Under the pieces are notes generated by a model. The model made no database searches, was not told the origin of the DNA, and saw only the letters and a program-made list of their open reading frames with translations. 64,000 nucleotides of DNA from Leidyana gryllorum EB-2025a (taxonomy: Eukaryota > Protista > Apicomplexa). Location: the NCBI GenBank assembly GCA_048772705.1, contig JBLWGC010000033.1:253744-317743 (forward strand), read 5' to 3'. Of this stretch, positions 1 to 64,000 are shown one piece after another (positions within the stretch are counted from its first letter, which is position 1; every line of letters begins with the position of its first letter). The translations under genes were made by a program, and so were the position numbers.

Positions 1-612
1 AGTGGTCTGTTCCCAGGTGGTCGTCTCGGGCAGCGACTCGACGTAAACAGTTTCGGTATTGGTGGGGCACGTCAATAGAATTTGAGTGGGAGACGGGCGA
101 GCGCAAGTGCACCCAACGATAGCTCTCACATCGGTGAGAGGGGCTTCGCCACCTGGACCGACTGCCACTGCGGTAACGGGGAGCGGAGCGTCACTGGCGC
201 ATCGGTTAACGCCGTCTTTGATGAGAACAAAGGATTCCAGCTCGTCAATGAAGGCTGCGGACAGACTCAGCTGCAACTCCAGGGGAGCAATAGCCAATGT
301 GGACACGGAATCGCTCCGTGCGAAGCCCAGATCGGCTTGAGACACAAAGAGCGGTCCCAGAGCTGCTCTGTAAGGAGTCAATCGAGGCTCGAATTCTGCC
401 AAAGCGACCTGAACCCAACTTTCATGAGACGGCTGGATAGCGACTTCTACCACCGGTTGGACGGCGGGGGTGGCTGCGGGTTCAGCGATACGGATCCGCT
501 CAGTTGGAGGTGAGGGAGTGGGAACTGGACGTTCGATAGTCACAACCTCTCCTCCTTCTTGGGCCAGAACGGCACCAGTAGAGAATAGAAATGTAGAGAG
601 TAATCGAGTCAT
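1..612 (-). CDS. Secreted/surface hypothetical protein, 3' end runs off the window (not in ORF track)
   Basis: Hand translation from ATG at 612 gives MTRLLSTFLFSTGAVLAQEGGEVV... with no stop to base 1. It has a signal-peptide-like N-terminus, a P/T-rich stretch and several Cys. Confidence 0.7.
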   Translation of the reverse strand, partial: MTRLLSTFLFSTGAVLAQEGGEVVTIERPVPTPSPPTERIRIAEPAATPAVQPVVEVAIQPSHESWVQVALAEFEPRLTPYRAALGPLFVSQADLGFARSDSVSTLAIAPLELQLSLSAAFIDELESFVLIKDGVNRCASDAPLPVTAVAVGPGGEAPLTDVRAIVGCTCARPSPTQILLTCPTNTETVYVESLPETTTWEQTT

Positions 613-673
613 TGTATGAATAAGATGCACCTCAGGCAAAATCGCACCACATGCGTGCAGCAGTGAAGATCAC

Positions 674-2179
674 CTACTCGGCCTTCTTCTCATTCTCTTT
701 CTTCTTCTTCTCCTCCTCCTTCTCTTTCTTCTTCTCCGCCTTCTTGTCCTCTTTGAGTAACCCACTGTCTTTGAGCGCCTTCATAGTTTCCTTATTGAGG
801 AACATAGACCCCAATTTGTCGACCAAACCTGCCGAACGACCATTATTCTCAACACAAAGTCCGCGCCACTTACCGACGGGTAGACTTCTTGCGAGGCTGA
901 GAAGTTTTCCGTAGTCCCCTTTCTGTGCGTATTCATTCATCTTCATGATTTTCTTCATCGTCTCCGCCCCTGGGAGTGCATCGAACAGCCCCAGTTCTCG
1001 CAGACGGTCCTCTGTCTTCTCATCCTCGGTAGTCTCACTCTCCGTCTCCTCTTCGGTTGTTTCTGCTTCGTGCTCTTCTTTCTCGTCGTGGCCGTGATAC
1101 CGCGGATCGCCCGGGCCAAAGAAACCGGCATAGTGTCCTGCAGCGGGGTTTCGTACATTCTGATAGGCCGTCTTGAGCCATCCTGGCGCCTGATCGACGA
1201 GATCTGCGATGCCCGCCAGATCTTTCATCGCCTCCTCATCCACCATCTCCCGGACAATCACCCCACGAAGGCCCGAAATACCTCTCCGGGCATAGAATCG
1301 GCGCGCAACGCTCTCTCCATTCGGTCCGGGAGAAAAGAAATCGGGTCGTTTCTTGTGTGGTTGGCTCTCTCCGGTGAAGAAGTAATCGTCCTCGTGTTCA
1401 TCCTTCTCATTCCCGTCTCCACCGCCAATATCACCTCCGAAGGGCTGAGCTCTCCACTCCATTCCCTCGGCGGTGGTGAGGCCGGTGGTGGGCGAGTCCC
1501 ATTGCAGCAAGCGGGCTGCAGGGCCCTTCGAGGTCAGAGGTGTACGATGGCCGTGGATCTCGGGGCAATCGAGCTGAAGACGTAAGGCATCGGTATGTTT
1601 CTCACTGTACGGAGCGGATGTATAACTGTGGAAAGATTTTTGTTGAGTGAGGAGTATTGAAAGGCTTCCTACCTGCAATGGCAAAAGTCCACCGTTCCTT
1701 CTACGCTTCTACTGGATGCGCTGGCTGGGCGGCTCGCCCCTCCACCTTTGAGGATCGAGTGGAATTCGTGTTGGAAGAAAACAGTAGCAACAGGGTTGGG
1801 TGGCTCCTGTTGAGCGCAGACATCTAAGCCGTTCGAAAGAATAGCAAATCTGGACTCATCTTCGAGCAACGTGGGAGTGTCCATCCACATGAGCGGTTCT
1901 GATGACTCTTGAGCAATGCGGTCGAGGACTTCGTCAATGTCTTCTTCACCAAGTATGGGGTTACGAATCAACAAAATGTCCCGGCCGGACAAAGCGGAGA
2001 AGTCCGCAGAGACGGGCAGATCGAGCCCTTTTGGCCCGAGAGCTTGCAGGAATATATCAACGGGTACGCCCAACCATGTCTGATGTATAGATCGAAACAT
2101 TGAGCCCAAACAAGTCACTCACTCGATCGTTAGAAGCTGCGACCAGTGTCACAAAAGTGTATGGAAACAGCCCTTTCAT
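674..2179 (-). CDS. Hypothetical protein, probably 3 exons, signal-peptide-like N-terminus, acidic middle and K/E-rich C-tail
   Basis: Exon 2179-2123 (MKGLFPYTFVTLVAASNDR) joins ORF 1669..2118 in frame through GTGAGT...CAG intron 2122-2080. A second intron near 1745-1669 (exact sites ambiguous) links to ORF 674..1684. Confidence 0.55.
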
Positions 2180-2209
2180 TCTGGCGTTGCATGCCCACCC
2201 CTCAGGTAC

Positions 2210-4207
2210 TTAGTATTGTGGCAAAGGTAATCCGAGTGCTCCCAACACTTCTGCCATCATGAAGAATGTCCCCAGAAACACCACAGGGCACTTCTTTTGT
2301 CGGCCCTCTTCGAAAACATGGCCGACGACGCCTCTCACGGGAGATTCCATCCACACCGAATGTGTTTTCGAGAGTCCTTCAACCACCCGCCTCTCCTCAG
2401 TTCGCCTTCTCTCCTCAACAACTCCACTCAAATTATCGTCTTCGATCTCATTAGGCGAACGGTTGTGGTCAATGAGATCGTCGCATCGATCTTCCGAGAA
2501 CTCATCGCTGTCGATCGACTCTGATTCTGACTGACTTTCTTCGTCGTCCGGCACCCACTCGCCGTCATCATCAGATGAGCTCCCTTTGTCTGGTTCCATG
2601 ATACTTGGCTGTTTCTCGGCCGCCACTTTGGTCATTAAATCCAGCAGATCTTTAGTGGAGATGTCCAGCATCGAGATCTCATCCTCATTGTCGCCGTCGA
2701 TAGCGAGAAGTGAATTGTCATTACCTTCCGATGCTCTCTTGAGCCCCGGACTGTCACGACTCATCGAGCGGTAAGACCTCTTTCTCCTGAAACATCCGCT
2801 ACTCGGTCGCTGGCTCCCTCCACTGGTGGTCGCGGTCGGAGTGGTGGCGGGTTTAGTCGATTTCGGAACCGGGGTCACTTGAACAATTCCAGTAGAGGTC
2901 GTGTTGGGCAGCTCAACAGGGTTCCGTCTTGTTGGACCTCCCACTGTGTCGAGGATGATAGTTACCTCTCCTCTCCACAGGTTCTGCATAACTGGCCGCG
3001 GGGATGAGGTCGACGATACTATTCGCTCAAATATCGTCTGGGCTTTGGTGACTCGCGGGTGTAGAGAGGGTAAATAGTAGAGATTCTCCACTTTTAGCGA
3101 TGAGTTCTGGTACAACGGTGCGAACATGGCGAGATCCCGTTTTCCGGAATAGGCGACAACGTATATGGCACTGGTGACCGATAGACAGTCCCGTTGGAAC
3201 ACTTCTGCCAATTGTTTGACAGTCTCTCCAATGGCATCGACATTATGAGCGACGTCCAAAACTATCGCAGGAGGCGCATTCGCGCCCGTCGCAAAGTACC
3301 GAATATCCAACCGACACGGTGGCCGATCATATACACACGCGGGTCTCTTGATGTTAGATTTGGGCCACAAACCGTCGAACAGTAAGTCACACGTGATTCT
3401 GTGGGCAAACTCTGCAGCGTTAGAGGTCGCGAGGAGTCGACAGAGTCCGCCCTGTCTCTCTACCAGTGAGACAGCGGCTCTGTCGTGTCCGACCAAACCA
3501 GGACTGTACAGGTAAGCCGGACGTCCGCTTTTGACGATCCCCAGTTTGGCCTTCATGACGCCCTCGGGAAAGGCACCCAGAAGCTCCTCGTGATCACGGC
3601 CGATACTGGTGATCACGGTGGCCTGTGGGTGATCCCAGATGTTTGTGGCGTCTCGCTCTCCCCCGATACCGACCTCGAAGACACACAGGTCGACCTTTCT
3701 GTAAATAAAGTAGAGGATGGCCATAAGTGTAAGAGAGGTAAAGTAGCGGGGGATCACAGAGGCCTCTTGGCAGGCTTTCTCTACGACACGAGCACACGCA
3801 ACAAAGTGAGACATTGGAATGGGTTCGCCATTGACCATAATTCTTTCACAAGCAGTGAACAGATGTGGAGAAGTAAAGAGACCGACAGTCTGAATACCCC
3901 CTCTCTGTAGCCCAGCAGCGATACGATAACAACAGGTACCTTTGCCATTAGTGCCCGCAACGTGAACCACCCTCAACCGCTCATGAATATTACGTAAGTG
4001 GTGTAAGACAGATCTCGTCTGACTGATTCCCGGTCCCAGGGACCGGGTCTGCTCCAACCGATCGACGGTAGCCCTATACACTGGACAGAGGGAGGGCGAA
4101 TAGTCATCCCATAATCGGTGATCCACATTCGAATTGACCTCCCTTTCGGCGACACGGATGTTCTGCTCCAACTCCCCACAAATGTCGGCTGCTGGATCGA
4201 AGCTCAT
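2210..4207 (-). CDS. folC: Folylpolyglutamate/dihydrofolate synthase (FolC/FPGS) with a long low-complexity insertion
   Basis: Motifs VHVAGTNGKGT (P-loop), GLFTSPHL, FEVGIGGERDATN, VITSIGRDH, LDVAHN and C-terminal VVFLGTFFM. Confidence 0.93.
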   Translation of the reverse strand: MSFDPAADICGELEQNIRVAEREVNSNVDHRLWDDYSPSLCPVYRATVDRLEQTRSLGPGISQTRSVLHHLRNIHERLRVVHVAGTNGKGTCCYRIAAGLQRGGIQTVGLFTSPHLFTACERIMVNGEPIPMSHFVACARVVEKACQEASVIPRYFTSLTLMAILYFIYRKVDLCVFEVGIGGERDATNIWDHPQATVITSIGRDHEELLGAFPEGVMKAKLGIVKSGRPAYLYSPGLVGHDRAAVSLVERQGGLCRLLATSNAAEFAHRITCDLLFDGLWPKSNIKRPACVYDRPPCRLDIRYFATGANAPPAIVLDVAHNVDAIGETVKQLAEVFQRDCLSVTSAIYVVAYSGKRDLAMFAPLYQNSSLKVENLYYLPSLHPRVTKAQTIFERIVSSTSSPRPVMQNLWRGEVTIILDTVGGPTRRNPVELPNTTSTGIVQVTPVPKSTKPATTPTATTSGGSQRPSSGCFRRKRSYRSMSRDSPGLKRASEGNDNSLLAIDGDNEDEISMLDISTKDLLDLMTKVAAEKQPSIMEPDKGSSSDDDGEWVPDDEESQSESESIDSDEFSEDRCDDLIDHNRSPNEIEDDNLSGVVEERRRTEERRVVEGLSKTHSVWMESPVRGVVGHVFEEGRQKKCPVVFLGTFFMMAEVLGALGLPLPQY

Positions 4208-5534
4208 TCTTTTTCAGTCCGCAAGATTAGCTATGACTAAACTGACTAACTGACTGACTGGAGGTGGATGACAAATTAACACTCTAACTCTTCTCGTGAA
4301 TTCAACCATTCACGCGCCTCTGTGTCCATCTAAGGATCCAAGGACGGTCTCACACACCTCTCTCTCCCGCTCTCTCTTATACGGATAGGACCGTTCCCGC
4401 GACTTGGCCGGATGGGAGGGACAACACGGAACACAACGTAGCGCCGGTGTGTGGATAGATGATGTGTGCGAGGCCACCAGAGCAAAAGAAAAGTTAAAAA
4501 ATCGGATGTCGCCGTACAGCGACCGACATTCCTTGAATATCTGGGGTTTCGGTCTTTTTCCCTAAGAGATTTGAGGATGTAGGATTCGGTGTGCGGTGGC
4601 TCTCTTCCCTCCCTGGCGTCTCCCGTCCGTCCGTCCCCCCCCTTCCCCGCGCTTCCCTTCCTCTGCGTCCGCTTGGCCGGAGGCCCGGGCGGGGAGCGAA
4701 AGCCCAATGTGTGTGTGTGGGCGTGGGTTGGAGCTCATCTGGTAGCTCATCCACCCAGCGCCATACCACTTCTTGGGTGCCAAGTTTCTGTTGGCCCCAA
4801 GGGTCCGTTGTTGGGCGCGTGGCCCCTCCTCGCCCTCTCGCAGAGGTCCGGCTCCCGCCACTGGCGGGATGGTTGTTTCGGTGTTTTTCAGCTTCGAGAA
4901 ATGGTACTTGCGGGCCAGATCTTGGAGTTGGATTTTCACCGGGGCAACCAATTGGAGACAGGTTTAACCTTTGTTGAAGGTTCTAAATTTTTGTTAAATT
5001 AAAGGTTATCCTTAAGAAAGGATAACCAAGAAAGCCAAGATATTATTGCTCCTTTTGCCTGTCTGTGCGAGCGCCTCCAAACCAAAGAGAACAAAAGAAT
5101 GGTTGGGAAAACGTCCCTTGTCCTCTGTTCCGTGGCGCCCAAAGAGAGTGGATAGGCCCGAAACCGGAGACCACTAATTAGTCAATGACTAATTAATTCA
5201 ATGTTCAATGATCAATGATTCAATTAATGAATCCCTACTGACCACCTGTTCGGCACTAACATTTGAGAGCGAGCGAGCGACCGAGTAGAGGCCCTCGTCA
5301 TGATGCACAGTGAGTGAGTGAGCCCGCCCGAGGATCGATCAGGACGCTTCTTCTCCGCACGACGCAAATTGCGTCGTTCATCTGTGTTGTGTGATGTTGC
5401 AATGTGGCTGTCTCCGCGATACCACCGATCTCTTTTCTGTGACCGTAAAGTACTTACTGCTCGCGCTTAGACCAATGACTCATCCACACGTAATTGTGTC
5501 GACTGTGAAAGAGAGAGGCATTGGGAAGGGGGGG

Positions 5535-5594
5535 CTGTATTGGATGGTGGGTGTGGCTGTGTGACTGTATTGGATGGTGGGTGTGGCCGTGTGA
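5535..5594. repeat. 30-bp tandem repeat x2
   Basis: ctgtattggatggtgggtgtggc(t/c)gtgtga at 5535-5564 and 5565-5594, one mismatch. Confidence 0.9.
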
Positions 5595-5790
5595 CCCCTA
5601 CGCCGCCGTGGTGGCGCGAGGCCGCGGGTTCTTCCAAGTAAGTCCAGGAGGTCGTGTTTTGCTCTTCTCGCGGGTGGTCGGTATGTGCCCGCGCCGTGTT
5701 TGAAAAAGTAAGCCGCCGGAGAGGCAGAGGAAAGGTGCGTTGTTCGTATAACGACAACGACGACGAAGAAATATCTGTTACACCACCAAG

Positions 5791-7806
5791 ATGAACACTG
5801 TATCGCCGCCCCTCAGTCGTGTTGACCATACCAAGTGTGACTGTTTCTTGGATGTGCCATTGGACGTTGGTTACAAACAGGCCACGTCTGATGGTCTGCG
5901 ACATTCAGCGGGAGAGTATGAGAACAGCACTCATGAGGCTGAGTCCTGTGCCGTCTCAGACGACTACAATCTGTGGACACATCTGCCTGAGGATGAAGTG
6001 GGAGAAGACGGCTTTTTGCTCTTTGGAATGCGAATGTGGTTCCGCGTGTTGAGGTTTTTGACAATGTCGGAGTATCAGAAAGTGGGGTTTATTTGTCGAA
6101 CGGCTTTGGAAAGCGTCAGAGCCACCCAAACGGTCAGATCCATAACGCTCGACGAGGATCTGCTCACAATACTGCAAAATCGAAGTTGGTTCAAAGAGAC
6201 TATCCGACGATCCACTTGCACACTGGAATCAATCGAAATACTGTCCAGAGGAAACATGCTGTCCAAAGACAACAATACAATGATGTTGGATTTCGTCCAC
6301 GATCTCTTCACCCAAAACTCATTCCCTCGACTGCAACGATGTCGACTCAGATTGCAATTCGAAAGGCGCTTTCCGGCCTCAGGAATCTATTTCCACTCAC
6401 TCGAATACCTCGACGTCTCAGAAAGCGTCTTCGCTGAACGTCTCCGTTTCTATATCCGCGCCCCTCGCTTGGAGGCCGTAGCCGTACGCTCCCGATACCC
6501 CGCCTGCGTAGATCACGTCTTGTTTTGGGTCGACGATAAGGTGGATCTGAGCCTCCGATCGCCCCCCCTCGCTTTGGCTGGCGAGACGGTGTCGCCACTC
6601 ATCTCAGTGGGAGAGTGTCGCGCCGTCTCCAGTCAACCGTACATGAATGTCTGGAAAGAGTCTCAGTGGACCTCGGCGCGCGAGTTGTACAGAGTCACAA
6701 CGCCTCTGCATCGATGGAGCCAAACTCTGTACGACACTCCTTCATTGGCATTCCGACGGATTGGAAGACTGATGAATCAGCCACGACCGGCCATCATGCG
6801 TTACCAGTTCCCGACCACTGAGTGGTACGCAATGCTCAACTGGCAGAGTGTAGCCGACATCCCCGCGTGGATGGACGATCTGCCCATCCCCTATGCTCCG
6901 TGGCTTGAGATGCGTCCCGATGAGGAAGCTCGGATGGTCACCTACTGGCCGGCTACCGAACATTGGGTGCGGGAGCATTGGGTCACTGACCAGAATGGCG
7001 CTGTGCGGCTGGAAGACCCCAGGAGACAAGGCGAGTACAGTTGGGTGACTATAGATGGCCGTCAGGTGAACGATATGACTGCGCTTCTCAATGGCAGACT
7101 GGTGCGCATAGACAATTGTCACGTGACTCTGAGGATTCAGGAGATCACTCCCACTCGAGACACTCTGGTGCAATGGAGACTGATGCTGAAGAACTGCAAT
7201 GTGAGACATATTGTTGTATTCCGATGCCATCGCGAGCCATCGGTGATATTCTATCTCTACCTTTTACTACAGTCTCTATGGAAGGACAGAAAGCTGGCGA
7301 TAACGGTTCGATGGGCAGCAACGGCCCTGTGGCCGTCTTCGTGGATGGCTATGATCGCAGAGATGTTAACCGGTCGATACACTGATGACACTTTGCGAAA
7401 CATCCTGATGGAACTCGATGTCTCTCCCTCGTACATTGCTCATTTTCCCGTCATGGTGAGAAAGAACTTGAGATGCTGGTTGCGAGGCTTAGACCGCTTC
7501 GACGTCGACACTAACGTCGCCTTGGAGCAACACAACCCATTCGGCTCCCTACGCGATGAAGAGAGAGACCACCTCAGAGACTGGTACGACGACTTGACCG
7601 AAGCGATGCCCACAGATCTCGTCAGAGACAAGGTGTTCGAGTCGTGCGTAGCTACATCTGACATTCACCACAGCTACTGGTGGTACTTTTGGCACTTCAA
7701 CAGTGGGGAGATGCCACCCTATAATGGTATAGTCGTCCCCACCTATCGCGAGCGTCCGAGGTACGCCCTCGCACCCCCCTCCAAAAGAAGAAGGTGTATC
7801 CGATAG
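5791..7806 (+). CDS. F-box-like/LRR-like family protein, paralogue 1
   Basis: 671-aa ORF. MWFRVLRFL..SEY.KVGFICR resembles a degenerate F-box. It shares FPRLQRCRL, LEYLD, IRAPRL, PAWMD.LP, YLYLLLQSL and EMLTGRYTDDT blocks with the two downstream genes. Basic C-tail PPSKRRR. Confidence 0.7.
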   Translation: MNTVSPPLSRVDHTKCDCFLDVPLDVGYKQATSDGLRHSAGEYENSTHEAESCAVSDDYNLWTHLPEDEVGEDGFLLFGMRMWFRVLRFLTMSEYQKVGFICRTALESVRATQTVRSITLDEDLLTILQNRSWFKETIRRSTCTLESIEILSRGNMLSKDNNTMMLDFVHDLFTQNSFPRLQRCRLRLQFERRFPASGIYFHSLEYLDVSESVFAERLRFYIRAPRLEAVAVRSRYPACVDHVLFWVDDKVDLSLRSPPLALAGETVSPLISVGECRAVSSQPYMNVWKESQWTSARELYRVTTPLHRWSQTLYDTPSLAFRRIGRLMNQPRPAIMRYQFPTTEWYAMLNWQSVADIPAWMDDLPIPYAPWLEMRPDEEARMVTYWPATEHWVREHWVTDQNGAVRLEDPRRQGEYSWVTIDGRQVNDMTALLNGRLVRIDNCHVTLRIQEITPTRDTLVQWRLMLKNCNVRHIVVFRCHREPSVIFYLYLLLQSLWKDRKLAITVRWAATALWPSSWMAMIAEMLTGRYTDDTLRNILMELDVSPSYIAHFPVMVRKNLRCWLRGLDRFDVDTNVALEQHNPFGSLRDEERDHLRDWYDDLTEAMPTDLVRDKVFESCVATSDIHHSYWWYFWHFNSGEMPPYNGIVVPTYRERPRYALAPPSKRRRCIR

Positions 7807-8094
7807 ATACAACGGAAATTAACGCGCTCTCTCTCTCTCTCTCTTCAAGTATCCCGCTTTGCTGTCACACAGACGAAGGAGGAACGAAGGAAGGTACTTT
7901 TGAAGGTTTTCCCCCACATAAAGATCAGAGGTAACAACGAAAGGCGTCATCCCATTATCGCTAAGGATTGTGACAGTGTCAGTCAGTACCCAAACGGGTG
8001 GAGTGTGTAGTCTCCGCCTAAGCACGTAAGTAGTTCGCTGATAATTTGTAGCACTCCGGAGCCGAAAAAGAAAAGTTTCATTGAGATCGATCCA

Positions 8095-10045
8095 ATGCAG
8101 AGCCCAAATCGTGTGGCTCCCACCGATTCCACACCTTTCTGGCACCAAATTCTGGTATTTCTACAACTCACTGAATTGGAACACGTGCGTTCAGTCTCTC
8201 GTGCCGTCAATCGCACTATTTGCAATTCTCTCTGGTTGACTCATCTGTACCTCGATGCCCCCACTTACACTTTGGTCCAAAGGGCGGTTTGGTGGGAAGG
8301 TCTGCTCGACCGGTCCCGACCCCGCATAGAGTCCTTACGGCTGGAGGACGTTGAGTCTCGAGCGGGTCTATGTGAGTTCTTCAACAAGCTGTGCGAGCAG
8401 CAGCTTCCAAAACTATGTCAGTGTCGACTGTCTCTTCACTTTCGGACAAACGGTCTCTCCGAACCGTTCATCTGGTCCTTCCCCAAACTTGAGTATCTCA
8501 ATACATCGGGTGCAGTCTTCTCCGGTTCCCTCGACACGATATACGCAATCATCAAAGCTCCACAGCTCAGACTCCTGGCAAGTCATCAATTGGGTCTCAG
8601 TTTCCTCGAGCACGAGCTCTCCCTCTCGCTACGAGATGAGGTGAGGCGACATGTGCTCGGGCCCGAGGACACTGTTGTGGTGGAGGTTTCGGATTCAGTC
8701 AAGTGGTACCGTGTGGTTCATCCTCGCGTCATGAGTTACGACATCGACTTCGACTTGGACTCAGATGAACACAGTGATCTTTACTTTGACGACCCACGGA
8801 GTATCGTGGCAAATGTCAAGTTACCTTCTCTGGGGAGGTTCTACAAGTGGGGAGTCAATGAGTGAGCGGTGAAGTCTGATTGGGCCACTTCTCTCCTTTT
8901 TCAGCCTCGAAAACGAACTGCGAGACTTTGTCGAGAGTCGCTGGAAGGCGCTTAGCGCTCTCCACAGTCCTGCGATACTCAAGGCGGTTGTTGAGTCAAA
9001 ACCCTTCATATGGACGGTCGGTACCATTAAGACACCCAATGATGGGTGGTCGAGCATCAAGGGATCTGAGGATTTCAATGACCTGCCGGACTGGTTGGAT
9101 GCTGTGCCTCTGCATTACATTCGGCGGCCGAATCCCGAGACTATCACTACGGAAGAATGGATTGCTCGTGCCCGACCTCTGCGAGATGATGAGTGGGAAT
9201 GCTGGCATTTGTCGCCCGACGGTACAGCTTGCCCAGTCCCGAAGGTGGAGGAGTGGGGGACTGTTAGATATACCGTCGCTGCTGGTGGTGAGGACCCAAC
9301 GTTGGTCGAGGTGTACTGCCATTCTGACTTGGTCGAGGCGTTCGCAGAACCGGCTCTGCAGGAGGTTCCTTGGCACTGCCCAGCGCTCTTGCTGATGGAC
9401 ATACAGGACCTGCCAACTGGGACTTGGCGATGGCAGCAATGGGAAGACTGGCAGCGGCGTCTCCTCGATCTCAAGGTGGCCTATATCCATACAGATGCAT
9501 TCTTCCGAAGACTCGATACCATCTTCTGGACATATCTGGCACTGTACACACTGTGGAAACATCATAGCAAAAGGATAGTCATCTCGCAGCTGGCCGTCGC
9601 CTGGTTTCCCCACCCGTGGAGGAGAGTGGTGACAGAGCTGCTGACCGGAGATTACACAGATGCCACCTTCGAGTGTATTTTTCGCTTCTTCGACGCCCCG
9701 GTTCCGAGCACACCGCTCAATGAACTGCCAGAGGACTTGAAGCGTCAAGTCCTCCATGCCAGCGAGTCTCTGTGTCGGCCTCTCGGGTGTCTGACATGTT
9801 ATGAACTGCGCGACTTTCGGCGTTGGTACGACGAGCTGTCTCTACGGTTGGATTCCTGGAGCATTCCAATCATGAAACCACTGGGGCGTCCAGGTGAAGT
9901 GCCAATGGAGATCGGCGTTCCCATGCATCGAACCCCATGGATGACTCGCCACATCACTCAACACAATTATCCAATACTCAGGAAGTGGGGACTCCCGATG
10001 CACATTGTACCTCTCAGCCCCAAAGCGGACGCAGCAATCCCATGA
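8095..10045 (+). CDS. F-box-like/LRR-like family protein, paralogue 2 (2 exons, intron 8862-8904)
   Basis: A 43-nt GTGAGC...TTTTCAG intron joins ORFs 8095..8865 and 9095..10045 in frame. Motifs FWHQILVFLQLTELEHVRSVSR, LPKLCQCRL, FPKLEYLN, LPDWLDAVP, ELLTGDYTDAT. Confidence 0.75.
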
Positions 10046-10194
10046 TAGACACCAATCCTGGATGGACAGAGAGACACTCTACCCCGCACAGACACTATGC
10101 AGATAGAAAGTGATCGACAAAGGGGCCCTACTGAGGCCGCTAGCGGTCCTCTGTTCGCAGAAAGACATTTTTGGTGAACATCAATCCAGTCGAG

Positions 10195-12198
10195 ATGCGC
10201 TATCCACTGACGGCGAGGCTATGGGCCCAAATTCTCGACTTTGTACCATTGATTGAGAGTGCTCGATTGAGCTCCGTGTGCAAGACACTGGACGAATGTG
10301 TCAGACATATACTGGTTTCTACAGTCGTCCGATTGACCACAGCGGAATACGTTATACTGCGACGGACAGTGTGGTGGGACTCATGGATGGCACGAACCGC
10401 CCGTGTGGTGGAATCGATGGATTTGGTCGACAATGACGGCAACCACGACTTTCAACGTTTCTTCCTGCGTATGTGTGCAATGGGGATGCCTTCATTGAAA
10501 CGGTTGCGACTCGACTGGGCTTTCGGTGGAGCTCTCCTGGGAACAGAGGAGGAATGGAACTTCCCGTCGTTGACGTATCTGAATATCTTTGAGTGCTCGT
10601 TCCGCCGGAATGTTGACCTGCGGTCGCTGAAGATCGTGGCTCCCAATCTGAGAACTATGGGGTTCGAGAAGCGTATGAGATCGATTCTCGATACCGCATT
10701 ACTCAAACGCTTCCAAACAGAGTTGTGTGAAACTCTCGAGCGCAGTCAGCCATCGTCAGAAGCGTTAACGGCCGTCATCGTGAGTGTCGACCTTCCGATG
10801 AAGTGTTTGACTTGCGTTACAAACTTGTTCAATGACGAATGGATACCGCTCGCGGAAGACATGGTGACTGACGACCGATGGGAGACCACCCGCACAATCT
10901 GTCCGGTGCTCAAAATTCCGAGCACTCATAATGGTCGACCCTCCGGAGATCTCCGAGACGCCTGCTTGAGTGAGTGGCCAGCTGATCCCAGGTGAGGAGA
11001 GATTACAGTGACTCTCTGTCTGCACGGCTCGCCGGTCACCTTTTGGCCGCCGCAGCATCTCGATCGACCCCCCATCATTGCCCTCAGAGAGTCGGAGGAA
11101 TTGGTCCGCTATGCCGAGAAATGGTGGTGCCATTTCTCGACAAAGTTACCACCGGACGTCCGTCAGATTCTGGCTGACGCCGCCGACTATGAAGGCGTTT
11201 GCCATGCGAGTAGGAATGAAGCGAAGGGGTGGGTGGGGTCGCAAAGGGAGCGGGACTGGGAAACTAGACGCCCTCCCCACTGGCTGGACGTTGCTCCGCT
11301 GTATCGTCCTTTGGTGGTGGACGGAAGTGATGGGGCGGCTGACTTTTGCGAATGGCTGCCCTGGATGCAATATTTGAGAAGCAAAGATCCGATCTGCGCA
11401 GCTCTTTCAGCGGGACGGCACCGTACTGAGGCCGATGTGGAACTGATTCGCGGAATGAAACGGTTGCAGATCGAGGGTTATTACCACGAGAGGTACGTAA
11501 AGAATCTTATGGTCAACGAGAAAGCGCCCTGGGACCCGGTCACATGTGAGGTGATACTTTGTGTGGACTCGTTGTGCCTCCCCGACACAGCACAAGATGT
11601 CGAGATGTGGTTAGGATGCATCAACCGGCTGCACATACGGTATATCGCCATCTACTCTCACATCAAAAGTGTGAAACCGCTCTGCTGGACCTATTTGTTG
11701 CTCCAAAGTCTGCACCGCTTAGAGTCGACAACTATCATTCTTAGCTCTCATGTGCTCCCTTACTACCCTTACCCGTGGAGTGAGGTGATGTACGAACTTT
11801 TCACCGGGAACTACACAGAGACCACCTTACACCGAGTCCTCTCGTTCATCGGAGTTCCTCGCAAGACGAAAGATCTCTGTGTGTCCACCACAACCAGTCT
11901 TGAGGAACACAAGAAATTGTGGCCTCAGATCGAGAAGTTCGTCTCCCAAGAAGATATGAAGCCCATTTCAATCGGTGTATTATCAGAGAGTCAGAGACGT
12001 CACTTCTCGAAAATATACCGACGAATAGAGAGAGACGCACCATTGTCTGCCCAACCGGCAGACCGGTTTGCCAACACTTACACTTTCTTGGGCCACATTA
12101 CTCCCCACAATCAGTGGTATTTAGATCGCCTGAGAAGTCGTGATTTCGCAACGCTAAACGCCTGGAACGTCCCCGTCAAACTCCCGTTGTTTGGTTAA
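10195..12198 (+). CDS. F-box-like/LRR-like family protein, paralogue 3 (2 exons, intron 10970-11008)
   Basis: A 39-nt GTGAGT...ACAG intron joins ORFs 10171..10995 and 11008..12198 in frame. LTARLWAQILDFV...ARLSSVCKTL is the clearest F-box-like motif of the three. Also MPSLKRLRL, FPSLTYLN, WTYLLLQSL, ELFTGNYTETT. Confidence 0.75.
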
Positions 12199-12297
12199 AT
12201 GCGACACCAATTGAGTTCAAAATGCATTTAAGGTGGGGAGTCAGTCTACCATTGATGCGGATTTCGATGCCAATGAATCATATACGGAATGAATGGT

Positions 12298-14232
12298 CTA
12301 TTTGCGAGTCTCCGAGACCAATTTGTGTAATTTGGCAATGTTCGGGAACTTCTCGTTCCAGTTCTCAGAAATCCATCCAGAAGCTCCGATCACAAAGTCC
12401 GTCTCGTAGGCAATGTAAAAGTCGATCCACGACAGCTCGCCACCCACAGCGTAGCCCTCCTCTGATTGAGACAGTCCCAGAAGCTTCTCGACAATCTCAA
12501 GTTGCTTCTCAAAGTCGGGCTTGTTGGTCTCTCTGAGCGCATCGCGCTCGGGTCCCTCGGGAGCGGCATACGGCCGCGTCCTCACGTCCACCACGTTGTT
12601 GTACACAGAGTAGAGAGCCATGGCTTGGGAGCGGCCCTTCCAGGTGCGCGGGACGAGGTGTGCCCTTTCGGCGGCATACAGTACGCAGCCCAGAGTCTCG
12701 TAGATTCTGTCAGAGCCAACGTCCAGATAAGGACACTTGCCGGTGAGGGCCTCAGCTTTGAGAGTGTCTCTCCACTGATCCCACCCGAAGCGGAAGTCCT
12801 CAAAGTCAATGTTGCCGTATTTGAAGATCTGACGGATCGACTCGGCCCTTCCCGGGATGTCTCCGTAGACCAATTTGGGTGTGACCACCGGGAATCTCAA
12901 GAGATAGTCGGCAATGACCGGATGACTGACAACCAGTTGAGTGACCTTCGCGCAGTTGGGATAGTTTGTCCAGAGACCCTCAACGTGGATGCCGAGCAGT
13001 CGGGTATGAATCAGATTCATAATGTTGGCCACCAACAAGTCGGCGAAGCTGAGTTTGTCACCGACAATGTAGCCTTGTTTGGATTGTTTGAGGCCGACAA
13101 TGGCTTCCAGTCGGTTCAGAAGTGCGGGGAGAGTCTCTTCATTGACAATTTTGAGGTTCTTCGCCTTCTGCTCCTCATCAGTTTCTGTGTAAATAGTCTT
13201 CAAGATGGGCGAGATCGGAATGATGGTCATGCCAACAGAGTAAGCGTGAGCATAATGGCTGTCTTTCCAGGGCACCAGACCACTCTTGCTGGCGGCGTGA
13301 ATCACAGTCGCCACCGACTCTGTGAGAAACTCTCCTTCGGCAACCTCCAAGGCAGGCATAGTGCCAGCGGGGATCTTGGCTTTGAGTTCGGGCCAGTTCT
13401 CATCAGTGACAAAGACATTCTCATACTCGACTCCTCCAATCTCGAACGCCCAGCGGGTGGGGGCTGCCAAGCCATCAAAGTTGCGGTAGTAAAGACGAGG
13501 TTTCCATGGAGCCTTGGCACTCGTGTACTTTTTGACCGCCGGATGATTCTCGACGGCATCGTGAACACTCTGGATCTTGGGGTACTTGGCCGCGAACCCC
13601 TCCATGGCTTCAGGCACATAACTCTTCCAGTTGCGAACACTGGTGTACACAATAATGTCGGCGTAGCTCAACGAGTCAGCGAACAGCCATCCGTTCGGCG
13701 ACGGATTGATAGTCGCTTCAATCCGATCACAGATCGTCGGCATCGTTGCTGCGAGACGCCCGAGAATGGCCGCACGACGCTCCTGGAACGGCAGCTGGGT
13801 GCTCACGGCGTCTCCTTGACCCGTCAACTCCGCCAACATGCTCTGGATGCTGCGAGCGCGATCACGGTCAACCGGCAACTCCGGTGCGAGACCCGCACGA
13901 CGAGCCGCGAATGCCAGAATGGCACTCGACTGGACAATTGTCTCGCCATTCACTTCGAGGATGGGAAGTTGGCCGTGGGGAGTATACTTTTTGTACTTTG
14001 CCTCAAACTCCTCGTGGTTCTTGATACGACGGTCCACAAACTTGACGCCTCCCAAATGGAAAGTCAGACGCACTTGCTCTGCCAATCCCTCGCCGTCAAA
14101 GTAGGTCAACACCGGAATGCCGCCATAAGAAGCTCCGTCCATCGGGCCTCCACACATCCGATGTCCCGGGCTCTTCTCGCCGTTCGAGCCGTGACGGCGC
14201 GGTCCACGAGATTGACTTCGACTCTGAGCCAT
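12298..14232 (-). CDS. Triple-domain glutathione S-transferase A (3 fused sigma-like GST units)
   Basis: Three GST N-domain starts at aa 40 (PVLTYFD..GLAEQVR), 245 (PRLYY..GLAAPTR) and 452 (PKLVY..GRAESIR). Each has a cis-Pro loop (QLP/TMP/KCP) and a C-domain N-cap motif (LSYADI/LSFADL/LSWIDF). Confidence 0.92.
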   Translation of the reverse strand: MAQSRSQSRGPRRHGSNGEKSPGHRMCGGPMDGASYGGIPVLTYFDGEGLAEQVRLTFHLGGVKFVDRRIKNHEEFEAKYKKYTPHGQLPILEVNGETIVQSSAILAFAARRAGLAPELPVDRDRARSIQSMLAELTGQGDAVSTQLPFQERRAAILGRLAATMPTICDRIEATINPSPNGWLFADSLSYADIIVYTSVRNWKSYVPEAMEGFAAKYPKIQSVHDAVENHPAVKKYTSAKAPWKPRLYYRNFDGLAAPTRWAFEIGGVEYENVFVTDENWPELKAKIPAGTMPALEVAEGEFLTESVATVIHAASKSGLVPWKDSHYAHAYSVGMTIIPISPILKTIYTETDEEQKAKNLKIVNEETLPALLNRLEAIVGLKQSKQGYIVGDKLSFADLLVANIMNLIHTRLLGIHVEGLWTNYPNCAKVTQLVVSHPVIADYLLRFPVVTPKLVYGDIPGRAESIRQIFKYGNIDFEDFRFGWDQWRDTLKAEALTGKCPYLDVGSDRIYETLGCVLYAAERAHLVPRTWKGRSQAMALYSVYNNVVDVRTRPYAAPEGPERDALRETNKPDFEKQLEIVEKLLGLSQSEEGYAVGGELSWIDFYIAYETDFVIGASGWISENWNEKFPNIAKLHKLVSETRK

Positions 14233-14308
14233 TGTAATTGAGAGCTGAGGAATGAATCCAATACAATTTTTCTCTTAACAGAGATGAGGACTGATACAGT
14301 GTGTTGCT

Positions 14309-14364
14309 TGGGACACGCCATCGTGTCGTTGGGACACTGGAACATCTCATTTTCAAATGGGACA
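14309..14364. promoter_or_regulatory. Three TGGGACA elements upstream of GST A
   Basis: TGGGACA at 14309, 14330 and 14358, 77-132 bp upstream of the ATG. The same motif lies upstream of GST B, C, D and F. Confidence 0.55.
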
Positions 14365-14502
14365 TTCAATTGGAAGTGTCTGTGCCCTCAACGAGCATTG
14401 ATGGATCGATTGATTGATTGATAGAGTCTTTCAAAGTTTGACATGTGATCTGTTGTGCTTTTCACTGTACTGTATTACACAAAAAGGGACATTGAGAGTG
14501 GT

Positions 14503-16440
14503 CTATTTGCGGAGTTCCAAGACCAATTTGTGGAGCTTCGCAACGTTGGGGTACTTCTCGGTCCAGTTGTCCGGGAGCCAACCAGAGACTCCAGAGACAA
14601 AGTCGGTCTCGTAGGCAATGTAAAAGTCGATCCACGACAGCTCTCCGCCAACTGCATAGCCTTCGAGTGATTGAGACACAGCCAACACCTTCTCGACAAT
14701 GGCGAACTGTGTCTCAAAGTCGGGCTTGTTGGCCTCTCGGAGAGCATCACGCTCGGGTCCGGCGGGAGCCGCATAAGAACGGCTTCTGACATCCACTGTG
14801 TTGTTGTAGACAGAGTAGAGCGCCATGGCCTGAGAACGAGCCTTCCAGGTGCGCGGGACGAGGTGGGCTCTTTCGGCGGCATACATGACGCAGGCAACAG
14901 TCTCATAAATTCTGTCGGTACCAATGTCGAGGTAGGGGCACTTGCCGGTGAGAGCATTGGCCTTGTAGGTCTCGTTCCAGTCTTGGAAGGAGATACGAGT
15001 GTCTTCGAACTCGATGTTGCCGTATTTGAAGATCTGGCGAATGGCCTCTGCGCGAGCGCTGACGTCAAAGTAAGTCAGCTTGGGGGTGACCACAGGAGAC
15101 CGGAGGAGATAATCGCTCACAATTGGATGACTGATGACGAGATCGTAGACTTTCCGGCAGTTCGGGTAGGCGGTCCACAGATCCTTGACGACAATGTTCA
15201 GGTTGCGGGAAGCGACCATGTTCCAGACGTTCGCCACCAACAGGTCAGCAAAACTGAGTCTGTCTCCCACCACGTATCCCTGCTTAGACTGCTTGAGACC
15301 GACAATGGCTTCAAGTCGCCCGAGCAAGCTGGGCAGAGTCTCCTCATTGACGATCTTGAGGTTCTGAGCCTTCTCCTCCTCAGATGCCGCACCATAAATG
15401 CTCTTCCAGATGGGCGATAAGGGAACAATGGTGAGACCCACAGAGTACGCGTGGGCAAAGTGAGCCTCTCTCCAGGGGATGAGACCGGCGCGGCGGCACA
15501 CGTGGACGAGAATGGCCAGAGACTCGGTCAGGAACTCTCCCTCGGCAATCTCCAAAGCCGGCACGGTGCCAGCAGGAATCTTAGCCTTCACTGAAGGCCA
15601 CTCTTCGGAGGTGATTCTCTTGTCCTCGTACTCAATTCCGCCAATTTCGAAAGCCCAACGGATCGGAGCGGCCAAACCGTCCACGTTGTAGTAGTAGAGC
15701 TTCGGCTTGAAGGGGGTCTGATCCTCCCGGTACTTCCGGACGGCCGGATGCTCTTCGACCGCCTGATAGACCGAAGCCATTCGAGGGTACGTCTCGGTCC
15801 AATTCTCCAATTGTTCTGCCCCAAAGAACTTCATGAGCCGTACGGTGCAGTGGAGGGCAATGTCGGCGTAAGAGATAGTGTCGGCGAAGAGCCAGCCATT
15901 CTGGGAAGGCTTGATGGTAGCCTCAATACGAGCAGCGATAGTGGGCCACGTGGTCTCCATACGCTTCTTCATGCTCGCCACACGCTCCTCGGCCGAGAGG
16001 CTCGGGCTCGTCGCGTCGCTGATGCTCATCAGCTCCACCAGCATACTCTGGACAGAGCGAGCCTGGTCGCGATCGAGAGAGCTTTCTGGCACGAGACCAG
16101 CTCTCCGGGCCGCGTAGGCCATAATCGCCGCAGACTGTACAATGATCTCGCCATCCACCTCCAAAATGGGCAGTTGGCCGTGAGGAGTATAGGCCTTGAA
16201 CTTCTTGGCAAACTCTTCCTTGTCCTTCACCCGACGATCGACGAATTTGACTCCTCCCACCGCAAAGGTCAGACGAACTTGCTCCGCCAAGCCCTCCAAG
16301 TCAAAGTAAGTGAGAACAGGTGTGCTGCCTGGACCAGCATGACACGGACGCCCACCTCCACAGCCCATCGGCTTTCCGTGGTGAGGACCCTTTCCGCTCA
16401 GGGGTCCACGGCTTTGGCCTCGGTGCTTGTTTTGCATCAT
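14503..16440 (-). CDS. Triple-domain glutathione S-transferase B
   Basis: Same three-unit architecture as A. Start placed at MMQNKHRGQSRGP (16440) because it matches the A N-terminus (QSRGP) and the longer TTG-started extension contains the upstream motifs. Confidence 0.92.
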   Translation of the reverse strand: MMQNKHRGQSRGPLSGKGPHHGKPMGCGGGRPCHAGPGSTPVLTYFDLEGLAEQVRLTFAVGGVKFVDRRVKDKEEFAKKFKAYTPHGQLPILEVDGEIIVQSAAIMAYAARRAGLVPESSLDRDQARSVQSMLVELMSISDATSPSLSAEERVASMKKRMETTWPTIAARIEATIKPSQNGWLFADTISYADIALHCTVRLMKFFGAEQLENWTETYPRMASVYQAVEEHPAVRKYREDQTPFKPKLYYYNVDGLAAPIRWAFEIGGIEYEDKRITSEEWPSVKAKIPAGTVPALEIAEGEFLTESLAILVHVCRRAGLIPWREAHFAHAYSVGLTIVPLSPIWKSIYGAASEEEKAQNLKIVNEETLPSLLGRLEAIVGLKQSKQGYVVGDRLSFADLLVANVWNMVASRNLNIVVKDLWTAYPNCRKVYDLVISHPIVSDYLLRSPVVTPKLTYFDVSARAEAIRQIFKYGNIEFEDTRISFQDWNETYKANALTGKCPYLDIGTDRIYETVACVMYAAERAHLVPRTWKARSQAMALYSVYNNTVDVRSRSYAAPAGPERDALREANKPDFETQFAIVEKVLAVSQSLEGYAVGGELSWIDFYIAYETDFVSGVSGWLPDNWTEKYPNVAKLHKLVLELRK

Positions 16441-16527
16441 GATCCGGGAAGTGCTGGAAGTAGAAGTGTTGCGATGTGTAGGAGAGATGTCCTGAGTTTT
16501 TGGCAACCTGAAATAAAAGACTGCACT

Positions 16528-16700
16528 TGGGACATCGCTCAGCACTTTGGGACACCCATTGCCTTTTTGGTCCGCAGCTCTTATGCAAATCCTGGCTGCT
16601 GCTGCTGCACTCATCAAGTGGGAACTGATGATAATTGAGTGCTCGGCCTGGAAGAGAGTGTCTTGAAAGGGAGGAGATTGAAGCTGTCGACTTTGGGACA
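16528..16700. promoter_or_regulatory. TGGGACA elements upstream of GST B
   Basis: TGGGACA at 16528 and 16548 (both within GCACTT(T)GGGACA) and at 16694. Confidence 0.55.
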
Positions 16701-16986
16701 GCGGGGATTCAGTGGGTCGGGAGTGGGGGGGGCGTTGGTCGCGGTCGAAGAGTCGACGGTACCCCGATCCTGACCTCCTATTCTGATCACATCTCTTTGG
16801 TTCTTTCTCTGTCAGTGAGCGTACAGATTGTTGGTTCGAAGGTTAGAGGGTGTCAAGTCATCATCGGGGTGCAAAGGATCTATAATGAGTTGATGAGGGT
16901 GCTGAGAATGTCTCTGTTCGATCTTATTATGGCTAATAACTAAACATCGTATATCAACTTGGTGTCGTTAGACCAAAAAATGTCTC

Positions 16987-18927
16987 TTATTCAGTTGCGT
17001 TGGCAGCCACGTCTTCTCCCTCTCCTCCGTCTTCGTCGTCTTCTTCATCTTCTTCGTCAACAGGTGAAATATCCAAGACCAACTTGTACAACTTGGCCAA
17101 CTTGGGGAAGCTGGTTTCCCAGCCTTCTTGGAGTATGTTATCAGCTCTGTGCCAATACAGTTCGAAGGCGAGGGCAAAGTCGATGTAAGAGAGGCGGTTG
17201 TCGACTGCATAACCCTCAGCTGACTGGGTTGCACCCAATAATTTCTCCAAGATGGCAGCCTTCTCGAGGTAGAGTGGTCTGGACTCCTCCAAGAGAGTGG
17301 GTTCGGCTGTGCTAATATCTTCTGCACTGTACAATTTGGTGGTAATTGGAACGATATCGCAGTTGAAGAAGGACAGGAGACTAGCAGCAGCGGCACGTCC
17401 CATAGGGGTTATCGGCATGAGATCAGCGAGTTCTGCAACGTACTGCAGACACCCAGCCACCTCGTAGATCCGCGTTCCATCGACTTCAATGTATGGGACA
17501 TGTCCAGTGAGAGACTGTTGCTTGAGCTCAGTCAACCAGGCGTCATTAGAGAATCGATCGTTCTCGAAGTCAATGCCAGCATACTTGAGGATATGCTCAA
17601 TTGCTTCCGCTCGAGAGACGAGATCGAAATAGGTGAGCTTAATTTTCCTTGGAGAGGGAGTACATCCGTGTAAAACCGGATGACTCATTACTGTCTTGAA
17701 AACCTTCTTACAATTGGGGTATCGTGCGGAGAATTGCGGGATACGCACACCATCAATTCCGAGAAATGCCATTTGAACAACATTGGCTACATAGAGATCG
17801 GCAAACGTCAATCTATCAGCAACTGTATAGCCCTGAATCGACTGATTCTGCCCCACTATGACTTCCAGCCGATCGAATAATGCCGGCCCTGTCACCTCTG
17901 TCGCTATCCTCAGAGCTTCTTGGCGCTCTTCCTCACTGCTGTCTCCGACGCTCCTGACTATGGTGAACCACGGTCGGGCTGTCAGTACAGCAGCGTAGGC
18001 GTGGGCAAAATCAAACTCTTTACTGGGCTTCAGACCAATCTTGCTGCCTATGCTGACGAGCATAGCACAAGAATCGGTCATCCAGTCCCCATTGCCCAGA
18101 TCGAGGGCCGGTAGAATACCTCCAGGCACGCCGAGTTCCAGAGCTTCCTCCTCACTTGACACGCGACTGTGCTCAAAGGGCCTCCCCGTCAGTGTCAGAG
18201 CCCAGCGCACGGCCTCCACCGTGTGATCTGGCTCCAACGAGTAAAGCTTGAAGATCGTCGGTCCCCCCATATACTGCTGGATCACCGGGTGTGCCTCAAC
18301 CGCCTCACACACAGCCAGCAGTTTCGGGTAGCCCTCCAGGTGGATCGTACACCACTCCGGTGCCATCCCTCTCAGAAAGCGGATCATACAACGGATGACA
18401 ATGTCGGTGTAGGATATCTTGTCGTCAAAGACAAAGCCACTGGCGCCAGGGTTGATCATACTCTCAACACGCTCTAACATTAACGGGGCACTACGTTTCA
18501 TTCCCTCCGACACAACACTGATCCGATCCTCCTTGGACAGCGACTTGGAGACCATCTCAGAGACACCCAGTAATTCAGTGAACACAGAGTGTATCGAGCG
18601 AGCATGATCCTTGTTGATCTGACTGTCCGGCATCAGTCCGGCCCGTATCGCAGCGTACTGTAATATCGCGCCAGATTGAGTCAACATTTCGCCGTTAATC
18701 TCCAGGATAGGGAGCTGACCAGTAGGACTATATGACTTCCACTTTGACTCAAATTCGAGGTCGTCCGCCACACGTCGATCGACAAAGGGCACATTCCCAA
18801 CTAGAAAAGTCAACCGAATGGGCTCGCCCAAACCTTCATTCGAGAAATAGGTCAGTACCGGTTTGCCATAGTGAACACTCGGTGCCATGGTGTCAAGTTC
18901 TCGAGTCTTTACTGCCTTGTCAAACAT
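16987..18927 (-). CDS. Triple-domain glutathione S-transferase C with acidic C-tail
   Basis: PVLTYFSNEGLGEPIR / KLYSLEPDHTVEAVRW / KLTYFDLVSRAEAIE. Tail DEEDEEDDEDGGEGED. Alternative ATG at 18888. Confidence 0.9.
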   Translation of the reverse strand: MFDKAVKTRELDTMAPSVHYGKPVLTYFSNEGLGEPIRLTFLVGNVPFVDRRVADDLEFESKWKSYSPTGQLPILEINGEMLTQSGAILQYAAIRAGLMPDSQINKDHARSIHSVFTELLGVSEMVSKSLSKEDRISVVSEGMKRSAPLMLERVESMINPGASGFVFDDKISYTDIVIRCMIRFLRGMAPEWCTIHLEGYPKLLAVCEAVEAHPVIQQYMGGPTIFKLYSLEPDHTVEAVRWALTLTGRPFEHSRVSSEEEALELGVPGGILPALDLGNGDWMTDSCAMLVSIGSKIGLKPSKEFDFAHAYAAVLTARPWFTIVRSVGDSSEEERQEALRIATEVTGPALFDRLEVIVGQNQSIQGYTVADRLTFADLYVANVVQMAFLGIDGVRIPQFSARYPNCKKVFKTVMSHPVLHGCTPSPRKIKLTYFDLVSRAEAIEHILKYAGIDFENDRFSNDAWLTELKQQSLTGHVPYIEVDGTRIYEVAGCLQYVAELADLMPITPMGRAAAASLLSFFNCDIVPITTKLYSAEDISTAEPTLLEESRPLYLEKAAILEKLLGATQSAEGYAVDNRLSYIDFALAFELYWHRADNILQEGWETSFPKLAKLYKLVLDISPVDEEDEEDDEDGGEGEDVAANATE

Positions 18928-18943
18928 CTAAACATCCCCCCTT

Positions 18944-18950
18944 TGGGACA
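18944..18950. promoter_or_regulatory. TGGGACA element upstream of GST C
   Basis: ctttgggaca 17 bp upstream of ATG 18927. Confidence 0.45.
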
Positions 18951-19640
18951 CTGTCTCACACACTTGCCAAGGCGAAGCCCTCAAGGTGACGACATGGCCA
19001 CCCGAGCACTCTAGACTACCCCTTTTTACCGAATGAGACCACAGAGAAGATAGATGAACCAATTACTAGTGGCTTTTCACTTTTAAGGGGGGAGGCGGGA
19101 GCCGATACAGTCAGCGTCCGACGAGGTCGCCGAACCACATGTCTCTGTGAACGGCCATGAAGCATCAAAGCGTCTCTCCATCGCTAGTGACTCGTGACCG
19201 ACCAATCTCTTCAGTGCCGAGGCGGCCTGCCTTGTTGCCCTGCCCCCCACCGGGAGCACTGAAGTGTGTCGCAGACGAGCCCATCTTCCCAACAGTCCCC
19301 GTTTTGGAAGCGGGAACTGATTGCGGACGTCAGGACACTCTACGCCGGGGAGAGGGGTATTGGTGGGCCAGAGGGTTGGTGGGCGAAGCTGCAAGTTCAA
19401 GGCCAGCCGGGTTTGGAACAGATTCGATGGGCAGTTCAGAGTCCCAGTGTAGCGCTCTCCCCGATATGACGATAGTTTGTTCTCTCAGCTGTGTTACAGA
19501 GAAGCGCTGCTCCGCCGTAAATGAGTATTGAGGATTCTCATTGGGCTCATTCGCAACTTATTAAACGTCTGCCAGACTGAACCTTTGTTCCCCCATCGCA
19601 TGAAAGACAACTACACTTCCAATTCTTCAAACTTAATCTG

Positions 19641-19904
19641 TCAATCTTCGTGGGCGCTGTGGCTGTCATCCGTTCCGAAGAAGAAGATATGCGCCCGATC
19701 AGCCCAGGTTGGGAAAAGTAAAAGGGCAACGTGGATCGGGAACAACACAAACCGCTTTATTAGCCACCAGGGTGCAGATTGTCTCTCACAAGGGAAGTCG
19801 ATGATCAATTCGATCATCTTTGTCATCATGAGTAACGCGAAGACAAGCGGTAGCGTATAATAATAGGGGTGGTCGACACTCAAACGCGGTCGATGGTGAG
19901 TCAT
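19641..19904 (-). CDS. Possible small membrane protein (87 aa)
   Basis: ATG-started ORF with two hydrophobic segments (YYYTLPLVFALLMM, FVLFPIHVALLLF) in an otherwise empty 1.1-kb gap. No recognisable family. Confidence 0.3.
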   Translation of the reverse strand: MTHHRPRLSVDHPYYYTLPLVFALLMMTKMIELIIDFPCERQSAPWWLIKRFVLFPIHVALLLFPTWADRAHIFFFGTDDSHSAHED

Positions 19905-20085
19905 CTGTGTGAACTTCTGAGAGTGATTTGAGTCTTTAGCCACGAGACCTCTCTCATTGTTTCTCCTTTCAAGAGTGACCCAACACTACGAACTGACACA
20001 AAGATCACTTGCCGCCTATTTAGTCATTCAGTGGTTTAGTCATCAGTCACATCAATAGTCAGTGTTATTGCGCTAAATTGAGATT

Positions 20086-21939
20086 TCACAAATTCATCAC
20101 GAGATCGTAAGTTTTCGCGAGGTGGGTGTATTTGTCCTTCCATCCAGCCTGGAGGAACTCGACCCATTCGTTGTATTTGACTTCGTGCGCCAGGAAGAAA
20201 TCGATATACGTCAACTTGTTGTCGACACAGTATCCTTCTTCTGACTGATTGACGCCCACCAGCTTATCCAGAATGGCATAGAGGGATTCACACTTGGGTC
20301 TCAGCTCCTCTCTCTTCTCCGGGATTGTTTCCGCTGGTGAGCGATAGTGTTGAACGACAATGCTGAAGACATTCAGAGCTGTGTTGAAGATGGACAATGA
20401 CTGAGCTCGACCCCGCCAGGATGTCGGGGTCAAACCGGTCAATTCGGCGCAGTATTGGAAGCAACCAGCGATCTCAAACACCCGTTCCCCGGCAACGTCA
20501 ATGTAAGGTATCTTGTGGGTCAAAGATTGGGATTTGTACTCGTTGCACCACGTGTCCATGGAGACGCGATTGTCCTCAAATTCCACTTGGGCATATCTGA
20601 GGATGTGACGGATACCCTCTCCCCGGGAAGCGACATCAAAGTAGGTGAGTTTCGGGGTGCTGACAACTTCTCGGATTGTTAATCTTCTCACCACAGGATG
20701 GTTTCGGACGAGATTGAACACTTTGTCGCAGTGCGGAACAGAACTGAGCAAATTAGGGACCAACTTCTGACTCGGATCTGCGGCCTCCATGCAGATCGAC
20801 CACACCCAGATGTCCGCAACGGTCAATCGATTTCCCACACAATAGCCCTGGTGACTCTGTCTCAGAACCACCAAGACGTCCAATCGCTTGAACATCTCTG
20901 GAATGGTCTCTTCATAGGCCCTCTTGACGCTTTCCTCTTTCTCACTCTCCGGCGTCTCCCACTCCAGGATCCGGATCAGATTCTGAATTGAGCTCGCACT
21001 CGTCATCAACGTGTAAGCGTGAGCTGAGTCCGAGCTTTGGATCGGGAGCAGACCGCCCTTCCGAGCAACGTGGCAGCCGATAGCAATGCTCTCACTCAAC
21101 CAGTCGCCGTTGGGACATTGCAGCGCCGGCAGTGTTCCTCCAGGAACGGTAGGCTTCAGAGCCTTCCATTCGTCATCGGTACAACGGCAGTCCTCATAGT
21201 CTATTCCGCTGATTTCGAAGAGGATACGGATTGCGGCTCCCAGTCCTCTGACATTGAAGTAGTACAACTTGGGTTTGGTAGGGGACCGTTCCTCGTAGTG
21301 GTGGGCGACCACCGGGTGAGCTTCAACAGCTCTGTACACCTTCTCCAGACTGGGAACTGACGCCAAAAAGTCCTCCAGAACGAGAAGATCGCTATCCTTC
21401 AACGCATATATCATAGAGAAGACCGCGAGGTCGGCGTAGGAGAGTTTGTCGCCCACCAGCCATCCTCTCCCGGATGGAACCACCATAGCGTCCAGTCTCT
21501 TCAGGACCGGAAACCCATGCGTCTCCAACGACTTGGCCACTTGAATTCTCTTTTCGGCCTCCGCCAGATTGGGGTCGATAGTCTCGAAATCCGCAACAAT
21601 CTCGAAGATCATCGACTGTATCATCAAAGCCGCGTCTTGATCACGAGCCGACTCCGGCACCAGGCCACACTTCTTAGCCACATATTGAAGAATGGCCGCC
21701 GATTGTACCAATACTTTACCGTCGATCTCCAAAGTGGGTAGCTGACCAGTGGGCACCACTGCCTTCCACTTCGTACGGAACTCCTCCTTGTCTTTGACGC
21801 GCCGATCGACAAACGGGACGCCTCCCAACTTGAAGGCTAAACGAACCTGGTCACCCCAGCCAGGTAGATCAAAGTAAGTGAACGTAGCGAGTCCATTTTC
21901 AGAGCTAGCGCCTGGAGAAGTGTCGTTATTCAGAAACAT
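20086..21939 (-). CDS. Triple-domain glutathione S-transferase D
   Basis: TFTYFDLPGWGDQVR / PKLYYFNVRGLGAAIR / PKLTYFDVASRGEGIR, each followed by a GST C-domain motif (LSYADL, LTVADI, LTYIDF). Confidence 0.92.
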   Translation of the reverse strand: MFLNNDTSPGASSENGLATFTYFDLPGWGDQVRLAFKLGGVPFVDRRVKDKEEFRTKWKAVVPTGQLPTLEIDGKVLVQSAAILQYVAKKCGLVPESARDQDAALMIQSMIFEIVADFETIDPNLAEAEKRIQVAKSLETHGFPVLKRLDAMVVPSGRGWLVGDKLSYADLAVFSMIYALKDSDLLVLEDFLASVPSLEKVYRAVEAHPVVAHHYEERSPTKPKLYYFNVRGLGAAIRILFEISGIDYEDCRCTDDEWKALKPTVPGGTLPALQCPNGDWLSESIAIGCHVARKGGLLPIQSSDSAHAYTLMTSASSIQNLIRILEWETPESEKEESVKRAYEETIPEMFKRLDVLVVLRQSHQGYCVGNRLTVADIWVWSICMEAADPSQKLVPNLLSSVPHCDKVFNLVRNHPVVRRLTIREVVSTPKLTYFDVASRGEGIRHILRYAQVEFEDNRVSMDTWCNEYKSQSLTHKIPYIDVAGERVFEIAGCFQYCAELTGLTPTSWRGRAQSLSIFNTALNVFSIVVQHYRSPAETIPEKREELRPKCESLYAILDKLVGVNQSEEGYCVDNKLTYIDFFLAHEVKYNEWVEFLQAGWKDKYTHLAKTYDLVMNL

Positions 21940-22008
21940 TTGATTGTAGCCAGTGATCGGAAGGTATCAAATTTTCTCCTGACGACCTCTCCCAAATCCA
22001 GTGAACGC

Positions 22009-22023
22009 GTCCCAAATGGGACA
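22009..22023. promoter_or_regulatory. Inverted GTCCCA-aa-TGGGACA element upstream of GST D
   Basis: gtcccaaatgggaca is a palindromic pair of the shared motif, about 70 bp upstream of the ATG. Confidence 0.55.
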
Positions 22024-22326
22024 AACACCTTTCCTCCAACCCCTGAACTCGTTCACGGGAGGTTCCACACTTCTGATCTAGCTTTTGACTGAGCTTGGGA
22101 GCTATGCGTACTGAACCAATCAAAGCTATCGCCCACACTCTCCCCTTCGGTGACGGCCAGCTTGATGCAAACTGGATCTAAAGCCCGACAGATCCAGCCT
22201 CGTCCCAATCCCCGCCGTGGCCGCACACATCGTGGCCAAAGTCCGAATAAAGCGACATCGAAGTTGTCTATTTGAGCTCTTCGCGTTACTTGTCTGCTAA
22301 TACCTTCGTAAATTGGACGAAAGACA

Positions 22327-22662
22327 ATGCATCATCGACCATCCCCAGGACATCACATGCCTCCGGGACCTGCATATCATCCTCCTGCTAATGTCCCCGG
22401 GCACCACACCCCTGGTTACTCCACTCCGGGTCATTTCGCTCCAGGACATCATGCTCCTGCGGGTCCAAGGCCTGGTTACGTCGTACACCCAGCTCCTGCG
22501 CCGATGCATCATTGTTCCCCACCGCCGGCCCACCACCAACACCCTACTCCCCAGGGACCGGCTCATCATGTCCCCACACCCCAGGGGCCTGGTCACCACG
22601 CTCCTAGTCCTGGTCATCATCATGCTCCGAGCCCACCGCATCACGGACCGGGTCGTCGTTGA
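22327..22662 (+). CDS. Small His/Pro/Gly-rich repetitive protein (111 aa)
   Basis: ATG-started ORF built from PG(H)H-type repeats (PGHHMP, PGHHTP, PGHHAP, TPQGPAHH, TPQGPGHH). Repeat units vary at synonymous positions. Confidence 0.6.
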   Translation: MHHRPSPGHHMPPGPAYHPPANVPGHHTPGYSTPGHFAPGHHAPAGPRPGYVVHPAPAPMHHCSPPPAHHQHPTPQGPAHHVPTPQGPGHHAPSPGHHHAPSPPHHGPGRR

Positions 22663-22909
22663 AGAACGAGCTGATCAGATGGTGTAGAGTTTCGTTTCCT
22701 GAATTTTGACGTGTCGAATTCGATTGAGTAACCTCGGACAACTTGTTAAGTTTGTCAGTTCATCGTCAAGATAGTCGTGTTCCTTGGGCAGCTCAACTTG
22801 TCTGCGGCGGCCAAACGGTCTCCTCGGCAATTTATTGTGTTGCGACAGGTTGCGTTCGTATTAGAACTCTAGCAGTTATTGAGTGGGTATTAAAACAACA
22901 GATAAAATG

Positions 22910-24772
22910 CTAATTGGGGGCGAACATTGAGTTATAAACTCTGGCCAGAGCCGGGAACTTGAGTTTCCACTCGTCGGTCAGGAAGTTTACCACTTCGTTG
23001 TATCTCAGCTCGTGAGCCACGAAAAAGTCGATATATGTCAATTGATTGTCGACACAGTATTGATCCGATTGGTATTGGGCCACACACCTATCCAACACCT
23101 CCACGTGTTTCAGATAGGTCGGGCGCAGTTCGAGCAACTTCGCTTGGCGCTCTGCTCCGTGAGGCGCAGCGTAGTGCTCGAGTATAATTCGATTCGCATT
23201 TTCATACACGGAGAGTATTGTCAGAGCGTGACATCGCCCTCTCCATGTTCGAGGTTCCAAGTTCGCCATTTCGGCCACGCATTGTAGACATCCGGCTATT
23301 TCGTAGATTCTGTGTCCACCGATATCCAAGAAAGGGACTTTTCGAGTCGCTGACTGCGACTTCATCCCCGACTCTTCTTCTTCTCCTCCTTTTTCTTCGG
23401 ACGAAACTCGAATGTCCTCAAAATCTATCTTGGCGTATTTGAGAATCTCTCGGACATGTTGGGCCCGCTCCGGGACGTCAAAATACGACAACACCGGTTT
23501 CGCCACGACCGCTCGGAGCATCTCAGACCGGACTGCTGGATGTGAACGAACGAGTTCGAACACTCTGTTGCAGTTCGGCACCTGAGACATTAGGTTGGGC
23601 ACCACAGTGTGATCTTCGATCATTCTCAAACATCCGTATGCCACCACAATATCGGCAAAGGACAGCTTATTCCCGACAGCATATCCTTGAGGAGACCGAT
23701 ACTCTCCCACCAAAGCCTCAATTCGTTGAAAAGCTTTGGGTATCACCTTATCGTAGGCATTGGTTCTCATCGATTCTTTCTCCTCAGGGGAGGACGCCGT
23801 CTCGATTTCTTTCAAGACTAACTCCACGGGCGACATGGCCAACAGTATGGAGAACGCGTGGGCGAATTCGTCAGCGTCGGAAGGCACGAGATTGGCTCGG
23901 CGCGCAGCGTATAAGAGGATCGCCGGGGTCTCTGTCAAGCTGTTCCCGTCAGCCAGCTCCAACACCGGAACTGTGCCGCCGGGCACCTTCTCGTTGAGAG
24001 ACTCACCAGAACAAGAGGACGAAATTCTATGATCTTCATATTGCACGCCACCAATCTCAAAGATCCAACGAATGGGAGCCGCGGTTCCTGCGCGGTCGTA
24101 GTCATACAGCCTCGGTCGCTCGATTTGCTTTGACATTCTGTACTTCACCACGGCCGGGTGAGCGTTGACTGCTTCACACACCGCCTTGATCTTCGGACAC
24201 CCTTCCAACGCCTTCGCGTTTCGAGGGCTTCCATGGTGGATCATTCCGCGCACGAAACTGTTCAGCGCAATGTCAGCATAGGAGATACTCTTCCCGAACA
24301 GCCAGCCTTCCTCCGAAGGCTCAATCATTGACTCCAATCTCATAATGATGTTGGGGCCCTTCATGTCCCACAACTCCAACAGTCTTCCGATTCCCTGTTG
24401 CATCAGGTTCGTGGGAGGGTCCAAATCCAAGTAACTGTAAAACTCGGTGATCAATGTTTGAATGCCGAAAGCCTTCTCACGGTCCAGCGGCTCCTGCGGA
24501 ATTAGATTACCCCTCTCAGCGGCATAGTACATGATGGCTTGCGATTCCGTCAGCACTCGCCCGTCCACTTCAAGCATCGGGATCTGCCCGCTTGGCGACA
24601 AACCTTTGTATTTAGCCTTGAACTCTGTAGTTTTGATTCTTCTGTCAATGTATGGCACCTCTCCAACCGCAAATGTGACCCGGATTTGTTCCGCAAACCC
24701 GGGCAGGTTGTAGAACGTCAAGATTGGCAGACCGTTCGAGATTGTTCGATCAGTACTCTTCGACTTGGCCAT
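22910..24772 (-). CDS. Triple-domain glutathione S-transferase E
   Basis: PILTFYNLPGFAEQIR / PRLYDYDRAGTAAPIR / PVLSYFDVPERAQHVR plus three C-domain motifs. Confidence 0.9.
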   Translation of the reverse strand: MAKSKSTDRTISNGLPILTFYNLPGFAEQIRVTFAVGEVPYIDRRIKTTEFKAKYKGLSPSGQIPMLEVDGRVLTESQAIMYYAAERGNLIPQEPLDREKAFGIQTLITEFYSYLDLDPPTNLMQQGIGRLLELWDMKGPNIIMRLESMIEPSEEGWLFGKSISYADIALNSFVRGMIHHGSPRNAKALEGCPKIKAVCEAVNAHPAVVKYRMSKQIERPRLYDYDRAGTAAPIRWIFEIGGVQYEDHRISSSCSGESLNEKVPGGTVPVLELADGNSLTETPAILLYAARRANLVPSDADEFAHAFSILLAMSPVELVLKEIETASSPEEKESMRTNAYDKVIPKAFQRIEALVGEYRSPQGYAVGNKLSFADIVVAYGCLRMIEDHTVVPNLMSQVPNCNRVFELVRSHPAVRSEMLRAVVAKPVLSYFDVPERAQHVREILKYAKIDFEDIRVSSEEKGGEEEESGMKSQSATRKVPFLDIGGHRIYEIAGCLQCVAEMANLEPRTWRGRCHALTILSVYENANRIILEHYAAPHGAERQAKLLELRPTYLKHVEVLDRCVAQYQSDQYCVDNQLTYIDFFVAHELRYNEVVNFLTDEWKLKFPALARVYNSMFAPN

Positions 24773-25321
24773 CTTTTGCGCCTTACTTCTTCAATCCTTG
24801 TTGTCGTTGCCGCGAACTAACCAAAGGTCAATATGCTAAAAATGATCCTAATAACCCAACACGGCCGCCACACACGCACACGCGGACACACACATTCCCA
24901 AACGCAGCAAAGAAATTAAGATTCGGTCTCAAAGGCTGGTGGACCATTTCGTACTCGACTATTCTGTTCTATCATCATCATACATGCGGGACACGGGGCT
25001 TTATGTGCCACCTCGATGTTTGCGGAGCCCGCCCGCGTGCTTTTGAGTGTGAACTATATGACGGCTCACTTGGAGACGTTGGATGCGGAGGCGCGGTAAC
25101 GGTTGGCAGTGTGGAAGGAATGGGAAATAAAGAACCCAAAGGCAGTTGATGGTGGCAATGAAAGATGTGGGAATGCCGCAGCGGCCGCAGAGGCGCAGAG
25201 GAAAGGATTTAGTGCCTTTCTCAGAACCGTGATGACAGCTGTCATTGCGACCAACGTTATGTTATCCCCGGCGATGTTTAGTGACGAGGAAGTACGAATA
25301 CTAAGCACTAACGTTTGTGGC

Positions 25322-27895
25322 CTACGAGCTGTTTGCATCGCTCTTGTGCCCTTCCAAATACTGAGATTGTGCGACCACTTGCACAGTTCTTTCTTGACGG
25401 GTAACTGTGACCGTTCCGGAAGTGATTTCTTGTTGGAGTGTGGCGAATGTGTTTGAAGATTGTGAAAGTAATTCTTGATGGAGAGATGCCTCAGTTGATT
25501 GCGACGCAAGCTCGAGATCAGCGGCGAGATTCCAAGTACTCACGTTCTGCCTGTTTTGGGGATTGAAACACTGCGGCCGGGGGGACGAGCCGAAGATACC
25601 TTCGCGGGCGGCGGCTTCCGCCATCTCTTTGTCCAAAAGCTTAGGAATAAGGAGGTTGGGTACAACACCCGAGGCGATGGCGGCCTCGTCTAGGGCGTCG
25701 TCCATATGAAAATCGCTGATGCGGGTGGGGGGTTGGGGTTGCGTTGGGGTTGCCGTGGCTTCAGCTGTCGAGGAGGACATCATTGAACCTGGCCCTGTTC
25801 CTGTCTCTGTCGGCTGTGCATCTTGGTCAAGGGAATCTGGTGGTGTGTCTCCGTAGATGTCTCGTTCGGATTCAGAGTTCGGTATCAGCGTGACCCACCA
25901 CTCTTCGTCACGATTGTGCACCACCACTCGACCGTCGTCCCCGAAGACGTTTAACCTTTCGGGATTCTCAACTTTAGCCCCGCTGGTCTGAAGGAACTTG
26001 TGGAGATCCTCTCTCATGGTGTCTGACTTTTCCAGTTGGTAGATTAACGCGTGGAACGGGAATCGGGCGACTTGTAGGTCCCTGGCCTGGTCAAACATCA
26101 ACAGCCCTTGGCCCACGACGCTCTGGAGAACATGAGTGACGTCCTCTATAGTATCAACACTGTCGGTAGGCCACTTCACAGTTGCCGTGCCAGCCTCACA
26201 GTGCTCCACCAAGTTTACCTTCTTTGGCTCGTCTTGGGCATTCACAGTAAAGAGATAATGCCCATTGTCTTCTGCCGAGACATAATGCCCAAAGTCTTTG
26301 GACAAAAGTTTGAGATAACTGATATTCGTAAATTCTCTGAGGATCTTTCCAGTGGGCACCTTTACGCTTGTGACGTTAGGAGCCGGCTCCACGGGGGACG
26401 TCCTTCCACTCAGTCTCTTTGATGAAGGACTCGTTGGAATCTCTGGTCCATCGCTCGCCGGCACCTCGGAACCCATTTTAGTTACACCAAACTTCCTCCT
26501 CGGCGGTGATGCTGTACCATCACCCGTCTGAGGAGAGGTCGTTGTGTTGTCCTTCTTAGCCGCTGTGGCAGCAGTCGAAACAATTTTTCTCGGTGTCGTC
26601 GCGTTACCGCTCTTCGCCGCTGCGGCAGCAGTCGAAACAATTTTTCTCGGTGTCGTCGCGTTACCGCTCTTCGCCGCTGTGGCAGCAGTCGAAACAATTT
26701 TTCTCGGTGTCGTCGCGTTACCGCTCTTTGCAGTGATCGCCCTCGGTGTCCCGACAGTGCCTACCGGCTTTGCAGTCGCCCCCGCGCGGTGCAGAGAAAG
26801 ACGACTGCCTTTGAGAGTCGGACTCATCTTTGACACGTCAGCTGCAGAGCCTCTAAGGTTGGCTGAGCGTCCAGTAGCAGCAGCGGTAGGTTTCCTGCGG
26901 GAAGCAGCTGCGCGGGCGATGTCGAGTGTCGACCTGGATTTTGGGCGTTCTTTTTCAGCGGCGGCCAAGGGAGAAGAGTGCTTGTGCGATGCGGTGTCTT
27001 GAGATAGAGGTCGCGGTTTCCTGGTAGTGAATCGAGAGGGGACTTGGAAAGTGGGCGGGACAGCGTCTCGGCCCATGTCTTGATAGTTGAGGCTGGTTTT
27101 TGCCTGACAGCTCGGGAGGAGGATAAAGTAGGGGGCGAAACCGGGCTGATGATTGGCTTCCAAATCGCGGACGAAGGGTACAATCGCGTCCCTGTTCGCT
27201 ACGAAGAAGTCGATAAGTGTCGAATGCTCTCCGAGATCAATGCGGGTACTGCGAAAGCTGATCTTTGGGTTATCATACGGTCCCGATGCCTGTTGGGGCG
27301 ACTTTGTGATCGCCAAGTTGTACATTCCGGCCTGACCGCGGCGTATGAGCATTGACGCAAACTCGCCTCGTCTTGTGGGGAACCAAACTTGTAAAAGGGG
27401 TTCATTGGGGATGCTCGCGGCTGTTTTCGCCGCTGAGGCTGTTCTCAGTGGGGTTCTCCCTGCCGACCCTTTGCTCGCAGGTGGTGGAGACGTGCTGTCG
27501 CGATGGAGAACCATACAGCAACCGACGCTGTCACCATTGGCGAAAGGGAGGACTTTGGCTTTGTCCAAATGCGGGCTGGCCATAAAGTGGTTCCTCCTCT
27601 TCCTGGTGATGCTTATCATTTTGTTAACGTCTTCCACGGTGGGATACCCCGGCCCTTTCAGGACAGTGGCCATATTGTCCGGAGCCATCACATCCCGAAC
27701 GACCCCATCGGCAAATGTGGTCTTTTCCCACGAGTAGAATCCGTCAGATCGGCGTCCTACAGCCACTGTGCTCGAGGGGACGTTCTCAGTGATGCCAGCG
27801 TTATCCCAAACTCCCGCAACGGCAACAGACGCCACCCCTATCATAGAGGGGCCAGCGTCTTTGCCATTTGACAACGCTACTCTCGGGGGCCTCAT
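25322..27895 (-). CDS. Large hypothetical protein with a basic A/T/K-rich repeat region
   Basis: Long ORF (GTG at 28006, first ATG 27895). Globular-looking N- and C-regions flank a basic low-complexity core. Both termini are uncertain. Confidence 0.65.
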   Translation of the reverse strand: MRPPRVALSNGKDAGPSMIGVASVAVAGVWDNAGITENVPSSTVAVGRRSDGFYSWEKTTFADGVVRDVMAPDNMATVLKGPGYPTVEDVNKMISITRKRRNHFMASPHLDKAKVLPFANGDSVGCCMVLHRDSTSPPPASKGSAGRTPLRTASAAKTAASIPNEPLLQVWFPTRRGEFASMLIRRGQAGMYNLAITKSPQQASGPYDNPKISFRSTRIDLGEHSTLIDFFVANRDAIVPFVRDLEANHQPGFAPYFILLPSCQAKTSLNYQDMGRDAVPPTFQVPSRFTTRKPRPLSQDTASHKHSSPLAAAEKERPKSRSTLDIARAAASRRKPTAAATGRSANLRGSAADVSKMSPTLKGSRLSLHRAGATAKPVGTVGTPRAITAKSGNATTPRKIVSTAATAAKSGNATTPRKIVSTAAAAAKSGNATTPRKIVSTAATAAKKDNTTTSPQTGDGTASPPRRKFGVTKMGSEVPASDGPEIPTSPSSKRLSGRTSPVEPAPNVTSVKVPTGKILREFTNISYLKLLSKDFGHYVSAEDNGHYLFTVNAQDEPKKVNLVEHCEAGTATVKWPTDSVDTIEDVTHVLQSVVGQGLLMFDQARDLQVARFPFHALIYQLEKSDTMREDLHKFLQTSGAKVENPERLNVFGDDGRVVVHNRDEEWWVTLIPNSESERDIYGDTPPDSLDQDAQPTETGTGPGSMMSSSTAEATATPTQPQPPTRISDFHMDDALDEAAIASGVVPNLLIPKLLDKEMAEAAAREGIFGSSPRPQCFNPQNRQNVSTWNLAADLELASQSTEASLHQELLSQSSNTFATLQQEITSGTVTVTRQERTVQVVAQSQYLEGHKSDANSS
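26561..26731. repeat. 57-bp tandem repeat x3 (19-aa unit AKSGNATTPRKIVSTAATA on the minus strand)
   Basis: Near-identical units start at 26561, 26618 and 26675. Confidence 0.95.
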
Positions 27896-28078
27896 AAGAC
27901 AAACAATTAACTCGCTCAAAGCGTCAAAAGAATTGTAATTTTGGGTGAAGTGCAATGTCGTTCTGATAGCTGTTATCAATTCGATTGCCTTTGTTCGTTT
28001 GTCCACGTTGGTGTAATCAATTGATCAAAATGGTCGGCGAGCCTCACAGATATATTATCTCTCTCTCTCTTTCTCGCC

Positions 28079-29938
28079 TCACTTTCGCTCGAGCCCTTTG
28101 ACCAAATTGTACACTTTGGCCAAAGCTGGATACTTCTCCTGCCAGTCCTCAGGGAGGAAACCGCAGTCTCCATTGTAGCTCAACTCGTAGGTCACATAGA
28201 AATCAATGTACGAAAGTTCATTGTCGACACAGTATCCTTCAGCAGATTGTTGCAAAGCCACAATCTTCTCCCACATGTCGAGTTGAACAAAGTATTCGGG
28301 CCTCAATTCAACCGCCTTGGCTCTCCTCTCATCACCAGCCGGCGCTGCGTAATGCTTCAACACTACTTTGTGCACGTTGGAGTGAACCGAGAAGATCGAT
28401 AGAGCCTGAGCTCTGCCCTTCCAGGAACGAGGCATCATGTTGGTCAACTCGGCGACGTATTGCAGACAACCGATGATCTCATAGATTCGAAGGTCGCCAA
28501 TGTCGAGGAAGGGAACCTGACCCGTCAACGATTGCGGCTTCACCTCAGTGAAGAAAGCCTTGAAGCCCACTCGGTGGTCTTCAAACTCAACGTTTCCATA
28601 TTCCAATAGCTTCCGGATGTGCTCAGCGCGTCCCGGCAGCTCAAAGTAAGTGAGCTTCGGCTTGCAGACCACACCGCGGAATCGCTCCTTCTTCACTGCC
28701 GGATGATTCAGAATCAAATTAGTCACTTTGTTGCAACACGGCATCTCCTTCAGCAGGTTGGGAATAGTGCCATTCAAACCCTCCATGGCCAATACGCCCG
28801 CGAAAGCGACATAGCAGTCAGCGAATGACAATCTGTCACCGACCACGTATCCCTGATGAGACTGACGCAGAGCCACTATCGACTCCAACCGCCGGAAAGC
28901 CGCCGGAAGTGTCTCCTCACGAGCCAACTTCTTGGCCGCCGCACCCTCCTCGGGAGTTGCAGCGTGCATTACACTGCGAACAATGGCTCCCACACCAGCC
29001 ATCGACAACACAATGCTGTACGCGTGGGCAAAATCGTTGTCGCGGAACGGCGTCAAACCAGTCATGCGTGCCACCGAGATGGCGATCGCACTCGACTCAG
29101 TCAACCACGTGCCGTCTCCGAGCTGAAGAGCGGGGAGGACACCTCCGGGGATGGTGGGCTTCATTGCAGGCCACTCAGCCTTCTCGACACGGATGTCCTC
29201 GTACTCGATTCCGCCAATGGCCAACATCCAACGGATGGGAGTTGCGATTCCCTCACCGTTGAAATAGTACAACTTGGGCTTCGTCGGACTGCTCTTCTTC
29301 AGATATGCAACCATACCGGGATGACCCAACACAGCCTTGTAGGCTCCAGCGATCTTGGGGAACTTCTCCTTCAGCACGGCAGCCGTCTCCGCATCGAGCT
29401 CAGACGCCAGCGCCAAGGTGTAATAGAGGGCAACATCGATGAATGACAGACGATCTCCCACGATCCAACCATTCGCGGAGGGATTGATGGTCGCCTCAAT
29501 ACGCCCGAAGATCACTGGAACGTTCTCTTTCCACAAAGCCTGCATCTTGGAGTAACGCTCTTCACGCGGAAGACTCGCAGGAACTATCGCGGTGCGGCTT
29601 TGAAGCTCCACCATCATCGACAGCACAGCCATACAGATATCCTGGTCACGAGGGTTCTCAGGGAAGAGTCCAGCTCGCTTCGCAGCGTATAGCACAATAC
29701 TCTGTGACTCACATAGAATTTGGCCATCGACTTCGAGAATTGGGACCAAACCCGTGGGAGAGTACGCCTTGTACTTGGCTTCGAATTCGGCGTGATCCTT
29801 CACTCGTCTGTCAACAAAGTTGACATTGCCAAGGTTGAACAGAATGCGAATGGGTTCTGCCAGCCCCTTGACGTCAAAGTACGTCAGCACCGGAACACCT
29901 TCGCGTCTACGATGCATGTCGCCGGAAGTATGATGCAT
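28079..29938 (-). CDS. Triple-domain glutathione S-transferase F
   Basis: PVLTYFDVKGLAEPIR / PKLYYFNGEGIATPIR / PKLTYFELPGRAEHIR. First ATG at 29938. Confidence 0.92.
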   Translation of the reverse strand: MHHTSGDMHRRREGVPVLTYFDVKGLAEPIRILFNLGNVNFVDRRVKDHAEFEAKYKAYSPTGLVPILEVDGQILCESQSIVLYAAKRAGLFPENPRDQDICMAVLSMMVELQSRTAIVPASLPREERYSKMQALWKENVPVIFGRIEATINPSANGWIVGDRLSFIDVALYYTLALASELDAETAAVLKEKFPKIAGAYKAVLGHPGMVAYLKKSSPTKPKLYYFNGEGIATPIRWMLAIGGIEYEDIRVEKAEWPAMKPTIPGGVLPALQLGDGTWLTESSAIAISVARMTGLTPFRDNDFAHAYSIVLSMAGVGAIVRSVMHAATPEEGAAAKKLAREETLPAAFRRLESIVALRQSHQGYVVGDRLSFADCYVAFAGVLAMEGLNGTIPNLLKEMPCCNKVTNLILNHPAVKKERFRGVVCKPKLTYFELPGRAEHIRKLLEYGNVEFEDHRVGFKAFFTEVKPQSLTGQVPFLDIGDLRIYEIIGCLQYVAELTNMMPRSWKGRAQALSIFSVHSNVHKVVLKHYAAPAGDERRAKAVELRPEYFVQLDMWEKIVALQQSAEGYCVDNELSYIDFYVTYELSYNGDCGFLPEDWQEKYPALAKVYNLVKGLERK

Positions 29939-30013
29939 TGTGATAAGAGGACAGTAGAAAGGCACAAACTGAAGATTTAGGAGAGAAATACCGCAAAATC
30001 AAATTTTGGCATT

Positions 30014-30039
30014 TGGGACATCGGTGTCCCAATTGGGAC
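30014..30039. promoter_or_regulatory. Triple alternating TGGGACA / TGTCCCA / TGGGAC element upstream of GST F
   Basis: tgggaca-tcgg-tgtccca-at-tgggac, 76-101 bp upstream of the ATG. Confidence 0.6.
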
Positions 30040-30134
30040 TTTTTGCCATTTTCGGGACGACTGCTCAGAGTTGTTGCTGCAGCGGCAATTACTTGACGGG
30101 GGCGGCTTCTAATATTATTACTATGTGATTTGAG

Positions 30135-31994
30135 CTAAGCATCGTAAACTGAAACTAGTAAAGGCTTTGTTTTCTGAGGGCGGGCGCTGGTCTGCTTATC
30201 GGTGGGGGAACGCAAAGCGAGTACGAGTTGGCGGTTCTTGGCAATTTTGGGGAAGCGATTCTCCCAGCCATCCTGCAGCATCGTTCTGTAGATGGCCCAG
30301 TTGACTTCGTAGGCAAGATAGAAATCGATGTACGAGAGAGCGTTGCCAACGCAATAACCTTCATCGCTCTGCTGGAGGCAGATCAGCTCTTCCACAGTAT
30401 CGAGCTCAGAAGCGAATAGGGGTCTGTATTTGTCGAGGAGAGTGGGCAACTGCTCAGGCGATGCAACAGCGACTTGTCGCATGAAGCCCCGGCAATTGTT
30501 AAATGCACTAAAAATGGCCAGAGCATGTGCGTGTCCGAACAAGGATCTGGGAAGCAAGTTGGCTAGTTCGGCTGCGTAGGTTATGCAGCCGAAGACTTCG
30601 TATATTCTGTCTTGACCGATTTGTAGGAACGGCATCTTTCCGGTGGCACTCTCTGATTTGAGGGAGGCGACCCACTGATCTCTGGGTACCAGGATATCCT
30701 CGAAATCAATTTGTGCGTATTTGAATAGCTGTCTGATAGATTCAGCTCGTCCAGATACGGGGAAATAGTATAGTTGGGGTTTGGGGCTGTCTAGTTTGAG
30801 TCTCCTCTGCACTATGGGGTGAGACATGACCATTTGGTAGACTTGGGCGAGGTGGGGCCACTTGGATCGAATATCTTTGACATGAACGCCCCAAGGCTTC
30901 TGGAAGAGACAATGGAGGACGTTGGCCACAAGAAGGTCCACCCTGGTCAGCTTGTCCTCCACGATGTATCCCTGCCGAGACAGTGTCGAGCCCACCAAAA
31001 CCTCGGCCTTGTCCAGCGAGGCGGGAAGATCGACCTCGCTGGCCGTCTTTGTGATGGTGTCTTTCTCCCACTCCGGGGCGAGATAGACATCTCTCATAAT
31101 GTGTCCGTAAGACAACATAGCGGACTCGACCGCGCATGAGTGGTTGTACGCCTTCTCAGAACCGACCGGGGAGAGCACGTAATCCCGGTCAACCTGTTTC
31201 AAAATTGACAATGCGTCACGCGTAACATCTCCAGTCTCATGATCGTACAGTAGAGGCAGCATGGCCCCGCGATTTTGGATTTTGATCGCTGTCCATTCCT
31301 CACAAGTCACTCTCTCCTCACCGATTGCGACGCCGCATATGTCGAAAGCCCAACGAATGGCATCCGAAATGCCGTCAAAGTCATGGTATTCGAGGGTATA
31401 CAGCGGTTCCGTTCTACGGTCCTGAAACTCTCGCACAACCGGGAGTTCACTAACGTTGAGATAAAATATTTGACACGGTAGATACCACACGGCGGCAGAG
31501 ACGTGTTGCGCCTCCTTACACTGTTTGAGGAAGCGATCGAAGGCGCAATAGAGTGCAATGTCGGCGACGGTCATCTGATCTCCGAAAATGTAGCGATCTC
31601 TCTCCTTTGATGCTCGTCTCAGCAATGATGCAAGCCGCTGAAAGAGACTCTTAGTGACAGTTGCGCCTTCCCCTTCCTGCTGCCACGCATCAATGGAAAG
31701 CGAGAAGACTTCACACAAACACGAGTGGATCGCTAAAGTCTCGGGACACTTGCAGATAAAGTCTGGCCCCAAAGCCTGCTTCGCAACATACAGGAAAATT
31801 GCCTCGGGCTCCGTTATCAACTCGGTACCGACTTGGAGGGAGGGCAACGCTTGTGTGGACGGATGATTGATACTGACGGGGAGTATGGTGATGAGTGGTA
31901 TTAGATATAGGTGGGAAGCGAGAAGGATCGTCTGCACCAATACAGGCGCAGTGTCTGCTCGAAGATGTCTGAAAACCACCTTGTCAGATGTCAT
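30135..31994 (-). CDS. Divergent triple-domain GST G (unit 1 degenerate)
   Basis: Unit 1 keeps only ALPSLQV...ITEPEAI and YIFGDQMTVADI. Unit 2 TLEYHDFDGISDAIRW. Unit 3 is intact: PQLYYFPVSGRAESIR...LSYIDF. Confidence 0.85.
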   Translation of the reverse strand: MTSDKVVFRHLRADTAPVLVQTILLASHLYLIPLITILPVSINHPSTQALPSLQVGTELITEPEAIFLYVAKQALGPDFICKCPETLAIHSCLCEVFSLSIDAWQQEGEGATVTKSLFQRLASLLRRASKERDRYIFGDQMTVADIALYCAFDRFLKQCKEAQHVSAAVWYLPCQIFYLNVSELPVVREFQDRRTEPLYTLEYHDFDGISDAIRWAFDICGVAIGEERVTCEEWTAIKIQNRGAMLPLLYDHETGDVTRDALSILKQVDRDYVLSPVGSEKAYNHSCAVESAMLSYGHIMRDVYLAPEWEKDTITKTASEVDLPASLDKAEVLVGSTLSRQGYIVEDKLTRVDLLVANVLHCLFQKPWGVHVKDIRSKWPHLAQVYQMVMSHPIVQRRLKLDSPKPQLYYFPVSGRAESIRQLFKYAQIDFEDILVPRDQWVASLKSESATGKMPFLQIGQDRIYEVFGCITYAAELANLLPRSLFGHAHALAIFSAFNNCRGFMRQVAVASPEQLPTLLDKYRPLFASELDTVEELICLQQSDEGYCVGNALSYIDFYLAYEVNWAIYRTMLQDGWENRFPKIAKNRQLVLALRSPTDKQTSARPQKTKPLLVSVYDA

Positions 31995-32028
31995 CTTTCG
32001 TTCGTTTTACAATGGCAAAAAGTGACGA

Positions 32029-32655
32029 CTAAATAGAAGAAGCAGACTTTGAACGTGTGCGAGTGTAGAATTCCACGACTTTGGGATGATTCTTGATCAT
32101 CCGATGAATTTGAGACAGCTTGGGAAAGTGGCGGTCAGTATGTGGTATTATTACGCCGAAGGGGTTGTCGTGAACAAACTCAATTGCTGCGTACACGAGA
32201 AGATCGGCCGGGGTTACAGTGTTACCCACACAATACCCTGTTGCGGTTACTGTTTTCTCTATCAAACATAACCCCTGATGAACCGTATTAATGGCAACAG
32301 GGACGCGAGCGGGTCTATCGGCAGGCGTAGCGCGTATAATCGGAACAACCGCTCCCGATAAGGTGTCACACATTTGACAAATCTGTTCAGAGCGAAGAGC
32401 ATGAAGGGGATCAGAGGGCTCGATTCCACTCTGACGCGCGGCATAATTCAGCATAGCTATGGGCTCAGCGAAACGCTGGCCATCCACCTCCAAGATCGGG
32501 AATGTACCCGTAGGCGACACGTGGGCATACTGTGGCATGTCGCATATGTCGAATCGGCGGTCCTCAATCTCCACATCCCCAAGCGCGAATGCAAGTCGTA
32601 TCGCGTGAGCTCTCCCCGGCACATCGGCGTAGTACAGGATCGGGCTGGAGGACAT
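32029..32655 (-). CDS. Single-domain sigma-like glutathione S-transferase H (208 aa)
   Basis: PILYYADVPGRAHAIRL, GTFPILEVDG, GYCVGNTVTPADL. First ATG at 32655. Confidence 0.9.
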   Translation of the reverse strand: MSSSPILYYADVPGRAHAIRLAFALGDVEIEDRRFDICDMPQYAHVSPTGTFPILEVDGQRFAEPIAMLNYAARQSGIEPSDPLHALRSEQICQMCDTLSGAVVPIIRATPADRPARVPVAINTVHQGLCLIEKTVTATGYCVGNTVTPADLLVYAAIEFVHDNPFGVIIPHTDRHFPKLSQIHRMIKNHPKVVEFYTRTRSKSASSI

Positions 32656-32687
32656 GGTTTGGGAGACAAAATTTTTCTTCCATCTGA

Positions 32688-33450
32688 TCAAGCTGACTGC
32701 ATCTCAGCACAGAAATCCTCAACCCCAGCTGTCACGTCTGGATCCTCGTCGTTGTTCGGACGAGCGCGGCCTTCGTGGACGCCGCGGATCATCACGGCGA
32801 CCAACAGATTCCGCAGAGTGCGTTGCAAAGCGGGATCGTTCCGGTTGAAAGCGTGTGCCGTGCGCGCCAGAGCTATCGCAGATTGGTAGTTCCCGGCCTC
32901 CTTGTGTCGCTCTATGTAGATCATCCACAGACGCAAGTCGCGTGGATTGCGCAAAATGCACTGCAAAGTCACTCATCTTTCACCGAAAAATCACTCACCT
33001 GCCCCAGAAACGTATCCAACAAATGTTTGTTCGCTTTCCGACACAAGAACTCTATGATCGTCAGCTCCAAATGCCCATCACTCGGACACACATTTCGAGC
33101 ACGCAAAAGCAGGCGGTAGATCAACTTGAGCCACTCACTGAACACCTTATGGGCTCCTTCGGGCTGCCGAGACAGAAAAAATTCGGCTTGGCCAGCAGCT
33201 GACTCACCTTGACGGCGGGCCTCCTCAGTACACCGTGAACGGCGACCATATATGTGATCCACTGAAGGTACGCTGACAACTTTTTGTCGGGTTCATTCAA
33301 GTTGTCTGCCACAGCTTGAAAGTGTCTCGAACGAGAGGCTATCAAAGCGGCCTGGTCCGAGGTCAGTAGTTCCAGCTCCACCGCACTATATAGAGCTCGC
33401 GCAATACGCCCCTCAATGGGCTGTCCCTGACTCCGCATCGCGATACTCAT
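32688..33450 (-). CDS. UTP6: UTP6-like (U3 snoRNP, HAT-repeat) short protein, 3 exons (introns 33207-33164, 32998-32961)
   Basis: Two phase-0 GTGAGT...CAG introns give a 226-aa protein. IYRLLLRA...PSDGHL..IIEF and CILRNPRDLRLWMIY...GNYQSA..L resemble the UTP6 N-terminal HAT region. Confidence 0.55.
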
Positions 33451-35708
33451 CTTGCCGTGGGCCAAAAAAAATTAAGACTCATCGGAACCACCAGTACAGT
33501 GATCTCATACCCACTCAGAGCTGCAATCTTATCGCTCCCCAACTGCAACTCCCGCCGTAACCAAATCACCACTTCTTCTAAGGCCTTCTGCGCAACGACC
33601 CAACCAATAATGAGCTGTGCAGACAGACACGATCTCCGTGCTCACCTGCATCGGTAATTGACGATGATCCAATAAGTGAAACAGAACATTAGCCGTCTCC
33701 TGGGGCGATATCGCCGCGGCTACTTCGGATGGCGACAGAATCTGATAATCCCAAAATAATACCCATTTCGCCTCCAAAACCGCCATACCAACAGGAAATG
33801 TTTGTAAACAGGGATCATATAATCGGCCGCTTCGGGGATAGGCGGCACACTCGTCTGAGACGGATCCCCTCCCGGCAACTTGACCGTCTTTGTTGTCTTC
33901 CGCTTCTCTGTCCCTGACAGCTTATCGCGGCTCGACCGCCGATGCGGCTGAGATATCCCGAACGGCAGATCGATAAAGTCGGGCACACTGACCAATCCCA
34001 GCTGATTAGCTGCGAAAAACCCGATACCTCGAGTCGTCTTGTACTCTGCGCGCGCCATCAACAGCCGAATGATCGATCGATCGGGGCACAGCAGCCACAG
34101 CGTCACTCACTCAGCATCGGACTGTTCTTCAGCACACTCTCCAGCAAAGATTGACGCGTTTCATGATGAATCGGATCACCCACTCCGGTGTGTGCGTTCG
34201 ATAGTTCAGGAGACACCATATGGTCCATCTCAGTTCCTGCGATGAAACCGTCGGAATAATGGCCGCCACCGCCACTCACTCTGCCTCAGCTTCATTTTTT
34301 GATTTGCAATGATACGAGGGGCTTTCGTTTGGGCAGAGGCGGCGACCAGATTGGCATTTTCCCCCAGCAGAGTATCCACATATTTGGTCACCGCTGCGTG
34401 CACTCGTTGATTCTCAGAAGACGATGCCATAGTGTGCATATGGGCTGAGAGAGACTTGGCCAACCCGACGCCCAATACTTCCTCGTGTGTGCCTCCTACA
34501 TATATGGTAAAGTTGACCGCGGGGGAGGCGAGGGGCGAGTGCTCACGTTTTGGCAATGGACGCGGCCCTTTGGAACTTCGTCGGCGATAGGCGAAACAAA
34601 TGCTGTTGTTCCCAACAGTCGCAACTACACAAACATTGTGGGTGGGCACCATAATCCCGCTGGTCAGTACTACGCCCGAAGCAGCAAAAGCACTCGCAAC
34701 TTCAGAGTTGCGGGTGGATGTGGCGATCCCGAAGAAACTCGTGGCAAAGTCTTCGACCAATTCATTGTGAACAGTCTTGAGAGCGTCTCGGATGTGATCA
34801 GCGCTACGGAAAGTCTGAGACACGGCCTTTGATCGCGACGGATGGGATGCCGCGCCGTTGTCCATCGTAAAGGTCGACAACGTCGCCAACAGACGGCGCG
34901 CGAAATAGAAAGGCACCCAGTCAGCGAGAAAGCCACCCTCCGGACCGAAGCCTCGACATAATGCCCAAAACTTCAGTCCATACCATTGAGCTCCGGCACT
35001 GAAGAGCACAAACTGATTGGCCCCGGGAGGTCCACTGGAACACTCTTTTCAACGGCGGTTAGACCTTTGGCGGAGAGATTATTAGCCTACCCGAAGTCCC
35101 GCAAGTGGTCGCATGCACATTGAAATCCAGAAAGAAAGTACTCGGGAGCTGCCGCCCCGGCGCAGTCACTGCTTCGAGGGGTCGACGCTAAAGCGGTTGA
35201 TGGAAGAGGGGAGTCTGCGCTAGGCAGCGTCGCATACCGAAAAAGGACCGCAAGCCGACGTTTGCTGACGGAAGGAACCAAAGACACAATAGGAGCCGTC
35301 GTGCTGATCAAAGGCGAAAGCGTTTCGGAGGAGATCAGCCTACGGATTACAGATGGACAATGCCTGCCGTCGTCTTACATAGGTTGGATTCTTGGGCACT
35401 GGCGGGATGTGAGAGGGTAGGGGAGAGGACTCGGGAGATCCAGGGGGCTGCTGTGAGGGAGGTTGAGAGGGAGGTGGTTGGGTGGCCGTTCGAGCGTGTT
35501 GAAGGCGTTGCAGTAAACCCGAAGCATTGCTGATAGCTTGCTCGACTACGGAAGGTACCCGGTCGGCAGGGCCAGCAGGTTCGATTCCTGTAGCTTGTGG
35601 GGGTGGTGTCTCGGGCGCTAGTGGCACAGCTGTGGGTACAATGGTCTGACTTGGGTCACCCGTAAGGGCTGAGAATAATGTGTCGTCCAATAACCACTCA
35701 TCTTTCAT
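33447..35708 (-). CDS. PP2C/PPM-fold protein lacking the catalytic aspartates (multi-exon)
   Basis: Introns 34279-34237, 34110-34046, 33788-33742 and 33645-33615 join the ORFs in frame; the 5' exon pattern is ambiguous. PP2C motifs appear in the right order: FWALCRGFG, VVATVGNNS, TEMDH, TTRGIG, FLLILSPS, YEITVLVV. Confidence 0.6.
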
Positions 35709-35733
35709 AGGGCACAAAATCCAGTGATCAAAA

Positions 35734-36663
35734 ATGGTCCTCCCAGTACTAGCTATTGACGTGGATGAGGTGCTCGCTCAGTATCTCTATAGTGAGTTGC
35801 TCTCTCACTTCTCTGCCAATACCATTGCAGGTTGTAATGAATGGCATAACCGCATGTTTAACACCCATTATACATTAAGCGACTACAAATCGTGAGTCTC
35901 GCACACGTGTGTGTGTGTGTGTGTATGTGGGAGCCTGTCCAACATTCTGTGCGACTGCAGCTATACGTTCTGTGAAACGTGGGGATGCTCAGACGATGAA
36001 GCGCGGAAGCGCGTGTATGGTGAGTGGTAGTGCACGCGAGCGGGTGACGTCACATTGCCGGACAGCTTTCTATAAGTCTGCCGAGTTTGAGAACCTTCCA
36101 GTGGTGCCAGGGGCCATCGAAGCCGTGGAAGCGCTCTCAAAGTACTTCACACTCGTAGTCGTGACCTCGCGACAAGAGTTCATCCGAGATGTCACGATCA
36201 AATGGTTGAATTCCCATTTTGGCCCAACACGCTTCAAAGAAGTGCTCTTTGGAAACGTATGGGTTCCCGAGGCTGGAGCCAAGCGGAGGTCAAAAGGAGA
36301 GATGTGTAAATCGGTAAACGCAATCGCCCTCATTGACGATCTCCCGTGTTATGTTTACGACGTCGCCCAAGTAAGTTACAACGGCTTCTGCTGGCCCTAT
36401 CAGCTGTGTATCAGAGAGGCATAATTCCCATACTCTTCGACCGAGATGGGGCACAGGGCTGGTCAAAGATACCGTCTGCCCGAATTCCAATGATACCAAA
36501 CCTTAACATATGTCGCTCTTGGGAGGAAGTGGTCCAAGTCTGTCAACCATTGAGACAACCCGAAGAGCAACTGATGCCGATCAACTCGGCTGACGCGGAG
36601 GAGAAGAGAGAAGAAGCCCCCGTGGCTGAACCCAAGGAGACCATTGAAGTCAGAGCAGTTTAG
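35734..36663 (+). CDS. HAD-superfamily 5'(3')-deoxyribonucleotidase-like protein 1 (5 exons)
   Basis: MVLPVLAIDVDEVL (DxD motif I), VVPGA, VVTSRQ (motif II), LIDD (motif IV). Introns 35792-35830, 35892-35960, 36020-36065, 36371-36414. Confidence 0.85.
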
Positions 36664-36691
36664 ACTACTGCTTTGTCAGAAAAAATTCGTC

Positions 36692-37484
36692 ATGCGACCT
36701 GTAATAGCCGTTGACTGCGATGATGTGCTCTGCCGCTACAAAGAGAGGCTTTGTGATTGGCGGAATGCTCAAAGTGGATCCAGTTGGGCTGTGACAGACT
36801 GTCCTTAGTAAGTGAATCCCTATTCTTTTTTCATCAACAAGCTCCCTCAGCTTCAGTATAACTGACCATTGGAATGTTGAACTGGATGACGCCTACAAAA
36901 TCATCGATGGTACACACTATCTTTTCTCCCTTGACGTGTGCCAATCCCGCCATCCTCATCAGATTTCTTTCATTCACCTGAAATCGAGAATCTGGAAGTC
37001 ATCCCGGGAGCAGTGGAAGCTCTGAGGGTCCTCAGTCAGTATTGCGATATCTATGTGGTCACGAGCCGCCAGAGCTGGACAGAGGAGCTCACCATCAGAT
37101 GGATCAAGAAGCATTTCGGTGAAGACATCTTCAAAGGTTACTTGTTTGGCAACGCGTTTGTCAAGGGGGAACCATCCAGGACGAAGAGTACTATGTTGAA
37201 GGAGATAGGTGCTTTGACTCTGATAGATGATCAGGCCCATCATTTGATTGATGCAATCAATAACGCCGTAAGTGGAACCGATTCTGGTGGGGCGGCGCCT
37301 TATATATATGATGGGATCTGTGCAGGGTGTAAAACGGCCTATTCTGTTCAATTGGGCATCGCGGCACCCCTGGGCAAGACTGCCATCTGATGCCGATGGC
37401 CAAGCCATTGCACTTTGCACTTCCTGGGAACAGATCGTCGCCGAGGTCATGAACATCATTGGTGTCTTATCTCAACAGATCTGA
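36692..37484 (+). CDS. HAD-superfamily 5'(3')-deoxyribonucleotidase-like protein 2 (multi-exon tandem paralogue)
   Basis: MRPVIAVDCDDVL, VIPGA, VVTSRQ, LIDD, PILFNW...SWEQI. Same block order as the upstream paralogue. Confidence 0.85.
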
Positions 37485-39541
37485 AGCGTGCTCCAAGTCT
37501 TCAAAGTTGGGATACGTGGGCGGCCCATTCTGTGCTGGAGCTTGAACCGTCACAGACGGATCATCAGCCCGATGATGGGCATCCGGCATCGTTTCCCAAC
37601 TGTGCGCTGCGCCACCGATCACTGGATCGTAGGGTATCCTTGAAGTACTTTTCGCAACCACAGCAATCAATGCCCCAACGACTGACACTCCAATACCGCC
37701 ACCAATGATCCATGAAACTATTGTAAAGAAACAAACATTACTTCCCTCCAAGGAACTTACGTCGACTCGGATCACGATACGCGGAACCGCTGCCAGCACC
37801 CACAGTTTGCCCTCCGCCGGCATTGATATATGGCAACACTTTGTGGCTTGTCCAACTCCACAACTGACTGTCGTTGACCAGTGACGGAGGCAGTTTATTC
37901 ATCGATTGTGGGTCACCCCCGGATGCGGGCATATTGACAAGATGATCTGCGAGGCACACGTGTGTGTTTTTGGTAACAGATCACAGTGTTTATGACTCAC
38001 CACGCGCTTGTATGTAATCGTCCACAGCGGCTCCAACGACTCCAGAGTCCTGCTGCGGGGGTTCGGGACGTTGATAGGCATTGTGGGGCGGACATTCGGC
38101 TGATACGAATCCAATGTAACTATTATCGCGATCGAAAATGACCTCCTTCTTCTTCATGAAACTCATGCCCAATATCGTCTGCTTCCGACGATTGTTCTCG
38201 ATTGCAGAGCACCAAACTCTGGATAATCAAATGTCAGGATGAGTGAGTTAATGATGGCTGCCTTACCGCTCAGTTTTTCTGAACAACCACGATTCCGCTG
38301 CCCATTCGACAACTCCTCCGTTTCTGATTGGGAGGTCTCGATGTGCCAGACTTTGGACCTTACCCGAATTCTACGTAGAAGCTTGGGATACGAGCGAGAT
38401 ACTCCGCAACAGGTACACTTTCGTCTTTGAAATGGAAACACACAAGATCGGACTTGCCGCGGACACATTGTCCGGCTCGTTTATTGGGGTCGGAGATAGC
38501 ATTGTTAGAATTGCACAAATCGACAAGTTCTCGGGCCAGGGTGTGGTAGATGTCATTGGGAAAGTAGGAGTAAGTAGTTCCGGAATCAACCAAAACATCC
38601 CCAAATCCGCCTTGAACGAGTACTTTAGCTCCAAGGCTTATTCTAGCGAGATCAATGGAGTAAGCAGAGTCACTGATCAATTTCACCCAGACAATCTCGG
38701 GTGTGGGACCTCTACCATTGTGGGCAATTTGCGGGGCCTGTACATTTTGGCCTCGTAGAAACTGACGGAACCAACCACCCAGGGCCATGTTGGTTTGCGA
38801 TGTGGGATGGGAAAAACTCGCTTTGTGATAGGAGTTGTTGTATCCGCCCACCGAGAGGAGACCGCCATCTTCGGCGACACACAAAGAGAAGACTTTGCTG
38901 TTCACTTCTCGGGAGTTCATCAGCACATCCATCACTGTCGGTTGTCGCCCGCCCTTGGGAAACGATACCCCTAGAATACCGCTCGCTTGCTGCGTGGTAA
39001 ATAGCACAGTTTCCCGCGTGTGGCATCCGATGTAGTCGTAAGTGACAAAGGTGTTGTGATCAACTTGATCACCCAACGCGATCTTATCGCTGAAGAAAAA
39101 CCCTTCGATACTCGAGCCTTCGCTGTAGACTTGACTGTACAAACAGGTGTCCTTCTCGGAGGTTTTGCAGCTGCCTCTCGCCATACATCTCTTGTCATAG
39201 CACGAGTACCTCTCTGCCGTCCTGGATTGACTAATGTCAAACGGCTCATCCAGATGATGACCACAATTACGCCCACAACCCGTACAGGAGAATCCCAACA
39301 AACTTGAACCAGAATCCAAAATAACAGATTGTCTTCGGGGAGGAGTTCCAACCAGCACGTCTATAAAGTAGTAGGCAAAGTCATTTATTGACCCATATAA
39401 GGGTGCCACTTGCAGCCGTCGCGGTTCCCATTCGGATGCTAATCGCCTCCCAGGAAACGCTCCCACACAAGGAGAATCAGCTTCATGATGATAGTACGCC
39501 CCTAAGACTCCGACTAACCCTCGCGCCAGCCACCACCTCAT
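37467..39541 (-). CDS. Plasmepsin V/ASP5-like membrane-anchored aspartyl protease (5 exons)
   Basis: Signal peptide; YYFIDVLVGTPP..SVILDSGSS; Cys-rich insert CTGCGRNCGHH; YSEGSSIEGFFFSD; GCHTRE..LF..QQASGILG; LVDSGTT; ILGMSF; C-terminal TM. Introns 38363-38324, 38266-38219, 38000-37947, 37760-37718. Confidence 0.88.
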
Positions 39542-40069
39542 TTTCCCCTCTTTTTTTCCACCCTATAAAACCCCCCTTCAGTTCCCCACTCCGATCCACC
39601 ACGTCCAACACGAGCCTCCCTCCCCAGACTTTTGCCGACTCACGTTCAAACTCTCATACCCTTCAAATCTGCCGTCACATGCCCCAGCGGTCTTCTCAAT
39701 TGACGTCTGCTGTCCCGATCTCCAGGGTCATGCCACTCGCCCGAAATCCCAATTGTCACGTACCACAAGGCCTGCACAGACCTGTCGTCTGCCCTATCAC
39801 AGCTAACATCTATATGTCGTTTCCGCCGGAAATGGCTAAAAGAAGGCTGTAGCACGAACTAGGCGAGTCTGTGCGGTGTCTCAGTGCGTGCACACGATTT
39901 TACATCTTCATTTACACAGAGCCATCAAACTTGGTTGTAGACTGTTCGTAACCTTCGGTGGTATGATCTTGATTTGATAGTATTGTCCTGCATGCCAGCA
40001 GGTAGTCGATTGAGTGGCTAGATGAGGTAGCGTCGAATTCGTGGTTTGTATGTTAAGAAGACACTTCAT

Positions 40070-41692
40070 TTACTCGAATGGTTGTCCTCTTCGTGCGAAC
40101 TGCTTGCGTAGGATGAACCAACGGATGAGTAGTATTATAAGAATGACGACCAATGCTGCACAAATGAGCACTAGCGACAGGTAACCTATGTATTTGCCCA
40201 ATGACCAGACATCGCGCACCACCGTTTCAATTCTGACGGGCAGAGTTGAAGTGATCTCTTCGTTTTGGTAGACGGGTCCCTTCTGTAAGTCTTCCCCATC
40301 ATTGGGGAACCATCCACCTTGACCGTAATCCGCCCAGGCGTCAGTTTCTCCTCCCAAGTTATCTAAGAGCTCTTCCATTGCACAGCGGTTCTCTGGCCCC
40401 TCGACATTCACCACCATTGGGACGACTCTGACAGTTTGGCCCGCAGATTGGATAGCCTCGAGGGTGGCTTCATCAGCGGCGCCAGCTCGAGCATTACCAA
40501 CGGCGATCATTACAATCACCTCTCCATCGAATCTATCCAGGTCATTATCGTATATTTTCTTCAAGCATTGCATGATGGTGAATGCTCCATCATCCGAGTC
40601 TTCTTCAGAGTCACAGCTGTCGAGAGGCGTTTGAGGGTGAGATGCCCGGCCATTCTCGTAGTCGCTGAGGCGCGGTCTATAGGGCTCTGTGAGCATTTGG
40701 CTCCTGAAGCGGGCGTTGTAGTTGAAGTTCTGGGTTGGGTCCAAGCGGCATTGGTCTGCGGCTGAACCGAACGGAATAAGTCGAACTTCAACCTGACCCG
40801 GGACCATCATCGATTGCACAGCCTTTCGAAGGGCGTTCCAGGAGAGGATCTCGTGTCCAGGGGTTCTGTGGCAGGTTTGATCTGTTGAAAGAGTTCCCAC
40901 TCACCTCGCGAAGTCGGTAATAAAGTCGATACGTCGCGGGACATTGTCTGTCCACCAGTTCCGTTTGTGGCGGTGGGGGATATATCCGCAGAGCATTGCC
41001 TCATATGCACTGGCGATGGCATCGGTGTTGAGCTCATAACCAACTGGGAAGTGAGTGACATGTAAGGCGGCCTCATAACCGAGGGAGGCGAAATATTCCC
41101 TCCATGTCTCTCTAACTTGAATTGTTGGAACGTCTCCATCACTGGCTGCTCCATCGATGACTGTCTCGCTCGGGACGACGACAAGAAATTGGTTGAGATC
41201 TTGCGGATTGAGAGTGGCTGTTTCCGGTGGGGTGATAGCAAAGTATACAGCCCGCGTATCCTCAGCCTCGAAAGCCGCCATCCGCTCTCGTTGTGCTGCA
41301 GTGCCCACCATGTTTGGCTCGGACTTTATATCATTGGGATCTTGGGTGCACGGCCCACTAGTGCAAGTGGGTCGATCTTGGCAGAATCCAGCTGCGGGGA
41401 CCTCATCGGTAGGGAATCCAGTGACATCAGTCCATCGCGACGTCTGTTCGTTGAAGAATAGGTAAGAGAAGGTGGTTGGATCACTCGACGTCCAGGTGTT
41501 GTGGTAGAGATAACATCGGTTGTCATCGTTGAACTTCTCGATGCTAATGGTGGGCGTCGGTCCGTCAATAGGCCCGCCGTCTGCAGCGCATGGACCACGA
41601 AGCAACTCGCTTATCCTAGCCACAAGGCTGGTGGTCTGCCCAACCACCAATGAGGGAAGGGTTACCAGACTCAAAAAGATAGGACAACGCAT
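40070..41692 (-). CDS. Type I membrane protein of unknown function (2 exons, intron 40904-40866)
   Basis: Signal peptide MRCPIFLSLVTLPSLVVG, Cys-containing ectodomain, C-terminal TM YLSLVLICAALVVILIILLI followed by a basic tail. A 39-nt intron restores the frame. Confidence 0.75.
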
Positions 41693-41740
41693 TTGCCACA
41701 AAATATAATCAATATATATATATTAGACGACGCAAGGCAA

Positions 41741-42763
41741 ATGTCTGTTCTGCAGATATGTTTGTTGATTCTCCTGATCTTTGCCAGTAAGCTTTGAGTG
41801 TGCACACTCCGCCCTCGATCTCTCCTTCTGCTTCTAGTCCTGCTCGTTGTGTGGGATCGACTGCCCCCTCGCGTCGGCCTGCGACGCAAACTGGCCGTCG
41901 CCAGCTGGAACAAACCCTCCGATCCCACCATCTATGCCTCCTGTGACATTGATATCGAAAACGCACTCCAATTCATCAACTCTGTCAACCAATTGATCGC
42001 AACATCTGGCTACCAAGTACCTTTCAAAGTCACACTCACTGCCTTCTGTACCAGATGTGTCGCTCTCTGCATGGCCTCACACCCCCAAGTCAATGCCCGT
42101 CTCCTCCTTGGTAAACCTGTACAGCGACCCACTGTCGGCGTCTGTGTCTTAGCCTCCGTTGACGGCGTTAACAACGACGAACCCGCCGGACCCGATCCGG
42201 ACCTCAGCCGTATACTAATTGACGAAGCAGACCACCAGACAATGGCCAGTACCGCACTAAGGATTGAAAAGAAACTCGACTCCCTACGGTCTCGTACCGA
42301 TGCTGAACAAGCGGCCTTACATTTGCTCCTATCTGTCTGCCCGCAACTCCTCTTACGTCCAGTCGTCAACTTGTTGGCCTGGGTCACTTCCTGTGCCGGA
42401 CTGGGCGCACGCTGGATGAACCTCCGCCCACACCCCTTTGGCAGCCTGGTCATCACCAATGTTGGCACGTTCGGTGTCGATCAAGCCACAGTACCTCTCA
42501 CAAGCTTCTGCCACGCCCCCACCTTCCTGTGTCTGGGAGCCGTACGCAAAGTCCCCAGAGTCGTGGAAGTCAACGGCAGAGATACCGTGGCCGTACGAAG
42601 AGTCATGAACGCTACCGTATCCTTCGATCATCGACTAGCTGACGGAGCCATCCTCTCGCGACTGTACTCACAGTTCCGCTCACTGGTGGAAAATCCCCAG
42701 AAACACTTCAACCCCACAGCCGAGGCTGTCCCCTATCCCCTCCCCATTAACGTAGATAGCTAG
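41741..42763 (+). CDS. 2-oxoacid dehydrogenase E2-type acyltransferase, catalytic domain only, with N-terminal membrane anchor (intron 41787-41837)
   Basis: Spliced N-terminus MSVLQICLLILLIFAILLVVW; RRKLAVASW; GSLVITNVGTFG; SFDHRLADGA (catalytic DHRxxDG). No lipoyl domain. Confidence 0.85.
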
Positions 42764-42786
42764 AGAGTAATAGAACTTTTTTGCAC

Positions 42787-43972
42787 ATGGCCACACGCGA
42801 AACGCCTGTCGGCACCACGCGTGAAGACTTGAGACGCAAGAGAGAGCTAGAAGAAGCCAGGAAGTCCGGCCTTATCCCTGCCGAGAAGGATGAGGAAGGC
42901 CGAGACATCAATCCCCATATCCCACAGTATATCGCTCGAGCCCCATGGTATTTGAACAATGAGCAGCCTTCACTCAAACATCAACGCCGGAGTGATCAAC
43001 AAGCCCGCGAAGATGAGAGTCGGATAGCACAATGGTACTCACGAGGAATTATCAAAGAGAGCGCTGCTCAACCCCGCAAATTCAAGCCAGGCTCCTGCCA
43101 AAACTGTGGGGCAACTACCCACAAGGCTGTGGACTGTTTAGAAAGACCTCGAGCTAAGGGGGCAAAGTGGACCGGAAAGGATATCGCGCCCGATGAGTAT
43201 ATACCAACCGAACAAATCGCTGAATTCGAAGCCAAAAGGGATCGTTGGGGAGGCTATAATCCCGACACTTTCACTCAAATTGTAGAAGAATATCAACAAA
43301 TTGAGGATGAGCAGAAGAAAAGGGCTGCCGAACAACAACCAGCCGAGGCTCCCAAGAAGAAACGGAGACGGACCAATGATGATGATAATGATAATGCATC
43401 TTCGTCAGAAGATGACGACTCGTCCAGTAGCGAAACAGAAGGCGGAGCTGATACCAAAATCAAAGATTTCGATGTCAGCAACGCGCCTGTCGGTACCAAA
43501 GATGACCGCACTCGAACTACCACCCGCAACTTGCGAATCAGGGAGGATAAAGCAAAGTATCTCATTAATCTGGATCTCGAGTCAGCCTTCTATGATCCAA
43601 AAACTCGCTCTATGAGAGGGGATCCCACCAAGGGCTTGTCCGAGGATGTCAGACAACGGATCATTTATCGGGGAGATAATGCCATCCGCAATACGGGTGA
43701 AACTGGATTGGTGCGCGAGTACGACACCTTCGCGTGGGACGCCTATAAGCATGGGCAAGAAATCCATCGACAGGCCCATCCTACTCAGTTAGAGTTGACA
43801 TATAAAGAGCAGAAGAAAAAGCGAGAGGTAAGCGCAAGCTCCAATACTGTTGTGTACTCTATCTTCTTCACAGGCAATCAACGTAGAGCTCCGTAACGAG
43901 CTGCTGAACAAGTATGGCGGCGCTGAATACCTCCAAGTGCCCCAGGATCTCCAGCCGGAGAAGGAACCATGA
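42787..43972 (+). CDS. SLU7: Pre-mRNA splicing factor SLU7 (intron 43828-43873)
   Basis: ELEEARK.G..PAE.DEEG.DINPHIPQYI..APWY; zinc knuckle CQNCGATTHKAVDC; KRDRW.GY; RNLRIRED.AKYL.NLD..SAFYDPKTRSMR; last exon LLNKYGG. Confidence 0.95.
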
Positions 43973-44046
43973 TGTGAGCTCACACCGCACACACGTGTTT
44001 GGGCGCGCGGAGACATCTATATCAGTAATCCTTTGTTTTCAAGCGG

Positions 44047-44804
44047 TCATGTGTTAGCCTCTTTGATTTTGGTATTGGAGAAGGCCACTGCTGACATGGC
44101 ATCTGGCATTCGTTCGATGGCGAACTTATGCTGAGTCACAGTCATGATCGGTACACCCGGTATTTTCCGGATTCTCTGTTTGAGTTCCTTATCGGAGGTT
44201 GCGACGACGTAGCAGCGGTGGTCTTGAACGCGTTTGACGATGCAGTCATCAGCATATGTCCCTTTATGATTACACGTCAATCGTACAATGCGTGGATCGT
44301 TAGCTATCCGCAATGCCAATCTGAACCGGTGTCCCATCTTCTCCAACTCCCCGATGACGCAGTCTGTAATTGTGGGGATACACTTGGCCATGAGGCAATC
44401 CATCATTCCTTTGAAGATATCCGTTTTGTGCTGAATGGAGAAGTTGATAAAGTTGGTATCCATAAGAACTCGGTAAGGGGGGCCCAACTTGGCGTTGTAG
44501 CTAAAGAAGAGCGACGAGGGCGCTTGCTCTCTGCAGAAAGGATGTCAGATTGAGCTTATTTCCGGCTGACTTACACTTGAACAACGGTCCCTTCACCATT
44601 CAAACCTTCTTTCTTCTTCTTATAGTTGGGTAGGGGTTCTTTCCGCTTCTTTTTTCCTGCCTCTTCGAGCTGAGCTTTGAAGGAGACTTTACTGGAGATA
44701 CAATGATGGCTGGCGTTTCCCTATCTAATCACTCACAGTCTGTCATCGTTCTTCTTTATCCTTGCGGCCTTTTGGACCTTGCGAAGCTTCTTGGCCTTGC
44801 CCAT
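44047..44804 (-). CDS. FCF1: rRNA-processing PIN nuclease FCF1/UTP24 (3 exons)
   Basis: MGKAKKLRK N-terminus from ATG 44804; LFFSYNAKLGPPYRVLMDTNFINFSI; ITDCVIGELEK; CNHKGTYADDC; RIRKIPGVPIM. Confidence 0.95.
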
Positions 44805-44821
44805 TCTATGCTAAAATTTTA

Positions 44822-45784
44822 ATGCTTTCCGGGTGCCAAGTTCTTCCAGCCGACTTCTATGAGCATCAGTTAGATCCTGCAGAGGCTGCGCGTTCGTTGA
44901 TTGGGAAGATAATTTGGACAGATCGGAACAATGAGTTAGTGGGGCTTCAGATATTGGAGACAGAAGGGTACGGTGCTGACGATGACGCTTGCCACGCCTT
45001 CTTGAAACGTCGTACGAAACGCACGGCTGTTTTCTACGAGTCGGGGGGAAAGCTGTATATATATAAATGCTATGGCTGCCATTTCATGGTGAACGTCATT
45101 TTCGGTCCCGTGGACGAGCCAATCGCAGTGTTGATTCGAGCGGGAGCACCCGTCTATAACGCAGACGTGATGATGGCGCGGCGGTTAGCAGCCTCCCGCA
45201 GCCCGAAAGCGGCAGAGAAAAAATGGTCGCTCACCGAGGTCGCCCGGGGGCCCGGTCTGGTGGCCATAGTGCTCAACCTGGAAGACGCTGACTATGGATG
45301 CGATCTAACCCATTTTGCCAAGTCGCGAGTGTGCATCACGGAACCTCTGTCGGCCAAGTCGATAATGTCGAGATTATCTCTGAATGCGCAGTGCTCCACG
45401 CCATCAACTGTGGCGCAGGAAGAAGAGAAGGATGAAAGCGCCCTGGAGGCAGGGGAGGCTGTGGACGTGTCAGGCTCCTCCTCCTTGTCGACTTGCTGCA
45501 GCAGCAGCGACATACATCTTGAGAGAATTTGTGAGTACGAGGGTGAGGGGGGTTGGGATGTGGCGGAGACGGTGGCCGGATGGGAGATTGGTGTTAGTCC
45601 ACGTATTGGTATAAGTGGTTCGGATGCGGGTCTGCCGTGGAGGTTTTATCTCGTTGGTCATAAGGGTGTGTCTAAAGGTCCGATGAGTTGGGAACCTGTA
45701 GAGCGTGGGAAGGCGAAGCGAAGAGCTAAGGAGATTGAGAAGACAAAGATCGATGTTGCCAAAAGGCCACGTAGTAAAGTTTGA
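44822..45784 (+). CDS. MPG: 3-methyladenine (alkylpurine) DNA glycosylase, AAG/MPG family
   Basis: ARSLIGK, ILETEGY, YIYKCYG.H, AVLIRAG, RGPG, RIGI, PWRFY. An acidic insertion precedes RIGI and the C-tail is basic. Confidence 0.92.
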   Translation: MLSGCQVLPADFYEHQLDPAEAARSLIGKIIWTDRNNELVGLQILETEGYGADDDACHAFLKRRTKRTAVFYESGGKLYIYKCYGCHFMVNVIFGPVDEPIAVLIRAGAPVYNADVMMARRLAASRSPKAAEKKWSLTEVARGPGLVAIVLNLEDADYGCDLTHFAKSRVCITEPLSAKSIMSRLSLNAQCSTPSTVAQEEEKDESALEAGEAVDVSGSSSLSTCCSSSDIHLERICEYEGEGGWDVAETVAGWEIGVSPRIGISGSDAGLPWRFYLVGHKGVSKGPMSWEPVERGKAKRRAKEIEKTKIDVAKRPRSKV

Positions 45785-45789
45785 TTCTG

Positions 45790-48700
45790 TCAGTGTAATA
45801 CGAGCGGTGTATAAAAATACTCTTGTGGCTCCAGATATACTGTTGTTGGCGGACTGAGAGTACTGATATTATCGCGCGGGAATAAATCTTGGTTTCGGTT
45901 CAAACCGCCTTTGATACTTTCCCTTAGTCCCGGAAAATGCCACTCTGGAGACTGCCACATATCCTGAGGAACACGAACTTGTTGATGAGCGGGATGGACT
46001 CGCATCCGCCGGCCAGCGGTCTGCTGGAACCCGCGCTCCATTGCAATCATTTGTACGCCTCCTTTCATTATCCCACGGAGCGCAGGATCCATTATCCCCA
46101 CCGAACAGAAAGCTTGGACTGGTTGATTGCCCGTAGTCATCATCGGTGGGATCCACACAGACTTGAAAGTCTCCTTCTTATCCTTTGGATTTCGTTTGCT
46201 GCGCCTCTTAACGGCATCCGAGGCAGACGAAACTGCAGATGACAGAGAGGACACTGTTGCCGACTCGGTTCCACTCGCAGAATCCCCTGATTTAACTGTC
46301 ACCTCCTTCTTACCGCTGCCTTTCGGGGTTGTACCACTCTCATCGTCATCACGACGATTCACAGGCGCAGCAGGGCGACTTTCAGTCAATTTTGGCACAG
46401 AATCTGTCAAACTCGAAGATGAAGAACTTCGCCGCCGTCCGTGCGATACTTTGGAGGAAGCAATGCTCGGTCGTTTCGACCCTCCCGCTACACTTCCACC
46501 CGTCGGCCGAGTCGGCCGCAGAGCCGGAGCCCTTCCGTCAGCAGAATTAAAGGCACTACCTTGAAGGTCTGAGTGACCACCATAACCACTTGGCCGCCGT
46601 GATGACCCCTTCCGGTCGTCATATCTGCTGCCTCCACCGTACTGTTGTCCTGACCCGCCGCTGTGATCTCCGCCACCCATATTGTACGAGGCCGAAGGTG
46701 GCTGGTATTTTCCGCCATTATACATCCCCTGGATATAAGTCGGGCTCTCGCTGTGATGCGAACTCCCATAGTGTGACCCTCGCCGAGACCCATTGTTGCT
46801 CTCTCTATTCATATTGTTGACCATTCCACCATATCGCCCTTCATTGGTCTGCTGTCCATTGTATCTCGAACTGTTCTCATATCCACTACTGTGACGACTC
46901 TGAGGTCCGCGCCTCGATCCTGCTCGAGACCCTCCCGCATAACGACTTCCCTCGCCGCCACCGCCTCCGTAACGACTTCCCTCGCCGCCACCGCCTCCGT
47001 AACGACTTCCCTCGCCACCACCGCCTCCATAGCGGGAGCCTCCGCCCCCACCGTACCCAGACGCTTCTTTCAAGCCATACGGTGCACTGTCTCCCGTGTC
47101 CTCATACCGATGTGCCATTGTCTCCTTGTGGATTTGCCCTGCGCCACCTCCATATCGGCTCGACTCCGGGCCGAATTGGGAACTCGTTGGCTCAGTGTTC
47201 TCACCATATCGAGAACCACCGAACCGTGACCCTCGTCGAGACCCTTCCTTGGCAGCACCAGGGGGTGGGAACTCGTTGGGCCGCATATTGTAGCGAGGCG
47301 AACTGTCAACAGGTGAGTCCGGAACATAGCGATGCGGGTCGGGACTCGGACTCGGACTCGCAGCGGCATAATGACCCATTCCTACCCCGCATCCAGTGTA
47401 GTTGGACTGCACTATGGGGTGATGTTTGACAGTCGGTTGTGCGTCATAGGGCGCCACGCCGTCTGAAGGGGATCCGTCATGCTGAGCCTCATGACGGAGA
47501 TAGCTCGGCATATAACTCCCATGGCTCTCATGTCTGCTGGCAGGTCTCGATGACGCCATGCTGCGTCGGTCTTCTTCATGAACCACACCTCTGCTGCCTC
47601 TTCGACTCCCAGCTCGACTTCCCACCCTGCTTCCTTCTGACTTGCGCTCCAAATAGGATGTCGGATAACAATTAACAGGCGATTCAAGGCTACTTCGTTC
47701 ACCACTCGATTTGCGATTGCTGGCAGGCGAGGGGACAACAAGATGGTGATGATGAGAGGAAGCAACACTTGATCGATGAGACGGTCGATAGGCCGCAGAT
47801 TCTTCGGCTGACATTATTTCCAAGCGCGACGACTGCATTTCGTCTGGAGGAAGCTGGTAAGACACGCGTCTCTGGCTGGCCCCTGATCGCACACGTGTGT
47901 GCCCATTCTGAGGTGTTTGGCGATATTCCTCATACTCATCATCCGAGTCTGGCATTTCGCGCTGACTCTTAGACGCTGATGAGCGTCTGTCGGGAAAGGC
48001 TCCACGCAGATTGCTGTTAACCGAGCTACGGCGGCGTTTGCCAATGGTCGTTCCAGCGAAGGGGCCAGTGGTCTGGACACTCTGTTGAGACTCGCTGTGA
48101 GCCAGGACTTGTGGGAAGGAGACCCGGCGATCTCGAGTGGGGGACGGCGTGTTGTCACTGAATTTCGCTTGTTGAGGAGCCCCGTAAGTGGGCGAGATGG
48201 ATGAAGTGGCTGATCGTTTGTCAAGCTCACGGCCGCTCCGAGGGGAGCCGCCAATACCGGAAGAGGAAGTCGGACTTCTCGGGACGGCGAAGCGCGCAGC
48301 AGGTGAAGGCTGATAGGCCTCCGACATGGGCACTTGATTCGACTCCGGGACAGAGGGGGCATAGGAATCGACACTCATGATGTTGTTACTGAGAGAGTTG
48401 AGAGGGGGAGCATACGAGTCCAGGACGACGAGGTGATTGTGGGAAGGTGACGGAGAGTCGGGTATGGCGGCGGACTCTTCGGATGATGAGGAATCGGATA
48501 TGCGCTGAGACTTTCGAGAAGGAGCTCTGTGGAGCGCCGATGGAGGGGAAGCCATATATGTAGAATGAGGGCCTCCTGTGGGGATGGGAGGGCTGGATAT
48601 GTCGAATATCTGTGGAGCAATTTTGGGAGTGACGTCTCCGTGTAGAGCGCGCGCCAGAGGTGAGGGGGCCAGAAATGGTGGTCGAGACGAATATGATTCG

Positions 48701-50674
48701 TCTCTGTGTAGATTATGGGGGGTGGAGAGACCATCGGAGTCCTCAGGTCCGACTAATCGGGGTGGTAAGGTGGAGGGGAGGCCAATTCTTTGGTTCATCT
48801 CCGCTTCGGTGATAGGAGCGTGGGAGGAGCTCGAATGTCCTCGGTCCTGGCATCCCATTGGCATGAGTCCCGAGCCTTGGGACGACGGGGAGCCTTGGCC
48901 CAGTTGACCCATAGCGACAATACCATGGCTCAGATTACTGGAACCAGCCGAGAGCATTTGCTGCGCCAGCAATCCCGGAGAGTGTGTTTGGACGAAATGA
49001 TTGGAGATCATAGAGTCTTGTTGGTTCAAAGCCCGCACCACGTTATGCGACAAAGGACTTAGCGATTTTTGGACGTGGGCGATCAACAGGGTGCCGGGGA
49101 GCGGGGAGGTTGCGAAAGGCGTTAGTGAATCCCCCACTCCGGACTCCTCCAGGGTTCCGTAGCTGGGAACTCGGGCCGGTGGCAAGCCATATGGAGGCTC
49201 GAGAGTGCCAGCCACGGACCGGGAACCGGAGTGTCGGCGGGCGGCAGAAGCAACAGAGTCGTCCAGGGATCCGGCCGAAGCCGTAAGGGCGTGACGGCCG
49301 TGCGGCGGCGGTTTGAGCCTGGTGGGATAGAAAGATTTTGAGATGACAGAGAGCAAAACGCGTCGTGTGTGCTTACATTGCTTCCGACTGGATGAGAGCG
49401 CTCAGCCCCGTGGCACTGATACCGCTCGGTTGAGTGTCCAACTGAGGGGCGAGCAGTGCATTGTCGTATTCCTCCTCAGCAGCGACAACAAGGTTCGCTG
49501 GAGGGAGTCTGGCGGGTGGAAGCGCGCTGGGAGACTCAGCATTGTTGAAGGGCGATCCGGCCAAACTGTGAGCGCCAGCCGCGTAGGGGGAGCCCCCAGC
49601 GACATAGGAGCTGCCAGCGGCCGACGATGCCGACTCCAGCAACACCGGATGGGGCGGACTGGGCGCAATTAGTGTGGGAATGGCAGTCGCTGGTGAACCT
49701 GCTGCTCCACCACCACCCGCTGAATACGGTGACGACGGCGGCGGATTGTGTATGAATTCGTTGGCAGCAGTATAAGTACTGCTGCCTGTGAGAGACGAGG
49801 GGGCTGTGAGGCCCAATGGCGATACTGTTGCGACAGGCGAGTGGATCGCAGGCACATCGGGTACCGCGGAAGGTGACCTTCCAGTTGGACCCGATCCACC
49901 AGGTGAATATGAGGTGCTAATGGGTTCCGAACTGGAGAAGGGCGTTCCTTCTCGGCTGTCATTCATTGCTGCCGCGGGAATTTCATTCGAAGCACTACTG
50001 ATCGATGATGAAGTAGTGTCGGTGTGCTGTTGCGGCACACCGGAGAGATCGACAGGAGGCACAATTGGAGGAGACATATGGTCGTTGGGCGCCCCCGGAT
50101 GTAAAATTCGCGTCTCGATGGTATTTCTATGCATTGGTTGATAGCTTCGATGGGAAGAGGAGGCTGGGTACAGACTGGAAGGCGCGTGGTCATCATCAGC
50201 AATAATGCTGCCAGAAGTTGTGGAGTCAGGAACGATTGTGTTATTGTGCATTTGATCAAATCGAGCATCACTCATGAGCGACTCGCTCCCGGCCTCTGCC
50301 GAAGTATCAACACCGAGCAGATTGGCATCCAAAGAGCTGTTCTCAGCATAAAGATTCGCAGCTGTTTGACGCATATCTCCATGCGGTGGAGCAGAGGAAG
50401 GGACAGCAAAGTTCATATATTCGTCAGTAGGGTCAACGGTATACGAGTCAGGCGTCGCGCCGTCATAATTATCAGGAAAGTCAGCCATAACAGCCACCGT
50501 CACGGGAGGATCCCTTGCGACAACATTGTCGACCTATCTCTCGTATGGAAATAATCGCCATTACTTATATGCGCTTACGGCCGGCGGGTCCTCTGCAATG
50601 TCAGGGGTGTGATGAGCCTGCCAGTCGTGAGTCGGTCCAGGCTGACATTCCCGCGTGCTCCTGTCTGAACTCAT
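45790..50674 (-). CDS. Very large (~1,590 aa) S/G/P-rich low-complexity protein, 3 exons (introns 50578-50534, 49376-49319)
   Basis: Two GTAAGC...AG introns join exon 50674-50579 and ORFs 49373..50503 and 45790..49356 in frame. No recognisable globular domain. Confidence 0.7.
46941..47030. repeat. 30-bp tandem repeat x3 (YGGGGGEGSR on the minus strand)
   Basis: aacgacttccctcgcc(g/a)ccaccgcctcc(g/a)t at 46941, 46971 and 47001. Confidence 0.95.
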
Positions 50675-50703
50675 CCAAAAAGTAGCAAAAAAATATATGG
50701 GCT

Positions 50704-51306
50704 ATGCGACCTCCATCAATCCGCAAGTTTGATCATCACCAATCTTATGATTTAGCCGCTGTCGCCTTCGCTCTCATCCCTCCACCTCGCCTCTTCCCCG
50801 TCGCAGCCGATAATAAAGCCAAACCGAATGACGATGACGACACTATCCATCAATTCCAATTTGATCCTTATACGGGACAGATTGCCTTGACCAAGGATAA
50901 GACCATCAAAGTCAAGATCAGCACGCCAACGCACTACCTGGGACCCGTCGGCTTCCATCCAGCCAATGCGGGTCAACCAGGGATGTGGATGGGGGCTGGT
51001 ATGGGAGGAGGCATGGGAATGGGTATGCAGATGGGCATGAACATGGGAGGTTTTCCCATGGCCAGGGCTCCAGCCCGTCAAATGCCGATGGGCGGCGGTG
51101 TCAATCGCCATGGGAACAATTATTTTCAGGTCCAAAACAACGGAGCACCAGTGGCTCAACAGTTACCCGCACAAGCACCTCAAGTCGGAAGTCCGGCCTA
51201 TAAAGCAGATCTGGCCGAGCTAGTCCTGCTGATGAACATTGAATCAGCAGCCCAGAGGAAAAAGCTGCTGCAGGACATACGCAGAGTGGATCAGATTGGT
51301 AGATAA
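50704..51306 (+). CDS. Hypothetical 200-aa protein with a G/M-rich segment
   Basis: ATG-started ORF containing GMWMGAGMGGGMGMGMQMGMNMGG and a helical-looking C-terminus. Confidence 0.6.
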   Translation: MRPPSIRKFDHHQSYDLAAVAFALIPPPRLFPVAADNKAKPNDDDDTIHQFQFDPYTGQIALTKDKTIKVKISTPTHYLGPVGFHPANAGQPGMWMGAGMGGGMGMGMQMGMNMGGFPMARAPARQMPMGGGVNRHGNNYFQVQNNGAPVAQQLPAQAPQVGSPAYKADLAELVLLMNIESAAQRKKLLQDIRRVDQIGR

Positions 51307-51539
51307 CGCTGAACCGTGCTGGTAGCAACATGTCCGCCCCTTAGACTGACTCATTGATGTACTCAAGTTTGACATCTAGATCGTTTTTGAACGTTTTAGA
51401 AGATTCCCCCTGTTTCGTGCCGCCTTGCACAGTGGACTGAGCCGTCAGCATATATAAAGTTACATACATCCAGAAAGTTAGTGCTCGATGTGTGCGCCGG
51501 CCAGTCGGCCGCACACACGCACGCACAGAGGCAACAGTA

Positions 51540-52075
51540 TTACTGTGGCTGTTGCTGTTGGGGAGGAGGTAAACTGGTGGGCGCCGCACTCATGTTCGTA
51601 CAAAGCCGCTTGAGCTGATCCATGAAGCCTTGTACGTCATTGGGAGCGAGTCCCAAAGCAACACACGCAGCCTGGGTGGGCGATTGTGCGGGAGGGCGAA
51701 AAAAAAGTTGAAACTTACTGTGGACCAATCCTCAAAGTCAGCAAAATGATGTTTGTCGATGAGGTTGGGGTGCGATGCGAGTTCTAATGCGGACTGCTTG
51801 TAGATCGCTTCATATCCCTCGAAAGTCTGAGGGGATTTGGTTGACTGAGGGATCGGACTGATATCATTTACCATCTTTGTGAGGTCAATCGGGTAGATAG
51901 CAAGAAGCGGGTTTACTTCGAGCAGTTTCTCATACGACAGCGTCTGCGGCTCATCCTCAGCAGTTGCTACTTGCTGTTTTGCAGGTGGCGGCGGGGGAGG
52001 GGGAGGAGGCCTCAGTATCATTTTATGTCCATCAGCTGGCAATGAAAAATTAGGGTCCTTGATCAAAAAGTTCAT
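51540..52075 (-). CDS. Hypothetical Pro-rich protein (2 exons, intron 51718-51672), start uncertain
   Basis: A phase-0 GTAAGT...CAG intron joins ORF 51590..52075 to 51540..51728. The real start may be ATG 52021 (MILRPPPP). Confidence 0.5.
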
Positions 52076-52084
52076 ATTCGTAAA

Positions 52085-55000
52085 TTAAGGCAAGCACTCG
52101 TCAGGGTGGTCGCAACACCAAGGGTTAAGGGCACAGGCGCTTAAAATAGACCTGTGACCAACTCTATCGGCTAGACGCGTTTGGATCCGACCAATATATG
52201 TGGCTGTCTCGTTGATGGGTCTTAATAAAGTCGAGTTGATGGTTGCATCAAATTGATCCTTGGCCAAGGTAACTCGGTCACCGAGTTGATTGACCCCTTC
52301 TCTCAACGGCGCCATTGTAGCGTTCCGTCGACTGAGTCGATCAGCCAAGATCTGATCTCGAGCTGTCAACTGTGTGGTCCTGGCATCCTCGATCGGGCCG
52401 ATGGCAGTAGCCCCAGCCCGCTGGACCCCACTCAACACGGTACTCGTCATATTGCCAAGTTGTTCCCATCTCTATAACGATTCATCATCATAATATGGCA
52501 TCCCAATTGTTATATCACTCACCTTCTCGAACTGATTGTACCCGAGATTTGGTACGGGCAATCCCAACGCTAAGGGGTTGCGACTCACCCCCGTGCGGTC
52601 TAAAATCCGGCCCAATATGCCTCCCCTCGGCTTTTCGTGCTCGTGTACTGGGGTGGCTGAGGGGTCTGCCAGTCTTGCGACCGGCTTGGGGGCAGATTCT
52701 CGATATTCGTCCTCGTCCTCGTCACCAACTTCAGCGTCGCTGTCTTCTCCGACCTCCTCCACTTGGAAACCACTCATCTGTGGTCCGTCTGCCACATACA
52801 GTGAAGCCGCGGCTTGACGGACTCCAAAGTTGGATGAGGTTGTTGCTCGAGGCACAGCCCCAGTGGCGAGATAATCCGCACTCATCCAGGAGAATTCCCC
52901 ATCTCCAGTCGGTCGGCGTGCCGGTGGACGTCGTGGGATCAAACGAATTGGCTCTTCGTAGTTGTTGATAATAAGTGGTCGGGCCCAAGCTGGAGTCACA
53001 GGTGTCAGAACTCTTCCCACCACATTCTCTGCCACACCCGCTAAACCGGGACCCTGCGGTCCAAAGACTCCCCAGATTGGACCCGGAAAGATAGGCGGTG
53101 GTGGACCATCAAACTGTTCTGGTTGTAATAAATCTTGGAACGCTTCGCGGTTGTCATCTGCCACACGGAGTTTCAGACGCACCAAATCACGCAGCACCGC
53201 CACCCACCAGGGGCTGCTCGTTTGACTGAGCATCGCGGTGACAGCTGTGACCAAATTGTCCACAACACCTCCGGCAATCGACAACAAACCCGAACCCGGA
53301 AAGATCCGACTGAGCAGCCCGCCCACCCCAGTTATGGGTGCGGCAGAAGCAGCCACAGCAGCGTTGGCACCTGCGGCCCCACCCGCCAGTGCGCCGATGA
53401 GGTCCTGTAACAGCAATGCTGCCCCAGCACCGCCAGTACCGTTTGCCACTGAACTAATCAAACTGCTCAGACCACCCAAGCCCCCTCCGCCGTTGTTCAC
53501 GACAATGGGTGCGATCCCAGGATACGGTTGATGGCTTCCAATGTCAATATGATTCACTGTCCCGCTCACACCACCGCCCCACCAATCCCCGTTAACCCAC
53601 GGAGGACTCCACGGCCCTGTTCCATTGCCCCACGGCCACGTTCCATTGCCCCACGGCCACGTACCGTTCCCTCCTGGCCACGTTCCATTCCCCCCCAACC
53701 ACGGCGGCAGAGGCATTGTGCCATTTCCACCAGCATCATGCCATCCTCCGAGCCAACCAATGAATAGGGGAAGCCAAGGCCAGCCTCCTCCCCAGCCTCC
53801 TCCCCAGCCTCCAAGTCCGCCTCCCCAGCCTCCCAGGCCTCCACCCCATTCACCCGGACCACCTCCCCAGCCGCCGCCTCCCCAGCCACCAGAGCCTCCA
53901 CCCCAGCCTCCACCCCAACCTCCAAGGCCACCGCCCCAGCCTCCCAGGCCTCCACCCCAGCCACCAGCACCTCCACCTCCGCCGTTCCATCTTCCCGGCC
54001 AGCCTCCTCCGTATCCGCCCGCTCCATATCCGAGCGGCCAGTTTCCGGTGAAGGGTCCGGCGTAGGTAGGATAGGTGCTGCCTCCACCGTAGGTACCATC
54101 GCGGTCAGGACCGATGCCACCAGTGTAACCCGGTCCCATACCGCCGTAGCCTCCGTGCCAGGCTCCACTGGACCAGCCAGTAGGCACTGTCCCGGGCACA
54201 GCATCTATGGGGGCTCCACCACTAACGTCACCTACGACAGCTGCTTGCTCTTCCTGGTACCCGTTCTCAGCCGCCTCCATCAGTAGAAGGGGGAAGAGGG
54301 CGCCATAGTGTTTGCCCAGCCAGGCGTCGATGGTACTGTTACTCGCTGTCAAATTGCCAACTGGCAATTTGATCCGAGAAGCCGGTCTCGCAGCGGTTGT
54401 GCTAGACGAGTTTGATTGGTTCGCAGGGGGAAAGTAAGTGTCCCATATGGAAGTGAGCGTTTTGTTGTCTCCAGCGCGATCGGTCGGAGGGAACCACGGC
54501 TTCGAGGCCAACCACATCTTCAAAAGAACAGCGGGAGGCAACGGCACCGTCGGATCACCGGCAATCGATCTTTGTACCATCAGCATCTTCTGGGCCCAGG
54601 GCCTCGCTGTATAGGGATGATTCGCCCAGAACCGATCAAGCAGACGGGCTCCAGGGATTCCAGCAGCCGCAGCATACCGTAAAGTCAGACTGCGCCACCT
54701 CTCATCCAAATCTATACGCGAGATAGGACCATTCGAAAACACCGCCTCCCGGATCATCGGAAGGGGACGTCGTACCTGAAACTCCAACAAACGGATAAGG
54801 TCTTCTGGGTCTCTGTACACCGTCTCAAACTGGTTCACTGGTGCTTTCTGAAACATCTGCGGCGACGGCGGTATCATCCAGGGTGGGGGAGGGGAGAAAG
54901 GCATATAAGGTACAAAGCTATCCACAAACTCTCGCGCTTGCCCGATCAAGTCGACCTCCTCACTCTCGGACTCCTCTTGGGAGTCCTCAATGTCGTCATT

Positions 55001-55798
55001 CTCATTCATTGGATTCGTCAAAGCAATAGATTGGGCGGATGCCCTGTCGTGAACAATCTCCTCGTCATCGGGGAGGACTACAAAAACATCATCGTGTGAT
55101 AGTGGAGCGATACGGCGAAGATGATGGGCTGCCAACCAAGCCTGCTTCTTCTGCAATTCCTGGCGCTCCTGCGCATCTGCAACCTGATCCAAAACTTCCT
55201 GATCAATCACCACAGCGTCGTCCTCCAACGGATTCATCAGCGTTACTTTAGGTACTCGCACTTGAGACAATAAGGTCACACTAGCTGGAATTTTATCTAA
55301 CAGCTTATCCTTCACTTTATCTTTCATTATTTTCCTCTGAGCTTGCCGTACACGGGAGAAGGTACTGTTCACCGGAGGAATGTACTCAGACATCAAATGC
55401 AATGCTTCTCGCTGCCATAACGGCATCGTATTCAGCAAATCAGAAAAGTCGTTCACAGGCCCTATACCCGATGTCTGACCCAGCTCATCGGTGATAAAAG
55501 GTATCAACGAACTCCCTTTCGACGCATGACGTACAGAGACCAGCTCAGGATGACGAATGTCGTCCATCTCGCGACGCCGGAACGGATTAGGAGGCAGATC
55601 TGCCAACTCCTGCGTCAAAGACGTCCCAGACTCCTTCCGCATCTCCTCCTCTATCAAGTACAGAGCCTCCAGAAGCAACAGCTCCTCAAGATCTTCGTGT
55701 AACTCATTAACAGCCCCCACATGATCTTCATTTGATAAAAAATCAGTCGCAGCATACGCCACAAGGCCCCAAAAGGTGAGACGCCAGACGTACATCAT
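52085..55798 (-). CDS. Large secreted protein with Gly/Trp-rich repeats (intron 52522-52472)
   Basis: Signal peptide MMYVWRLTFWGLVAYAA; GGWGGG repeats; NGTWPWG repeats. A phase-0 GTGAGT...TAG intron continues into ORF 52085..52450. The extreme 3' end is uncertain. Confidence 0.75.
53575..54010 (-). repeat. Coding Gly-Trp repeat tract (GGWGGG(L/W) and (G)NGTWP(W/G)G units)
   Basis: Repeated cctccccagcc / ccacggccacgttccattgccc units on the + strand. Confidence 0.85.
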
Positions 55799-55904
55799 AA
55801 ACTGCTTTGCCTCCGATCAACGGATGACGATGTTTGTCTCAACTTGTCTGGACACAAATACAACCTTAACAAATTGCGAGCAATCACAAACTGGGCTAAC
55901 TTCA

Positions 55905-56858
55905 TCATGCATCATCAATCCGTATGATACCCTCCAAAGATGTGCGAAGTCTGCCTAAGAGCATATCCATCCACCACGGCGGTGTAATAGTCTCCCGCAG
56001 ATTCTTGATTGGAGTAACTACACGTAAAGCAAAATTCCTCCCGAAGGTTCCAAGAATACTTCCAAAACCGGGCTCTAGATCCTGAGATTGTTCGTCCTCA
56101 TCTGGCCGGAAGATCGCCGGAAACCACGGACGAGATTGTAGCCAAGTTCTCCATATTGACCCAGGTGTAGTCCGTTGGTCGATCGCATCGCGATCCATAT
56201 CAGGAATCAACATGTCCATGTGACCTGGGGGCCCCATCATTGGGGGAGGAATATCTCTGGGGCTCAATGCCTTCTGAATCAAATGCATTTTCACATGCCA
56301 TGGTTGGGATTGATCATCATCATCAAAATGGCTTTGGTGAATGAAGTGGCCGTTCATTATGTCCTCCACGGGGTAACCGAGGGCGGCGGCATAACGCAGT
56401 GCCAGATGCTTCCAAGCAAGAGTGACAGGGGACTGCTGACAAACCGCTTCACAATTGTCCATATGGTGATAGTGATCATGATGATGTTGATGATGATTCA
56501 GGTTCTCATTATGTGCCCCCTTGTGGTGATGTTGGTGATATGGCCAACCGAACTTGTCTTGGGGCATGAAGCCACCGTCCATCAACCTTCCTCTCAGGCT
56601 TCCTGGCCCCAAACGCGGAATGAACAACGAGCCCTCTGTTGATCGAGCCTCAGGCGTATCAAAGCCTTCCAACACCTCTTCCGGAGTATCAGGGGGTTCA
56701 CTGTCGATCTGCACGGCATCCACCATCAGCAATCCTTCTAGTTCAGTGTGCAGACTCAATATCTCAGCTTCTTTGGATGTTAAAACATGAACGTTCTCGC
56801 CTGTGGCTACGTCAAGCAGTAATCCCAGGTAGCATAAAAGCGCCAATGGTACCCACAT
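55905..56858 (-). CDS. Secreted His-rich protein, paralogue of the adjacent Gly/Trp-rich protein
   Basis: Signal peptide MWVPLALLCYLGLLLDVATG; HHQHHHDHYHH; shared blocks LHxxLExLL, WxxLxLRYAAAxG, WLxSxPWFP. Confidence 0.75.
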   Translation of the reverse strand: MWVPLALLCYLGLLLDVATGENVHVLTSKEAEILSLHTELEGLLMVDAVQIDSEPPDTPEEVLEGFDTPEARSTEGSLFIPRLGPGSLRGRLMDGGFMPQDKFGWPYHQHHHKGAHNENLNHHQHHHDHYHHMDNCEAVCQQSPVTLAWKHLALRYAAALGYPVEDIMNGHFIHQSHFDDDDQSQPWHVKMHLIQKALSPRDIPPPMMGPPGHMDMLIPDMDRDAIDQRTTPGSIWRTWLQSRPWFPAIFRPDEDEQSQDLEPGFGSILGTFGRNFALRVVTPIKNLRETITPPWWMDMLLGRLRTSLEGIIRIDDA

Positions 56859-56911
56859 TTTTGGGGTGACAGGTAGCAGCACACGTGTGTTTGCGAGACT
56901 GCCGGCACTTA

Positions 56912-57812
56912 TCAGACCTTCATATGCTTGTTGGAGTCAACTCCCAAGCCGCAAACCTCCAATGTCTTCGCTGACAGAACATACGCAGAGATAGCCGAAC
57001 GCTCCAAGTGTTCACGCATGGTAGATCGCATCAGACGCGCGATGTCCAATGCGGCTTGGGTTCCGGCATTCATGAGCTGAGTCAGTACAGTTGCGTCGAT
57101 TCTGCTCTCACATATCACAACAGATACATTCTTGGAACGTTCCACTACGGCCAATGTAAGTTCTGCTTGTGCCGCAGACGTTTCATTGGCGTTCGGATCT
57201 GTGACGCGCAATGTGATCGAATGACAGTACTGAAGACTCACCAATGACAACTTGGTTCTCTAGATATGCAACTGTAATCGCGCAAGGCACATCTGTGAGA
57301 GCAATCCCTGCTCTCATCAGCGCCAGCACGGTAGCGTTTATGCAGGCAGACAGAATTCCGCCATCGGCTCCGAGTACAGTGAGTTGAACAAGAATCTTTC
57401 CCTTGGACCGAGTCGTCACCAAGACTCCTTCGCAAGCGCTCTGGACAGTCTGAGCGTAGGAGGCATTGAGTCGTTCATTGCGTCGCGGTCGCCGTTCAGA
57501 TCCAGCGAAGGTTGCCCACGAGATGTCAACCGCTAATTGGTGGTTCGAGTTCATTTGTTTGGCGAAGCGGGTCTGAGATAGTATAATGCGTGACAAGGGC
57601 GTTGGGGGTCTCTCGGTGCTTACGGTGCTACAGTCGATGACCTGGGCCAGTATCTGGGTACTGCCTTGGGTATACAATGCGGCACCAGTATCCGCGGGGC
57701 TGAAAGAAGTGAAGTCATCAGTAAGGCGTTCGAGCTTGATGTCCACATGGCGGTGTTGCTGAAGCTTGCGACCGTCCTGGCGCAAGTGCAGAGGAGATAT
57801 CAGGTCGGACAT
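56912..57812 (-). CDS. RRP41: Exosome RNase PH-like subunit Rrp41 (intron 57241-57199)
   Basis: RQDGRK, GAALYTQGSTQILAQV, ATFAGSERR, VLGADGGILSACINATVLAL..AGI, spliced VIDPNANE. Confidence 0.8.
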
Positions 57813-57832
57813 GAGAGCTCGCAATCAAAAAA

Positions 57833-58399
57833 CTAAATGATGCTTTCAATTTTGCTAACAGCATCTTGTACTGGGCCAAGGTCACTTCCAACATTTCTGC
57901 AATCATCAAAGGCGTCAGCAAGTGCCAGCCGTAGTTTCTCAAATCCCTCGGGGTCATCTTTTGCAGCTTGCAGTAAAGATTGGTATGTCCAATGCTCCAG
58001 AGCATCTTCCAGATAAGGCATTCGGTCTTTGAGACCGGGTGGCTTTTCACCCATCATTACGCTAGCTGTATCTCTGAGGTCTTGGGCGACCCAGGCTTTA
58101 TCATGTTTAGGGTCGGGCACCCGCAAGGCGTTGATAAGCGGTTCGGCGACTCTACGGAGCAGAAAGGCCAGTTTGGGTGCGGCCTTCTTGGCTTTCGCAG
58201 TGCTTATTTCGCCTTCTGCCAAGTCCACCATGTGAGCAATAGCAGTGCTGACGGGGTTCTGTTTGCCTTGTCCCTCGAGCTTAACCGCGAATAATAAAGC
58301 CGCCAACAAGAAGGCTGAGTCACGTTCACACACAGAGGCATCTGCTGCAGGATCCACTTCGATTGTTTCCCGCGCGAAGTGACAAACTCTCAATATATC
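57833..58399 (-). CDS. Helical hypothetical protein exon, probably the 3' exon of the Pro-rich gene upstream
   Basis: The open frame begins at a TGCAG acceptor with no nearby ATG. I could not resolve the linking intron. Confidence 0.45.
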   Translation of the reverse strand, partial: DILRVCHFARETIEVDPAADASVCERDSAFLLAALLFAVKLEGQGKQNPVSTAIAHMVDLAEGEISTAKAKKAAPKLAFLLRRVAEPLINALRVPDPKHDKAWVAQDLRDTASVMMGEKPPGLKDRMPYLEDALEHWTYQSLLQAAKDDPEGFEKLRLALADAFDDCRNVGSDLGPVQDAVSKIESII

Positions 58400-58514
58400 C
58401 TGCACCGAACATTGGGGCGGCGCTCATCTCATTTGACGCAGTCATGCACTACTGTGTGGTGGAGACAGATGGAATCGCATCCAGAACGACACGCACACGC
58501 GCGCGCGCACACAC

Positions 58515-59671
58515 TCATAACATTGCATATATAGGTCGACGGGCTTTGTCTTGGGAGTTGGTACGGACGAAATTGGAACTTACTTTCTTTTCTCGTTCGT
58601 CAAGCAAGTCGACCATCTTATTGCGATCGCGAGTACGAAGTCCGGTACCGCCCGCTGCTTTCGCGTTGGGTACGGGACTGCGTGTGCCGCGAGCTGGAGG
58701 CGGCTTCTTGGCAGCAGCTTTGTATTTGGGTGCGCCTTTGGTGGTCGAGGAGGGCGAAAGGTTTTCGGGATCTGCGAGGAACAAGAATAAGATGTGGACA
58801 ATGGAACGCCGACTTTCTGCTCACGGAGGAGGAGCGAGAATCGACGGCGGGAGAACTCCCCACCTTTGCTAGGTACTCCCAGAGATCCCACTCGGCTTCG
58901 GAATTCTTTTTCACTCATTGGTACGGGGGCATCGATGGCCTGTGGGGACTCTTCCTGCTTGTTGGCCGGTAGAGGTAGCTGCAGAGGGGCCTCATCAGAC
59001 TTAGGATCGCGTCTGTTGGCCCCATCATCGACTGTTTGAGCTGGTGGGGTGGGGGTCGGTGGTGTGGGGCGATTCTCGTCGCTGGGCGGTATAGCACTTG
59101 GCGGTAGCGACGGAGGAGTTATAGTGGGAGCCGGTTGAGCAGCGTCTTGAGTCACTTCCAGGACTGTGGGGAGGGGCTGGACGACCGGTTCTGGTGGAGG
59201 CGGACTCTTGACAGCAACTGGGGGAGGGGGTGGCTGTGCGACTTGGATGACGGGTGTAGCGGCGGGGGGTGGTGGTGGCGGCGGCGGCACGACACGGTCA
59301 GCAATAGGCGCTTGGGATTCTTGGACGATGCTAATTTCGGGTTGCTGTTCAGACGGTGCTCGTTGAGTACTCTCCTCCGCTATGGCGGCTAGTCTCGGTG
59401 CTGAATCCTCGCTCGACTTGCGTAGCAAAGGGACCGGTTGAGGGAATCGCGGCGGCGAAGGAGCAGTGTTGGTTGGCGGAGTGGACGCTGATCGCGGAGT
59501 GATCACGACCTTCTCTCTTTGCCTATATTCGGAAGTGGGAGTCACAGATACATAACCATGGATCTGAGTGTCGTATCGGCGCGGGGAGGGGGACGGTTGG
59601 TCTGGTAAAAGTAACTCAGGTACCCGAATCCCGCCAGTGTGGGATCCGCGCGGTGTACAACAGATGAACAT
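58515..59671 (-). CDS. Pro-rich hypothetical protein with N-terminal MFICC (intron 58824-58772)
   Basis: A phase-1 GTGAGC...CAG intron joins ORF 58580..59671 to 58515..58784. Poly-Pro tracts; the N-terminal di-Cys could be palmitoylated. Confidence 0.55.
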
Positions 59672-59926
59672 CGTAGTGTATACAGAAATCTATCCCAATG
59701 AAAATTCCAGCCCTCTCCTCCTGTGACTGACAAATTGGAGAGGGAAAATCAATCTGCCGGAGGCCGCGGCCCTGCCCCACACCGATGTATCTGTAGGGCA
59801 GCGGTTTCTCACTCTCTTTCTTCGACTCAATCATCAATCATCGATGCCACATATGACTGACTGCCACTCCGCCCTTCCGCCTTCCCCCCCCTCCTCACTC
59901 GTGTTCGATTTGTTCCTTCAGGCATC

Positions 59927-62900
59927 ATGACTTCGTGTATGAGCTCGCGTTACAATCTGGTCAACACGGGCAAAATGAGCAACAGACAGGCCATTTGGGT
60001 CACCTCAGTGTTGCCTTTTGCTCTTCTGTGGTTGGCACCGGGCATTGAGAGTATCCTGGACGTCGCTGACATCTTTCTCAGTCTCGCAGCGCTCCTGTGT
60101 AACTTTATCGCTCCCGTCTTATGCTACATTGCTGCCCACAACAAGTCTCCCCTGGCGGTGAGGGACTCGGTTAGAAAGGACATTCTCCGAATGTCCATTA
60201 CTGCTTTCAAGCCCAAACGTAAGAGTTGAATGGCTGTTTAAGCGCTCGAGAGAAAGCCGTTTGCCGCTTACAGATGGGAGTATGACTGATATTCAGGCGC
60301 ACCTGCGTCACTGGGCCAAATACGCCGGAGGCTGTGATCCTCAATTAAAGTTATTGTTGCGATGCGCGTCTCCGACTAAGCGTGCGGCTGTGGTAGCGCG
60401 GCTGACGACTCGAGCGAGTGTGGAGGACGACGGTTCCGAGAGTTATTACTCTCGCAGCAGAACCGATGACGAGATGCCAGGTGCTTTACAAAGAAGTCAG
60501 CGCAGTGGAAGTGCCCCGCTGGCTTTAGGTTCCGGTTCCGAGCGGTCCGAGCCACTGCAGCGCAGCCATTCGTCGGGTCCGATGGCGCCCGCGCACAATG
60601 AATGGCGCGCTCTCCAGTCGACTGATGACGATGAGGTCAATACCGCCGACAGTTCGACCTCAACTCCGCCGATATTGCGTGTGTGGCGAGATCGATACCC
60701 CGTTGAGATGTTGGTGGAACACCATCAACAGAATGCCTTTGGGGCGGCTACAGGTCCACCGAGCGCTCCGTCTTCTCGAGCCTCGGAAGAAAGTATTAGT
60801 ATGGAAGAAGAAGAAAGTTTCTCAGAGGTGCCTCGCCCCACTGGCGGCGCTGATCCGACTTTGCGCACCTCGTCGCTCACGACCCCCAAGCCAGCGCACA
60901 AGAGGTTTCTACATTTGGAGAGTAACATTCGTGTATTACCGGATAAGCTGTTATGCTCCAGTCAAGATGAGGGCCCAACTTCCGCAGCCGAAGAAAGTAA
61001 CGATGAAGGTGACTCGTGGTGTGGCGGTGGAGTGGGAGGGGTAGCGGCTCCGCGTCCTATCCAAGTATTCGAGGGCCCCAGCATATTGCTGCAGTCGGTC
61101 TCGATCGAAGAGGATGAGATCGAAGGGGATGAAAACAGTGAATCCCACCCCAAACCTCCAGAGATCAATGTTCTGGTGACATCCAACGATCAGTTGGCTA
61201 AGGAGATGATGACTGAATCTCCTCCGCCTCCCCCGCAGCTCAACAGTCGTCTACGGTCGCCCTCCACTGACGCCCAACCTCCCTGCACTCCCAAACGATC
61301 TGCACCGAGAGCCATCCGATTCGACGACGCCGACGATGACGGAGACCTGAGCTGGCACGGCGGCCCCGCGCCAGGCCAAAGACGATTCTCGTATGGGAGC
61401 AGTCTCAGCGCGAGTGTTCCCAGTCTCAACGGCCCCCGGCGAGGGAGTGTGGTCAAATTCGCAGTCGCGGAAACCGACGAACACAACCCCCCGACTCCCG
61501 CTACAGCAGCCCGAACAGTTATGGAACGCCGACGACGACGGATGAGCAGCCTGGGCAGTGAGATTGGTACTCCTCGGATGAAGTTGGCAGGCGGCAAAGG
61601 CATGGCTTTACTCAGACGCACAAACACGAGCTTCGTGCCCCCTCCCCCTCAGCTCGACTTTAGCAATGTCCGCACCGGAATCCAACCCTCACCGCGCCGC
61701 TCCGCCCGCCCTACACACATAAAACATCAGCTGCCTCGACGCAAAACGGGACACGTCTTGTTGCCGGGCGGTCTCACGAGTGCCTTCGAGGACGACGAGG
61801 AGGAAGAGGAGTTCAAAGCCGAGTTGGCGCGACTGCGAGAAACCGCCGAGCCTCAGTGGTCGGAGCAGGTCGATCGCGAGGTCAATGAGTTGTACCCCTC
61901 CCGGAGCCGCGTCTCCAGTGAAGTCAGACAGTCGAGACGCCGAACAAAGTGGCAAACCATCCGGAAGCCACGAGACCTCACCAAGTCGGCCGACATCACT
62001 GAACACTTTCTCGCTCACCCACGGAAGGTCACTGACAAGTCCAGTAACTCTTCGATGATCAAACTGGAAAAACGGCCCAGAGCCGCCTCGGAACGGAGGG
62101 GAAACCTCCAAGAAATCATCCAACCGCAGTCTGAAGAGACTGCGGACCTCCTCACCGACCGACCAGAGCAACACGGCACCCCCATCCCAACGCTGGCCAA
62201 GAAAGGACATCCTGTCGAGGCACACACGCCGCAAGCAAACGAAGAGAGTAAAGAGGACGAGAAAGGTGGTTTGCGACTCGGCGATGGATCGCTTTGGCCG
62301 CCAGTCGAGGAATATACGCCTCATAAGGTCAAGAAGTGGATTGTGGAACGACCCGATATAGATGAGAAAATATATCTGGACATCTGGACTCTTCAAAGAT
62401 TGGCCTATATGGTATTGGATGACTCTCCAAACGCCGCACCGGACTCTCTCGCGGCTCAAATTGCGAAGAATGGGACTGATTGTGACACCCCAGAGATGAT
62501 CGATGCACTTCAAGAACGTTTTGGTATTTCTATCGTCGCGAAAGTCCGACAACACAGACATTCGCACGCACCCTTCCCTGCCGCCCCCCTTCGGGCATCT
62601 CCAAGGATCAGTCCCGGACCTCTCATTGAGAGTGTGATGAGATCTGCCAACCCTCGCAGTGCCCCCCGCGACACCCCCACTGTGGCTATCACCCCTTCGC
62701 CCAACCCCTTCTGTACATCCGCCTACTCCCCATCAATCCCGACCATCCCTGAGCTGCCCCTCTCTTGCAATGCTCCACCACCTTTGGACACCAACCGCTC
62801 CTTCTTGCCAACTCCCTCCGAACAGTTCAGCGCCAGGAAACTCGATGTCTGGCGGTCGCCCGCCGGTGCCATGGGCAATCGCGAGCGCTCCTGCTCGGAG

Positions 62901-63866
62901 AGTATCTTCCGCCCGGAACCCGCTCCCGCCAAAACCATGTTTGATCGGAGATCCTCCTTGGGACGGGTCACCTTCAACGACGTCATCATGCAGCCGCCCC
63001 AATCGTCTGGATCCCTCAGCGGGGGTAATCTGACGGCCAGACTGGGCGGCAGCTTGCTGCACTACGGATCCGGCAGTGGAGAAGGTAGCCCGGAACGTAC
63101 CTGGGTGTCCGGCTTTACCCAATTTGCGAAACGTATGTCCAGCTTCAGCCTCAAACGTCTGAGCACAAGAGAGTCCGAACTCGACTGGATGATGGAGGGC
63201 AATCGGTATAGAGGCGGGGACTCTGGCGGAGCAGATGTATTCAGTGCTGAAAATCTCTTGAATCTGGAAGATGATGATCTTTCAAGCGATGAGAGCAGTA
63301 CTGTAACGTTGGACTCGGACGAATCCCTCAGCACCCAAAGTAGCAGTACTACACCAAGCGAAGATGTATCCCAGTCAGAGACGTCATGGAATCACACAGC
63401 AAGTATGGACCAACGTACTAGTCTGAATCTAACTCGAGGGACCGGAACCGACACCGAAGATGGAGGAGGTGCACATCAGCGGCGAGATGGACGGGCCATG
63501 ACCGGTGATAGGAAACGCCATGTGAGAATGCGACGTCCTAAAGTACGCCGCATAGAAGTCTTCCCCTTCAAGTTCATGGTTCGGTATCAACGCGCATTCT
63601 TATACTTCATTCTCTACTGGCTCGTTCTAACACCCGCGGTCCTTTTATTCCTGGATAGCGTCAGCCGCAGCGAAATCCAAGCATCGCCACGGCTGGACCT
63701 TGTCATTGATGCTTCAAGTCTTTTCGATCAGTCTGTCGTCCAAAGCAGCGAGAAGGGTATAACGAGCATTCGAACACCCATGTGGCAGATGCCAACTCGC
63801 CGCCTGCTTCTCGATCCTCTACTGCGGCATATGGAGAAACAAGACGAACAGTGTCCCGTAGTCTAG
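59927..63866 (+). CDS. Membrane protein resembling the C-terminal part of an amino-acid-transporter-like family, with a ~1,100-aa disordered insert (intron 60219-60273)
   Basis: RYNLVNTG...AIWVTSVLPF...LCNFIAPVLCY TM block. A phase-1 GTAAGA...CAG intron joins it to the 1201-aa ORF, which ends in a TM segment FLYFILYWLVLTPAVLLFL. Confidence 0.6.
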
Positions 63867-64000
63867 CTGTTGATAACAAATATCGCCCCCGCCTCCACGG
63901 TTTCAGGGGCATATCACATAACATTACAACAGCTATTCTTCAATTTCTTAGACTGCTTGAACATTTGTTGTGTGTTGGCCGACAAAATCTGACCACAGAT

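What the first reader, a model, noticed from the sequence alone, without database searches (positions are those of the whole stretch)
12298..32655. Array of seven genes each encoding three fused glutathione S-transferase units (triple-GSTs)
Seen: seven co-oriented, intronless 617-646 aa ORFs each contain three GST units about 205 aa apart (gene A units start at aa 40, 245, 452). Linkers are only a few residues (e.g. HPAVKKYTSAKAPWKPRLYY). With gene H this is 22 GST units in 20 kb. Established: cytosolic GSTs are ~200-230 aa single-unit polypeptides that work as obligate dimers, and Plasmodium has a single cytosolic GST. Inference: an odd number of dimerising units cannot all pair within one chain, so these proteins should form two-chain six-unit particles, hetero-oligomers between paralogues or open polymers. 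This could be a lineage-specific detoxification/ligandin or structural system (compare sigma-GST-derived S-crystallins). I do not know of a described triple-GST family in apicomplexans.
Basis: partly seen in the sequence, partly recalled or inferred. Interest (0 to 1): 0.92.

Follow-up and report, generated by a model that had tools for sequence, protein, structure and literature searches.

The report
Gregarine array of triple-GST fusion genes
A small gut parasite of insects (a gregarine) carries seven neighbouring genes that each string three different glutathione S-transferase enzymes into one protein. The design is real, old, shared with related gregarines, rare elsewhere and, as far as I could find, never studied.

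Summary
Seven co-oriented minus-strand ORFs (617-646 aa, 12298-31994) each hold three full GST units joined by 5-6-residue linkers. A single-unit GST (32029-32655) sits at the upstream end.

- **Organism:** a eugregarine. Its HSP90 is 79% identical to Protomagalhaensia and 74% to Gregarina niphandrodes. The genome is 15.5 Mb.
- **More copies:** two further triple-GST genes lie on another contig.
- **Origin:** units at one position in different genes are 42-46% identical; units within one gene are about 25% identical. The unit tree groups by position, so the fusion came first and whole-gene tandem duplication followed.
- **Relatives:** co-linear triple-length proteins occur in transcriptomes of Gregarina spp., Protomagalhaensia wolfi and Blabericola migrator. 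Their middle unit is degenerate.
- **Elsewhere:** double GST fusions are scattered across eukaryotes. Independent triples are very rare (one sawfly protein).
- **Class:** units are Tyr-type and sigma-like, TM 0.78-0.86 to sigma GSTs and prostaglandin D synthases. The A/B pair shows dN/dS of 0.12-0.21 in all three units.
- **Quaternary structure:** unresolved. AlphaFold gives three confident folds but no defined packing, and a docking test gave only weak support.
- **Gaps:** no RNA or protein data exist for this organism, and I found no paper on the family.

The scan noted this same stretch before in an overlapping window, not on other DNA.

Verdict: a new variant of a known kind, of moderate interest.

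The parts
12298..14232 (-). Triple-GST gene A (644 aa). Units: u1 13504-14115, u2 12883-13503, u3 12301-12882.
   Evidence: ORF. Pfam finds 3x GST_C_3 at E 7e-42. Unit bounds. Closest paralogue is B (62/69/77% identity per unit). dN/dS against B is 0.21/0.12/0.14.
14503..16440 (-). Triple-GST gene B (645 aa from the ATG at 16440; the open frame runs up to 16617). Units: u1 15709-16320, u2 15088-15708, u3 14506-15087.
   Evidence: The start was chosen by alignment with A's N-terminus. TGGGACA copies at 16528 and 16548 lie upstream of it, as they do upstream of A.
16987..18927 (-). Triple-GST gene C (646 aa, acidic C-terminal tail). Units: u1 18256-18861, u2 17647-18255, u3 16990-17646.
   Evidence: Unit 2 has Ser in place of the catalytic Tyr.
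20086..21939 (-). Triple-GST gene D (617 aa). Units: u1 21277-21888, u2 20659-21276, u3 20089-20658.
   Evidence: The AlphaFold2 model has mean pLDDT 86.7 with three GST folds, linkers at aa 218-223 and 425-429, and pTM 0.43. Foldseek gives TM 0.78-0.84 per unit to sigma-class GSTs.
22910..24772 (-). Triple-GST gene E (620 aa). Units: u1 24119-24727, u2 23501-24118, u3 22913-23500.
   Evidence: The Tyr position is Phe in u1 (with Tyr one residue later) and Asp in u2.
28079..29938 (-). Triple-GST gene F (619 aa from the ATG at 29938). Units: u1 29282-29893, u2 28664-29281, u3 28082-28663.
30135..31994 (-). Triple-GST gene G (619 aa), the most diverged copy. Unit 1 (31404-31946) lacks the beta1-alpha1 segment. 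Other units: u2 30783-31403, u3 30138-30782.
   Evidence: Pfam finds 3x GST_C_3, but GST_N only in unit 3. Alignment gap. Key residues. Unit 1 is 20-26% identical to the other u1 units, whereas u3 is 39-45%.
32029..32655 (-). Single-unit GST gene H (208 aa). Its stop codon lies 34 bp upstream of G's ATG.
   Evidence: Pfam finds GST_N and GST_C_3. In the unit tree it groups with the genome's other single GSTs, not with any unit of the triples. The 34-bp gap was read.
25322..28006 (-). Unrelated 894-aa ORF that interrupts the array between E and F. It is not a GST.
   Evidence: No Pfam family. It contains three tandem 17-residue Ala/Ser/Thr/Lys-rich repeats.

Best explanation
**What it is.** These are members of a eugregarine-specific family of cytosolic, Tyr-type, sigma-like glutathione S-transferases. 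Three already-diverged GST units were fused head to tail into one polypeptide of about 70 kDa.

**History.** The fusion happened once, before this organism split from Gregarina, Protomagalhaensia and Blabericola. In this lineage the whole three-unit gene was then duplicated in tandem, giving the seven-gene array. A separate pair of genes lies on another contig.

**How it most likely works (inferred).** Each protein is made and used as one chain. It carries up to three glutathione sites with position-specific chemistry.
- Unit 3 keeps the full Tyr plus Arg sigma signature.
- Units 1 and 2 keep Tyr and the Gln/Glu-Ser pair but lack the Arg.
- Some middle or first units have lost the Tyr and probably serve as structural partners.

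The family most likely does glutathione-dependent conjugation, reduction or isomerisation, or ligand binding. This would protect the extracellular trophozoite in the insect gut. Tandem expansion would diversify substrate range, as in other detoxification gene clusters. How the three units pack, and whether chains pair, is not known.
For: **Shown**
- Every gene has three GST units.
- The nine genes of this genome are co-linear.
- Same-position units are 42-46% identical between genes. Units within a gene are about 25% identical.
- In the unit tree all 21 gregarine u1 units form one group (support 81). A-G form starred clades at each position (96, 99, 99).
- Single clades for u3 and for u2 are not rejected (p-AU 0.38 and 0.36).
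- Triple-length co-linear proteins occur in transcriptome-derived protein sets of four other eugregarines. Their middle region is homologous to u2 (hhalign probability 98%, E 1.5e-13).
- Fusions in oomycetes, a starfish and a sawfly group by organism, so they are independent.
- Best solved relatives are sigma-class GSTs and prostaglandin D synthases (E down to 5e-20; TM 0.78-0.86).
- The cis-Pro and the N-cap Asp are kept in 21 of 21 units. Tyr is kept in 5/7, 5/7 and 7/7 units by position. Arg is kept only in u3, in 7/7.
- A versus B gives dN/dS of 0.21, 0.12 and 0.14 for the three units.
- All other pairs are saturated at silent sites yet keep open frames.
- No hydrophobic N-terminal stretch is visible.

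**Supportive from the literature**
- Gregarine GST contigs of 2156 and 2616 nt were prominent in a cockroach whole-body transcriptome (PMC8856671).
Against: - There is no RNA or protein evidence for this organism; no sequencing run was listed.
- No enzymatic data exist for any member.
- Identity to sigma-class structures is only 23-29%. Class assignment and substrates are therefore guesses.
- Unit 3 mostly has Val or Ile where Ser or Thr normally binds glutathione. Several units lack the Tyr. Some sites may be weak or dead.
- AlphaFold2 gives no confident inter-unit arrangement (pTM 0.43 and 0.58).
- The detoxification role is an argument from family and lifestyle, not a result.
Confidence: 0.62

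Rival explanations
1. **Processed polyprotein.** The three-unit chain is a precursor that is cut at the short linkers into three single GSTs. These then form ordinary dimers, possibly heterodimers.
For: - Unit boundaries are sharp and the linkers short.
- Alveolates such as dinoflagellates are known to make polyproteins of repeated enzyme units (own knowledge).
- No protein-size data argue against it.
Against: - Units within a gene are only about 25% identical, with stable position-specific signatures. Known polyproteins carry near-identical repeats.
- Linkers of 5-6 residues show no conserved cleavage motif across paralogues.
- A degenerate middle unit is retained in other genera. That is hard to explain if the units act alone.
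- The genome already encodes at least eight single-unit GSTs.
Confidence: 0.1
2. **Mainly non-catalytic protein.** This would be a ligand-binding or structural role, like S-crystallins derived from sigma GSTs, perhaps attached to the cell cortex.
For: - The Tyr or whole G-site elements are lost in G u1, C u2, E u2 and the u2 of both C159 genes. The middle unit of other genera is degenerate.
- Several members have Cys-, His-, Gly- and Pro-rich N-terminal extensions. One possible start of B reads Met-Gly-Cys, which resembles an acylation motif.
- Octopus S-crystallin is among the structural matches.
Against: - Unit 3 keeps Tyr and Arg in all seven genes, and most u1 and u2 units keep Tyr and Gln/Glu-Ser.
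- The N-terminal Cys motifs are not conserved across A-G.
- There are no abundance or localisation data.
Confidence: 0.15
3. **Prostaglandin D synthase-like enzymes.** They would be used to modulate the insect host, as proposed for sigma-class GSTs of parasitic worms.
For: Onchocerca and insect prostaglandin D synthases and human H-PGDS are among the best sequence and fold matches.
Against: - No signal peptide is visible.
- Similarity to PGDS is no greater than to non-PGDS sigma GSTs.
- Nothing here tests substrate.
Confidence: 0.08
4. **Artefact.** Three adjacent single genes would be read through, or the assembly would be wrong.
For: None found.
Against: - Nine genes keep 617-751 codons open with in-register units.
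- Independent transcriptome and assembly data from other organisms give the same layout.
Confidence: 0.01

Closest known systems
Sigma-class GSTs and GSH-dependent prostaglandin D synthases (Ascaris GST1 4q5f, Onchocerca 2hnl, Drosophila GST-2 1m0u, Sh28GST, human H-PGDS)
   Same: - Each unit has the same fold (TM 0.78-0.86).
- The catalytic Tyr sits at the end of beta1.
- The cis-Pro, the Gln/Glu-Ser pair and the N-cap Asp are present.
- Unit 3 also keeps the Gly-Arg-Ala-Glu motif.
   Different: - Three units sit in one chain with 5-6-residue linkers.
- Identity is only 23-29%.
- Units 1 and 2 lack the Arg. Unit 3 mostly lacks the Ser/Thr.
Leishmania TDR1 (4AGS) and Trypanosoma cruzi Tc52: two GST domains per chain
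   Same: - It is the only solved GST with more than one GST domain in a chain.
- It is the top Foldseek hit by E-value for both models.
- It arose by duplication, divergence and fusion (PMC4138524 citing Fyfe et al. 2012).
   Different: - TDR1 has two units, not three.
- It is Cys-type and omega-like, not Tyr-type and sigma-like (own knowledge).
- The relative domain placement does not superpose (rmsd 11-15 A, TM 0.35-0.37).
- It is an independent origin.
Uncharacterised double sigma-like GST fusions, and the sawfly triple
   Same: Head-to-tail fusion of sigma-like units. Examples are Pythium insidiosum GLD91570.1, Globisporangium polare, Acanthaster planci XP_022081115.1, Antedon, Polychytrium, Watersipora, Athalia and Tubulanus. 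The sawfly Neodiprion pinetum XP_046480277.1 is a 726-aa triple.
   Different: - Their units group with each other, so they are recent independent fusions.
- None forms a multi-gene family with position-specific lineages like the gregarine one.
- The sawfly triple has longer linkers of 50-70 aa.
GST-homology domain chain of the multi-tRNA-synthetase complex (MRS-AIMP3-EPRS-AIMP2)
   Same: It shows that GST folds can line up in an open row by using two different interfaces in turn (own knowledge; related paper PMC6760448 listed). It is a possible model for how three tethered units pack.
   Different: - Those domains sit on separate chains.
- They are non-catalytic and unrelated in sequence class.
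- Nothing here tests this packing.

Membership tests
Cytosolic (soluble) GST superfamily | An N-terminal thioredoxin-like domain followed by an all-helical C-terminal domain | tested here: met
   Pfam finds GST_N and GST_C_3 three times per protein. The AlphaFold2 secondary structure shows beta-alpha-beta-alpha-beta-beta-alpha plus a helical bundle, three times. Foldseek gives TM about 0.8 per unit.
Cytosolic (soluble) GST superfamily | Glutathione-site residues: cis-Pro before beta3, Gln/Glu-Ser/Thr at beta4-alpha3, and an N-cap Ser/Thr-x-x-Asp in alpha6 | tested here: met
   The cis-Pro and the Asp are kept in 21 of 21 units. Gln/Glu/Asp is kept in 21 of 21. Ser/Thr is kept in 6/7 u1, 6/7 u2 and only 2/7 u3.
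Sigma-class GST | A catalytic Tyr near the N-terminus | tested here: met
   Tyr is present in 17 of 21 units. It is lost in E u1 (shifted by one residue), G u1, C u2 and E u2.
Sigma-class GST | At least about 40% identity to class members (the conventional class rule) | tested here: not met
   Identity to solved sigma GSTs is 23-29%. The units are best called sigma-like and unclassified.
Sigma-class GST | A homodimer through the canonical two-fold interface | tested here: inconclusive
   - Monomer models give pTM 0.43 and 0.58.
- The docking test of unit 3 (two copies) against units 1-2 scored 0.51, against a best control of 0.15. The verdict was 'weak support'. The mark was reached by 51 of 78 solved complexes and 2 of 108 mismatched pairs. 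A score of 0.60 or under was seen in only 5 of those 78 solved complexes and in all 4 mismatches that passed.
- Runs agreed in at least 76% of their contacts, and partner pLDDT was at least 80.
- No interface was given.
TDR1/Tc52-type fused GST | Two GST domains in one chain, with a Cys-type active site and a trimeric assembly | tested here: not met
   There are three domains and a Tyr-type site. The domain arrangement does not superpose on 4AGS (TM 0.35-0.37). Oligomeric state is not testable here.
Eugregarine triple-GST family (proposed here) | Three co-linear units, each falling in its own position-specific lineage across species | tested here: met
Polyprotein of repeated enzyme units | Near-identical repeats separated by conserved cleavable linkers, with the mature protein being single units | tested here: not met
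   Units are about 25% identical. No conserved linker motif is seen. The size of the mature protein is not testable with these tools.

The most novel reading that the evidence does not exclude
The three tethered units use two different GST-GST interfaces to build a defined multi-unit particle. This could be an intrachain pseudo-dimer plus an interchain pair, giving a six-unit body, or a closed pseudo-trimer. The middle unit would evolve into a catalytically dead scaffold. That would be a quaternary form not yet seen for soluble GSTs. It would also be a natural example of an enzyme subunit turning into a built-in pseudo-enzyme partner.
Probability: 0.25. Interest if true: 0.65.

Novelty: new variant of a known kind. 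Interest (0 to 1): 0.55.

Why it matters
- **For GST biochemistry.** Soluble GSTs are a textbook case of single-unit chains that pair up. An old, conserved and expanded family of three-unit chains lets one ask what fusion buys: fixed stoichiometry of different sites, cooperativity, or a scaffold role for a decaying unit.
- **For gregarine biology.** This genome carries about 37 GST units. That compares with three GST genes in each Cryptosporidium species (PMC7683740) and, from general knowledge, one in Plasmodium. It points to a heavy investment in glutathione chemistry by an extracellular gut parasite.
- **For annotation.** These proteins sit unremarked in several public transcriptomes.

Tried and rejected
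- **Word-indexed protein search.** It was run with gene D and with a 20-sequence profile. It returned only 3-4 distant hits and missed the gregarine relatives that the exhaustive HMMER search found. Its blanks mean nothing, and whether Gregarina niphandrodes has a triple could not be settled.
- **Sequencing runs.** None was listed for 12200-22100, so read laying was not used and expression here is untested.
- **Docking test.** Chain 1 was D residues 1-426 and the partner was D 427-617 in two copies. The verdict was 'weak support': score 0.51 against a best control of 0.15. The mark was reached by 51 of 78 solved complexes and 2 of 108 mismatched pairs. A score of 0.60 or under was seen in only 5 of those 78 and in all 4 mismatches that passed. 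Runs agreed in at least 76% of contacts, and partner pLDDT was at least 80. No interface was given. It may reflect memory of solved GST dimers, so I do not claim binding from it.
- **AlphaFold2.** The full length (pTM 0.43) and units 2-3 (pTM 0.58) gave no defined packing. Neither model superposes on TDR1.
- **His/Pro/Gly-rich ORF at 22327-22662.** I tested whether it is an upstream exon of D. It lies on the opposite strand, so the idea was rejected.
- **H plus G as one four-unit gene.** I considered this. A stop codon and 34 bp separate them, no productive splice is evident, and H groups with single GSTs.
- **Literature.** Six searches found no paper on triple or tandem GST fusions in gregarines. 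The TDR1 paper itself is not held.
- **Spliced model of the C159 gene.** Its two exons were put into local alignments and the unit tree with an X at the break. The joined form was sent to no search or folding tool.
Full report
**1. What is there**

Between 12298 and 32655 the minus strand carries eight GST genes.
- Seven genes, A to G, have uninterrupted frames of 617-646 codons.
- B and F open upstream of their likely ATG. I placed B's start at 16440 and F's at 29938, by alignment with the paralogues.
- Pfam finds three GST_C_3 stretches in each of the seven, with whole-protein E from 1.6e-20 to 7e-42. It finds two or three GST_N stretches in A-F.
- H (32029-32655) is a single GST.

Two details were not in the finding.
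- G's first unit has lost beta1-alpha1.
- An unrelated 894-aa ORF with no Pfam match sits between E and F on the same strand.

**2. Whose genome**

The assembly is 15.5 Mb in 237 contigs, and the window has about 52-53% G+C. Its HSP90 is closest to Protomagalhaensia sp. (79%), Gregarina sp. and Gregarina niphandrodes (74%). Chromerids, Cryptosporidium and Plasmodium follow.

**3. The rest of the family in this genome**

A six-frame search with GST_C_3 gives 35 matches.
- Contig C159 holds two more triples.
  - One is a 751-aa ORF with a long His/Pro/Gly-rich N-terminal extension.
  - The other reads as two overlapping ORFs of 468 and 242 aa. The break is a 53-nt GT-AG interval, and removing it restores the family alignment. 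I take it for a short intron.
- Contigs C104 and C230 hold three and four tandem single-unit GSTs.
- The genome therefore has nine triples and at least eight singles.

**4. Order of events**

- The nine triples align end to end.
- Units in the same position of different genes are 42-46% identical. Units within a gene are 17-32% identical, mean 25%.
- I built a maximum-likelihood tree of 96 units. All 21 gregarine first units form one group (support 81).
- A-G form a starred clade at each of the three positions (96, 99, 99).
- Holding all third units together, or all second units together, is not rejected (p-AU 0.38 and 0.36).
- So the fusion preceded the gene duplications, and the seven-gene array arose by duplication of the whole three-unit gene in this lineage.
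- The duplications are old. Only A/B has unsaturated silent sites (dS 1.1-2.0). Its dN/dS is 0.21, 0.12 and 0.14 for units 1, 2 and 3, so all three units are under purifying selection.

**5. Elsewhere**

An exhaustive profile search of 1.84 billion representatives gave 8209 hits at E <= 0.001 and 79 at E <= 1e-30.
- The two best hits are full co-linear triples from Logan assemblies.
  - P0125 has 627 aa and E 1.9e-156. It is a lone gene on a 6.7-kb contig.
  - P0126 has 701 aa and is the counterpart of the C159 gene.
- Next come triple-length proteins from EukProt transcriptome sets of Gregarina sp. Poly1, Gregarina sp. Pseudo9, Protomagalhaensia wolfi and Blabericola migrator.
  - Their first and third units are clear.
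  - Their middle 170-210 residues are very diverged but homologous to unit 2 over its whole length (hhalign 98%, E 1.5e-13). They lack the glutathione-site residues.
  - These sets come from assembled transcripts. They show that in relatives the three units lie on one message.
- Gregarines also have two-unit proteins that match units 2-3 (P0129, P0138, P0142).
- Outside gregarines, about half of the best 150 hits are two-unit fusions (76). They come from oomycetes, echinoderms, a chytrid, a bryozoan, a nemertean and sawflies.
- One 726-aa sawfly protein has three units. In the tree these units group by organism, so they are independent fusions.
- The triple layout as a conserved, multi-gene family is thus confined to eugregarines in current public data.

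**6. What kind of GST**

- By sequence, the best solved relatives are sigma-class enzymes and GSH-dependent prostaglandin D synthases (E 5e-20 to 1e-15). Alpha class comes next.
- By fold, each unit matches them at TM 0.78-0.86.
- Identity is only 23-29%, below the usual 40% class rule. I call the units sigma-like.
- Key residues are position-specific.

| Residue | Unit 1 | Unit 2 | Unit 3 |
|---|---|---|---|
| Catalytic Tyr | 5/7 | 5/7 | 7/7 |
| Arg of the Gly-Arg-Ala-Glu motif | 0/7 | 0/7 | 7/7 |
| Ser/Thr after Gln/Glu | 6/7 | 6/7 | 2/7 |
| cis-Pro and N-cap Asp | all | all | all |

- No N-terminus has a hydrophobic signal-like stretch.

**7. Shape**

- AlphaFold2 with a 20-sequence alignment gives three confident GST folds for D (mean pLDDT 86.7). 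Linkers are 6 and 5 residues long (aa 218-223 and 425-429).
- Its pTM is only 0.43. Units 2-3 alone give pLDDT 90.9 and pTM 0.58. The models do not define how the units sit against each other.
- The top Foldseek hit by E-value is Leishmania TDR1, the one solved GST with two domains per chain. The two-domain superposition is poor (rmsd 11-15 A, TM 0.35-0.37).
- One docking test put units 1-2 against two copies of unit 3 and returned 'weak support': score 0.51, best control 0.15.
  - The mark was reached by 51 of 78 solved complexes and 2 of 108 mismatched pairs. A score of 0.60 or under was seen in only 5 of those 78 and in all 4 passing mismatches.
  - Runs agreed in at least 76% of contacts, and partner pLDDT was at least 80. 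No interface was given.
- I make no binding claim from it.

**8. Best reading**

*Shown:* an old, single fusion of three diverged sigma-like GST units. It is conserved across eugregarines, expanded here by tandem duplication, and kept under purifying selection in all three units.

*Inferred:*
- The proteins act as single cytosolic chains of about 70 kDa with up to three different glutathione sites.
- Their work is glutathione-dependent detoxification or ligand binding in the insect gut.
- The middle unit tends to become a structural partner.

*Rivals:*
- A cleaved polyprotein is disfavoured by 25% inter-unit identity, the absence of a linker motif and the retained dead middle units.
- A mainly structural or ligandin role is possible.
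- A prostaglandin-synthase role is untested.
- An artefact is excluded by cross-species co-linearity.

**9. Novelty**

I found no paper describing this family. One cockroach transcriptome study lists gregarine GST contigs of 2156 and 2616 nt without comment on their length (PMC8856671). Fused GSTs are known in principle, for example TDR1 (PMC4138524). This is therefore a new variant of a known kind, not a new kind.

**10. Housekeeping**

- The spliced C159 gene was handled exon by exon. It was joined only with an X inside local alignments, and the joined form was not searched or folded.

Noticed in passing
window 14309-30031: TGGGACA is not enriched in the window as a whole: 15 copies against 11.3 expected. 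But 12 of the 15 lie inside the GST array. Most sit on the + strand, 17-130 bp upstream of the ATGs of A (three copies), B, C, D and F. At F they form an inverted pair. This may be a shared promoter element.
   Followed up: partly
window 25322-28006 (-): An 894-aa ORF with no Pfam match is embedded in the GST array. It carries three tandem copies of a 17-residue Ala/Ser/Thr/Lys-rich repeat.
   Followed up: no
window 22327-22662 (+): A 111-aa His/Pro/Gly-rich ORF lies between D and E, on the strand opposite the GST genes. Its composition resembles the N-terminal extension of the C159 triple GST, but it is not an exon of D.
   Followed up: partly
L001 (G000:C159:243000-252999) 4394-8817 (-): This is a second triple-GST locus. 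One gene of 751 aa has a His/Pro/Gly/Arg-rich N-terminal extension of about 155 aa. A second gene is interrupted by a 53-nt GT-AG interval at 5084-5136.
   Followed up: yes
L004/L005 (G000:C159:7347-11953): The HSP90 gene changes frame near profile position 235-253, which also suggests a short intron. Genes in this genome are therefore not all intronless.
   Followed up: no
L002 (G000:C104) 3707-5820 and L003 (G000:C230) 3640-8136: Two further tandem clusters hold three and four single-unit sigma-like GST genes. The genome's total is about 37 GST units.
   Followed up: partly
window 16189-16191 and N-termini of P0132, P0133, P0126: Several family members have Cys-rich N-terminal stretches. An internal Met of B is followed by Gly-Cys, which resembles a dual-acylation motif. 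The feature is not conserved across A-G.
   Followed up: no
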